64,000 bases of DNA from a virus: IMG/VR virus record IMGVR_UViG_3300015371_000004, positions 32,001-96,000 of that record; one strand, written 5' to 3'. Each line of letters begins with the position of its first letter. Within the stretch, counting starts at the first letter, position 1. The position numbers were made by a program, and so were the translations under genes. The notes under the pieces are model-generated. The model made no database searches. It had not been told where the DNA came from and saw only the letters and a program-made list of their open reading frames with translations. Shown here piece by piece: positions 1 through 64,000 of the stretch.

Positions 1-3000
1 TCGAGAAGAAGGCCTGCTGCAGGCTCTTGACGATGTCGAGGAGCGCCTCCTTCCACGACTTGGCGTGGACGATAATTGCGGCGAAGGCCTGCGAGATCGA
101 GCTGACAATGCTGGCGTAGATCGTGATGATGGCCTGATTGAGCAGCGAGGCCTCCCGCAGGATCTGGGCGTTGGTCTGCTTGTTGGCCTCCACGACCTTG
201 GCCTGTGTCGCCCGGATTTGGGTGACCTCGTCCTGACGCATGGCGGCGCGGCGAGCGGCATCATCGTTGGCCGCGTCCTCAATCGCGCGGAAGGCGTCTA
301 CGGCGTCGACATAGATCCCCTGCAGCTCGTTGGCGATTTCCGTGCGCTGGCCGCGGACGGCTTCCTCCAGCTCGCCGATCGACTTCCCGCGGGTCGCCTC
401 GATCGCCCGCTGAATCTTCTCGATGGCCGTCATCTCGGTCGCCGCGATGTTGATGCGGACGAGCGAGCGCTCCTTGGCTTCGGCCAGCTCGCGCTCAGCG
501 GCGCGCGTCCGATCGAAGATGGCGCGGTACTCGGCGGCCGTCTGATCTTCGAGGGCCTGCGCCTGCTTGTCGAGCGAGCGGATCAGGTCCTCGTAGTACC
601 GATTGTTCTGGGTAATTTTCTGGGACGTTTCGTCCTTCTTGGCGGTCACCGTCCGGTCGTAGAGATCGCGCTCAATCCCGTAGAGCTGGTCGGACAGGTT
701 GCGCTGCTCGTCGATGAGCGCACGGTTGGACGCCTCGGTCATCTTCAGCAGGTCGTCTTGGAGCTTGGAGACCCCCTCGGACGCCAAGACTTCGAAGGCC
801 GCCGCCAGCTCCTTGGCCTTGTCCCGCCACTTGTCGAGCGTCTCGGCCAGCTGGATCCGCCGCAGGTCTTCGAGCTGGTCGAGCAGATCCTTGTACTGCT
901 TCTTCTGCTCGGCCGTCAGGGTGTTCATCTTTTCGAGGGTTTCCCGCGCCCTGAGCAGGCGACCCGCGTAATCCTCCGATCCCGTCGCGACGTCCTTGAA
1001 GGCGATCTGCAGGCCGCGGAGCTGAGCGGCCAACGACTTCGAATCTCCAGCCACGCTCTCGGCGGTTGACTCCGTGACCTTCCGGAGACGCTCCTGCTCC
1101 TGCGTGACCTTCTTGGTGTGGGCCTCCCACGCGTTCTCCACCTCGGCCAAGAGCGACTTGATCTTGTCGGGGGCCATCGCGTTCAGCACGTTTTCGTCGT
1201 AGGACTTCTTCGCGATCTGGAACGCTTCCTTGAGCGTTGTCCCCAGCGCGCTGTACTTCCGCCGGGCCTCGTCAAGGTCAGCAGAGACGAACGACCGGTC
1301 CCGGGCTTTCCGGGCCTCGTCGTCCGTCGCAATGGTCAGGTCTTCAACGGTCTGCTTGAGCTGGCGAACTTTGGATTCGGCCTGCAGCCACTGGGCCCCG
1401 GTTTGGCCGAGCACCTTCTCTTGGGCTTTCAAGGCCCCGCTCACGTCCTCGACCGCGTCCGTCGAGGCGACCCATGCGTCGATGGAGTCCTTGCGGCGCG
1501 CCGTCAGCTGCTTGTCGGCCTCGACCGCCGCCCGCAGCGTGTTCACCCGACCCTCTTCCGCCTTCTGCGCCGCTTCGACGGCCTGCAGGGTCGCTTCGGC
1601 CTCGGTCAGTTCGACTTGCTTGTTCGCGAGGATCTGACGCAGCGCCTCCTTCCGTTTCTCGATGTTGGCGTCAATGATGGCGTTCAGGGCCTTGAGATCG
1701 ACGCCCTCTGCTCGGATGGCGCTGGCCACCGCGGGGGCGATTTTGACCAGCTCCTCCGCCGACCGGAACAGGCGGCCATGGGCGCTGGTGTTCCCGTCGA
1801 TCACGACCGAGAAGCGATCCAGCTCGGCGCTGGTCAGGTGAGTTTTATCCGCAAGGGCCAGCAGCTCTTTCTGGTACTTCGTCGCCGACTCCGCCGCTTC
1901 GTTGACTTTCTTCCGCTGATTCTCCAGCGCGATAATTGATGCCTGCGCGTCGGCGGCCTGCTCGTCCAGCGACACGCCCGCGTCCTCGACCGTCCCGCTG
2001 TAATAGACCCAAATGGCTGCTGCGGCGGCCAAGGCCAGCCCGATAGCCCCAAGGGCAACGTTCAACCCGCCGAAGGCCGCGATGGCAGCCCTGACAATGT
2101 TCGTCCCGGCCGCCATCTCGGCAAAGAAGACCGCGAATGCCCCTCGCAGCTTGATCACCAGATCGATGGTCTGCAGGAACTTCGCGCCTGCAAGGGCCGC
2201 CGAGAACGCGGCCATAACCGTCGTGGCCACCGCTATGGCCGTCACGAAAGCCTGTACGTTGGGCGGCAGATCGATCCAGAACTTCAGGAAGGCCGTGCCG
2301 GTCTGGACCACGAGGAGCATGGTCGGGAGGAGCGCCTTGCCGAGCTTCTCCTCGGCCGTCTCGACGAAGCGGGCAAACGAGCCCATCTGCTTGCCTGCGG
2401 TCTCCATGGCTGACTCGTAGGCGCCGGTGACCTTCTCGGCCTCTTGCAGGATTTTGTTGACGAAGGCCTGCCGCTTTTCGAGGGCGTCCAGCTGCTGCCA
2501 CGTCTTGCCGACGGTCTCGGCGTACTCCTGATAAATCTGCCTGAGGCCCGTGACGATCCCGACCTGCCGGAGGAGCAGCGGCTGCTGGACCTGAATCGCC
2601 GCGGTCAGCCGCTGGAACGTCTGGGACGAATTCTCCCCGGCGACCACGGCCAAGTCTTGGGCCGCGCGCGCGATCTTGGCCGCATCGGCCACGTTCAGGT
2701 TGGCCTGCGCAAAGGCCAGTACCGATTGCCGGGCTTCAATCGACGTGATGCCCAGCTTCTCGATCGCCTTGGCCTGCGCCTCCATTTCCAGCGAACTGGT
2801 CCGGCCATTCTGCCCCAAGGTCTTGATGACCACGTCAAGCGTCTGAATCCGGGCCGCCAGCGACCCGGAGTGCTCCAGCAGCGCCAAGAGCCCCACCGAG
2901 AGGGCGCTGAAGACGACCGACACGGCCAGCGCGGACGTCCGGAGAGATTCCATCGTGCTGACCGTCTGGCCCCCGGTCTGGTTCAGGAGCCCGTAGGCGG

Positions 3001-3421
3001 TGTTCAGCGACTGCACCTGAGCGGCCTGCTCCTTGGTGACAACCGTCCCGGCCTTCATCGAGTTGTTGAGGTTGGTGAGCTGCTGCCCGGTGATGGTCGC
3101 GCCGCCCACGAGCGCGTTGGTATGGACGACGAGCTGTTTGAAGGCGTCCGACTGGAGCTGCGTGATGGTCGTGCCGACCTTCATCTGGTCGGCGAGGATC
3201 GACCAGCCCTGCGCGCTCTTGGCGACAAACTCGGCGGCCTGTCGCGACTGCTGGGTGAGGGCTGTGAGGGCGTCGACTTGCTGCTTGGCGGCCGGGGCCG
3301 TCCCGGCCATCTTCTGACTGGCCTGCTGAGACTTGCTGGCCAGATCGGTCAGCGCGTCGCCAAAGTTCTTGACGACGAGGGAGCCTTGATCGTCAACGTC
3401 GATGACCGCGAGGATCGCCAC
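1..3421 (-). CDS. Tail tape measure protein (runs off the left edge)
   Basis: Absent from the ORF track because no stop falls in the window. GTG at 3421 gives MAILAVIDVDDQGSLVVKNFGDALTDLASKSQQ...; the same frame reads AFAAIIVHAKSWKEALLDIVKSLQQAFFS at the edge. Ala/Lys/Gln-rich helical sequence lying directly after the tail chaperones. Confidence 0.85.
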   Translation of the reverse strand, partial: MAILAVIDVDDQGSLVVKNFGDALTDLASKSQQASQKMAGTAPAAKQQVDALTALTQQSRQAAEFVAKSAQGWSILADQMKVGTTITQLQSDAFKQLVVHTNALVGGATITGQQLTNLNNSMKAGTVVTKEQAAQVQSLNTAYGLLNQTGGQTVSTMESLRTSALAVSVVFSALSVGLLALLEHSGSLAARIQTLDVVIKTLGQNGRTSSLEMEAQAKAIEKLGITSIEARQSVLAFAQANLNVADAAKIARAAQDLAVVAGENSSQTFQRLTAAIQVQQPLLLRQVGIVTGLRQIYQEYAETVGKTWQQLDALEKRQAFVNKILQEAEKVTGAYESAMETAGKQMGSFARFVETAEEKLGKALLPTMLLVVQTGTAFLKFWIDLPPNVQAFVTAIAVATTVMAAFSAALAGAKFLQTIDLVIKLRGAFAVFFAEMAAGTNIVRAAIAAFGGLNVALGAIGLALAAAAAIWVYYSGTVEDAGVSLDEQAADAQASIIALENQRKKVNEAAESATKYQKELLALADKTHLTSAELDRFSVVIDGNTSAHGRLFRSAEELVKIAPAVASAIRAEGVDLKALNAIIDANIEKRKEALRQILANKQVELTEAEATLQAVEAAQKAEEGRVNTLRAAVEADKQLTARRKDSIDAWVASTDAVEDVSGALKAQEKVLGQTGAQWLQAESKVRQLKQTVEDLTIATDDEARKARDRSFVSADLDEARRKYSALGTTLKEAFQIAKKSYDENVLNAMAPDKIKSLLAEVENAWEAHTKKVTQEQERLRKVTESTAESVAGDSKSLAAQLRGLQIAFKDVATGSEDYAGRLLRARETLEKMNTLTAEQKKQYKDLLDQLEDLRRIQLAETLDKWRDKAKELAAAFEVLASEGVSKLQDDLLKMTEASNRALIDEQRNLSDQLYGIERDLYDRTVTAKKDETSQKITQNNRYYEDLIRSLDKQAQALEDQTAAEYRAIFDRTRAAERELAEAKERSLVRINIAATEMTAIEKIQRAIEATRGKSIGELEEAVRGQRTEIANELQGIYVDAVDAFRAIEDAANDDAARRAAMRQDEVTQIRATQAKVVEANKQTNAQILREASLLNQAIITIYASIVSSISQAFAAIIVHAKSWKEALLDIVKSLQQAFFS

Positions 3422-3434
3422 GTGTCGTCGTCCC

Positions 3435-3971
3435 TCACTTCAGAGGCCGCGTCTGCTGGAAGATCGTCCCGCCCGGGGGCGGCGCCTTCGTCTGCTTGCG
3501 CACCTCTTTGAGCGCTGCCGTCGTCTCCGGCTTTTCCTTCTGCGGCATGGACGCGAGCCGGACGCGGTCCTTGGCCTCGAACACCAGCCGCTCGATCCGC
3601 TGCTTCTCGCCCGTCAGCGCAATGAGCGACGTCCACGTCTCCGGGTCCAGCTCATTCATCTGGAACCGGCAGCCGGACGCCCGGAGCGAATCGAGCCGGA
3701 AGATCCGCCGGAGCCATGGCAGAAACTCCGGCGGGAGGTCCGGCTCGGCCGGAGTCACAAACTTCGGGCACCCCGCCTCGTCGCTGCACGGCATGTCCTT
3801 CTTCCCCACCTTCTCGTGCAGCGTGCAGAACCCCGACTTCGGGCACCCCGCGTCGTACCGGAACGCGGCGTACAGGTACGCCCGGATTACTGCACGGATG
3901 GACCAGCCTTGGGCTTGCTCGCGTCGTCGGCGCTTGGCGGCAGCCCCCGAGGCCCCGCCTGCGATTTTGGG
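3435..3971 (-). CDS. Tail assembly chaperone, frameshifted C-terminal extension (gpGT-like)
   Basis: The -1 frame opens one codon before the slippery heptamer C CCA AAA (3971-3965) and runs to 3435, including track ORF 3435..3809. Confidence 0.75.
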   Translation of the reverse strand, partial: PKIAGGASGAAAKRRRREQAQGWSIRAVIRAYLYAAFRYDAGCPKSGFCTLHEKVGKKDMPCSDEAGCPKFVTPAEPDLPPEFLPWLRRIFRLDSLRASGCRFQMNELDPETWTSLIALTGEKQRIERLVFEAKDRVRLASMPQKEKPETTAALKEVRKQTKAPPPGGTIFQQTRPLK

Positions 3972-4405
3972 TCCTCAGTCTTCTCGTCGTCCTCATCGTC
4001 GAAGGACGACGCGCCCCAGACCTGCCCGACCAGCTCCTGCATGGCCTTCTGCTTGGTCAGGACGTCGACATAGGCCGTGGCCTTCTGGGCGTCCAGCTCG
4101 TCGAGCACCCGCGTGCCGTAGGGCACGTCGTAGGCGCGCACGACCAGCTGGTCGTAGAGCGTCTTGGCCGCGATGACCTGATTGCTCTTGACCGTCGCGT
4201 CCTTGTTGCGGAACTTCACGCTGGTGGCCGTGTTCTCGTAGGCCTGCATCTCGTACTCGTTGGGCATGCGCTGGAACACGTGCACGGAGCGCTTGTACTG
4301 GCCGCGGTGCTTGTGGGTGACGACCGAGTAGACCTCCGTCCCGGTCGGCTTGACGTCTTCGTCGATCTGGGCGTAGTCCTGCGGGGTGAGCTTCAATCCA
4401 GCCAT
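3887..4405 (-). CDS. Tail assembly chaperone (gpG-like)
   Basis: Lies between tail tube and tape measure; ATG 4405 with AGGAGG SD; acidic C-terminus containing the slippery site. Confidence 0.75.
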   Translation of the reverse strand: MAGLKLTPQDYAQIDEDVKPTGTEVYSVVTHKHRGQYKRSVHVFQRMPNEYEMQAYENTATSVKFRNKDATVKSNQVIAAKTLYDQLVVRAYDVPYGTRVLDELDAQKATAYVDVLTKQKAMQELVGQVWGASSFDDEDDEKTEDPKSQAGPRGLPPSADDASKPKAGPSVQ

Positions 4406-4425
4406 GGGAACCTCCTGCGTCGGGT

Positions 4426-4459
4426 GACCCGGCCGCCGATGGCGGGCGGCGGCCGGGTC
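4426..4459. other. 13-bp perfect GC-rich hairpin between tail tube and chaperone genes
   Basis: GACCCGGCCGCCG...CGGCGGCCGGGTC. No U-tract, so an mRNA-stabilising or attenuating hairpin rather than a clear terminator. Confidence 0.45.
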
Positions 4460-4490
4460 TGAGGGTGAACCGAGAAAACGAACCAGAGAC

Positions 4491-5549
4491 TTACGGCGAC
4501 AAGTAACTCGATGTCGTGTTGATAACCGTGGCCTCCCACGGATTGTCGAGCCCGGCGTCATACATCACGACGGTCGAGACCGCGTAGGTGATGACGTCCC
4601 CGTTGGTGTTGACCGGGGCCGCCCGGTAGCGCAGCCGCGGAATGTTGATGATGAGCTTGTGGCTCTGGCCACCGCCGATCGTGTCACCGGTGATGGTCAT
4701 CAGCGCCTTCAGGTCAGACTGATTCTCCAGACGGGTCTGGACCTGCGTGCCGACCTTGGCGCGGAAGACGATCTCCAAGAGGACGGCGCGGCGGGTGAAC
4801 TCCAGCTTGTTGCGGATCTGGCCCGAGTGCGGATCGCCCGAGACCTGATAGCCCGAGCCGGGGCAGTAGCCGCCGACCTCGTCGTAGGCCATCTCGGACC
4901 GCCACCGGAAGCTGTCCACGTCGCAGGACTCGTCGAGCAGCGACGCGCTCGGCCCATGCTCGAAGAGCAGGCTGGCATGCCGGAGCAGCGCGCCTTCGGT
5001 GGCCGTCGGGAAGGTGAACCCGCTGACGCTGATCTTCTTGCCCGAGCCAATGAGATCAAGTGCAAGCCGGATCCAGTCGTTCAGCTGCCCGGTGATCTCG
5101 ATCGCCATGACCTGCATGCTCGGCCATTCGCGAATGTCGCCGGGGTGGATCCGCTCCATGATCGTGGTGACCGGCTGCTGGCGGCCGGAGCCGTAGTAGC
5201 CGACGCCCGTCGGATCCTGATACTCGAACACGTGCTGGAAGGCACCGGAGCCGAGCGATGTCGTGGTGACCTTGCCGCAGTGGAAGGCAAAGCCCCAGCC
5301 GAGCATCTTGGTCGTGGCCTGAAAGGTGCGACGCATCCGCACGTCCCACGAGAGGACCTCGTTGCGGGTCGCGAACTCGTGGCCCTTACCGTACTGGGCC
5401 GCGTTGTCGGACATATTCGGGACCAGATCCGAGAAGTCCGCGCCCTCGAAGGGGTGCGACTCGATCAGGTCGCCGGTGACGTTCGGGGTGGCGTAGGCCG
5501 ACTGCCGCTTGTTCGTGTATGCCCAATGCAGGCCAACTACTGATTCCAC
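4491..5549 (-). CDS. Major tail (tube) protein
   Basis: 352 aa, beta-rich, G/T/S-rich; immediately upstream of chaperone and tape measure. Confidence 0.75.
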   Translation of the reverse strand: MESVVGLHWAYTNKRQSAYATPNVTGDLIESHPFEGADFSDLVPNMSDNAAQYGKGHEFATRNEVLSWDVRMRRTFQATTKMLGWGFAFHCGKVTTTSLGSGAFQHVFEYQDPTGVGYYGSGRQQPVTTIMERIHPGDIREWPSMQVMAIEITGQLNDWIRLALDLIGSGKKISVSGFTFPTATEGALLRHASLLFEHGPSASLLDESCDVDSFRWRSEMAYDEVGGYCPGSGYQVSGDPHSGQIRNKLEFTRRAVLLEIVFRAKVGTQVQTRLENQSDLKALMTITGDTIGGGQSHKLIINIPRLRYRAAPVNTNGDVITYAVSTVVMYDAGLDNPWEATVINTTSSYLSP

Positions 5550-5559
5550 GGTCAGCTCC

Positions 5560-6069
5560 TCACGGTATCAACGGCCAGCAAAACGGCTTCGTCCGCGGCG
5601 TGTAGGGCATTCGGCAGCGGTGCACGAATGTCTTGCCCGCCGATTCGAAGCCCGGCGCCGCCAGAAGGTCGAACGCCACGTCGCCCCCGACCTCCTCGTA
5701 CGTCTGGTCCATGAAGCTCAGCCCCAACCGGTTGCCCCGCAGGGTGTCCTTGACGTCCTGCACGAGCTGGAAGACGCCCTTCGTCGGATCAGACGCCTCG
5801 CCCCAGAGGGACAGGTCTTCATCAGTCACCTTGCACAAGAGGAAGAGGTCGAAGCGATAAATCCGTTGGAAATAGCGGGGGCCGATCGTGCGCTCGGTCC
5901 ATGGGATGCCCGTCGGGGCAATCCGGATCCCGTAGGTAGTGATCGCCGGAAGCCATTCGGTCTTCCACTGACCCTTGGTGATGCTGATGCCCGTGTAAGA
6001 CGGTGCAACGAGAGACGTTAGGGTCAGGATGACCGCGTCGGCGATGTCTTTGAGTTCGTGGTTGGCCAC
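5560..6069 (-). CDS. Tail completion/terminator-like protein
   Basis: 169 aa; synteny just before the tail tube. Confidence 0.5.
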   Translation of the reverse strand: MANHELKDIADAVILTLTSLVAPSYTGISITKGQWKTEWLPAITTYGIRIAPTGIPWTERTIGPRYFQRIYRFDLFLLCKVTDEDLSLWGEASDPTKGVFQLVQDVKDTLRGNRLGLSFMDQTYEEVGGDVAFDLLAAPGFESAGKTFVHRCRMPYTPRTKPFCWPLIP

Positions 6070-6099
6070 CTACCCGATGGCCGGAGGACTAACCGAGGG

Positions 6100-6621
6100 T
6101 CAGCGGCCTCTTCGGAAGAGCTGATACGGGCCCGTCGGCGGCTTCAGAAATTGCACGGCAAAGACATGGATGGTGTTACCCGTCAGCGTCAGCGACTCGT
6201 TCGACCGATCGATAAAATTGATCAGCCCGTCGGCGTTTGCTCCGTTCTTGCCCGCCAGCGATCGACCCTCCGGGCCCCCCAACCGGTAGATCGTCTCCCT
6301 CCCGGCCGGGACCTTGATCCCCGCCTCGGCCACCATTCGTTCGAGGTGAGCGCTTTGCTCAGGCCCGCCGTCTGGCCTGAACGCATCAATGGCCGACAGG
6401 GGGATGGAGCCGACATGGTCGGCCGTGAACGCTCCGCCCTCCGGGAAGCTGTACCAGTTGGCCTGCCAGTTCCCGTGCTTCGTCCCGGTCTGGACCCCCA
6501 CGGCCGGACCGTTCTCACGCCCACAGAACTGGCCCCCGTCAGGGCGGCCCGCGGGCTGGTGGCAGTCGTTGGACTCCCGAAAACCTCCGGACGAGGGCTG
6601 AAGACGCCAGTCGAGGCTCAT
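6100..6621 (-). CDS. Motif-tagged protein 1 (putative virion cargo)
   Basis: N-terminus MSLDWRLQPSSGGFRESNDCHQPAGRPDGGQFCG is nearly identical to that of 7054..8223; the body is unrelated. Confidence 0.7.
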   Translation of the reverse strand: MSLDWRLQPSSGGFRESNDCHQPAGRPDGGQFCGRENGPAVGVQTGTKHGNWQANWYSFPEGGAFTADHVGSIPLSAIDAFRPDGGPEQSAHLERMVAEAGIKVPAGRETIYRLGGPEGRSLAGKNGANADGLINFIDRSNESLTLTGNTIHVFAVQFLKPPTGPYQLFRRGR

Positions 6622-7049
6622 TGGGCCGTCGTCAGGGCGCCGAACTTGATGTGCGTCTCGCGCCCGCAGAACTTGTTGGTCTGGTCGTAGAGGTCCTGCT
6701 GATTGATGACCTCAGTCACCGTCCGGCCGACCCCGGTAATCGTGTGGACCACCTTGTCGAAGAGCTGGGTGATCCGGATCTCGATGTCGTAGACCCGCTC
6801 GACGTCGTAGGAGTACGTCCGGATGGAGACGACCGGCTCGGTCACCCCGTTCACCTCCCGGCCCATCGACATCTGCGCCCACGAGAGGTACGCCGGGAAG
6901 CCGATCGGCGTCTCGGCCGGGGCGTCGTAGTAGTGGTAGACCCGCGGATCGGATGGGCCGCCGCCGGTCAGCGTCTTGATGGTCGTGTCCCCTGCCAGCG
7001 TGGTCTGCAGGTAATCGGTAATCTTGTCCGAGAGGACCGCGAGTGGCAT
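6618..7049 (-). CDS. Tail terminator/neck protein-like
   Basis: Start MPLAVLSDKITDYLQ at 7049; RVY...AP...FPAYLSW pattern typical of tail-completion proteins; synteny. Confidence 0.55.
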   Translation of the reverse strand: MPLAVLSDKITDYLQTTLAGDTTIKTLTGGGPSDPRVYHYYDAPAETPIGFPAYLSWAQMSMGREVNGVTEPVVSIRTYSYDVERVYDIEIRITQLFDKVVHTITGVGRTVTEVINQQDLYDQTNKFCGRETHIKFGALTTAQ

Positions 7050-7053
7050 AGGG

Positions 7054-8223
7054 TCAGAATTCCCCCTTCGACCGATACGCGGGCGCCTGATCGACCCAGA
7101 GCACCTGCTTCTTCGAGTAGTGCTTGACCCGCCCAAAGACCGTCTTGATCCCCGCATCGGCCAAGGCCCTCTGGTACTTGCCCAACGCGTAGAGCCTAGA
7201 GCCCCCCTGAAACGACCCGACATGGTCGATGTAGATCCGCTGCGGATTTCCGGGGGTACTGAAGTCAGTGCGCGTGTTCACCACGTAGCCGTGGGCACTC
7301 GACTCCTCGCTACCGGGCACAGTCAGCCCATGGCGCGCGTGGCGTCCGGCCGTATGCCCCGCCGCTTGGAGCGCCTGACTGACACGACTGAACGTGCTCT
7401 CACCACCCCCAAAGAGCTTCTCGGCACGCGTCCCCAGCTCGACCGCCATCTGCTGGTCAGTCAATCCGTGCTTCGGTCCCACCCAGAAGGTGTCACCCGA
7501 CACGTCTTGCCGGGTGTACACCGAGCGGCCGAGCTTCACTGTAGCCCCAAGCGGGGCATGGGCGGCCAGCCACGCCCCGGCTCGTCGATGCTGGGCCTCG
7601 GTGGCCGTCTGTGCGTACGCAAAGCTCTTGGCGATGCTCTGCACCGTGCTGCAGAACTGTCCACCGTCCGGTGACCCACCCGGCTTGTGGCAGTCATTCG
7701 ACTCCCGTTGCGCCTTCTTCCACCGCACGCCGACATAGTGCCTGCCCATCGCTGACTGGACGTACGGCTGGCCATCCCGGTCCACTTTGACCACTCCGCG
7801 TGTACCAGTCTCCGTGTCGAAGACGACGTCCCCCTTGGCGAGGCCATGCTTCTGCTTGAGCTGCGCGGCGAGCTTGGGCGCCACCGCAGCAGTCGCGGCA
7901 GCCTTGGCTACCCTCCGCTCGGCCTGCTGTCGCTTTCGCCCCGCCCCCAATACTTCCAGCTGAAAGGCGGCACTCGGGATTCCCGGGCCCTTGCGTTGAT
8001 TGGACCAAAACGCATCGACATCCTGCTCCAGCCGCCGCTGCCCATGCTTCTCAGCGTAGGCGGCCACCTCTGTCGCGTAGGCCGGGTGTCGCGCAAGAAA
8101 TTCTTGGGTGCCCACGTGAGCTGTGGAGCAAAACTGCCCACCGTCGGGTGATCCACCCGGCTTATGACAGTCGTTGGCCTCCCGGAAGCCGCCCGACGAG
8201 GGTTGGAGGCGCCAGTCGAGCAT
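7054..8223 (-). CDS. Motif-tagged protein 2 with two motif copies (putative virion cargo polyprotein)
   Basis: ATG 8223 with GGAGG SD; FREANDCHKPGGSPDGGQFCS at the N-terminus and QRESNDCHKPGGSPDGGQFCS internally (7710-7648); basic protein. Confidence 0.75.
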   Translation of the reverse strand: MLDWRLQPSSGGFREANDCHKPGGSPDGGQFCSTAHVGTQEFLARHPAYATEVAAYAEKHGQRRLEQDVDAFWSNQRKGPGIPSAAFQLEVLGAGRKRQQAERRVAKAAATAAVAPKLAAQLKQKHGLAKGDVVFDTETGTRGVVKVDRDGQPYVQSAMGRHYVGVRWKKAQRESNDCHKPGGSPDGGQFCSTVQSIAKSFAYAQTATEAQHRRAGAWLAAHAPLGATVKLGRSVYTRQDVSGDTFWVGPKHGLTDQQMAVELGTRAEKLFGGGESTFSRVSQALQAAGHTAGRHARHGLTVPGSEESSAHGYVVNTRTDFSTPGNPQRIYIDHVGSFQGGSRLYALGKYQRALADAGIKTVFGRVKHYSKKQVLWVDQAPAYRSKGEF

Positions 8224-8345
8224 CAGGCGCCTCCCCACGTTGCTGACTTTTTCCGGTTGTCCGTCATCCAGAGCGGCTTCTGGTGTGCCGCGGCTCGGGC
8301 CGGGTTTTTTCGGCGCCACTCCCGCTGGTACTCCGCAGTCGTCAC
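8223..8345 (-). pseudogene. 40-aa ORF, possible homing-endonuclease N-terminal remnant
   Basis: MTTAEYQREWRRKNPARAAAHQK...; coupled by GTGA upstream and TGATG downstream; no nuclease core. Confidence 0.35.
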
Positions 8346-8758
8346 GCTCCACCTAAAGACAGTCGGCCGGAGTATGAGGCATCTTCCAGCGCGCTATCTA
8401 TGCCTTCAGCTAGTTTTTCGTATAAATCTGGAAGGTATTTGTAAAAAGTGCCCCAGAAGTACGGGTACGGGCGGCTTCTGCCGGGCACGCCCTCCTCCAC
8501 TGCCGCGGCGTAGGGCGCCAAGGCGTAGACGTGCAGCTCGATGTGCCCATTGCCCGGGACTTCGATGTGGTAGCCGATGCTCCGCTCCAGCCTCCCCGTC
8601 CGGTTGATGAACGAGTGCTGGGTGATCATCTCCTGCGTGGCCGTCGACCCGAACCATTCGAGGACGGTCGTGATGTTGAGCAGGAACTGCTGCGCCAACC
8701 CACCCACCCGCGTGATGAGGTCGTCGAGCCCTTCCATCCGGAGGCGCGGGACGATCAC
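8342..8758 (-). CDS. HK97 gp10-like neck protein
   Basis: RTGRLERSI...APYAAAVEEG...PYPYFW motifs. Confidence 0.75.
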   Translation of the reverse strand: MIVPRLRMEGLDDLITRVGGLAQQFLLNITTVLEWFGSTATQEMITQHSFINRTGRLERSIGYHIEVPGNGHIELHVYALAPYAAAVEEGVPGRSRPYPYFWGTFYKYLPDLYEKLAEGIDSALEDASYSGRLSLGGA

Positions 8759-9153
8759 GGCACCACCGGCGCCGTCTGGCGATACTCGTCGAGCCGCAGC
8801 TCGACGAAGTAGCCGTGATGGTTCAGGACGTTCGTCACCTGAAACGTCTGCCCGTCGATGTCCACGAAGTCACCCTGCAGGACGCCCCGGTTGCCCACGA
8901 CAATGAGGGTGGGCGAGGTCCGCTCCGTCTGCCCGCCGCCGTAGAGCTGGACCACGCCCCCAGCCGGGATGAAGAGCAGCTCCCCCTCGTAGATCACGGT
9001 CCGAGGCCCCGAGCCGAACTGCTTCTGGCCCTTGTTCCCGTAGACGTACGTCTCCCGGTAGATCCGGAGGAAGCGCGCCGGGAAGGACCGGGTCAGCTGC
9101 TGGATTTCCCGCTGCACGATGGTGCCGCGGGGGCGCCGGAGTCCGGTCCTCAT
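8755..9153 (-). CDS. Head closure/stopper protein
   Basis: 132 aa ending GDFVDIDGQTFQVTNV...VELRL; synteny. Confidence 0.6.
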   Translation of the reverse strand: MRTGLRRPRGTIVQREIQQLTRSFPARFLRIYRETYVYGNKGQKQFGSGPRTVIYEGELLFIPAGGVVQLYGGGQTERTSPTLIVVGNRGVLQGDFVDIDGQTFQVTNVLNHHGYFVELRLDEYRQTAPVVP

Positions 9154-9791
9154 CGGCCTTGATAGTTGATCATCCGGTAGGCGGTCATGGCGAGGGCAGG
9201 CGATTCCTGCCCGAGGGCCGTTTCGAGAAAGACCTTGAGCTTCGTCTGCGCCTTCTCGAAAGCAAGCCGGGCCATCTCCCGCCAGTTCGGGTGCGAGCGG
9301 TACTGGTGCGCCTCGTAACCGCCCGCGGTGACCACGATCTCCTCGGCCTCGATCGCCGCCATCATCATGTAGGCATGGTAGGCCGCGAAGTCGAGGGCCA
9401 CCGGGCGCAGCCCCACTGGGCTCACGAGGGGGACCGTTTCGAAACTCAGCGTCTGGCAGCCTTGGATCACCGCCTCATCGAGCTGCTCATCGCTGAACCA
9501 TTGGTAGCCGAAGGACGCCAAGAGGGCGCCGGAGGGCGGCGGCGCGGTGACCAAGCTGACCACGCCCGTGTCCACTTCGAAGTTGTCGATGTCGCCGTCC
9601 TGAATGATGGCCCCGTCGAGGTAGAGCGTCAGAGAGCCTTCGAGGATGCGCGTGCGGCCAAGAGAAAAGTCTTTGGTATGCCCGTCCGGGACAGGATAGA
9701 TCGGGACCTTGAATTCGAACTTGTCCCCGTCGTTATCCGCGAGCAGTGTCCGGAGAGACTTGCGCGCGGCACTCGACTCCCACTCGGCCAT
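9150..9791 (-). CDS. Head-tail adaptor protein
   Basis: LRTLLADN...FSDEQLDEA pattern with an inserted beta domain; synteny after the capsid gene. Confidence 0.6.
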   Translation of the reverse strand: MAEWESSAARKSLRTLLADNDGDKFEFKVPIYPVPDGHTKDFSLGRTRILEGSLTLYLDGAIIQDGDIDNFEVDTGVVSLVTAPPPSGALLASFGYQWFSDEQLDEAVIQGCQTLSFETVPLVSPVGLRPVALDFAAYHAYMMMAAIEAEEIVVTAGGYEAHQYRSHPNWREMARLAFEKAQTKLKVFLETALGQESPALAMTAYRMINYQGR

Positions 9792-10341
9792 CGGGATAGC
9801 GCTCCTGTAGTTCGCGGAGAATGACGGTCCGCTCGGCGCGGATCTTCCAGACCTTGGCCATGCCGCGCCAGACCTTGTTCAGCTCCCGGCTGATCTGGTC
9901 CACCCGGCGCGCGGCCTCCTGATCGACCCAGCGGACGATCTCCGGATCCTGCAGGAACGTGTGCGTCTTGGCGGCGGCCTCGGCCGCCTTCCGCTTCTGG
10001 TAGGCCTTGAGCCCGGCCTTGGTGACCTCCGTCTCGGCCTTCAGGCGCTCGACGAACTGGTCGAGCGACAGGTCGTCGGCCAGATAGACCGGCACGTAGA
10101 CGATCCCCTTCGCGAGGCACCACTGGCGCTTCTCGTCGATGTAGAAGCGCTCGTCACGCGGGTCCGGCTCGAAGTCGACCGCTACCTGCGGGCTGACCGC
10201 CATGTAGTAGCGGGAGATCCGGACCGGGTCCTTGACGAGATTGCCGTGGATGGCAATCCGTAGGTCCTCGGGGTACCACGGCGCGAGGTACTGCACCGAG
10301 CCCACGCCCTGCGAAATGAGGTCGACCTTCTGCTCTGCCAT
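9733..10341 (-). CDS. Hypothetical protein
   Basis: Coding-like 202-aa ORF between capsid and adaptor genes. Confidence 0.55.
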   Translation of the reverse strand: MAEQKVDLISQGVGSVQYLAPWYPEDLRIAIHGNLVKDPVRISRYYMAVSPQVAVDFEPDPRDERFYIDEKRQWCLAKGIVYVPVYLADDLSLDQFVERLKAETEVTKAGLKAYQKRKAAEAAAKTHTFLQDPEIVRWVDQEAARRVDQISRELNKVWRGMAKVWKIRAERTVILRELQERYPDGRVGVECRAQVSPDTARG

Positions 10342-10419
10342 GGTTCCCTACCCCTTGAAACACGAACGCCCGCTGGGGTCACACGATACCACCAGCGGGC
10401 GCGTGCCGAATCAGGAGCC

Positions 10420-11469
10420 TTACGTGAGGACCGTGCCGTCGTTGCCGAGGTACGCGAACCGCGGCTCGACCCAGTCGGCCTCCCACCGTTCGCGCGCGCG
10501 GAAGGCGTAGACCTCCATGATGAAGGAATTGCCGCTGCGCGGATCCTCCTGCACGATCTCCAGATTGTCGCGCCGCTGGAACACGAAGCCGCGCTTGGGG
10601 TCGCCGATGAGCCACGCCTTGGCGGGGATGAACGGCGACACGAACACGGTGTAGCGCCCGTAGAGCGGGTTGATCTGGCCCGAGAACGTGCCGGTCGAGG
10701 TGATCGGCATGATGGTCGAGTTCATGAGCCGGAGCGCGGTGAACTCGTCCTCCGGGCTCACCAAGAGCTGTGTCGGGACGTGCAGGAACTTGCGGCCGGT
10801 CGGGTCGACGATCCGGCGCGCGTTGGTGTGCGCCGATTCGAGGGATGTCGCGCTGAGCACCGAGTAGGCCGCGGGCCGATTGCCGTAGAGCGTGCTGAAC
10901 ACGACGCCCGTGCCCGCGGTGCCCGTGTAGGTGGAGGGGCCGACTTTGACACCTTCCTCCGTTCGGGTCAGGCCAAGCAGGCGGGACAGCACGTAGATTT
11001 CTTGGAAGATCCGGAAGCCTTCGCCGAGGTCCGCCGAGCGGCTGCGAATCTGGCCGGTCTGATCGTCGTCGAACAGCTCGCGCTCGAAGGTGATGAGCTG
11101 GCCGTACTTGTAGTTCAGGATTTCGCGCTCGAAGCCCTTGAACGCGCTGTCCTGAAACTTTTCACCGTTGTCGACCTGCTTGGGCAGCGTCGGCCGGTAC
11201 AGCCCGCCGTAGATTTCGCTCCGGCGACTCGACCGCACCTCGGTGACGAAGTGCGGGAAGATGACCGGCAGGTCCCGGAAGACGACGTTGGCGAACTCCT
11301 GCACGGCCGATCGCAGCAACCATCCGTAGGTCGCTTCGATGTTGGCTTCGTAGAAATTGCCGAGCCGCCCCGCGGCTTCACGCAGCCGGTGGAAGCTGAA
11401 CGAAGGGTCGAGATAGTCGATCCGAGAGGCGACTTCTCGCAATTTGCCGAGCATGCGCTGAGAAAACAT
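10420..11469 (-). CDS. Major capsid protein (Mu gpT-like, HK97 fold)
   Basis: NYKYGQLITFERELFDDDQTGQI, PTQLLVSP, INPLYG, AWLIGDPKRGFVFQRR; follows protease and decoration genes. Confidence 0.88.
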   Translation of the reverse strand: MFSQRMLGKLREVASRIDYLDPSFSFHRLREAAGRLGNFYEANIEATYGWLLRSAVQEFANVVFRDLPVIFPHFVTEVRSSRRSEIYGGLYRPTLPKQVDNGEKFQDSAFKGFEREILNYKYGQLITFERELFDDDQTGQIRSRSADLGEGFRIFQEIYVLSRLLGLTRTEEGVKVGPSTYTGTAGTGVVFSTLYGNRPAAYSVLSATSLESAHTNARRIVDPTGRKFLHVPTQLLVSPEDEFTALRLMNSTIMPITSTGTFSGQINPLYGRYTVFVSPFIPAKAWLIGDPKRGFVFQRRDNLEIVQEDPRSGNSFIMEVYAFRARERWEADWVEPRFAYLGNDGTVLT

Positions 11470-11527
11470 CGTTCGTGGCTCCTTGAGCGGTCAAAACCCC
11501 TTCGTCTACGCGGCGCGAAGCGCCGTC

Positions 11528-12013
11528 CTAGAAGCTCATCTTCAACGTCGAGACCACCCGCAACCGGACCAGAATCAGGTCGCCGCCGGTAACCGTCTGG
11601 CCGCTCGCCGAGTCGTAGTCGTTCTCGACCGCCACCACGCCCACCTGATTGCCTGCGTTGGCGCCGGTCTTCTTGACATGCTGGACGCTGGTCGTGCCGA
11701 GAGTCAGGATGTCGAGCGGCTTGAGGACCACGGTCTCGTCAATGATCAGCTCGACGAGGCCTTCCTGAATGACGTTGATCCGCCGGACGCGCGTGTCGGA
11801 CGTGAGAACGCCAACCGTATCGATCGGGTTCTTGCCTTCCGACATGCCCAAGAAGGAGCCCGCGGAGGCCGACGTCAGGGGCACCGCAATGCGGGCCGAT
11901 GCGTCCCACGCCAGCAGGTCACCTTGAAAGATGTCCGTGTTGAGGTTGATCGGGACCCGGGACGCCCGGAATTCCTCGATCTTTACGCGATTGATGCTTT
12001 CACGATCGGCCAT
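11528..12013 (-). CDS. Capsid decoration/cement protein
   Basis: 161-aa beta-rich protein between scaffold and capsid genes. Confidence 0.6.
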   Translation of the reverse strand: MADRESINRVKIEEFRASRVPINLNTDIFQGDLLAWDASARIAVPLTSASAGSFLGMSEGKNPIDTVGVLTSDTRVRRINVIQEGLVELIIDETVVLKPLDILTLGTTSVQHVKKTGANAGNQVGVVAVENDYDSASGQTVTGGDLILVRLRVVSTLKMSF

Positions 12014-12063
12014 GGTATGTCGTCTCCGTCAGATTCTTCGCGTGCCCCTCATGAACGGACGAA

Positions 12064-13659
12064 CTACTTGGTGGTCTGCGCCTGCTTGATCGGCAGCCCC
12101 AGCTCTTCGAGAAAGTCATCCGGGCCCGCTTCCCCGTTGGCAAACGACTCCCGGAAGCGCGACGGCATCCCGTCGACTTCGCCGTCCGAGTCCTCATCGA
12201 ACTCCTCGTCGCGCGACCGCGCGCTCTCGACGAGCGAGCTGTAGAAGCTGGCCGCCTCTTCCATCTCGGCCTTGGTCCGGCACTCGCGCACGAGCTTGGC
12301 GGCGAGCTTGTCCTGCGTGTCCTTGTCGAGCCCCTTGACCTTCTTGACCACGCGGGCCGCGGCGGCCTCACGCGCCTGCTGGTTCATCTTGGCCTTGAGC
12401 TGACGGTTCTCTTCCGTGATGGCTTCGAGGGCTTCCTTCAGCCGTTCGGTCTCGGTCGGCTCGGCCGCGCCCTCGGTCTCGGCGTAGCGCCGGGCCTTCT
12501 GGGTCGTCTGGGTCGACTTCTTCGTCATCGACCCGGCCCCCGCCTTGGCGCCGCCCTTGGCCGCCATGTTTTTCTTGGCCCCTGTGGTGTAGATCGCGTT
12601 CTCACGCGTCTTGTCGGCTTTCTCCTCACCCGGGCGAATCACCTTGGTGCCGCGGTTGAACCGGTCCCGGAGCGACGACACGGCCTCCCGAGTCTCCTCG
12701 GGGTCTTCGGCCTCCTCGTCGTCTTCCTCGTCGGCCTCATCCTCTTCCTCGGCGTCGGCCTCTTCCAGTTCGTCCTCGGCGTCGGCGTCCTCGGCGTCGT
12801 CTTCCTCGGGCTCCGCCGCTTCGCGGGTCTCTTCAGCCTCGTCGTCGGCCGCGGCTTTCTTGGTCGGCTTCTTGGCTTCCTTGACCTTGTCCTTCTTGGT
12901 GGCCTTGGCGTCGGCCTCCTCGCTCATGCACTCTCGGAGCTGCTCGGTAAGCGTCTCGACCTTGGCCGCATCACCGCGCTTGGCGGCCTCCGCGATCTTG
13001 GTCAACAGCTTCTCTTTCTTCCCCATGATGGTCTGCTCCTGTCGAGCTGCTCGGGCCGATTCGAGGAGGTGTTGAAACCCCCCACCTGCGCCAGCCTCGG
13101 TCACGATGTCGGCCGAGGCAATCTTTCGAAAGTTCTGAACCTCGTTGACCTTGCCGCCCGCTTCCGCGATGTCGGCCTCTTGGGTGTCGCCGTGGCCATT
13201 GATCGAGATACCGATCCGGTCCGCCGCGCCCCACTCCTTGAGGTCTTCGATGTTCTGGGCCAGCCACCGCTGCGACCTGAAGACATTCAGGTCGCCGACG
13301 ACTGCGCCCCCTCGCTCTCCCTCACGCACAAACCGAACGTTGGTGTACAGCCCAACCTGATCCCGGATGGTGCGCTCGGGCTGGACGGTCTCATCGATGC
13401 GGGAGGGATGGTCAGCGTACGCCCGGAGCTTCTCGAACTGCCCTTGGTCGACGGCCTCTTTGAGGACATGCGCCGGGTAGTAGTGCCGGTCGGCGGCGTT
13501 TCCCAGACCAGCCTTGATGATGGTGACACCCCGGAAGACACGGCCCCCATCCGCGAGGGGCAGGCTCCGCGCGCGCTCGCTGAACGTCCGGACGAACGTC
13601 GTCAGGTGCGCTTGCTGGCGCCGGGTAATCGGGTACTTTCGTGCGGCGGCCGTGGCCAC
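12064..13659 (-). CDS. Prohead protease fused to acidic/coiled-coil scaffold
   Basis: AYADHP, IGISING and SADIVTEAGAGG protease motifs, then a highly charged low-complexity scaffold region. Confidence 0.85.
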   Translation of the reverse strand: MATAAARKYPITRRQQAHLTTFVRTFSERARSLPLADGGRVFRGVTIIKAGLGNAADRHYYPAHVLKEAVDQGQFEKLRAYADHPSRIDETVQPERTIRDQVGLYTNVRFVREGERGGAVVGDLNVFRSQRWLAQNIEDLKEWGAADRIGISINGHGDTQEADIAEAGGKVNEVQNFRKIASADIVTEAGAGGGFQHLLESARAARQEQTIMGKKEKLLTKIAEAAKRGDAAKVETLTEQLRECMSEEADAKATKKDKVKEAKKPTKKAAADDEAEETREAAEPEEDDAEDADAEDELEEADAEEEDEADEEDDEEAEDPEETREAVSSLRDRFNRGTKVIRPGEEKADKTRENAIYTTGAKKNMAAKGGAKAGAGSMTKKSTQTTQKARRYAETEGAAEPTETERLKEALEAITEENRQLKAKMNQQAREAAAARVVKKVKGLDKDTQDKLAAKLVRECRTKAEMEEAASFYSSLVESARSRDEEFDEDSDGEVDGMPSRFRESFANGEAGPDDFLEELGLPIKQAQTTK

Positions 13660-13683
13660 GTACTTGCCACGGGCACAAACGGA

Positions 13684-13908
13684 TCAGCGGCGAGTCAGCG
13701 GCGCGGCGACGACCTCATCCCCATCGAAGTTGGCGATGTAGGGGCGGTGGATCCGTAGCTCTTCGAAGGGGACGCCCCGGCGTCGGCACCACTCGACGCA
13801 GTGATCGGTGAAGGCCAAAAAGAAGGCCGAGAGGTCATGGTTCTTTTCGAGGAGCCTGACCATCTGGCTATTGTTCGTCTCCAGCATCTCGTGGATGTTC
13901 GACGGCAT
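13684..13908 (-). CDS. Hypothetical protein
   Basis: 74-aa ORF in the head operon. Confidence 0.5.
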   Translation of the reverse strand: MPSNIHEMLETNNSQMVRLLEKNHDLSAFFLAFTDHCVEWCRRRGVPFEELRIHRPYIANFDGDEVVAAPLTRR

Positions 13909-13910
13909 AT

Positions 13911-14198
13911 CTATTTGCCCTTAAAGGATTTATCTCCAAGGCTCGACGTACAGACGGCGTACGCATTCACCCCGCGCCCGCTGGCCTTGACCTTGTCGGT
14001 ACACCGCTTCCATTTGTCCGTGTGGATGTCCTTGTGGCCCGCCTTGGTCATAACCTCGCGCGTGAGAGGCCAGTTCGACGGGGTCGTGGCCACCCGAGCC
14101 TGAATCACGCGCACGGGGATCCCCCGCAGGTGGACCGTCTCGCCCGGGGCAAGGTCACGCTCTTCCAGCGAGTCTGACTGAGGAATCGGCCGAATCAT
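13911..14198 (-). CDS. Small basic two-Cys protein (possible head-internal protein)
   Basis: AAGGAG SD before ATG 14198; LTRE|VMTKAGHKDIHTDKWKRCTDKVKASGRGVNAYAVCTSSL. Confidence 0.55.
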   Translation of the reverse strand: MIRPIPQSDSLEERDLAPGETVHLRGIPVRVIQARVATTPSNWPLTREVMTKAGHKDIHTDKWKRCTDKVKASGRGVNAYAVCTSSLGDKSFKGK

Positions 14199-15315
14199 GC
14201 GGGGTCTCCTTCCCACAGAGTGCCTTGAACGTCTCCACCCACGCCGGGCCTTTGGCCTCCTCGGAGTAGCTCGCCCACACTTCCCGGTTGGCGGCCTCCC
14301 CCACCCGTCTCCGTAGGTCTATATCCTCAACAAGCGCTGAGAGATGCTCCTCCCACTCGGCCTGCGTCTCGGCCAAAAATCCCGTGCGGCCATGGTCAAT
14401 GCTCTTGGCATACGGATAGACCTTCGAGGCCACACAGGGCACGCGAAGTGACGCGTACTCCAGCCACTTGAGGTTCGATTTCGCCGCGTTAAACTGGCAC
14501 GGCGTGAGCGGGGCGATCCCGATGTCGAAGCTCACGAACTTCAGGGTCGCCGGGTACTTCTCGAACTTCACGCCCTTGACCACCTGTCGGCGGTTGGGCG
14601 GCACCGTCTGGCGCACCAGCTCCGGGAGGATCCCGAAAAACCGCAGCATCACCTGCGGGTAGCGCTTGACGATCTCGGCCAGCGCTCCGGCCGCCGCCGA
14701 GAAGTCCGTCTCATGCGTCGTCGACCCCTGCCAGCCGATGACCGTGTGCGGGTAATTGCTGTACGGCGTCACCGGGCAGAGCGCGGCGTCGCCCCAGTAG
14801 TCGGTCCGTAGGTGGTTGGGGCAGATAGAGATCCGGTCCTGCCAGCGCTTCCAGCCCAGATGCGTAGCCACCGCCTGCGCCAACGGTACCGTGGAGGTGG
14901 TCACCCGATCAGCCAGATCAAGCTGGGCCTCCAAGTCGCGCCGGATGTCCCGCCGCTCCCAGAAGCCCTTGGCCGGGTTGGTCCGCGGAATCGCCCACAG
15001 GTCATCGTCGAGATCCACCGTCGTCGGGATCCCCCGGCGCTGGCACTCCCGCATGACGGCTGGAAACGGCCCGCCAATACTGCGCTGGAAGACCATGAGA
15101 TCGTACTCGTAGCCCTCAGGCGAAAGCCCACCGATTCGGTCGGTCGGGTGCCCCTCTCCGGCCGCCGTCAGCGCGCGCATGTAGTGCGCGACCACCTCGC
15201 GCTGGTTGACCATGTCGATGTCGGCCGCCTTCGACTGCTGCACGTACATCGCCGGGAAGTACGAGCGGTACATCCCGACTCCCATGGTGTCGCTGTAGAA
15301 CCACTGCACTTTCAT
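14155..15315 (-). CDS. GT-B (GT4-like) glycosyltransferase
   Basis: VDLDDDLW, IGWQGSTTH, DIGIAPL...FNAAKSNLKWLEYASLRVPCVAS, HGRTGFLA. Confidence 0.9.
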   Translation of the reverse strand: MKVQWFYSDTMGVGMYRSYFPAMYVQQSKAADIDMVNQREVVAHYMRALTAAGEGHPTDRIGGLSPEGYEYDLMVFQRSIGGPFPAVMRECQRRGIPTTVDLDDDLWAIPRTNPAKGFWERRDIRRDLEAQLDLADRVTTSTVPLAQAVATHLGWKRWQDRISICPNHLRTDYWGDAALCPVTPYSNYPHTVIGWQGSTTHETDFSAAAGALAEIVKRYPQVMLRFFGILPELVRQTVPPNRRQVVKGVKFEKYPATLKFVSFDIGIAPLTPCQFNAAKSNLKWLEYASLRVPCVASKVYPYAKSIDHGRTGFLAETQAEWEEHLSALVEDIDLRRRVGEAANREVWASYSEEAKGPAWVETFKALCGKETPHDSADSSVRLAGRA

Positions 15316-16187
15316 CCGGTACGCCTCGCCTGAAAGACCGAATACGGCACGTACGTGCGCGCCCGCCCCTGCACCATCGACTGCGGAAGTTTCTCACACC
15401 GGCAGTTCGGATGACTATCGCGAATCGGCTGGTCCGTGGTGACGGTCAGGTGTTTCGGCCAGCAGATCGGGCAGACCTTCTCGTCATCCATGGTCACCCA
15501 GACCTCAGCCTCGTCGAACCGGTTGTAGGCCGCCGCCGCGCCGAGCGCGAGCGCCCAGAACAGCTCATTCGAGCCCAGCCCCGCAAGGCCTGCCTTGACC
15601 GTTGCCGCGATCCCGCCCAGCCGTGACAGCGTCTCTGGAAAAGGCTGCTCGGTGGCCACCGCGTAGCGGAGCGCCCCATTGACCTTCTGCGTGGCCACCC
15701 CGGCCCATGCCCCCACCCGATCCCGATAGTCGAGCCCGTTGATCTGAGCGGCCAAGAGGGCTTCCAGCGCGTCTTCCTCGTCGATCGGCTCCTCATCGAG
15801 GGCCCCATCCACGCCCCCGAGGAAGAGCGCCCACAGCCCCTGCTCGTAGCCTGCCGCATAGGCTCCCGCTAATGTGTCGTCGAACTCCTCCAGCGCGTCA
15901 TCGGCGGCATCCATGATCTCGTCTTGGAACTGCTGGGTGAGCGCGTCCACCGTGCCAAGGCTGGCGGCCTGCACGGTGTTCCATGCCGGGGTCTCTTCGG
16001 GCGACAAGTCCGGGAAAGGCAGGATGAAAAACTGGGCGAAGTAGCGGTCCAGTTCCTTCTGGAACATCTCGAAGGGCCGCTCGAACTCGTCGTCGAGCTT
16101 CGCCTTGAAACTGAACTCGCGCGCCTGAAATTCCCGGCGGCGCTGGAGCAGGATCGTCCGCGCGCTACTCGGTAGGTCTTGGGCCAC
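15312..16187 (-). CDS. MuF/SPP1 gp7-like minor head (morphogenesis) protein
   Basis: WVTMDDEKVCPICW...HPNCRC; directly after the portal; start position estimated. Confidence 0.8.
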   Translation of the reverse strand: MAQDLPSSARTILLQRRREFQAREFSFKAKLDDEFERPFEMFQKELDRYFAQFFILPFPDLSPEETPAWNTVQAASLGTVDALTQQFQDEIMDAADDALEEFDDTLAGAYAAGYEQGLWALFLGGVDGALDEEPIDEEDALEALLAAQINGLDYRDRVGAWAGVATQKVNGALRYAVATEQPFPETLSRLGGIAATVKAGLAGLGSNELFWALALGAAAAYNRFDEAEVWVTMDDEKVCPICWPKHLTVTTDQPIRDSHPNCRCEKLPQSMVQGRARTYVPYSVFQARRTG

Positions 16188-18231
16188 TGGATTCGAGAAG
16201 GGCCTGCACGCGCGCGATCTCCACGCCCAGCCGTGTGATGTCGCGACCATCGGCGGTCTGGGCCTGCTCGGTCATGAGGCGCGCCAGCTTCTTCCGGCGC
16301 CGTGTTTCGAGCGACCGCGCCCGTGCTTCGACACCCCAGACGGCTGCCGACGCCTTGAGCGGCGCCCCCGCCGACTTCTGGCCCGTGATGCTCGCGCGCT
16401 CGCCCCCACGGGTGAAGCCCCCACGGTTCAGGGTGGCGCGCGTGTTGGCCAGCCCGCGCCCGCTCACCGCCTTGGCGCTGTAGCCCATCTCGGCGCTCGT
16501 CTTGGTGACCTTCCGGGCATCGCTGTTCGTCGCGCCGCCGGGGCCCGCGATGGGCTCGGGCGCCTCCTTCGGCACCGACTGGAAGCCCTGCATCACGAGC
16601 GGATCCTTCCCGCGCTCCTGACGGATCGCCTCCTGCTCCTGCCCGTAGTCATACCCCGTGATCCCGACCTCACGTGAGGCCATGGTGGCCGACCGTTCCT
16701 TGGTGATCCAGTCCTGCGCCTCCATCATCGCCAGATCCTTGAGCTTGGCCGTCCGATCCTCGGCCGCCAGCCCCGGGAAGCTCACTTCGAAGATCGCCTT
16801 GGTCACCGGCAGCTTCTCAGTGTCCACCAGCCGCCGGTAGGTCTTGTGGAGCATCATCTCGATGACCTGCTGGTAGGTCTCGAAGTTCTTGACGTCCGGC
16901 TCGGTCTGGAGCAACGCGCTGGCGCGCGTCGAGGCCGAACTCACCCCCAAAAACTGCTCGGAAATTCCTGCGCCGATCGCGATGACCTTCAGGAGCATAT
17001 CGGCGTCGGTCTTGGCGTCCGACGCATCAGTCGACGCGTTCTTGTACTCGATCGCGATGGCGTCATTGTGGACGGCCACGGCCCCCGGACCCGGCGGCGT
17101 TGCAAACTGCTCGTTGGCCCGATCGACCTCGGACTTGCCCCCTTTGACCGAGACGTCGAGCGCGAACATCGACCGCATCTTGTTCTGCATGATGCGGTCG
17201 TCCATGAACTCCCGGAAGCGCAAGAGCCACCCGAGAATCGCGTACAGCTCCGACCGGCCGCGCTTCTCGCTCGACGACTTGTTCAGGGTGAAGTGGTCGA
17301 CCTCCTCGGCCGGGATATGGCGGATGACCAGAATCGAAGCGGGCACCTGCTCGCCGGGCACGATGATGGGCGACGACGCGACGTACTGCTGGTAGTAATA
17401 CTTCACGTCCTCCAAGTCTTCGAGGTTCGTGACGACGTCCCAGATGGTGCACGGGTCAATCTGCCGCTGGGTCAGCTTCCCCTTCACCACAAAATGCCGG
17501 TTGAACTGCTCTCCGTAGGTCATCAGCTCGCGAAGCCACGTCTTGATCCGGAGCGTCATGTCGTGGCGCAGCCAGAACTCGTCCCATGCCTTCTGATGAG
17601 CCGGGTCCGGCACGTCACAGGTCAGCCCCCGCGAGAGCACGAACTGCGGAACGATGTTGACGATCCGCTTGCCGAGCGGGTTGCGCGTCGCCGCGTCCCA
17701 GCATTTGACGTGCGCCGTCAGGTAATCGTGCAGCGTCTGCTGCTTGGCGTAGGGGCTGTTGAGCGCAGGCAGGACCGAGTCATGGATCGGGAACACCGAC
17801 CGCCGGTTGCCTGCGGCCTCATCCGGGTACAGCCCCGTGTAGAAGTCGTCCGAGGCGCCCGACTCCTTGAGCCGCGGATCGGTCTTGGCTTCCTCCCGCA
17901 GGCTCGCGTTCAGGTCCCGGAGCTTCTGCATCGAGTAGTGCTTGAGGATCCGGTCGCGCACCGGCTTACTCCGCGCGAACTCCCGGAAATTCTTGTAATG
18001 CACCAGCCGCCGGTTTTTGCCCGTGCCTTCGAGGACCTTGGCATTGATCCCCACGACCTTCGTCTGGACGTTCTGCAGCAGCCCTTCCATGACGGCATCA
18101 AAGGCCGGGAGGGCCGAGAGCCGGTTGACCCGGAGCTGCGGATCGGTCTTCTTGGGCTTGGCGTCGTCGTCGACCTCGCGCACGATGCCGAGGGCCGAGG
18201 CGTTCGGGTTCCGAATGGATGATTCAGGCAC
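16165..18231 (-). CDS. Portal protein
   Basis: TAAGGAG SD before GTG 18231; RNPLGKRIVN, RELMTYGEQF, EKRGRSEL; between terminase and MuF. Confidence 0.85.
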   Translation of the reverse strand: MPESSIRNPNASALGIVREVDDDAKPKKTDPQLRVNRLSALPAFDAVMEGLLQNVQTKVVGINAKVLEGTGKNRRLVHYKNFREFARSKPVRDRILKHYSMQKLRDLNASLREEAKTDPRLKESGASDDFYTGLYPDEAAGNRRSVFPIHDSVLPALNSPYAKQQTLHDYLTAHVKCWDAATRNPLGKRIVNIVPQFVLSRGLTCDVPDPAHQKAWDEFWLRHDMTLRIKTWLRELMTYGEQFNRHFVVKGKLTQRQIDPCTIWDVVTNLEDLEDVKYYYQQYVASSPIIVPGEQVPASILVIRHIPAEEVDHFTLNKSSSEKRGRSELYAILGWLLRFREFMDDRIMQNKMRSMFALDVSVKGGKSEVDRANEQFATPPGPGAVAVHNDAIAIEYKNASTDASDAKTDADMLLKVIAIGAGISEQFLGVSSASTRASALLQTEPDVKNFETYQQVIEMMLHKTYRRLVDTEKLPVTKAIFEVSFPGLAAEDRTAKLKDLAMMEAQDWITKERSATMASREVGITGYDYGQEQEAIRQERGKDPLVMQGFQSVPKEAPEPIAGPGGATNSDARKVTKTSAEMGYSAKAVSGRGLANTRATLNRGGFTRGGERASITGQKSAGAPLKASAAVWGVEARARSLETRRRKKLARLMTEQAQTADGRDITRLGVEIARVQALLESSGPRPTE

Positions 18232-18238
18232 AGGTCTC

Positions 18239-19117
18239 CTAGCGCAGACGCCGCTCGCCGTACGGGTCCTTGCGCATGAACGCGGGATTGGCGTGCACGT
18301 AGAGCATGCCCAGCTCTTCAGGGTTGTCGCGCTCCCACAGGAGGCCATTGGCCAGCGAGCCCGCCACCGCGTCGGCCACGTCCTTCCGGCCGGGCTGGCC
18401 ATTTCGGAAGCGCTTCGGATGGTCGTACTTGAGGCCCCGGACCACCTCCAGCTCGCGCATCTGCTCGAAGAAGGGCTCGAACTCGTAGTAGTCGAGCTTC
18501 TCCTCGTTCAGGAGTCCGATGAGGGTGTCGTAGGGCAGGCGGTTCCGGTCGACCGAGATCAGCTCGACCTCATAGCCGTCCTTCTCCAGCTGCTGGCGCG
18601 CTTCTTCGGACTGCCAACCGTCGTAGCTCACGCGGACGATGTTGAAGTCGCGAACCTTATGGAGGTTGTAGACGAAGCGCTGGCGGAGCCCCGCGTAATC
18701 GATCTGCTTGCCGGGCGCGGGCGTGATCTCGACCATGAAATCGACGACCCAGCGGGTGGTCCCGGGCTCCCGGTGAGTCATGGCCACCCCGGTCCGGTCG
18801 TTGTTTTTCGACTGGTCCACGTGGACGAAGTAGCGGCGGCCGGGCACGCCCCGGAAGATCGGGGTGAAGGTTTCCTCGTAGGGGTCCCACGGGCTCTGCC
18901 GGGCCTTGTTGGCGAACCGTTCGAGGATGCCCGGGTCGCGCAGCGCCTTCATGGCGCCCTGCGTCTTGAGCAGGACCGACCCATAGTTCTGCCACGCCAA
19001 GACCTCGTTCTGGCGGAACTGCTCCGCTAGACTCTCGAAGGTGACCTTGGGGTTCAGCTCCCAGCTGGCGGCGATGACCGCGATCCGAGTGCCGTCATGG
19101 GTTCGGTAGACTTCCAA
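18239..19117 (-). CDS. Terminase large subunit, C-terminal nuclease part
   Basis: SWELNP, VHVDQSKNNDRTG, SYDGWQS, KYDHP...KDVADAVAG (RNase H-like); TTG start without an obvious SD. Confidence 0.85.
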   Translation of the reverse strand: MEVYRTHDGTRIAVIAASWELNPKVTFESLAEQFRQNEVLAWQNYGSVLLKTQGAMKALRDPGILERFANKARQSPWDPYEETFTPIFRGVPGRRYFVHVDQSKNNDRTGVAMTHREPGTTRWVVDFMVEITPAPGKQIDYAGLRQRFVYNLHKVRDFNIVRVSYDGWQSEEARQQLEKDGYEVELISVDRNRLPYDTLIGLLNEEKLDYYEFEPFFEQMRELEVVRGLKYDHPKRFRNGQPGRKDVADAVAGSLANGLLWERDNPEELGMLYVHANPAFMRKDPYGERRLR

Positions 19118-19119
19118 TC

Positions 19120-19143
19120 AGACCCTACAACTTTGTAGGGTCT
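19120..19143. promoter_or_regulatory. Perfect 10-bp inverted repeat at the start of the terminase nuclease ORF
   Basis: AGACCCTACA-ACTT-TGTAGGGTCT; the core CTACA-N4-TGTAG resembles the TTACA-N4-TGTAA palindrome. Confidence 0.55.
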
Positions 19144-19157
19144 ACAAACCGAAGGGG

Positions 19158-19382
19158 CTATCTGAACCGGCCCGGGAGGGCCAAGCAGCGCTTGCAGGTC
19201 GTTCCGGCGCCCGCTCGCAGCTGCAGGTATGAGCGTTCGGTCCGGCGGCCGACGCAGCGCGGGACGATCTTCCCTTCGACGAACACGCCGTCATGCCGCA
19301 CGTAGTCCGATCGAAGGACGGGCGCCTTCGCGCACCGAGGGCCTTGGGCCTTGTTGAAGCGCTTCTCAGGGTTTGTCGACAA
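19158..19382 (-). CDS. Small Cys-containing hypothetical protein
   Basis: 74 aa, CKRC; overlaps the upstream gene. Confidence 0.45.
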   Translation of the reverse strand: MSTNPEKRFNKAQGPRCAKAPVLRSDYVRHDGVFVEGKIVPRCVGRRTERSYLQLRAGAGTTCKRCLALPGRFR

Positions 19383-28033: not shown

Positions 28034-28318
28034 TCACGCCAGCGCCTCGTTCGTGATCCGAATGACGTCGCTGCAGCCCGCAATTTCTTTCTTGATCGCG
28101 GCGTGCAGCTCGGCGACCGCCTTGTCCAGCTGGGCTTCAAGCGCCTTCAGCTCGACGTCGGCCTTGTCCGGCTCAACCCCCAGCGCGCGGATCTCCTGCT
28201 CGGTCTGCTCCAGCCGGGTCTTGGCCAGCGCCAGATTGGCCTCGGCCTTCGCGCGCAGCGTCCGCGCCTGACTCTCCAGCTCCCGCAGCTCGACAACTTT
28301 TTTGTAGGTCTGATCCAT
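28034..28318 (-). CDS. Small coiled-coil protein
   Basis: 94 aa heptad-rich; ATG 9 nt after GGGGTATCAC. Confidence 0.65.
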   Translation of the reverse strand: MDQTYKKVVELRELESQARTLRAKAEANLALAKTRLEQTEQEIRALGVEPDKADVELKALEAQLDKAVAELHAAIKKEIAGCSDVIRITNEALA

Positions 28319-28341
28319 GGCGTCTCAGTGATACCCCAACC

Positions 28342-29100
28342 TCACAGCGACACAGGCCCGCCGCCCGCCGGGACCTCCGGCAACATGGCCTGCTTGTTCC
28401 GGATCGAGACCCGGTAGGCCTCGCACTGCAGCGTGAACGGGCAGTACCGGCAATGGCTCCCGACCTTCGGAGACGTCAGGCCCGCCTTGAAGTCGAGCAT
28501 CGTGCGATCGAGTGAGCGATCGAACGCCACGCGCTGGGCGGGCGTGAACCGGATCCACGTGACCGTGCCCTTGCGGAAGCGCCACTGGCCCAAGTACGAA
28601 GGCTGATACGGCGTTCGCTCCAGCGCCGAGGCGTAGAACCAGAGCTGCTCCCGGTCGCCCTTGCCGGACTTACCATCGAGGAGTCGGTACCGGTTGTCGA
28701 GCCCCTTGACGAGCCAGTCCAGCCGTCCCTCGATCGACACGTCATGGAAGACCCGGCTGACTTGATACTCGACGAGTGCCGGGCCGACCAGCTGCTCCCG
28801 GCGCGCCGTCTCGACAATTTCAGGAATGAGATCGGTGACGACAACCACCTGACTCATGAGGTCGTTGGGCGTCTCCAGCGCGGCTCGCTGGAGCGCTGCG
28901 TACATTTTGGCGGTCGGGTTCGGTGTTTCCCACAGCCGCTCAGTGTAGAACCGCTCCATGATCTTGTGCAGAAGCCGCCCACGCTCGCGGCCCTCGGACT
29001 GCACCTGCGGGATCTGCTCGGTCCGCCCCTCCCGCCGCCACGCCTGCTGCTGCGGGCAGCGCCGGAACGACGCGAACTCCGACCAGCCGACGCGTCTCAT
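28342..29100 (-). CDS. PD-(D/E)XK RecB/Cas4-like exonuclease
   Basis: CPQQ...GRLLHKIME...GRLDWL...LDGKSG...QLWFYA...CRYCPFTLQC. Confidence 0.85.
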   Translation of the reverse strand: MRRVGWSEFASFRRCPQQQAWRREGRTEQIPQVQSEGRERGRLLHKIMERFYTERLWETPNPTAKMYAALQRAALETPNDLMSQVVVVTDLIPEIVETARREQLVGPALVEYQVSRVFHDVSIEGRLDWLVKGLDNRYRLLDGKSGKGDREQLWFYASALERTPYQPSYLGQWRFRKGTVTWIRFTPAQRVAFDRSLDRTMLDFKAGLTSPKVGSHCRYCPFTLQCEAYRVSIRNKQAMLPEVPAGGGPVSL

Positions 29101-29291
29101 TCCACTCCTCGACGCTTCAGCTCCTCGGTGATGATCTGGATCCGGGTCTCGCAGAACTCCACGTTCTCCGCGCGCGGGTCCGCGTCGCGGTCCAGCTTGA
29201 ACGCCTCCCGCAGCTGCACGAGCCGATCATCAGGCCAGATCGGCGACCGGTAGAAGGCGCGCGCGTCGTCGTGGCTGCTCCGTGTTTTCAC
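29097..29291 (-). CDS. Hypothetical protein
   Basis: 64 aa; translationally coupled on both sides. Confidence 0.5.
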   Translation of the reverse strand: MKTRSSHDDARAFYRSPIWPDDRLVQLREAFKLDRDADPRAENVEFCETRIQIITEELKRRGVE

Positions 29292-30295
29292 GCCACCGCC
29301 TCCTCCGCCGCCGTCAGGTACTGCTGGACCCGCGCGCGCACATCGTCTTCCACGTCGAGCGCCGCGACCCGCTCCGAGAGGGACTGCGTCGACACCAGCG
29401 ACAGAAAGTCGTCGGCGATCTGCTGCCCCAGCCCGGCCTCGAACTGCGCGGCTACAGTCTTCTCGTACGCGTAGCGTTTTAGATCAAAAATTTTCTCGGC
29501 CGGTTCGACCTTGAGCTTGACAAGGTGTCCCTTGAACTCAAACGTCAACCCGTCCTCGCCCTGCGGGCCCATATACTCTGTGATACCCGCATAGATCGTT
29601 CGCTGCAGCTCCTCCCCCGCCAACGACCCACGCCCAAGCGCGCCGAAGTTCAGGAAGAGCTTGGACCCCACGCGCTGCGTGGCGACGGCCGAATGATCGT
29701 GGCCGAAGTGGTAGACCTGAAACGGATAGGCCGCCAGCGCTTCATAAGAGAGCACAGTCTGCCCAAAGAACTGCCCGCCGGTCTTCGACGCAAACGCGTG
29801 CGCGAGCACGATGGCAGGCTGGAACGTGCTGACCGTCTTGGCCACCGCCGCCCACTTGGCCGGGTCCTTCGCGTCCGGCCATGGGATCCCTACGATCTGG
29901 ACCGGCATAAGCGCAATGCCCTCTAGCCTGACGTCCGTCGGCACGTGGTAGGGCTGGTAGGACACGTCGATCAGCGCGCCCGTCTCGAAGAGCACCCCGA
30001 GGGGCGTCGTGCTGAGCGAGTCGAGCCGGTTGTAGCGCTCGTCGTGATTGCCGGGAATTGCCAGCACCGGGACGCCCACCGTCTTCAGCCACGCGGCCAG
30101 TCGCGCGACGATCGCGTAGGACGTGTTCACCGAATTGAACAGATCCCCGGCCACCGCGATGACGTTGACCTTCTCCAGCTGCGCAATCTCGGCGACCTGA
30201 TCGAGCTTGCGGAACATCGTGTCCGGCCAGCTGTCGAGTCGGCTCGACGGGGTCAGATGCCAAAGATGCCAGTCGTTCGTGTGGAGACACTTCAT
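29288..30295 (-). CDS. sbcD: SbcD/Mre11 metallophosphoesterase nuclease
   Basis: NDWH, AGDLFN, PGNHD, LAH, FGHDH motifs; adjacent to SbcC. Confidence 0.88.
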   Translation of the reverse strand: MKCLHTNDWHLWHLTPSSRLDSWPDTMFRKLDQVAEIAQLEKVNVIAVAGDLFNSVNTSYAIVARLAAWLKTVGVPVLAIPGNHDERYNRLDSLSTTPLGVLFETGALIDVSYQPYHVPTDVRLEGIALMPVQIVGIPWPDAKDPAKWAAVAKTVSTFQPAIVLAHAFASKTGGQFFGQTVLSYEALAAYPFQVYHFGHDHSAVATQRVGSKLFLNFGALGRGSLAGEELQRTIYAGITEYMGPQGEDGLTFEFKGHLVKLKVEPAEKIFDLKRYAYEKTVAAQFEAGLGQQIADDFLSLVSTQSLSERVAALDVEDDVRARVQQYLTAAEEAVA

Positions 30296-31494
30296 CCGAG
30301 GAGCGCCTCCAAGTCTTCGTCGATCTGGCCCTGCCCCAACGGGACCCGCTGGCCACAGACCGGGCAGATTTTCAGGTCATGCAGGGCAGTCGCCACCGCT
30401 CCCTCCGCCTGCTCAACGTCCTGACTCGACGCCCCGAAGGCCGCCTCTGCCATGCGCAGCGAGGCCAGCGCGTTCGCGAGCTGGTTCACCAGCGCGCGCA
30501 AGGCCGTCGCCGTGTCCATCGCTTTCGAGTACCCGAGCTGTGGACTTTCCGGAGGCGGGTGAAGGCCTTTGACCACCCAGAGCTTGCGGAGGCGCGCCGC
30601 CAGATCGGCCACGCGCCAGTGACGCTCTTGCAGGACTTCGATGCCCGACGGCTCCCGGGCCGGAGGCAGCTCGACCATGACCCCCTTCTGGAGAGCTGCA
30701 CGCTTGGGGATCAGGTTGGCCAGACGCTGGCCGATGTTCGCCTGCGCTTCAATCGGCCCAAGGTCGACGGCTGTGGGGAGGTCGGCAGCCACCGCGGCCT
30801 GCAGCATCCGGCGCCGTGCCAGCGCCGCAGTCAGGCGGGAGACCCGGTCACGCAGGGCATCAACCCGCACACTCTCCAGCTTCAACCGCTCGACCGCCTC
30901 CACGAGCTTCGCGACCGGCGGCTCGATCGTCTCCACAATCGCCTGTGCCTTGGTCAGGTCTGCCCGCCTCAGCCCCAGCAGCTGGCGCGCCGACCTAAGA
31001 TCCTTGGCGCACGCCGCGCTCGCCCGAAGCAGAATGTCCAGCCGGGACGCCCGCGTGAGGATCTCGCTGACCGTGCTCCCCGGCAGCTGCAGCATGAAGA
31101 TCGGATCCAGCTGGCCCCCGACCTGCGGGCGGATCGACTCCTTGTCATCGAGCTTCAGATCCCGGTAGCCCGCGTCGACCAGTGGCTGTGGCGCGTAGCG
31201 GTTCACGTTGGTGAAGGGCTCACCGTTCACCGAGAACTCGTTCACGCTCTTGCCCTTCTCCCAGACCACATGAAGCGGCGGCCCGTCCTTGGCCGGAACG
31301 TCCGTCAGCTCGACGCGCGTCTTTGACTCGCCCTTGCGGACGAAGCCTGCGCCCGGCCGATTGAAGAGGGCCCCGGTCACCGCCCGGATCAGCGCGCTCT
31401 TGCCGAGGTTCGAGCGGCCGACGATCACCGTCAGCCCCTCAGCTTCCACCTCGGCTGATTCGAGCGACTGGAAATTTTTAACGGAGATTTTCAT
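30292..31494 (-). CDS. sbcC: SbcC/Rad50 N-terminal half (Walker A, coiled coil, Zn-hook)
   Basis: VKNFQS, GRSNLGKSALIRA, ends at ICPVCGQ; no Walker B. Confidence 0.85.
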   Translation of the reverse strand: MKISVKNFQSLESAEVEAEGLTVIVGRSNLGKSALIRAVTGALFNRPGAGFVRKGESKTRVELTDVPAKDGPPLHVVWEKGKSVNEFSVNGEPFTNVNRYAPQPLVDAGYRDLKLDDKESIRPQVGGQLDPIFMLQLPGSTVSEILTRASRLDILLRASAACAKDLRSARQLLGLRRADLTKAQAIVETIEPPVAKLVEAVERLKLESVRVDALRDRVSRLTAALARRRMLQAAVAADLPTAVDLGPIEAQANIGQRLANLIPKRAALQKGVMVELPPAREPSGIEVLQERHWRVADLAARLRKLWVVKGLHPPPESPQLGYSKAMDTATALRALVNQLANALASLRMAEAAFGASSQDVEQAEGAVATALHDLKICPVCGQRVPLGQGQIDEDLEALLG

Positions 31495-31721
31495 GTGGCC
31501 ACGCCACGCGGGTCCGTGTAGATCAGCTCGACCTTCTCGACATGTGAGTACTTGATCTCATGGTGGTCTGCGGCTGCCAAGCCCAGCTCACGCACCTGCG
31601 AGACGGAGTCATCGAGGGCAAATTCCTTCTGATAGACGAAGGAGACCACGTGCTGCCACCGAACCCCCAACGGCGACACCTCGACTCGTGCGCCGTAGAT
31701 CGTTACGCGCCACTGAGCCAT
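31491..31721 (-). CDS. Hypothetical protein
   Basis: MAQWRVTIYG...; overlaps the end of recA. Confidence 0.5.
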   Translation of the reverse strand: MAQWRVTIYGARVEVSPLGVRWQHVVSFVYQKEFALDDSVSQVRELGLAAADHHEIKYSHVEKVELIYTDPRGVAT

Positions 31722-32758
31722 TTGAGGATCCCCGCGTCGATGAGCTTCTGCTTGATCGCCTGCATGAAGGGCGGCGTGTTTAGCGCATGGTCGTAGAGCG
31801 CCGAGTCGCCCTGCCACTTCCCGCTCTGCCCGCCCCCGTCGTCGAAGACGAACCACGCGGCCTTCTGCTCAATGACCCCGGCCGCCTTGGCCGCATCGAG
31901 CAGCGTCTGGATGTTGTCGATCCCGTACACCTGCCGCTCTTCATCGAAGCGGATCGTGAACTCCACCTTACGGAAGGCAGGCATCACCTTGGACTTGGCG
32001 ATCTCGGCTTCGTGAATGCTGGCCACCGGGACTTCGCGCTCCTTGCCGAGAAAGTCGACGGTCTTGCGCGTCTTCGAGGACTTCTTGATCTGGCGGACCC
32101 GAATCCGCATCGAGGCGTAGTACTTCAGGGCGTTGCCGCCGGACGTCTCTTCGCTGTCCTTCCCAAACCCGCCGAAGCCCGTCGCGCGCAGCTGATTGAT
32201 GAAGACCACGGCAGCCTTGTTCCGTTTGATCTCGTGGAGGAGACGCGGCAGCTCCTTCGAGAGGACCCGCGCGCGCGAGGCCAGCGCGGTGTCTTCCCCA
32301 ACCTGCCCTTCCAGCTCCTTCTCAGGCACCATCGCGGCCACCGAATCGACCACCACCAGATCCACGCCCGCCTTGACCATCCGGTCGACGATTTGGAGGG
32401 TATCCTCAGCCGTCCGCGGCGCCGCAAAGAGCCCCTTACCCTGATCCTTGTAGTCGAACCCAAGGCTGGCGGCGTACCGAAGGTCCAAGGCGTTTTCCAC
32501 GTCCAAGTAGACCGGGTAGAGCCCGTGGATCTGCGCCGACGCGCAGGCCGTACACGCGAGCGTCGACTTACCGCCGCTGAACGGTCCGGCGACTTCGCAG
32601 ATCCGGCTACGCGGGAAGCCGCCGATCCCCGTGATGACATCGATCGCGTACGAGCCCGAGGAGACCGCTTCGGTGTGCTCGTCGATCTCCAGCGCCTCTG
32701 GGTGGTGGCGGGTGATGTGCTTGACGGCCTCGTCGAGGTTCTTGCGATTGACAGGCAT
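31703..32758 (-). CDS. recA: RecA recombinase
   Basis: GIGGFPRSRICEVAGPFSGGKST, VVDSVAAMVP, FINQLR, SGGNALKYYASMR. Confidence 0.95.
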   Translation of the reverse strand: MPVNRKNLDEAVKHITRHHPEALEIDEHTEAVSSGSYAIDVITGIGGFPRSRICEVAGPFSGGKSTLACTACASAQIHGLYPVYLDVENALDLRYAASLGFDYKDQGKGLFAAPRTAEDTLQIVDRMVKAGVDLVVVDSVAAMVPEKELEGQVGEDTALASRARVLSKELPRLLHEIKRNKAAVVFINQLRATGFGGFGKDSEETSGGNALKYYASMRIRVRQIKKSSKTRKTVDFLGKEREVPVASIHEAEIAKSKVMPAFRKVEFTIRFDEERQVYGIDNIQTLLDAAKAAGVIEQKAAWFVFDDGGGQSGKWQGDSALYDHALNTPPFMQAIKQKLIDAGILKWLSGA

Positions 32759-33253
32759 CTACCCCCTGCATCTGCGAACGAGGCCCATGAAGGTCTGGGC
32801 GTCCACCACGGCGTATAGCCGCGATCCCGCGCGTCTGAAAAACAGCACCGCCGTCGGTTGATCCTTCGTCACGGCAGCTTCCGCCTGCTTGAGCGCCTGC
32901 CAGATATTGAGCTGCTCTTGATTCTTGACTTCGGTCGCAAACGGAAACTGGGCGCTCGCGAACGGAGAGAAATGCAGGTCGACGCCCATCTGCGCGCCCG
33001 CTTTCACCCAGACGTCGCCGTCCTGCAGCCCCAGCTTGTCCCGGATGAGGGCCGCCACTTCCAGCACGGCCGCCCGGCCCTTCTGCTTCGAGCTTTGGCC
33101 CCCGCCCTTCGCGCGCCCGACGCTGCGGGACTTCAGCACGGCTTCCGCTCGCCGCGCGTACACCTTCCAGCACTCGTTGCAGTCCCGCCGCTTTCCGGAC
33201 GGCAAGTTCGGAAAGCGCGGCAGACGGCCGTGCTCGTCACAGACCGGCTGCAC
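32759..33253 (-). CDS. Holliday junction resolvase-like PD-(D/E)XK nuclease
   Basis: KQKGR...GVDL...EVKNQEQLNIWQALKQAE...VLFFRR. Confidence 0.75.
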   Translation of the reverse strand: MQPVCDEHGRLPRFPNLPSGKRRDCNECWKVYARRAEAVLKSRSVGRAKGGGQSSKQKGRAAVLEVAALIRDKLGLQDGDVWVKAGAQMGVDLHFSPFASAQFPFATEVKNQEQLNIWQALKQAEAAVTKDQPTAVLFFRRAGSRLYAVVDAQTFMGLVRRCRG

Positions 33254-33256
33254 GCC

Positions 33257-34075
33257 TTAGCCGAGCAAGTCGTCGAGCGAGGCTCCCGGGAGCGGACCGG
33301 AGGCGGCGACTGCCGCGCCGGTAGGGGCCTCCCCAATCAGCTTGCGGATCTCGTCGTCAGGCACGTCACGCCCGATGGCTCGCCGCAGTTCGCTGTGCAC
33401 TGCGTCGAGCCAGTTCTTGAGCGCGACCCCGTACTCGGCCTGAAACTTCGCGTGCGCGACCATGGCCTCCGCACACGGGACGATCGTCATGTTCTGGTAC
33501 TGCTCCTCAGTGCAGGTCACCTTGACGTCGTGGGTGGCCAGATCGTGCTCCTTGTGAACCTCCTGCAGCGTCTGGAAAATCTTCGCGCCGAAGACCCAGA
33601 TTTTCAGCTCGAACGAGAACGGCTTCCGGAAGGCCCCCTTCGGGTCGGTCGCGTAGACGACCACCGGCGAGGCGAACTTCTTGCTCGACTCGCCGAGCAT
33701 CTCGCAGCAGCCTTCCTTCTTCGTCATGACCTCGTTGTAGAGCGTCTTGCCGTCCGGCCCCTGCGTGGTCGTGCGCCGGAAGGACGAGCGACAGATCACC
33801 GGGCCCTTGGTCGCGTCATGGAAGTGACGCCGGGCCGCCTGAATCCGCTTGAGGTCCAAGACCGCCAGCCGGTCCGTGATGTTCTTGCGGCCTTTGTAGA
33901 AGTCGACTTGTGTCCGCGCCGCCGCGGCCTCATCGCCGATCTCAACCGTCTCGTACTGCGGCAGATCCCGGAACGATTGCCCAATCGCGTTGGGCTGCTG
34001 CGCCGTGGCCGGGGGTTGCGGAGCGGTCTGAGGCAGCGCCGCGTCGAGCGGATCCGCCACTGTGGGGGTATCCAT
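33257..34075 (-). CDS. Single-stranded DNA-binding protein (gp32-like)
   Basis: HF...ICR...CC, KIWVFG, HDVKV; acidic LDDLLG tail; next to recA. Confidence 0.65.
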   Translation of the reverse strand: MDTPTVADPLDAALPQTAPQPPATAQQPNAIGQSFRDLPQYETVEIGDEAAAARTQVDFYKGRKNITDRLAVLDLKRIQAARRHFHDATKGPVICRSSFRRTTTQGPDGKTLYNEVMTKKEGCCEMLGESSKKFASPVVVYATDPKGAFRKPFSFELKIWVFGAKIFQTLQEVHKEHDLATHDVKVTCTEEQYQNMTIVPCAEAMVAHAKFQAEYGVALKNWLDAVHSELRRAIGRDVPDDEIRKLIGEAPTGAAVAASGPLPGASLDDLLG

Positions 34076-34125
34076 AGGGGAATTCTCCAGAAAATTTTGT
34101 GGGCCGAAGTTGGCCGTCGTGGCAG

Positions 34126-34542
34126 TTATACCCCGCGGCCCGGGTATTCTTTCGGCGGCCCAATGACCCCCGCCAGCCCGTCCTCGTAGTCCGTCTTGGG
34201 CTTGTAATTGTAGTCGTTGGCGTAGCCCATCACCCGCTTGAGAGCCGTCCCCATGACGTAGCTCACCCGCAGCCGCTCCCGCTTGACCTCGAAGAGTGCG
34301 CCGGTCGTCGGGTCCCGCCGCCGGGTCGCCGACAGCCGCTTGGTCCGGAGCGCGCCGAGGCCCGCCGGGAACTGGTACTTGCCCAGCTCGAACAACGACT
34401 TGAAGAGGCTCCGGATGACCACCATGTACAGTTCCTTCATCAGGTCCCGGCTCACGTGGTGCTGGTGCTTCTTGAGGTATTCCCGCGTGAGGGTCGCCAT
34501 CTCGGCAAAGGCCTCTTCCTTGTAGTCCTTCTGATTCTTCAT
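34126..34542 (-). CDS. HU/IHF-like DNA-binding protein
   Basis: FPAGLGAL...RRRDPTTGALFEV...VSYVMGTALK matches the HU/IHF arm pattern. Confidence 0.7.
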   Translation of the reverse strand: MKNQKDYKEEAFAEMATLTREYLKKHQHHVSRDLMKELYMVVIRSLFKSLFELGKYQFPAGLGALRTKRLSATRRRDPTTGALFEVKRERLRVSYVMGTALKRVMGYANDYNYKPKTDYEDGLAGVIGPPKEYPGRGV

Positions 34543-34546
34543 CGGC

Positions 34547-35092
34547 TCACTCCAGTATGTCTTCGAGACGCTCGTCGGCCGCCTCACGTTCCACCGGCTC
34601 GCGGGCATAGAAGGCGCGCACACCCGCCTGCGCCTGATCGACGTCCGGGTCGGTCGTCGCACGAATCGTTTCGGCCTCGGTCACGGGCGGCGGCCGGTAC
34701 CCGGGGGCCTGCATCCCCACCTTCAGGCACTCCAAGAGCAGACGCACATCCGAGGAGACCCGTGCCAGCTCCCGGCGCCGGACATGCGCGCTCTCCAACA
34801 GGAACTTCAGGCGCTCGTGCTCCGTCCGGATCACGTCGAGCTTCTCCCGCTCGCCTGCCTTGGACGACGACGGCGAGATCCGGACCACGGCCTCCTGCGC
34901 GATGCGTGAGGGCAGCACCTCGCTGATGGCCCGATTGACCGCCACGACCACCTCGGCGACCTCGGCCTGCTTCCCGCGGGCCTCGATCAGCTTCTCCTGC
35001 AGGTAGACCGGGCCGTACGTTGGGTCGTGCGCGATCGGCACGACCATCCGGTCGAGCGTCCGGTACAGCGCCTTAATGTCGTCGTCAGTCAT
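34547..35092 (-). CDS. Hypothetical coiled-coil protein
   Basis: 181-aa ORF within the operon. Confidence 0.55.
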   Translation of the reverse strand: MTDDDIKALYRTLDRMVVPIAHDPTYGPVYLQEKLIEARGKQAEVAEVVVAVNRAISEVLPSRIAQEAVVRISPSSSKAGEREKLDVIRTEHERLKFLLESAHVRRRELARVSSDVRLLLECLKVGMQAPGYRPPPVTEAETIRATTDPDVDQAQAGVRAFYAREPVEREAADERLEDILE

Positions 35093-35769
35093 AATCGACA
35101 GCTCTCATACGCCTCGGCCGCATTCGATCGTAGATGTTCTACCACGCGGGCAAGGAGCGCCGGGATCGACTGCCGGGCACTCGGCTTGTGCAAGAGGTAC
35201 GACGGGTGCACCAGCGGGATCACCTGCAGGACGCGCGACGGAGCGTCATCGAGACGCACGCGCATCGGGGCAAAGCTCATCTTCCCCATGCTCGGCGAAT
35301 GCACCCCCAAGACAAACCGTGACGCCTCCTCGCCCAAGGTCAGGAGCACCTCCACGTGCTCGAACGTCTTCAGCTCCTCGCGCAGCCACTTCGTCCCGCA
35401 CACCTGCACTTCCTTTTTGGTGGGCTTCCGATCGTCGTGCGTGTGGCACTTCACGAGATTCATCACCAGAATTTTCTGCCGGTCGATCGCCATAGCCTGC
35501 AACCAGTCGTTCAAGACATCGCCCGCCCGGCCAACGAAGGGGCTTCCGTACTGGTCTTCCTCGCGCCCCGGGTTCCGCCCCAGCACGCCGATCCGCGCCA
35601 AGAGGGGGCCATCGCCGGGCACGACCCGCGTGGCCTCCAGCCGCGCCGAGCAGGCCGTGCAGGCCAGCAGATCCGCGTACCACGGCACGTCGCTGTACCA
35701 CTGGACACCTGACGGCCGCGGCTCAGGTTCCCCGCCGAGGATCGCGTCGAGGTCGACCGCGTCACTCAC
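35089..35769 (-). CDS. Uracil-DNA glycosylase family 4 (Fe-S)
   Basis: CTAC...VVPGDG...GRNPGREEDQYGSPFVGRAG, NLVKC, HPSYLL. Confidence 0.88.
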   Translation of the reverse strand: MSDAVDLDAILGGEPEPRPSGVQWYSDVPWYADLLACTACSARLEATRVVPGDGPLLARIGVLGRNPGREEDQYGSPFVGRAGDVLNDWLQAMAIDRQKILVMNLVKCHTHDDRKPTKKEVQVCGTKWLREELKTFEHVEVLLTLGEEASRFVLGVHSPSMGKMSFAPMRVRLDDAPSRVLQVIPLVHPSYLLHKPSARQSIPALLARVVEHLRSNAAEAYESCRL

Positions 35770-37031
35770 GAGAGCAGCTGCTGGGCTTCCGGCCACAGCT
35801 CCACCTGACTCTCGGGCAGCGGCTGCACCGAGCCCCACGTCGACCCGGCGCTGACCGACCAGTGCATGGCCGCCCGCTCGCGCCAGCGCGCCACTGTCGG
35901 CGTCGTCACCAGCGTGGCGTGCAGCTCCCGTAGAAACCCCCGGACATCAGCGTCGACCGGCAGCTCGGCCGCGACGGCGTGCCGGGTCAGGATCATCCGG
36001 GCCCGCCACTGCTGGTCGAGCGCGCGCGCCAGCCACGCCAAGAGTTCGCCGGTCTCCTCGTAGACCCGCTGCTCCTGCGCTGGATACGCCGACAGCACGC
36101 CTTCATAGACCGAGGCCGACGGCAACCCCTGCGCCACTGCATACTCGTCCGGCGTGCTCCACGTGATCGGGTCCTCGTGAGCCGCCATGGCCGTCCGGAC
36201 AAACGGCGTCGACAGGGAAAACTGGGCCCAAAATTTTCCGGACTCGGATGGCACCGCGACTCGAAGTTCGGTCGGCAGCGTATTGAGCGCCGGGCCAGCC
36301 GCCGCAAAGGTCCAGTGCCGGTGGAACCGCCACACCGGGTTCAGGTAGACGTAGATGCCATCCCGTTCCGACGAGGCCACGCTGGCTGCCAATCCCCCCG
36401 CGCGCTGCGCGCAGAGGTCAGCCCGGCGCCACTCCTCGTACGTCCTGAGCCAGACGGGATCTTGGCTCACGGTCTTCCACAGCTTCGACCGGCGCACCGC
36501 GCGCACCGCCACCGTCCCGAGCGCAGGCTTCAGGGCAGGCGTGAGCCGATTGACGATCGCGACCTGCTCATCGACGACAGCCTTGTACTTGGCCTCATCG
36601 AACACGACACCGTGCCGATTGAGCGCCACCAGTACGGGCGCCACCACCGCATTTTCCACCGGGCGCGCCAAGGGCTGATCAACGAACATGGCTCGCTCGA
36701 CCGCCGACTCCAGCGACGTCACATGCCAGTCCGCATCGACTCTCGCGAACACCTGCTCGACGCTCAGGTCCTGCAGGTGGTCCCACGCGATCGACTGACG
36801 AATCCCCGGCTGCAACGTCCGCAGGACGTCGACCACGTCCCATGTCGACACGAGACCCCGATGCTCTGTGAGCACCGTCGCGCAGGCCATCCAGTCAGCC
36901 GACGTCCATTCCCGTGTGTCGCCGCCGTAGGCCTCGCCATCCCGGACTGCGACCAGATAGCCCGCCCCAGCAGCCAGACCCAGTCGGCCACCGATGCCCG
37001 TCAGCGCTTTCAGATCGTGGAAGGTCTTCAC
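35766..37031 (-). CDS. Degenerate family-A DNA polymerase-like protein
   Basis: LNRHGVVFD and GPALNTLPTELRVAV resemble PolA G(v)xvD and PNLQNIP..iR; motif A Asp not recognisable. Confidence 0.45.
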   Translation of the reverse strand: MKTFHDLKALTGIGGRLGLAAGAGYLVAVRDGEAYGGDTREWTSADWMACATVLTEHRGLVSTWDVVDVLRTLQPGIRQSIAWDHLQDLSVEQVFARVDADWHVTSLESAVERAMFVDQPLARPVENAVVAPVLVALNRHGVVFDEAKYKAVVDEQVAIVNRLTPALKPALGTVAVRAVRRSKLWKTVSQDPVWLRTYEEWRRADLCAQRAGGLAASVASSERDGIYVYLNPVWRFHRHWTFAAAGPALNTLPTELRVAVPSESGKFWAQFSLSTPFVRTAMAAHEDPITWSTPDEYAVAQGLPSASVYEGVLSAYPAQEQRVYEETGELLAWLARALDQQWRARMILTRHAVAAELPVDADVRGFLRELHATLVTTPTVARWRERAAMHWSVSAGSTWGSVQPLPESQVELWPEAQQLLS

Positions 37032-37528
37032 GCGAGCACCGGCTGAAGCGCGCCGAGCAGCGCCGCATGGTCCTTCTTCGTGATCCGGCCCGTCCGATCC
37101 ACCCGCTCAATCACCGGGAGTAGCTCCGGCTTCGCCAGCAGGAACTCCCGCAGCTCACGGATGTAAAGGTCGTCGGCCTGCGTGGCGGCCTTCGCCGTCC
37201 GCGCGTCGAGCCGGTACTTGTTCTGCCACGGCCCGCCGCTGTCCACGCGGCTGTAGGCCCGATCGAGCTGGAGAGGATGCAACCGGCGGGAAGCAGCGCG
37301 ATGTTTGTTCCGCGCGACACTTTGACACACGAGGTAGAGGTAGGACGTGAAGGCCGAGCGGTCCTTGGTGTAGCGGTCGAGCAGCCCGTACTTGTGCACG
37401 CGCAGGTAGACGTCCTGCACCATGTCATCAAGGTCCTCCTGCCCGATCGACGTCACCGTCTTGAGGAAAGCCCGTATCTTGCCGTCGTAGCGCTCTACCA
37501 GTGCCTCTAGGGTCCGCGGTGCGTCCAT
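37028..37528 (-). CDS. ECF-type sigma factor region-2-only protein
   Basis: LVERYDGKI...EDLDDMVQDVYLRV...SAFTSYLYLVCQSVARNKHR; no region-4 HTH seen. Confidence 0.8.
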   Translation of the reverse strand: MDAPRTLEALVERYDGKIRAFLKTVTSIGQEDLDDMVQDVYLRVHKYGLLDRYTKDRSAFTSYLYLVCQSVARNKHRAASRRLHPLQLDRAYSRVDSGGPWQNKYRLDARTAKAATQADDLYIRELREFLLAKPELLPVIERVDRTGRITKKDHAALLGALQPVLA

Positions 37529-37547
37529 AAGCGTCGCTCCTAACTGT

Positions 37548-37576
37548 TTAGACGTTGGGTTGGCCTAAATTGTTCC
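37548..37576 (-). promoter_or_regulatory. ECF-like promoter of the sigma2 gene
   Basis: GGAAC-N17-CGTCTAA, then AGGAG SD and ATG 37528. Confidence 0.7.
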
Positions 37577-37661
37577 CATGCTCCCCAGCGCCAAAAACGG
37601 ACGATACCACGCCTTACTACTCAGAAAAAGACCTAAATTACGGTTTCGTGTAAATAGGGCC

Positions 37662-38012
37662 CTACCCCCAATTCGGTGGACTCGCCTGCCGTGTCAATCC
37701 GGCGTCCTCCGTGAACTCTCCAGTCGTCGGGTCAAACGTCAGGGCCTTCGGGTCAGGCGCCCACGTGATCACCGCCACACGGCCCGGGCAGACGTCGAGC
37801 GGGCCCATGTACGTGGAGCCCTGCCCGAGGTTCGGGAATTGGAGGAAGAGTTCCCCCAAGGGTGGTGCGCTCCCCAAGGACACGAAGGTGTGAACCTGCT
37901 CCCCATAGAGCAAGAGAACCGGGTACCGCCCGGCTGGCTTGCCCGGGTACTTTTTCCAGACGGCCCCCACCGCCGCGCGCGCGAACTCTTCCGCCTCAGC
38001 TCGGTCCATCAC
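37662..38012 (-). CDS. Hypothetical protein
   Basis: Coupled to the vWA gene. Confidence 0.5.
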   Translation of the reverse strand: MMDRAEAEEFARAAVGAVWKKYPGKPAGRYPVLLLYGEQVHTFVSLGSAPPLGELFLQFPNLGQGSTYMGPLDVCPGRVAVITWAPDPKALTFDPTTGEFTEDAGLTRQASPPNWG

Positions 38013-38563
38013 GCCCTGAGGTAGCCGCGAACCGCGGACGACAGCTGCTTCATCGCTGCAGGCAGCGAGAACTTGTCCCCTGAGATGACCTCCTTCGGGT
38101 CAAGCCCGAGGTCGACGATCAGCTGCTGTGGCAGGGTCTTGTTGCCCAGCGTCAGGAACAGAATGGTCCAGCGCCCCGTCTTCCGCTTGTCCTGAATCAT
38201 CCGGCGCACCTCGTCGAGCGTGTACTCCGAGGAGTTCTCCTCCTGCCCGTCGGTCACGATCGCCAAGACGACACGGTTCTCGCGCGCGTTGCGTTCGAGG
38301 TCCTCGATCGAATTGCCGATCGCGTCATACAGCGCCGTCCCGCCCGAGGGGCAATAGTCGCCCGGCTGCAGCGGCTGGAACGTGCTGAGCGACTGGAAGT
38401 CGCGCGCAATGACCACGTCGTCCTCGAAGAAGGCGAGCGAGACCTTCTGGTCCACGGGCTCACGCGCCAGCTGGTCGATGAACTTGTTCACCGCCTGCCG
38501 CACCGGCTCCTCGCTTCCGCACATCGAGCCACTCTGGTCGATCACAATCCGCGTGAAAAACAT
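38009..38563 (-). CDS. von Willebrand factor A domain protein
   Basis: MIDAS DQSGSM, GGTALYDAIG, IVTDGQENSS. Confidence 0.9.
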   Translation of the reverse strand: MFFTRIVIDQSGSMCGSEEPVRQAVNKFIDQLAREPVDQKVSLAFFEDDVVIARDFQSLSTFQPLQPGDYCPSGGTALYDAIGNSIEDLERNARENRVVLAIVTDGQEENSSEYTLDEVRRMIQDKRKTGRWTILFLTLGNKTLPQQLIVDLGLDPKEVISGDKFSLPAAMKQLSSAVRGYLRA

Positions 38564-38572
38564 CGGCTCCTC

Positions 38573-38986
38573 TCAGTCATCGTCGCATCCATCCCAGTAG
38601 CCGTCGAACTTCGCCTTGGCATTCGACAGGGACAGCGTCACCTGACGCTGGTCCAGCACGGCCCCACACTCCCAGCAGAGCCACGGCTCGTCAGGGGCTG
38701 CCATCCCCGGCGCCTGCGTGTCCTCCGGGTCCGTGAGGTGCGAGACCGCGTGGATCGCCTCGTCGAGGCGGCCCACCGGCACCCACCACGTCTTCCCGGC
38801 CTGCGACCACCGGCCCCCGAGGGCCTTGACGTACCCCTTGGCCTTATAGGTCCGCGTCCCCCGAATCGGGACGAAGTTATCAACCGTGACGTTCGGCGGC
38901 GGCGCTCCGAAGGGCTCATCGCAATTCGGGCAATACCAGCCCCCGCGACGATCTCGAAACGGCTGACAGACCGGGCTACAAGGCAC
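38573..38986 (-). CDS. Zn-finger hypothetical protein
   Basis: CPNC, KALGGRW...KTWWVP, CWECG. Confidence 0.55.
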   Translation of the reverse strand: MPCSPVCQPFRDRRGGWYCPNCDEPFGAPPPNVTVDNFVPIRGTRTYKAKGYVKALGGRWSQAGKTWWVPVGRLDEAIHAVSHLTDPEDTQAPGMAAPDEPWLCWECGAVLDQRQVTLSLSNAKAKFDGYWDGCDDD

Positions 38987-39005
38987 CTCAGCCGGGTAAT
39001 ACCCC

Positions 39006-39404
39006 TCAGATGCGGATCTCGATCGTGCGAACCGAGACGAACAGGTAATACCCGTGGCGGCTGAACGGCAGGTACCCCTTCCCGATCGCCGAGGCCACGA
39101 TTGCCCCGTCGAGGACCCGCTGGTTCTCCATGAGCGCGCCGGGACGGTGCGCCTTCACGACGCGGAACAGCCGCTTGGCCTGCGCCGTGTCGAGCGCGCG
39201 CGTGGGAATGATCTTGACCTCGGCGCCCTTCGGGTAACAGTAGCGCAGCTCCGGCCGGTACCGGTTGAGCGTCTCAACAAGGAGCTTGAGCGCCGACTGG
39301 CTCTCGGGCTGGGCCGTCTGCGGATGGGCCGCGCGCGCCAGCAGGTGCTTGGCCTGCCGGAGCACCGTCTCCGGCGACTTCAGCTTTACTGCGTGGGGCG
39401 CCAT
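39006..39404 (-). CDS. Hypothetical protein (DUF2786-like N-terminus)
   Basis: LLARAAHPQTAQPESQSAL; start re-placed at ATG 39404. Confidence 0.45.
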   Translation of the reverse strand: MAPHAVKLKSPETVLRQAKHLLARAAHPQTAQPESQSALKLLVETLNRYRPELRYCYPKGAEVKIIPTRALDTAQAKRLFRVVKAHRPGALMENQRVLDGAIVASAIGKGYLPFSRHGYYLFVSVRTIEIRI

Positions 39405-39991
39405 AGGCTGCTCGCGTCGATGACAGAGTCTGGGGCAAAGATGATCGGATCCAAGCCGTCCCAAACCCCGCAGCGCTTGTGCCAGATCAGCCACCCGCAC
39501 GTCACCGAGTCCGTCGAGGGCTCGCCTCTGCTGTTCAGCCGATACCGGATCCGCGGCAGCACGAGGTTCTGCGTCGGCGGGAGATCCCGCAGCAGCGACC
39601 GCCTCAGCCCACCCTTGAGCGGTTCGAGAAAGGACAGGCGTACGTGCATGGCGATCCCGGAGGTCACGACCGGCCACGCGTGCTGGAGAATCGGCGCCGC
39701 GATCGAGAACGCCGGGTTGACCGCCACCCAGTCGACCATGCCCGGCAAAAACTGGCGCCAGTAGCGCGGGTCGGAGGCGTCCTCGTGGGCCATCGCGTCC
39801 CACTGCGGGTCGAGATCGTTCGTGATGAACGCGACCTCGGGATACCGCGCGCCAATGACCCTCGTCATCGCGCCAGCACCCACGCAGGGATCGACCACCG
39901 TCCCCTGAAACCGCACGTGGTCGCAGAGCCACTCGGTCACGAAGGGCGGGGTCTCGTAGAACTCGTAGTCTATTTGTGCCGGTGTGGCCAT
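39386..39991 (-). CDS. Amino (N6-adenine-type) DNA methyltransferase-like protein
   Basis: FYETPP, motif I DPCVGAG, motif IV variant VNPAF, RLSFLE. Confidence 0.78.
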   Translation of the reverse strand: MATPAQIDYEFYETPPFVTEWLCDHVRFQGTVVDPCVGAGAMTRVIGARYPEVAFITNDLDPQWDAMAHEDASDPRYWRQFLPGMVDWVAVNPAFSIAAPILQHAWPVVTSGIAMHVRLSFLEPLKGGLRRSLLRDLPPTQNLVLPRIRYRLNSRGEPSTDSVTCGWLIWHKRCGVWDGLDPIIFAPDSVIDASSLWRPTQ

Positions 39992-40218
39992 AGCGCGATC
40001 TCGCCGGATGGTCCGGTCTCCGCCGGTTCGGCGAGGATCTTCGCCGCCCGCTGCCGCAGGAGGTCCGCTTGGGCCCGGCGGCGCGCGGTGCTCTCCCGCA
40101 ACCGCTCGTCCGCCTTCTGCGTGCTCTGGCGCTCGCGGAGGCGCGCGCCCTTGTCCTTCAGGAGCTGATCAAGCCTTCGGTCTTCGTCCGTTTGTTGCGC
40201 CCGACGCCACCAGCCCAT
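39970..40218 (-). CDS. Hypothetical protein
   Basis: GGGAGG SD; GGGGTAATAC upstream. Confidence 0.5.
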   Translation of the reverse strand: MGWWRRAQQTDEDRRLDQLLKDKGARLRERQSTQKADERLRESTARRRAQADLLRQRAAKILAEPAETGPSGEIALWPHRHK

Positions 40219-40597
40219 CTCGTCCTCCCTCTGGTATTACCCCGTCGCGCCGGTCACGTGGGAGCAGGAACGGATAGCGGTCGCGTCGATTCTGGTCAGG
40301 CGTCCCCCAGTAGCCATGGAAGGGATTGACGCATTCCTCATTGTCGCATTCGGGCAGGTGGCAGGCCTCGAAGCCGTTGTGGTCGTAGAGCGCGGTGTTG
40401 TCCCTGATGCAGAGGGCGACCCGGAAGGCCGGGACGATCAGCTGTTTCTTGGTGCCCGGGTCTCGGCAGATCCAGATCACCGGGCGCCTGTAGCCGCCGA
40501 GCTTGATCGACATGGCGCCGGTCCAGTCCCAGCAGCTGAACCAGTCGGTGATGACCACCTTGTCCCAGAACCTGCGGCGGAGCGGCTCGTCGATCAC
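40169..40597 (-). CDS. HNH endonuclease
   Basis: RFWDKV...CWDWTGA...ACHLPECDNEECVNPFHGYWGTPDQNRRD. Confidence 0.82.
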   Translation of the reverse strand: MIDEPLRRRFWDKVVITDWFSCWDWTGAMSIKLGGYRRPVIWICRDPGTKKQLIVPAFRVALCIRDNTALYDHNGFEACHLPECDNEECVNPFHGYWGTPDQNRRDRYPFLLPRDRRDGVIPEGGRDGLVASGATNGRRPKA

Positions 40598-40600
40598 CTA

Positions 40601-40876
40601 CTACTCCATCCGAACAAGCCCATCGACAGGGAGATCGAGCGTGAACTCCACGCCCCCAAGGCAGTCATGGAGAAGCGCGGGCAGCTCGCGGCGCAGCTCC
40701 TCAGACATATCCCGGAAGTTGACGCAGTGCAGCAAGCTCAGCACGCTGTACGCGCGGACGTCGGGGACATTGCCGATCACCTTGATGATTTTGTCGATGA
40801 CGCAGATGTTAAAGCTGCCATCGCCAACCATTTTGCGGAGCGCGGCGATGACCGCCGCCCGTTCAATGGCGTCCAC
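40601..40876 (-). CDS. Hypothetical protein (probably leaderless)
   Basis: GTG 40876 lies 6 nt after GGGGTATAAC. Confidence 0.55.
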   Translation of the reverse strand: MDAIERAAVIAALRKMVGDGSFNICVIDKIIKVIGNVPDVRAYSVLSLLHCVNFRDMSEELRRELPALLHDCLGGVEFTLDLPVDGLVRME

Positions 40877-41259
40877 GCGGAGGTTATACCCCAGCCCTAA
40901 GGCCACGTGTAGGGAGTCTTCCAGACCTCCCTGATCATCGTCGCGACCCCACCTTCGACCGTGCCCGTCCGCCAGCCTTGCTCGACCAGCGACGCCCACT
41001 CAATCGAGTGGTAAATTGTCTTTCGATACTCGTAGCGTCGAAACATCAGGCTTCCTCCCATCCGCCAAGGACCACCCACTTGCCGGTCGCCAGCTCTCGG
41101 CCGTAGTGGAGACCTCGGTGATTCTTGTACTGGAAGATTCGGAACCGTCGGCCGTCCTTCTGAGCAACACCGTAGACGTAGCGCCCGGACTGGCCGTCGG
41201 TACTGCGGTGAAGCGCGTCCCTGATTCCGTAAAAGTTCGTCACCAACGCAACCCTCCCT

Positions 41260-41976
41260 TCACTCAACGGGATCCCCGGCCACGACCTCGACGTTCGATC
41301 CGGCCGTGAAGACCCTCGTGCCGTTCGCCAGCTCCAACCCCACCCTCTCGTAGTTCTCGTCGTCAGCGAAGCCATAAGACCGGGCCAGCGCCGAGTAGGC
41401 GGAACGCTTGAACTTGTCTTTGCCAGCCCAGAAGACCCGGCCGACCGTGCCCTTCGGGACCTTCCGGCCCTTGACCACCTTGACCGTCCGGCCGACCTTG
41501 GGGAGCTTGGCCTCGGCCGCCGCGCGCGCTGCGCGGGCCCTAGCTCGCTTGCGCTCCGACCATGCCTCGTAGGCCGCGAGGACCTCGGGGGTCGCATCCA
41601 CGCTGGCGCCGTTCGGGTAGGACCAGCCGCGGGTTGAGGCGTAGGTGACGCGCTCGGTCTTGCCCTCCTCTGGATTCCAGACCACCGCGTAGAAGTCGCT
41701 GTCGTCGTAGCCGTTGTACTCGCCCGTCGAGAGCACCAGCCCCTCGTGGGTGGTCTTCATGTAGAGCGGGCCATGCACGAAGCACCGACCGCCGTCCCGG
41801 AGGTAGTCGGTCAAGCAGCCCTCGGAGAGGGCTCCAGATTTGTCGTAGCCTTTGGCCCGGTTGGGGCACTTGCTGTCGTGAGAGACCGCGCCCGTCTCGT
41901 GGCCGGGGTAATCATTGACCGTCTCGACGTTCGGCAGGCCAGCCTCGTCGGGTCCGGTCATCATACGGATCGCCAT
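41260..41976 (-). CDS. Early accessory protein with KOW/SH3-like C-terminus
   Basis: GYDDSDFYAVVW...VKVVKGRKVPKGTVGRVFW; GGAGG SD and ECF-like promoter. Confidence 0.7.
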   Translation of the reverse strand: MAIRMMTGPDEAGLPNVETVNDYPGHETGAVSHDSKCPNRAKGYDKSGALSEGCLTDYLRDGGRCFVHGPLYMKTTHEGLVLSTGEYNGYDDSDFYAVVWNPEEGKTERVTYASTRGWSYPNGASVDATPEVLAAYEAWSERKRARARAARAAAEAKLPKVGRTVKVVKGRKVPKGTVGRVFWAGKDKFKRSAYSALARSYGFADDENYERVGLELANGTRVFTAGSNVEVVAGDPVE

Positions 41977-41995
41977 CTTTCCTCCTTCCACTTAT

Positions 41996-42039
41996 TTAGA
42001 CGTACGGAAGGCAGGAAAAGTTCAATTACAGGACTGTAA
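41996..42039 (-). promoter_or_regulatory. ECF-like promoter + TTACA-N4-TGTAA palindrome
   Basis: TGAAC-N17-CGTCTAA; palindrome at 42026-42039. Confidence 0.72.
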
Positions 42040-42041
42040 TC

Positions 42042-42227
42042 CTAGATGGGGTGGTTGGGGGTATCGGGGAGTCGACCCAGCCGCCTGAGCCGGGCCAGCT
42101 CATCTTCCAGTTCGGCGTAGTAGGCGGCCTCCTCGGCCGTCCTGACAAGCCTCTGCCGACGGGCTTGGTCCAGCGTCATGCCCCGCTGGATCGCGGCCCA
42201 CATCGACTCCATGCGGTCGGTGTCCAT
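42042..42227 (-). CDS. 61-aa protein after Zeta-like kinase 2 (candidate inhibitor)
   Basis: ATG 5 nt after GGGGTAGTAC; helical. Confidence 0.6.
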   Translation of the reverse strand: MDTDRMESMWAAIQRGMTLDQARRQRLVRTAEEAAYYAELEDELARLRRLGRLPDTPNHPI

Positions 42228-42235
42228 ACGTGGTA

Positions 42236-43327
42236 CTACCCCGTCTCCAGCGTCTTCTTCCGGGCCTTGAGCCGGAAGCTCTTCCAGAGCCGCTTGTTGT
42301 GGATGACGAGCGCCGGGCCGCGCGCCGAGGCCACCAGCCGCGGCTCCCCCAGCTTGTTCGTGTCCCAGAGCCGGAACTCCGTGAAGAGCCCCCGGCGGAC
42401 CACCCGCGGGACCACCTGCGAGACACCCCGATGAGCCTCCCGGATGTAGGGGTGCGGCGTGTAGCGCCCCTGCCGTGGGCCCGGCTTGAGCGCCCCCTGA
42501 TCGGACAACCGGAGCGCCAGTTCCACCGAATTCGTCGCGTAGTCGGCGATCACCCGGTAGCCCTTCTTCCGGAACCCTTCGAGCTTGTCCGTCAGCTTGT
42601 CGATGCTGCTGTCGCCCACGCCATCGAGCACGATGTCCTGCCCGTTGCTGAGCGCCTTCATGATCACCTTGAACGTGATGTCGCTGCTCTCCTCATGGCT
42701 GAGCGTCGAGGCCCGGTGGTCCCCGCCCAAGACCATCGCCTGATACTCCGGGATCCGCGCTTTGACCGCGTCCGGGTTGGCGTAGACCGCGAGGCCCGTC
42801 GGCGGGAACTTCACCAGCCCGGTATTGACCATGGTCGACTTGCCACTGGCCGGGCCGCCGCCCGTCATGTAGACCGTCTGGTTGGTGCTCTTCGGGATGC
42901 CGCGTGTCAGCTCGTCCACAATCCGGTCGTGGAGCTTCAGTCGCTCAGCCGTATAGACTCCGTCCTTCGAGTATATCTGCTTGGTGTCCGGCGGCAGCGC
43001 CTCGAAGTCCTCGCAGATCCCGGTGCCCTTCGGCGCGAACCGGCCGCCGATGCCCGAGCCTGCGGGCTCATGGCAGCGGTTGAATTCCTGAAGACGCCGG
43101 GTCCAGTCCCGCCTCCGGCTGAGCAGGAAGTCAGCCCAGCTGACGTTTCCCGTCCGGCGTTTCCACTGCTGGAAATGGCTCTGCAGGACCTTGAGGACGC
43201 CAACCGCCGTGCCGCTGTCCGCCGGTCTTCCCCGATGGGAAGCGAAGCGGCCAAGCCGGTCGTGGTAGTGGTTGTACTCCCGGGTCCGCGGCAGCTCGGG
43301 CTCGGAATTCGAGGCGGGAACAATCAC
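42236..43327 (-). CDS. Zeta-toxin-like P-loop kinase 2 with two N-terminal motif copies
   Basis: GGPASGKST, NPDAVK, SHEES, IVLDGV; TREYNHYHDRLGRF and LQEFNRCHEPAGSGIGGRFAPKGTGICE. Confidence 0.85.
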   Translation of the reverse strand: MIVPASNSEPELPRTREYNHYHDRLGRFASHRGRPADSGTAVGVLKVLQSHFQQWKRRTGNVSWADFLLSRRRDWTRRLQEFNRCHEPAGSGIGGRFAPKGTGICEDFEALPPDTKQIYSKDGVYTAERLKLHDRIVDELTRGIPKSTNQTVYMTGGGPASGKSTMVNTGLVKFPPTGLAVYANPDAVKARIPEYQAMVLGGDHRASTLSHEESSDITFKVIMKALSNGQDIVLDGVGDSSIDKLTDKLEGFRKKGYRVIADYATNSVELALRLSDQGALKPGPRQGRYTPHPYIREAHRGVSQVVPRVVRRGLFTEFRLWDTNKLGEPRLVASARGPALVIHNKRLWKSFRLKARKKTLETG

Positions 43328-45294
43328 ACTAAAGGCGGGCGCACAAGCTCAGGGGGCGCTTTGGCCAGCATCCGCTCGGCTTCCTTGTGCTTCGACCATC
43401 CGACGTGCCCGCAGTCCTTGCAGCGGTACTCCACAAACTTTGACCCGATCCGCGATCCTCCGCGCCCGTCCCTTCGCGGGCGCCAGCGCCCCGTGGCTTC
43501 GAGGTTCATGCCTCTCGTCGTTCCCATAAAGGCGCGCCGCCACGTCCGGCACTTCGCGCAGACGAAGTAGTACGGCTGGCCCGTTCCACCATTCGTCCCG
43601 GGCATCAGTCCGCCTTGAAGTCGAAGTAGACCCGCGGGCTGTGTTTGAAGACCAGCGTCCCCCGGACTCCATCGGCCCGCCGCCTCACCACCACGTAAGG
43701 CGCCAGAAAACCGATGACCTCGAAGTCCCGGGTCAGCTCGTCGGTTGTCCACGTCTGGCCCGTCGGCACGAATGCCGGGTCGTTGATTTCAGGGACCAAC
43801 GCGCGGCGCGCGCCTTCCGTCGGATCATCGGTCTGCATTGGCTCCTCCCATCGCTACCCGTTTCTGAGCCCACACCAAGTGCTTCCGCAAGGACGCGTGC
43901 AGGTCCTTGCGATACGTCTTGGCCGAATAGAGCCCCGCGCGCACGGCCGCCTCCCCAAGCGCTTCGAGCCGGGGCAGCAGCTCGTGCGGCACCGTCGCGG
44001 GCCACGCTGGGATCCCCGTCCACAGCGCCGTGTTCTCGGCCAGCCATGAGACCTTGTCTTCGATCGTCGTCCGGCTAGGCCCTCGCGCCACGCGCCGCCT
44101 CCTCTGCCAGAACTCGATCGCGTGCTTCCAACCCGGACATCCGGATCAGCTTCGCGATGATGATCTCCCATGCCCGGATGGCCGCGAACTTCGTCGGGTA
44201 GATCGGCGCGCCCTTGAGCAGCGGGTTGTCGACCGTCCAGCCCCGGCCCAGCCTGCGAACCGGGTAGCTGGCCGACCCGAACCGGCTGTTGTGCGTGAGC
44301 ACCATCCGCTCGTCCTCCGTCAGGCGCGCGCCGTTTTCGTAGGCCTCTTCAGCGAGGGCGTCGCCAGTCTTGGTGATCTCGTCGTGGTAGTCCCGGCCTT
44401 CGTTTTTCATGTCAGATCCTTGCCGCAATAGCGGGTGAGATACAGGCGTTGAAGTACGTGCGTGGGCGCGTTAGTGTCGAACTTGACGTGGGCGACCCGC
44501 AGGCGGCGCTTCAGCCAGAGCCGTCGCGGAATCTGAGCAGCCTCCGGCAGTCGAGGCCCGCGCCCATAGAACATCTGGTCAAGCGCTCCCGCTCGACTGA
44601 CGGTTCTCATCGGATCCTCCGACCCTTCGTGGAATGCGGCCCGGCAAACCGGGCAAAGATGACGTCGTAATTGGCGTCCCGGACGACCACGGTGGCTGAC
44701 CGACCCCGGCGCCATGTGCGGGCGGCGGCGTTGATGGCCAGCTGACGCGCGGAGGCCGGAGGATCTTCCCGGTCGCCAAACTCGGCGGCGCCCAAGAACT
44801 CACCCCGGCTGCCGGTGCGTTCAACGAGAAAGGTTTCTGACGTCATGACGCCCTCACAGGGATCACCGCGGTCGCCGCGCCTGTCCGCCATGCGCGCCCG
44901 CTCGCGCGGCTGTCGATCACGAGCCGGTACCACCCGGCCTTACTCGTTTTGACGTTGAGGACGTTGGACTTCGGGAACCGAAAGCGCTCACCAATCACCA
45001 GCGCCGAGAAGGGGACCGCTTCGGGCCCACCAAGCACCTTCGCCCACGCCATCCGATTGCCCTCTCTCAAGTGCCGATCGAGATTCGTCATGAGTCCCTC
45101 CCGAGAAGGTTCAGCGCCTCGCGCGCCGCGGCTCGTGCCGCCACCGTCAGCGTCATGCCGGACCGACGCAGGGTCCCCGGGGACACCCGGTACGGCCGCG
45201 CGCGGTACGCCGTCAGCAGCCGCTTGAAGCTCAGGGCCGCGTTGCGCACCTCAGTGGCTTTCCACCCCATCTTCAGGCTCGTTGGAAGGGACAT
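43324..45294 (-). other. Cluster of small, tightly coupled accessory ORFs (e.g. 43324-43605, 43605-43838, 43825-44091, 44075-44410, 44843-45091, 45088-45294)
   Basis: Overlapping stop/start codons and SD motifs, downstream of the promoter at 45317-45360; no functions recognised. Confidence 0.6.
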
Positions 45295-45316
45295 CCTCAA
45301 ACCTCCTACCACTTAT

Positions 45317-45360
45317 TTAGACGTAAGGTAGGGTCAAAAGGTTCCATTACAGAACTGTAA
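45317..45360 (-). promoter_or_regulatory. ECF-like promoter + TTACA-N4-TGTAA palindrome
   Basis: GGAAC-N17-CGTCTAA; palindrome at 45347-45360. Confidence 0.75.
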
Positions 45361-45361
45361 T

Positions 45362-47241
45362 CTACTCCCCCTTCGGGCGCCGGAGCAGCTCGTCGACCTC
45401 CCGCTTGCTGACGTGCACCCGCCCGGGCGCCACCCCCTCGATCTGGACCTCGACCGCGCCCGCCTTCCGGGACACGACCTCGGCCGGGTACCACGACTCG
45501 GCAAACCGGACCTCGACCTTGTCGCCCCTCTTGAGTTTCAACCTCGACATCGTCAGATCCTCGGCCAGCAGTGATGACTGATGGATTCGGCCAAGAGGGC
45601 GGCCACCTGCTCGGCCGTGTGTGACCGCGACCCCGGCATGTTGATCCGGATCTTCCGGCCCGCCATCACGAGCGAGGCGTCGTAGCCTTTCTGCCGGTTC
45701 CCGTCGATCACGATCTGGACGTTGTAGACCTCAATCGGGTCCATCGGCTTTTCCACGGCGCTCCTCCTCACGCGGCCACCTCCGAATTCGTGAAGGTGAG
45801 GACGTTCGCCTTCAGCTCCTCGTAGATCGGCCGCTCGCGCACGGTCGCCACGATCTTGGCCAGCGTCTTCGCGTTGAAGGCCTTGGCCTCGTCCAAGAAC
45901 GCCTTCTTACCGCTCTGCCCCATCGTGAAGCGCTCCGAGAAGAAGTGCTCGCCCCGGCTCAGCTCGACCTTCGTCACGTGCAGGTAATACCCGCGCCGGT
46001 CGGTCTGGTAGGTGAAGTAGTTGATCCCGCCCTTGCTGTAGGCCACTGAGACCTTCAGGTAGGGCTCGAAGACGTCGAGGGCGGACGGCTCGGACGGCGG
46101 ACCCGCGAGCGCGATCAGCTCGATCGGGACCTCCTGCTTGCGGACTTTCAGATCGGACACGGTAAACGGCATGGTCTCCTCCTCTTAGGCTTGCAGTGTA
46201 GGCACGTCACCTTCTCGGCCTTGTCCGTGTGGACCACGTCGAAGCTCTTCCGACCACACGCCGTCCGATACGGGTGACGCCGCGACAGTCGATGAACGCG
46301 GGGCTCTCTCACACGGTCTCCTCTCCGATTGCCTTGGCCAGCTCAGCCAAGGCCAGCTCGGCATACGTGTCCGCCTCAGTCGCCTCCCGGCGGGCCTTAT
46401 CGGCTCGATCCTGCTCGTCCGCCGCCAGCCGTCGAAGCGCCTGCCACGCCGTCGTCGACCAGAGCTTTATCTGGTAGGCGTCCCAGCGCGTCCTATCGTC
46501 GAGGGTCACGAGATGCTTGCCGATGCCCTTGACCGTCCGCGCCGAGACTTCCACGGCCGAGGGATCGCCGTGAAATCGGGGCACTCGATGCGCCCGGTAG
46601 AGGGTCTGACCTTTCACGACGTCCAAGGCTGGAGCCATCACGCGGCCTCCTTGAATTCCACGGTTGCCCGGCTCAAGACCTTCGGGCCCGACCAGCTCAC
46701 GAGGGTCGTCGCGGTCGGCGCCGTCCGATACCAGCGCCGGAGCAGCCGGAGCGCCGCGGGCCAGCCCTTCAGCGTCGTGCGCCGCCAGCGACCTCGAATC
46801 ACTTTGACCGGAGTCATGACGCCCTCCATCGGTCGAGCGCCCGATCGCGCGCAGGCGACGGCGGGAGATCGGCGAACGGGGCCACACTCGACGCCACCGC
46901 CCGGCGGGCCGTGGCCAGCGCCAAGGCCGCCCGCGTCTTGTCCTCAAACGTGTCGGTCGAGACCCGGAGACTCGCGTCCGGGACCCGCGTCAGAATCGAC
47001 TTGGCCGTCAAGAAGACTTCCTCGATCGAGCCGAGAAAGTAGGCCAGCCGGGAGCCGTCTGGATTCGTCATGTAGAGCCGGTATCGCGTCATTGCATTCC
47101 TCCTCATGTCAGCCTCCACGCCACCCGCGCCAGCGTCAGCGACGGCCGGAACAGCGGGTTTCTCAGCACCAGCCCCGTCAAATAGGCCAGCCGAAAGACC
47201 GCCACCGCCAGCTCGTCCGCCCAAAACAGAAGCGCCGCCAT
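45362..47241 (-). other. Cluster of small accessory ORFs (45362-45550 Tudor/SH3-like, 45553-45771, 45768-46172, 46309-46638, 46638-46829, 47104-47241 and others)
   Basis: Coupled small ORFs downstream of the promoter at 47265-47309. Confidence 0.6.
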
Positions 47242-47264
47242 TGCCCCAACCTCCCTACACCTAT

Positions 47265-47309
47265 TTAGACGTGTGGAAGGGGCAAAAGGTTCCAATTACA
47301 GAAGTGTAA
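47265..47309 (-). promoter_or_regulatory. ECF-like promoter + TTACA-N4-TGTAA palindrome
   Basis: GGAAC-N17-CGTCTAA; palindrome at 47296-47309. Confidence 0.75.
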
Positions 47310-47685
47310 GGCTAGGGCAGCCGCCCTACGTCGATGGAGCCGATGAGCCAGAGGAGGAAGAGCGCGACGGCTGCGGCGGCGACTTCAACGCTCGCGTCCG
47401 ATCGGAAGGCGCGGCCCGGGTCGTCGGCCTCGGGCGGGGGTGTCGGGCGGCTGGTCGCTCAGGTCGTCACTCCAGATCAACCGGCTCATGTGTCCTCCTT
47501 GGCAATCGCGTCGAGCGCCTTCGCGCGCTCGGCAGGAAACGCCCCAATCGCCCGGGCCAAGGCGTCGCGCATCGGCGGGACCAGCACGGCCATGTAGCAG
47601 GCCGCCAGCTCGGCATCCGTATGCAGGGCCAGCGGCGCCCCGCAGATTTTGCAGCCGCGCGTGCCGCTGGCGTAGACAGCGCTCA

Positions 47686-49069
47686 TCAGGTCGGCCGCCA
47701 CTCGCCGGGGTGCAGCGCGTAGTAGGGCTGATTGTAGAGGTAGCGCGTCATCGGCGCCGGGCCCGACTCGCCCACGCACGAGAGCCACCACCAGCCGTCT
47801 TGGAGCGGCCCGCCGACCTCGGAGAGAAACCGGCCCGCCCACCCGTAGACGTGGACCTTCTCAGCCTCGTCGTGGAAGACCGTCTCCCCCGGATAGCATT
47901 CCCGGGCCAGCGCGACCAAGCCGCGCTTGACCGCCCAGTAGCTCGGCTCGGCAATCGGGATCCGCAGGCCCGCGGCGTCGGGCGTCTTGGGCACCCGCAC
48001 CAAGAGGGCCTGCACCTTCTGGTGCAGGATGTCGCGCCGGATCGCGTCCTCCATCACGTCCCACCGGGACCCGTCTTCGGCTTCGAAGATCGTCAGCTGT
48101 TTCATTTTCGCCTCCGCGCCGCCTTGGTCGGTGGTTTGGTCGCGTAGTCCGACAGGGTCTTCTTCCGGAACGCCTTCGCTTTCTTCGCGAGATTCCCGGC
48201 CGCGACCAGCTGCCGCCAGTGCGCCTCGACCTCCGGATGGGCATGGGTCTTCTCGGCCAAGAGCTTCTCGGCCTGCTCACCCAGCCACGGCTGCCATCCG
48301 AGGATCGCCTCCCGCAGCCGCTGCTGGAGGTTGAACTGGGGGTAGAGCGCATCCTCCCCCTTGAGGAGGATGAAGGGCCCCTTGATGCCCCGCGTCCGCC
48401 GGATGACGTCGAAGTCGGCGCAGCTGGCCTGAAACCCGGTCATGCCCAGCGTCCCGCAGACGTAGTTGAACGTCGCCGTCGCCGAGAGACTCGCCGCGTA
48501 GACGCACGTCCCATAGGTATGCGCCCCAGTCACCAGCCCCCGGATGTAGTCGCCCAGCTCGGCCTCGGTCTTCGGCCACGGCGCCGCCGCGTCCCGCATG
48601 GCCGCTTCGACGTGACCGGCCGCCTTGGCCTCCCGTTCGGCCTTCCGCTCGTCCTTCTGCAGCTGAGTCCTGATTTGCGTCTTGGCCGACGCCCCCCAGC
48701 TCTTTCGCTTCTTCTGTGCCTTCCGCCTCATCCCTGCCTCCCCGGTGTCACCTTCGTCGCCTGCCCGCTCCGGAGCAAGGCTTCCGTGATGTCCCCGTCT
48801 TGGACGCAGAGCTGCGCAGCCGTCAGCGTCACCACGTCCGGGACGTCGTAGACGAGAAACCGCAGCTGCCCCTCCTCAAACAGGAAATCCAGATCCTTGG
48901 CCAGCTCCGGGTCGGTCGGCTCCCACGCGCAGACGATGTACTTCGGCAGCCGCCCGAGGATCCGCTCATAGGCCACCCGGACCGCCTCGGTGAGGGCCTC
49001 AGCCGACCCGGCAGGCGCCTGCCCCTCAATCTCTCCGACCGAACACGTCCAACTGCGCCGATCCGTCAT
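47686..49069 (-). other. Hypothetical ORFs 47686-48105, 48102-48731, 48728-49069
   Basis: ATGA-coupled coding-like ORFs downstream of GGGGTAACAC (49116-49125). Confidence 0.6.
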
Positions 49070-49129
49070 GACCCCTCCTGCCCCTCTACCGGCATCACGT
49101 CCCCCTTCTGCCAGAGTGTTACCCCAACC

Positions 49130-50340
49130 AGAGGGTCTTCTCCCTGAGAGTCGTCTGCTTCAGCTCAGGGTCAGAGAATTCCCCGGAAAATTTCTCTACG
49201 GGGGACGGATCTGGGGAGGGGACTCATCATGCTCTGCGTTTAGCGCGATCTGGCCCGGTCGATCGCGAGGACGACGCTCGGGTCAGCGGAGCGAAGACGC
49301 CACGGGCCTGCCGCGCCCACGCTCAGGCTGTAGCTCAGGCCAATTCAGATGTGCAACAGGGTCAAACACTGAGTAGGGCAGGTGGCAGTCTGTGATCTGT
49401 GTGCGTATTGTGAGGATGTACCGGTACAGGGCCCCACGCCACAGGAGCAGCGCCTGCCTGCGGTAGGAGGGGCGGGTATGCCTCAGGGCCTCGGTGAGCT
49501 GCAGGTAGTCCTGCAGGGCCTTCTCCAGCCGAAATTCGGTCCGATACTTTTCAGAGCGCCAAATAGGCATACCGGGCAGGGTCGAGCATACCACCCCAGA
49601 CAAGCCTCCTGATCACGTATCCAGAAAGTCAGCCTCCACTGTCAGGAAATTTGTCTTTAGATTCAACAACTTACAGTCGATCTGGGGCGACGTCTGATAA
49701 CAGGTCTTATGTTGAGTCGTCACAGGGGTTAACTCTTTTAGAATCAGTGAGTTAACTCTTTCGCTTTGCGGGCGAAACTGCATAGACGCGTGCATAGGGC
49801 AGGCTTACGTAGAAATTGTGGCGAGCTGGGCTCTGGGCTTTCGCCTAGAGCTGCGCTCGGTGTCGCCTCGGGGAAAACGTCCTCTCTCGATCAAAAGACT
49901 GAGCAATTCTGCTAATCCCAATACTGGGAATCAGGGGCACTTTCGCCTGTGTGTGCTTCCCACTTTGCCTGTGTGAGGGGGCTGGAGGGGTGTAGGGCCC
50001 CTAAAATGACCAGAATTGTCCTCAGCAGAGTACAGATCCGAGCTAGATCTCCCCCTATAGCAGCACTGATACTGACCTAGTAGAGCATGACTATGAATGA
50101 GGGAATGACTGCACTACTGAGGGGGATATGACTGAGGGAGGAGAGGGGAATGAGGGGAGGCTCAGTAATAGGGGGCTGGTATATAGACCAGCTGATGAGG
50201 GGCCGGTTTTCTCAGGGGATTTTTGCTGAGGGTGTGGGTATATGAGGTTCAGAAGCGAAGAGAAGACGACACGGTCACGGGAACAAGTATTCGGGGGCTG
50301 GGAACAAGAATACGGGCCCGAGAAGGCCACGAAAAACGGG
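49130..50340. other. Lower-GC, poorly coding region with two IHF-box-like sites
   Basis: Visible compositional shift; ATTCAACAACTTA (49661-49673) and AATCAGTGAGTTA (49742-49754) compared with WATCARNNNNTTR. Confidence 0.5.
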
Positions 50341-50868
50341 TCAGAGACGGGGGTCTTTGAGATGCAGGGTGAGGACATTTCCCTCACACGAGAGCGTGAG
50401 ATCGAGGGAGGTGTCATTGACCAGTTTGAGGCGGGGCATGTCTTCGAGGAGGGCAATCACCTCGGCAAGAGAGACGGACTCGTCAGCTGAGGCATAGAAG
50501 TCGATGCTGAAGGGGGGCGGCGTCTCGGGGACCGGGTGGAGGCCGGAGTGGCCCATGCTGAGAATGGGGGCGTCGAAGGGCAAGGACCGGGAGGCCTCGG
50601 CGTGTTGGCGTTCGAGGGCGTCCGAGCAGGCCCGGAGAATTCTGATGGCGCGCTGGCGCGGGGTCTCAGGGTCGGTCATGGGGTGGGAGGGTCAGCCAGC
50701 CGAGGAGCTGGAGGAGGCCGGAGACGACGAGCGTCAGGACGAGGAGCGGCCAGAAAAGAGCCAGCGCCCCGCGCATGTTCAGGGAATCGAGGGGCCGGGC
50801 GCAGAACCGGGCGACGAGGATCCCGAGGCCCACGTAGGCACCGACCGAGACGGTCCACGCGAGAACGG

Positions 50869-51060
50869 TCATGGCTGGGCGGCCTGCTGGGTCATCCACG
50901 CGGTCACTTCCTCTTCGACCCAGCGGATGGTGCGAGCCGTCAGGTAGCGCCGACGCGGGAACGTCCCGGCCTGTTCGAGGCGGAGGATAGTCGACCGGCT
51001 CAGCGTCGTCAGGGCCGAGACCTCGTCGAGCCGGAGCATGCGGAGCGGGGCGTCCGTCAT
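50869..51060 (-). CDS. AlpA-family HTH regulator/excisionase-like protein
   Basis: LRLDEVSALTTLSRSTILRLEQAGTFP...WVEEEVTAW. Confidence 0.88.
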   Translation of the reverse strand: MTDAPLRMLRLDEVSALTTLSRSTILRLEQAGTFPRRRYLTARTIRWVEEEVTAWMTQQAAQP

Positions 51061-51439
51061 GGACGGCGCCGGGGACCGGGGGCCGGGATGGGTGGAATCG
51101 GCTGGGCCTCGGCGAGGGCCTGCTGATAGGCCTGCTGGCTGAGCCGGGCGTTGAGCTGCCGCTGCTGAATCTCAAGGACGAGCAGGTCCTTGACGAAGGG
51201 CAGGAGTTCCTGCCGGGTATAGGTCAGACAGGCCGTCAGGGCCGTGAGCGCGTCTTCGAGCACGCCTTGGCCGCTCTCGGTGGTAGCTTGGGCAAGGGCC
51301 TGCTCGTATTTCTTGGGCATGGGGAATCTCCTTGAGGAATACGCCTTCGGGGGACGACGAGAGACAAACCGATGAGAAAGCCCTCGCCGCACCCTGCCAC
51401 GGGCCACCTCCCTGCGGTGCCCCCGAAGTCGAGAGAGTA

Positions 51440-53671
51440 TTACCCCGAATGCCGGTGGGGCGTCGAGACGACCCGCACGGTGCCCTGCGGCTGCCATTCG
51501 AGGACGGTGCCGCAGATGGTGCACTGCCAGCGCGCGCAGTCGCCATGGCCGTGCACCTCAAAGGTCGGGCTATGGGGGTAGAGCGTGCCTGCCGAGACGA
51601 GCGTCACACGCTCGACGCGGACCAGATCGGCATTGGCGCACATCGGACAGACCAGCGGTTCGTTGGCCATCAGAGAATCTCCTGCCAGTTGACGTTGGGC
51701 GGCACGGGTTCATCGGGCTCGGCCCTGAGGAGCGTCAGACTCCACCAGCTGGCCTCGTCGGCCAGAAGCAGGCGCCCGGGGGCCGGGGCCGTGCGGGGAT
51801 GGTCCTGCCGCAGATGGTCGCGCATCGCCTTGACAAGCAGCCCCGCGTCGGTCTCCCACGTGCTCTCGGTGAGCAGGCCGCAGTTCAGGCATTTGAGCCA
51901 GTACGCAGTCAGGTCTTCTTTGTGGACGCCTGGCGGGACGCTGAGGATCGGGCCCAGCTCGACGCCCACGGTGTCCGGCCAGCGCGCGAGTCGCTGGGGG
52001 AGGAGCAGCCCCAACGGATGGACCGCCCAGCCGTAGAGATACTGGTCGCTGGCGCTGGAAAATGCCCAGCTGTGCCCCGGGGACCCGGAGACCGGCCCCA
52101 TGGCGACCGGGACAAACCCTCCGGCCGATGGACTGGAGCCCTGTGCCACCCCGACACTCGGCCCTCGGCGCCCGATCCCCCCGACGTAGGGCGGGTAAAA
52201 ACCGGAGTGTGCACGCGTCAGACACGCCACGCACACCAACTCCGTGTCGTCGAGGCGGATCGGGCTGAGCGCGACCGGCATCACCCGCTGGCAGGTGTGG
52301 CAGACGGGCATCAGAGATTTCCCAAGAGGGCGGGCCAGTCAATCGAGGGCGGCGGCCCCTCATCCTCGACGAGGAAGACGCCCACGGCGCGCATCCACTG
52401 CGGGCGGATGTCAGTCCGGGCAAACACATGCGAGATGAAGTGCTGACCCGCCTCGCGCTCGATCACCTCGATGGACGTCTCTTCGGAGGACCGCGACTGC
52501 CAGCCACAGCCCACCTTAGGGCAGACCATCCAGTAGACGTAGCCCGAGGTCAGAAACCCGTGCGCTTTCTTGAGCAGGCTGGCCATGGTCGCGGGCGGGT
52601 CGCAGTTCATGACGACGTAGGCGCCGATGAGATTGGGGGGCGCGTCGGGCAGGCACGACGCGCAGATGAACGCATCGCCCAAGATCAAAGGCACGTCGCA
52701 GGTGCCCTTGCAGACCCCGCAGGTTTCGGTCGCCATCAGAGCACGTCGTCGAAGTTGACCGCCGACGGCGGCGGGGGCGGATCTTCAGTGTGTGCGCGCA
52801 GCCGCTCGATCTCCCGGAGCATCGCGACCATGAGGCCCGGCAAGGAGATCATGACCCGCTGGCCCGCGATTGTCAGCCCGAAGCTCATCTGATACAGCTG
52901 GGCGTCGTGCTGGACTTCCTGACAGACCAGTTCAAGTTCGGCGAGCGACACGGTGTCGAGCGGGAAGGCCATGGGCGTATAAATGGGCGCAGGCGGTGGC
53001 AGCCACCGGCTTTTGTCGAGCATATGAGCCCCGGACCGGAGCACGCGCCGGTTCCCGAAGGCTGTTTCGGTTGTGAGTGTGAAGTGGGCGACATCCACGA
53101 CATCGGGCTGCGTCGGCGAGTGCACATAGGAGACCGGTGGAAAGTTCGAGACCTCTAGGGACGGTCGGCCGGAGGGCACCGTCATTTCCATCCACCAGCC
53201 GGTCATGTCGACGAGGATGACCCGCTCCCCGGCTTTCAGTGACCCGGTCGGGGTGGAGGCCGACGGGCACTTCGGGCAGAGGGGCATGAACTGGCCCCGT
53301 CGAAGGTCCAGCCGCCATGCCGGATACTGCGTGAGCAGGATCTGCAGGAGATCCTGCAGGGTGTACGGCTCGTCACGCTCGGCGAGGAGATACCGCACGC
53401 GGGTGCCGCAGCCCGCGCACTCGGCCGTCTGCGTCAGCATGGTCGGCACGTGGGCAGGCTTACCGGCCACGGCACCGGGGACAGAGAATGCGCCCGCCGA
53501 CATAGACCGGTGACCAGCCTGCGGCGATGGCGGCCTGTATGGTCGGAACCTCAGTGCCGAGCGGCGTCGGTGGGGGCGGGACCTCGACCTTGAAGGTCTG
53601 GCGGAACCCGCAGCGCGTGCACTCTAGGGCTGAGGTGACGAATCGCTGCTTGGTGAGTCGATCGAGACGCA
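51440..53671 (-). other. Run of CxxC-rich small Zn-finger proteins (51440-51670, 51670-52311, 52311-52736, 52736-53503, 53460-53671)
   Basis: Multiple CxxC pairs per ORF; coupled starts and stops. Confidence 0.6.
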
Positions 53672-54178
53672 TGCTGCCCCCACGAGTGGCCAGCCCTGAT
53701 CCTTCGTCGACAGGATCCGCGGGCGGCCGGGCCACTGAATCCCGATGGCCGGATCGTCCCACCTCAGGCCCGCTTCGGCCTCCGGCCGGTACGCGCCGGT
53801 GACGGTGTAGACCACGATCGTCCCCTCGCGCATCACGAAGTAGCCGTGCGCGCACCCTGCGGGCACGGCCAGCGCCCACGGGGACTGATCGCTCAGGTAA
53901 TACCCCACCCAGCGCCGGAAGGTGTCACCGGGCCTCAGGTCCACGATCACATCAAAGATTTCGCCCTTGATCACGCTGATGAGCTTGGCCTGCTCGTACG
54001 GCGGCTGCTGGTAGTGCAGGCCGCGAAGCGTCCCGTAGTACGGATTCTCGACGACGTTGACCTGCGTGACGGGGCTGATGGGGCTGACGGTCGAGAGCGC
54101 GCCGCGCACGTCCCGGAACGCGAATTTCGGGACGAGTTGCACGCCGGGCAGGTCTTCGAGTGGCAGACCGGATGCCAT
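53624..54178 (-). CDS. rmlC: dTDP-4-dehydrorhamnose 3,5-epimerase-like cupin
   Basis: DVRG, GTLRGLHYQQPPYEQAKLI...GEIFDVIVDLR, VPAGCAHGY, GLRWDDPAIGIQWP...LSTKD. Confidence 0.9.
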   Translation of the reverse strand: MASGLPLEDLPGVQLVPKFAFRDVRGALSTVSPISPVTQVNVVENPYYGTLRGLHYQQPPYEQAKLISVIKGEIFDVIVDLRPGDTFRRWVGYYLSDQSPWALAVPAGCAHGYFVMREGTIVVYTVTGAYRPEAEAGLRWDDPAIGIQWPGRPRILSTKDQGWPLVGAACVSIDSPSSDSSPQP

Positions 54179-54327
54179 TACGCGATGCGCTTGCGCAGGA
54201 TCACCTGCCACTTCTGCGGGCCTTCCGACCATGCCGCGATGTAGACACTCCACCCATCGGCCTCCAGCTTCGCCAATTCAGTGGGGAGTTCCCCCGAGGT
54301 CAGTTTGCAGACTTTGTACTCGAACAC
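54178..54327 (-). CDS. 49-aa DUF4177-like protein
   Basis: MFEYKVCKL...LAKLEADGWSV...VILRKR. Confidence 0.5.
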   Translation of the reverse strand: MFEYKVCKLTSGELPTELAKLEADGWSVYIAAWSEGPQKWQVILRKRIA

Positions 54328-54815
54328 GGGTCCTCCTCGGCCGCCTCGAACATGGCCAACGCCGCCCGGTACCGCTTGGCGAGGGCTGCCGGGCAGCCGT
54401 CGCGCAGATTATCACGCAGGTCGGCGAGCTTGACCGCGCGCGCCAGCCCATTTCTCGACGTGATGATGCGCAGGATGTACTTCAGGTAGGTCTCCTCGGG
54501 CTGCCGTGTGAGCACGACCACCGCATAGACCACCTCGGGCCAGAACAGGTCGGCCAGATGCTCGATCTGCGTGTCGGTGTCTTCGAGAATGTCGTGCAGC
54601 CACGCCACCCGCTCGGCCATGATCAGGTCCCGCCCGTGGAGGCCCGATTCGTTCCGGACGGCCAAGGCCACCCGCTCCACGTGGGCCAGCTTGGGCTGGC
54701 CCTGCTTGTCCTCGCCCCGCATGGTCATCCGGGCGAAAAGCTGCGCGTCCCCATACAGGGACGCGCCATACCCGCCGACGGTGGGTAACGATTTTGTCAT
54801 TGATACGGTCTCCAT
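54300..54815 (-). CDS. HD-domain hydrolase (RelA/SpoT-HD / Mesh1-like)
   Basis: DKQGQPKLAHVERVA, AWLHDILEDT, VKLADLRDN. Confidence 0.8.
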   Translation of the reverse strand: METVSMTKSLPTVGGYGASLYGDAQLFARMTMRGEDKQGQPKLAHVERVALAVRNESGLHGRDLIMAERVAWLHDILEDTDTQIEHLADLFWPEVVYAVVVLTRQPEETYLKYILRIITSRNGLARAVKLADLRDNLRDGCPAALAKRYRAALAMFEAAEEDPCSSTKSAN

Positions 54816-54833
54816 CAGATTCCTCCCATAGGG

Positions 54834-54882
54834 GTTATACCCCAACCCTGTGACCCAACCTGTCACGCGGCCGGGGTATAAC
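54834..54882. promoter_or_regulatory. Divergent GGGGTATAAC motifs at the strand switch
   Basis: Minus copy 54843-54834, plus copy 54873-54882; GTGAC-N7-GTCAC between them. Confidence 0.7.
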
Positions 54883-54951
54883 TCTCATGAAGGCAGGGAT
54901 TGGACGACGGCAATCAGGCCGACCCGCTCCCTACCAGACAGGATGGTCCCA

Positions 54952-56073
54952 GTGAAGCAAGGTCGATCCCTCCAAGAGCTGGCCGCCGAACTCGAACGCC
55001 AGACGGTTACCCGCAAAGACTACATCGCGCCGCAGGGCAAGCTCGAAGCCGTGACGAACGGGGATGGAGCGCAGGTCACCATTCGCGGGCTGAACGGTGA
55101 CGAGTACGGCGTCACCCCGCACGCCCACCGCCAGATCGCGGAAGTGCTGGGCATTCCCCAGCGCTACTACGACACGATGCTCGTCGAGCAGCCCCAGCTG
55201 CTGACCCAGAACATCAACACATGGCTCAAGGCCACCCCGGACGAGGGACGCATGGTCCGCACCCTCGATGCCAAGGTCCGCGCCTTCATGAGCCCGAAGT
55301 ACCGCCCGCTCGACAACTACCCGCTGGCCGGTGCGGTGCTGCCCAAGCTCATCGAGGTCGGCGCCGAGGTCCAGTCCTGCGAGCTGACCGCCACGCGCCT
55401 CTACATCAAGGCCACCCTCCCGGGACTCTCCGATGAGCTGCCCGAGGGCCTGCAGTGGGGCGTGGGCCACAACCGGGTCGAAGGCGGCAAGATTTGCGCC
55501 GCCGTCGTCATCGCCAACAGCGAAGTCGGCGCGGGCACGCTCCGGGTCGAGCCCTCGGTCTTCACGTCCAGCTGCACGAATCTCCTGATTCTCGTGGCCG
55601 CGGCGATGAAGAAGTATCACATCGGGCGCGCGTTCGATGCGCAGGAAGACTTCAGCATCTACCGCGACGAGACCCGGGAGCAGGACGACAAGGCCTTCTT
55701 CATGAAGGTGCAGGACGTCGTCGAACGGGCCTTCAATCGGGAGGCCTTCAAGGCCGCAGCTGACGGGATCCGCAAGGCGGCCCTGACGCCGATTGCCAAG
55801 GACAAGGACGCGCTCAACCTGCCTGCCACGGTCGAGCAGACCGTGAAGGTGCTGGCCCTGCCTGAGCGGACCGGCTCGAACATCCTGACCCACTTGGCCG
55901 CGGGCGGCGACTTCAGCCTCTGGGGGCTGTCGAGCGCCATCACGCGGACGGCCAACGATGCGGCCGATTACGAGGAGGCCACCGCGCTCGAACGGGCCGG
56001 GGGTCGCGTGCTCGCGCTGCCGGAGAGGGACTGGAATGCCATTCTTACCGCTGGCGATAAAGCCGCCGCGTAA
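54952..56073 (+). CDS. DUF932-like protein
   Basis: MKQGRSLQELAAELERQ...RAFMSPKYRPLDN...IANSEVGAG...CTNL...WGLSSAITRTA...LERAGG. Confidence 0.75.
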   Translation: MKQGRSLQELAAELERQTVTRKDYIAPQGKLEAVTNGDGAQVTIRGLNGDEYGVTPHAHRQIAEVLGIPQRYYDTMLVEQPQLLTQNINTWLKATPDEGRMVRTLDAKVRAFMSPKYRPLDNYPLAGAVLPKLIEVGAEVQSCELTATRLYIKATLPGLSDELPEGLQWGVGHNRVEGGKICAAVVIANSEVGAGTLRVEPSVFTSSCTNLLILVAAAMKKYHIGRAFDAQEDFSIYRDETREQDDKAFFMKVQDVVERAFNREAFKAAADGIRKAALTPIAKDKDALNLPATVEQTVKVLALPERTGSNILTHLAAGGDFSLWGLSSAITRTANDAADYEEATALERAGGRVLALPERDWNAILTAGDKAAA

Positions 56074-56272
56074 GCGGGCGACACGTCACACGCAACCGAG
56101 GGGCCCTGCCCCTCGGTTGGTCCGTCGAGTGTGGCTGGGCACGAAGCAGCATCAGGACTGGGCCCCCTGCCCACGGTGCAGGGCTCTCACCCCATGGATC
56201 CTCGGCGCACGGGGCAGCCACTGGGTCCGATGGTGTAACGCTTGTCAGATTTCCTTTTGAAGGGAGCCGAGT

Positions 56273-56470
56273 ATGGTGGACCTCGACACGCAGTTTCAGG
56301 CGCCGACCGAGCAGCAAGTCATTCGGATGAAAGTCATCCAAGGCGCCGCGAAGGCACTGGCGATGGCGATCATCAACAACGCTCCTGCAGGCGAAGGGCA
56401 AGTGGACGCCCTCAAGAAAGTCCGCGAGGCGATGATGGCCGCGAACATCTTGATCGTCTTGGAAAAGTAG
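56273..56470 (+). CDS. Acb2/Tad1-like helical hairpin protein (candidate signal sponge)
   Basis: FQAPTEQQ...AAKALA..I...AP.....DALKKVREAMMAAN pattern; AAGGGAG SD. Confidence 0.55.
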   Translation: MVDLDTQFQAPTEQQVIRMKVIQGAAKALAMAIINNAPAGEGQVDALKKVREAMMAANILIVLEK

Positions 56471-56488
56471 GGAGGATCCCATGTGTAA

Positions 56489-56836
56489 ATGCGGATGCAA
56501 CGTCGGGGATTGCTCATGCGACACGGGCGCGTACGCCTTTTTCCGGTGGGTGCAGGAGGAGTTTGCGGAGTGGGCCGCGAACCTGATCTTCTGGCACTGG
56601 CGCTGAGGGAAGCCATGGCTCGCGTACAGATTCACGTCGTCGATCGCTATGCCAACGGGGCTGCCATCAATCGGGCCTACGATCAGGCCGCCACCGACTT
56701 TCAGCAGCGCGGTGGCGCCCATGTGACCCTCGATGAAGGCCTCATGACCGTGCGGGTCACGATCACCCCGGATATTGGCGACTGGGCGGCTATCCACCCT
56801 GATCGCAAAGGGGACTGGCCCACGATGCTTCGATGA
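56489..56836 (+). CDS. Hypothetical protein
   Basis: Coding-like 115-aa ORF. Confidence 0.5.
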   Translation: MRMQRRGLLMRHGRVRLFPVGAGGVCGVGREPDLLALALREAMARVQIHVVDRYANGAAINRAYDQAATDFQQRGGAHVTLDEGLMTVRVTITPDIGDWAAIHPDRKGDWPTMLR

Positions 56837-56998
56837 CCGCGCCACCCAAGCCGACGCCACCTCCGCTCCGAGAGCAGGCGGACTTCACAGTCAGCACGAT
56901 CATCGGGCTCTGGTTCATCGTGGTCCTCTTAATCGTCGTCGGCGTCACCGTGGGTGCGCTGATCTGGCCGCGACCCGGGGTATAACCCTCCGCACGCC

Positions 56999-57136
56999 AT
57001 GAATGTTCCGGTCAAGCGGTTACTTCGACGTAACTACAGGTGGCGTGTCAGGCACTACCAGTTCGTGGAAATGGGCCTGCTTTGGGCGTTTCTATCTAGC
57101 CTGATGGTGCTCGCATATTTTCTCGATGGCCGATGA
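56999..57136 (+). CDS. 45-aa membrane peptide coupled to the helicase
   Basis: MNVPVKRLLRRNYRWRVRHYQFVEMGLLWAFLSSLMVLAYFLDGR; ATGA overlap at 57133; follows GGGGTATAAC. Confidence 0.45.
   Translation: MNVPVKRLLRRNYRWRVRHYQFVEMGLLWAFLSSLMVLAYFLDGR

Positions 57137-64000: not shown

Follow-up and report, generated by a model that had tools for sequence, protein, structure and literature searches.

A shared peptide on unrelated proteins

What is the role of a short peptide that recurs on otherwise dissimilar proteins of a single phage? This question is raised by the window analysed here, a stretch of 64,000 nucleotides (positions 32,001 to 96,000 of the IMG/VR virus record IMGVR_UViG_3300015371_000004), for which a preliminary description had reported eight copies of such a tag. 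All eight were found where they had been reported, on the minus strand and in six ORFs, which are listed below (tag coordinates refer to the cores; h denotes a hydrophobic residue and an arrow the presumed cut).

6100..6621 (-), 173-aa tagged protein; leader MSLDWRLQPSSGGFRE, core 6523-6576 (ESNDCHQPAGRPDGGQFC)
7054..8352 (-), two-module protein, probable start ATG 8223; N-terminal tag 8128-8181 and internal tag 7651-7704, both bodies without assigned function
20996..22111 (-), Zeta-toxin-like kinase (Pfam PF06414, E 1.2e-21); N-terminal short tag 22049-22090, MHLVPLSE↓FNPCHDPRDGKFA
22116..23225 (-), two-module protein, probable start 23180; internal tag 22689-22742
23197..23724 (-), 175-aa basic protein; N-terminal tag 23614-23664
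42236..43327 (-), second Zeta-toxin-like kinase (Pfam PF06414, E 5.8e-21) with two tags, a short Cys-less one at 43241-43279 (EYNHYHDRLGRFA) and a long form at 43034-43087

Each of these proteins has one or two modules; the leaders are 8-25 aa long and end in h-x-E, and internal copies have no leader. The two kinases, in which GKT and GKS were read, are 29% identical to each other and belong to the Zeta toxin family (77.6 and 75.3 bits against a gathering cut-off of 22.3); theirs is the only named Pfam domain among the tagged proteins of the window. The second also matches phrog_16619 ('minor head protein', E 3.5e-36), and in the first the partner Cys of the tag has moved downstream (KGVGDCE). 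No match in Pfam, PHROG, NCBIfam or PADLOC was obtained for the 173-aa protein, nor in NCBIfam, PADLOC or ESM Atlas for the tag and the bodies lacking a function. The gene call for 22116..23225 in the sequence collection (P0002) comprises 354 aa.

A motif profile search of the whole IMG/VR contig (115,949 bp, ~116 kb) gave exactly 10 copies, with E-values of 1e-9 to 1e-17 each; the two beyond the window lie at genome positions 19211-19297 and 19928-20017. The contig also encodes a tagged metallopeptidase-like protein, with HEVGH read from its sequence. Glu at position -2 relative to the Asn, as well as N, H, G and F, is invariant in nine aligned contig copies, and the tenth has the same residues. 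Once the tags were masked, similarity remained between the two Zeta-toxin kinases only (E 4e-11), which agrees with the earlier claim that the bodies are unrelated except for this pair. The claim that the DNA copies differ largely at synonymous positions was also borne out, as 9-10 of 20 codons differ between copies whose peptides are identical, 0-1 codons being non-synonymous. In the leader LDWRLQPSSGGFRE, which is common to copies, 7 of 42 nt differ; because all these differences are silent, the tag is conserved at the protein level.

Spread and variation of the motif

Another question is how far the tag extends beyond this contig. The profile matched 844 protein clusters (E<=1e-3), and 11, 15 and 13 copies were present in three other IMG/VR phages. 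Residue statistics were collected from 337 copies in 150 representative proteins, 104 of the 337 copies beginning <=40 residues from the N-terminus. The invariance of Glu noted at first holds in this contig and its clade only, whereas Lys is equally common in the motif family; among the 337 copies, position -2 is K in 144, E in 135 and D in 17, so that a consistent upstream Glu was not seen across the profile matches. Glu at -2 is a lineage-specific class and not a defining feature of the motif family. Within one protein the -2 residue class is equal in 94% of pairs (42% expected), a consistency that can also arise through repeat paralogy. The Cys at N+2 and the Cys after the Phe covary (both present in 167 copies, neither in 159, mixed in 11), and in the mixed copies that were inspected the partner Cys is shifted downstream. 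An obligatory zinc knuckle was rejected because both cysteines are missing in half of all copies.

A short form, KF-NPYHDxxGRFT, was found in prophages of bacterial and archaeal genomes, the hosts ranging from Alphaproteobacteria and Clostridia through Methanobrevibacter and Nitrososphaera. Portal proteins account for 32 of the 93 ORFs with NPYHDxxGRF in these genomes, the tag lying 10-30 aa past the portal domain, and in four further ORFs it follows an XkdF protease domain. The Cys-bearing long form was absent from 185,579 species-representative genomes. The expected restriction to one protease and capsid type did not hold: the tag was seen alongside XkdF-type proteases and portals of HK97 and Mu type, and archaeal genomes contain it as well.

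Searches for a cultured phage carrying the tag identified none: tblastn with 35-aa tag segments gave nothing useful; TP901-1 ORF33 matches the last module of the multi-copy protein P0003, but no tag was seen on reading it; and none occurs in the record of Roseobacter phage CRP-6 from the head genes to the end (26000-44927). A word-index protein search returned the window's own proteins only. The ten representative proteins that were looked up all proved to be metagenome sequences. No Pfam or NCBIfam model covers the motif, and full-text literature searches with motif strings and for polyvalent-protein processing found no description of it.

The head module and its candidate cleavage sites

Does the head module encode an enzyme that could act on the tag? 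The relevant features are as follows.

12064..13659 (-), prohead protease fused to an acidic coiled-coil scaffold (phrog_15531, E 8.7e-15); candidate self-cleavage sites LLE↓S at 13057-13068 and SRFRE↓S at 12145-12162
10420..11469 (-), major capsid protein, Mu gpT-like (Pfam PF25209 and PF10124); N-terminal candidate maturation sites KLRE↓V at 11431-11445, RLRE↓A at 11374-11388 and NFYE↓AN at 11341-11355
16165..18402 (-), portal protein (phrog_10963, E 4.6e-24), marking the head-module context
15312..16250 (-), MuF-like minor head protein directly after the portal, with CPICWP ... HPNCRC

No tag was found in the portal by the motif profile search, and none is carried by the MuF-like protein, whose Pfam Phage_Mu_F match is weak and under the cut-off (E 0.025).

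The AF2 model of the protease (pLDDT 85.5) has T4 gp21 as its best Foldseek match (5JBL, E 7e-5, TM 0.48-0.57), followed by weak matches to herpesvirus proteases; there was no Pfam match, and PDB sequence searches with the protease and terminase-like pieces were empty. As modelled, the enzyme is an assemblin-fold serine protease of the T4 gp21-like kind. Across 24 sequences, its His (ADHP) and Ser (GISIN) are invariant and the L-[LV]-E-S after the protease domain is nearly so; the h-R-E↓S near the C-terminal end of the scaffold is retained in close relatives, and at capsid residues 39-43 [LMI]-x-E-[AST]-N is kept in 33 of 33 relatives. The h-x-E↓[AS]-N site of the clade is conserved in three places, namely, the capsid N-terminus, the protease/scaffold junction and the scaffold tail. 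These conserved h-x-E↓[AS] positions suggest that the protease may prefer Glu at P1, and together with the gp21-like fold the sites support a putative cleavage after Glu.

The sites on the tags resemble those in the capsid. In this contig (G000), NFYE↓AN in the capsid is paralleled by FRE↓AN or FSE↓AN on tags, and in a second phage, G002, DLHE↓TN is paralleled by PLHE↓xN; the match at P3/P2 was seen in these two phages. A looser parallel is seen in the Lys-type clade (capsid L-[IV]-x-K-A-D, tags [VI]-L-K). However, h-x-E-x-N is no rare string: the proteome of this contig has it at 25 sites against 13.4 expected, and 8 of them are tags.

Placement in neck/tail or packaging operons, noted for five of the six genes in the preliminary description, was recovered here and in two other phage lineages, where the tag genes lie in head and neck modules. 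The order in G001 is portal, four tagged genes, MuF-like, protease, scaffold and capsid; in G000 and G002, tagged genes lie upstream of the terminase/portal, between neck and tail genes, and in G002 also directly after the portal. What had been called a modular tag is indeed a portable, protein-level element on unrelated bodies in such modules. Most relatives of the capsid protein have no tag within 10 kb, and the tag is therefore accessory to assembly.

A proposed boundary, cutting and loading element

The tag is found in three settings: before effector modules in giant proteins, after a portal or protease domain, and at the extreme N-terminus of single-module proteins. The reading that we favour, at a probability of about 0.5, is that h-x-[E/K]-x-N-x-[C/Y/N]-H-x-P...G-G-[Q/R]-F-[C/A/T] is a portable protease-cut boundary and loading element of head proteins. 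The prohead protease would cut two residues ahead of the invariant Asn, in this clade after the Glu of h-x-E↓[AS]-N, and the cut, made within the prohead, would part modules from each other or from the portal. The conserved loop would remain on the new N-terminus and, closed by the Cys pair in this clade (putatively through a metal or a disulfide), may serve as a docking site for the protease or another procapsid component; through such docking, tagged proteins that stand alone (for example, both Zeta-toxin kinases and the HEVGH protein) would be drawn into the prohead, to be ejected later. Since the commonest settings are inter-domain and post-portal, the distribution speaks for a signal of processing or of module boundaries no less than for a delivery address. 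Two points run counter to cleavage: the h-x-[E/K]-x stretch could be a mere structural strand of the motif, and some N-terminal copies leave 3-9 residues before the Asn (MREF↓N in P0086), an oddly short propeptide.

In a reading that we consider rather unlikely, the tag is an uncleaved docking peptide, either a linear motif or a bind-and-fold hairpin, that fastens modules to the capsid inner face, scaffold, portal crown or MuF, with residues -4 to -1 forming a bound strand and no protease site. It would then be comparable to the cargo-loading peptides of encapsulins or to the signals that direct packaging into contractile injection systems. The core is 20 residues long, four of which are invariant, and has a Cys pair that covaries, far more than a protease site requires; a flexible Gly/Ser-rich linker usually lies downstream of the tag, and N-terminal copies begin almost at the Met. 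The tag alone is also predicted to be unstructured (AF2 with a 48-sequence alignment: pLDDT 59, no secondary structure), as would be expected of a bind-and-fold motif. However, portal and protease domains already reside in the head and would need no docking peptide behind them, a giant protein could make do with a single tag although up to 11 are present, and there would be no account of upstream residues that copy the capsid/scaffold h-x-E sites of the clade.

A broader proposal may be put forward, more tentatively: it is possible that bacterial and archaeal tailed phages share a portable 'dock here, cut here' peptide whose P1 residue (Glu/Lys/Asp) co-evolves with the prohead protease and which loads effector modules into proheads and releases them, be they separate proteins, parts of polyvalent proteins or appendages of the portal. 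If this were true, ~25 added residues would suffice to turn any protein into virion cargo. Should the favoured reading hold, the peptide would also be a natural tag with which proteins of choice could be brought into phage particles. The motif offers a concrete, mutable site and a sequence flag for virion-delivered effectors in metagenomes, already in the 844 clusters above, and it bears on the problem of how polyvalent or injected effectors enter heads and are cut into working parts.

Tagged modules and polyvalent proteins

Giant proteins carry 3-11 copies at a spacing of 200-400 aa, one ahead of each domain (ADP-ribosyltransferase, Zeta kinase, GNAT, topoisomerase IB, MuF, XkdF protease). 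In P0003, every Pfam domain (ART-PolyVal, Topoisom_I, ADPrib_exo_Tox) is flanked by two copies. The Pfam tally is ART-PolyVal 14/82, ADPrib_exo_Tox 12, Zeta_toxin 8, GNAT 8, Phage_Mu_F 4 and Peptidase_S78_2 2; the diversity of effector domains anticipated for the profile matches was therefore found, with ADP-ribosyltransferase, Zeta kinase, GNAT and topoisomerase among them. This domain repertoire is that of the phage polyvalent proteins (PMC5512222), which Iyer, Burroughs, Anand, de Souza and Aravind (2017) predicted to be packaged and then injected (PMC5512222). Tagged proteins share with them ART-PolyVal, MuF, Zeta kinase, GNAT, zincin, ParB and LPD1, the predicted packaging followed by injection, and the head-gene neighbourhoods, tagged genes lying among virion head genes as polyvalent-protein genes do. 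Unlike the polyvalent giants, the proteins of the window are not giant fusions but versions of one module or two that each bear a tag of their own. Term searches of PMC5512222 and its peptidase section yielded no inter-domain or boundary motif.

Could the tag act after injection, as a common handle by which each effector is brought to the incoming phage DNA or a conserved host structure, or as an element that readies each module for tail threading? The bodies are host-directed (ARTs, Zeta kinases, GNATs, topoisomerase) and each module has its own tag; however, domains of head assembly (portal, MuF, XkdF protease) have the tag beside them as well, and the hosts are as diverse as Alphaproteobacteria, Clostridia, Methanobrevibacter and Nitrososphaera. 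Because of this wide host range, a partner common to the phages is likelier than one common to the hosts, and we regard a post-injection role as very improbable.

A further alternative, for which we see little likelihood, is that the tag cleaves itself at N-(P/D)-x-H in an Asn-driven reaction or is cut by zincin/JAB peptidase modules of polyvalent proteins. Asn-driven backbone cleavage occurs in the NPTH loop of FlhB/YscU and at Asn42↓Pro43 of reovirus mu1. N and H of the tag are invariant in 48 aligned copies from five phages, the short form reads N-P-Y-H, and the module-boundary positions fit processing; moreover, there is the tagged HEVGH protein of this contig, a JAB-type HxHPx7SxxD was read by eye in tagged proteins of G001 and G002, and metallopeptidase-domain autoprocessing was proposed for polyvalent proteins by Iyer et al. 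2017 (PMC5512222). On the other side, N and H are both absent from variants such as DQPRxPAGSPEGGRFAS, Pro after the Asn gives way to D, H, K, Q or R in many copies, zincin/JAB modules are missing from some of the tag-bearing phage regions examined, and the lineage-specific E/K at -2 is left unexplained. The NPTH turn within an FlhB C-terminal fold that marks the Asn peptide lyases of the FlhB/YscU type was not recognised here: no FlhB-type Pfam family matches the tagged proteins, Pro follows the Asn in 4 of the 10 contig copies (another residue in six), and the tag alone does not fold in AF2.

Two further candidates were discarded. E-x-N-P resembles the D-x-E-x-N-P-G-P of 2A-like ribosome skipping, but G-P is absent, and 2A acts on eukaryotic ribosomes. 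A secretion signal does not fit either, since the tag lacks a hydrophobic segment and its genes are located in head modules.

Comparison with known loading systems

A close parallel is T4, in which gp21 cuts after Glu in I/L-x-E (PMC12991175); the capsid targeting sequence of T4 internal proteins is credited there to Mullaney and Black 1996 (PMC12991175). Judged by description, the likeness consists of short N-terminal leaders ending in hydrophobic-x-Glu on unrelated proteins (MPxFLVPLHE↓ in G002, 8-25 aa here), a gp21-fold protease, and the same kind of site in the capsid protein and scaffold. A leader of T4 type (~10 residues ending in I/L-x-E) is present in G002 and in 24 representative proteins, which start with M-P-x-F-[LT]-[VIT]-P-[LI]-[HY]-E and have the Asn at residue 12. 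In T4, however, the conserved part is the removed leader, whereas here conservation peaks past the presumed cut (N, H, G and F invariant), and a 20-residue loop would stay on the cargo. The tag also differs in being internal as well, in occurring up to 11 times per protein, in having Lys for Glu in other lineages, and in its presence in viruses of both bacteria and archaea.

In phiKZ and SPN3US, a single gp21-like protease cleaves numerous head-internal proteins and ejection proteins at x-x-E (PMC10052503, PMC7411985). Unlike these, the phages studied here have genomes of 115-130 kb and a Mu gpT-like capsid protein. We know of no shared 20-residue loop adjoining the phiKZ or SPN3US cleavage sites. 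The cargo-loading peptides of encapsulins and the N-terminal signals for packaging into contractile injection systems are single, terminal and unlinked to a protease site. Like them, the tag is a short conserved peptide on diverse cargo and, in its putative role, would address that cargo to the interior of an HK97-fold shell or of a phage-derived particle; in contrast to them, it may stand at the N-terminus or within the protein, and often more than once.

Tag copies and their gene setting

The window covers bases 32001-96000 of an IMG/VR virus record that spans 115,949 bp, is ~ 76% complete and has a G+C content of 65%. Eight copies of the motif had been described from the sequence, and all eight were recovered in place within real minus-strand ORFs. 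A search of the contig with a profile built from 33 copies brought the total to 10 (E 1e-9 to 1e-17 each), the two further copies lying outside the window on a 334-aa protein and on a 248-aa Gly/Ser/Pro-rich protein. The preliminary description placed the conservation at the protein level, and this holds: three copies share 20 identical residues, yet differ in 9–10 codons with 0–1 non-synonymous changes, and in the shared leader LDWRLQPSSGGFRE 7 of 42 bases differ, every one silently. After tag masking, similarity was found, as claimed, only between the two kinases, which both belong to the Zeta_toxin family (Pfam). Given the profile matches, the silent codon differences and the unrelated masked bodies, the tag is the result of neither chance nor recent duplication.

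A second short conserved element precedes h-x-E (h, hydrophobic) in the N-terminal copies and is missing from the internal ones.

Second N-terminal element
Window, N-termini of 6100-6621 and at 8223, 22111, 23724 and 43327, and genes of locus L001 (same record, outside the window): [LIV]-[VI]-P-x-S-[NE]
G003 (tag-bearing phage): VPNS[WY]GS
G002 (tag-bearing phage): FLVPLHE

Genes of the window
6100-6621, 7054-8352, 20996-22111, 22116-23225, 23197-23724, 42236-43327 (minus strand): tagged ORFs
16165-18402: portal
15312-16250: MuF-like gene (weak match)
14155-15315: glycosyltransferase (phrog_7162, E 4e-38), flanked by the MuF-like gene and the protease within the head module
12064-13659: protease fused to scaffold
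10420-11469: capsid protein, Mu gpT-like
8342-8758: Neck1-type connector
Head module: terminase-like pieces

Of the six tagged genes, five of which the preliminary description placed in the neck/tail or packaging operons, two come after the connectors, three are found shortly before the terminase-like genes, and one, the kinase 42236-43327, stands apart. The same two clusters of tagged genes are kept in the complete 130-kb phage G002, whose capsid protein is 62% identical and which has an additional tagged gene directly after the portal.

ORF 23727-24605 carries Walker A/B-like motifs (GSGSGKG, VMDEAAF) without a family match, and the weak terminase-large matches of ORF 18239-19117 are confined to its C-terminal part. 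The two may represent a terminase split by ~ 4.6 kb; the interval holds three tagged genes and an islet of plus-strand genes.

Distribution and forms of the tag

Among 1.84 billion representative proteins, the tag profile found 844 matches at E ≤ 1e-3 (124 at E ≤ 1e-10), and the tag has no counterpart among Pfam or NCBIfam models. Many of the matched proteins are giant, with 3–11 tags 200–400 residues apart; many others are small, with a single tag at residues 2–34. The forms intergrade from NPYHDxxGRF[TA]S through NP[YN]HEPAGSPEGG[QR]F[AT]S to the N[DP]CHxPAGSPxGGQFC of the window. Cysteines two residues after the invariant Asn and after the Phe covary almost perfectly (both 167, neither 159, mixed 11), and in the mixed cases seen here the partner lies ~ 7 residues further downstream; therefore, the two positions probably touch, making the tag a putative closed loop. 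AF2 predicts the isolated tag to lack structure, which fits a motif that folds on binding but decides nothing.

The Glu two residues before the Asn, thought to be invariant, is so in this contig but not family-wide (K 144, E 135, D 17). Family-wide, position -4 is hydrophobic and position -1 is F/A/S/Y/G. Within one protein, the class of the -2 residue agrees in 94% of pairs versus 42% expected. The short form found in genomes mostly reads K-F-N, and all tags of the clade of phage G001 read [VI]-L-K|x-N.

Candidate cleavage sites in the head proteins

Does the protease of the window recognize the site that the tags bear? Three N-terminal h-x-E sites of the capsid protein are common to the window and G002.

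Capsid h-x-E sites
11431-11445: first site
11374-11388: second site
11341-11355: third site

The third immediately precedes the conserved FGQLLR arm and, in these two phages, on which the P3/P2 match rests, mirrors the phage's own tag leader (capsid NFYE|AN and tags FRE|AN or FSE|AN in the window; capsid DLHE|TN and tags PLHE|xN in G002). In 33 IMG/VR capsid relatives, down to 31% identity, this column always reads [LMI]-x-E-[AST]-N/Q/S/H/I/T, and it is a likely maturation site in phages with tags and without.

In 24 protease-scaffold proteins, the His (ADHP) and Ser (GISIN) never vary, and L-[LV]-E-S directly past the protease domain is nearly invariant (window L-L-E-S, 13057-13068). Close relatives also keep h-R-E|S ~ 25 residues ahead of the C-terminal G-L-P-x-K end of the scaffold (window SRFRES, 12145-12162). 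Both resemble sites where the fusion would process itself. Modelled with AF2 (pLDDT 85.5), the protease domain best matches T4 gp21 (5JBL, E 7e-5), which cleaves after Glu in I/L-x-E (PMC12991175). Because of the capsid, junction and scaffold-tail sites and the gp21-like model, this protease can credibly be assigned a specificity for h-x-E|[AS], a site that is present in the tags. The pattern h-x-E-x-N occurs at only ~ 2 times the expected frequency in this proteome, the excess being accounted for by the tags themselves. The Lys-type clade offers a looser parallel (capsid L-[IV]-x-K-A-D, scaffold [IV]-[ILV]-K and [IV]-F-K). The HK97 protease probably cuts after Lys.

The 74-aa gene 13684-13908, which immediately precedes the protease, encodes two h-x-E-x-N sites (MLE|TN, LLE|KN).

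Other lineages and the proposed role

In G001, a phage of 51% G+C, the portal gene is followed, in this order, by four tagged genes and those for the MuF-like protein, an XkdF-like protease, the scaffold and the capsid; tags occur in 17 of 80 loci bearing a relative of its capsid protein. The Cys form was not found in 185,579 species-representative genomes, and genomes of bacteria and archaea contained the short form in 96 stretches. Portal proteins make up 32 of the 93 short-form ORFs, the tag lying 10–30 residues past the portal domain and preceding a 100–290-aa extension; in four more ORFs it follows the XkdF protease domain. The chain has no need of a tag in such a place to enter the head, and this favors a processing role. 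That the tag is an uncleaved docking peptide thus seems unlikely.

The short-form portals belong to prophages, mostly of Alphaproteobacteria and of HK97 and Mu type, with KF-NPYHDxxGRFT before an unannotated extension (L048:2835-5093, L040:345-1991, L034:1666-3825, L095:474-2237 and 28 other genome loci).

We propose, with a probability of about one half, that the prohead protease recognizes the tag loop and would cut two residues ahead of the Asn, freeing modules within the head, while stand-alone tagged proteins would be recruited when their loop docks to the protease or to some other part of the procapsid. This fits the solo, inter-domain and post-portal settings. In T4, head cargo is addressed and trimmed via a short peptide, and polyvalent proteins are likewise already known. 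To our knowledge, a single 20-residue loop that marks the borders between modules in hundreds of phage lineages, stays on after the presumed cut and has a lineage-specific P1 residue has not been described.

Effector repertoire and polyvalent proteins

The diverse effector domains anticipated for a profile search were indeed found: Pfam analysis of 82 tagged proteins revealed ART-PolyVal, ADPrib_exo_Tox, Zeta_toxin, GNAT, Phage_Mu_F, Topoisom_I, Peptidase_S78_2, PI3_PI4_kinase, ATLF, NUDIX, LPD1 and ParBc_2. In the giant multi-tag protein P0003, every domain is flanked by two tags. Action of the tag after injection is a further, highly improbable reading.

The tagged proteins have the domain repertoire of phage polyvalent proteins (PMC5512222). 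For the latter, the peptidase section of that paper proposes autoprocessing by metallopeptidases; neither there nor under the terms searched elsewhere in its text was a boundary motif like the tag found. Cleavage of the tag by itself at N-x-x-H, or by zincin or JAB peptidases borne on the effectors, appears quite improbable beside cleavage by the prohead protease.

The tagged 334-aa protein outside the window (G000:C1:18317-19321, equal to L001:1-845), for which Pfam gave no match, has an HEVGH zincin signature and resembles the metallopeptidase modules of polyvalent proteins. A JAB/RadC-like H-x-H-P-x7-S-x-x-D pattern was read by eye in tagged proteins of G002 and G001 (L014:1858-2667, L018:12684-14930 and L018:8723-11518).
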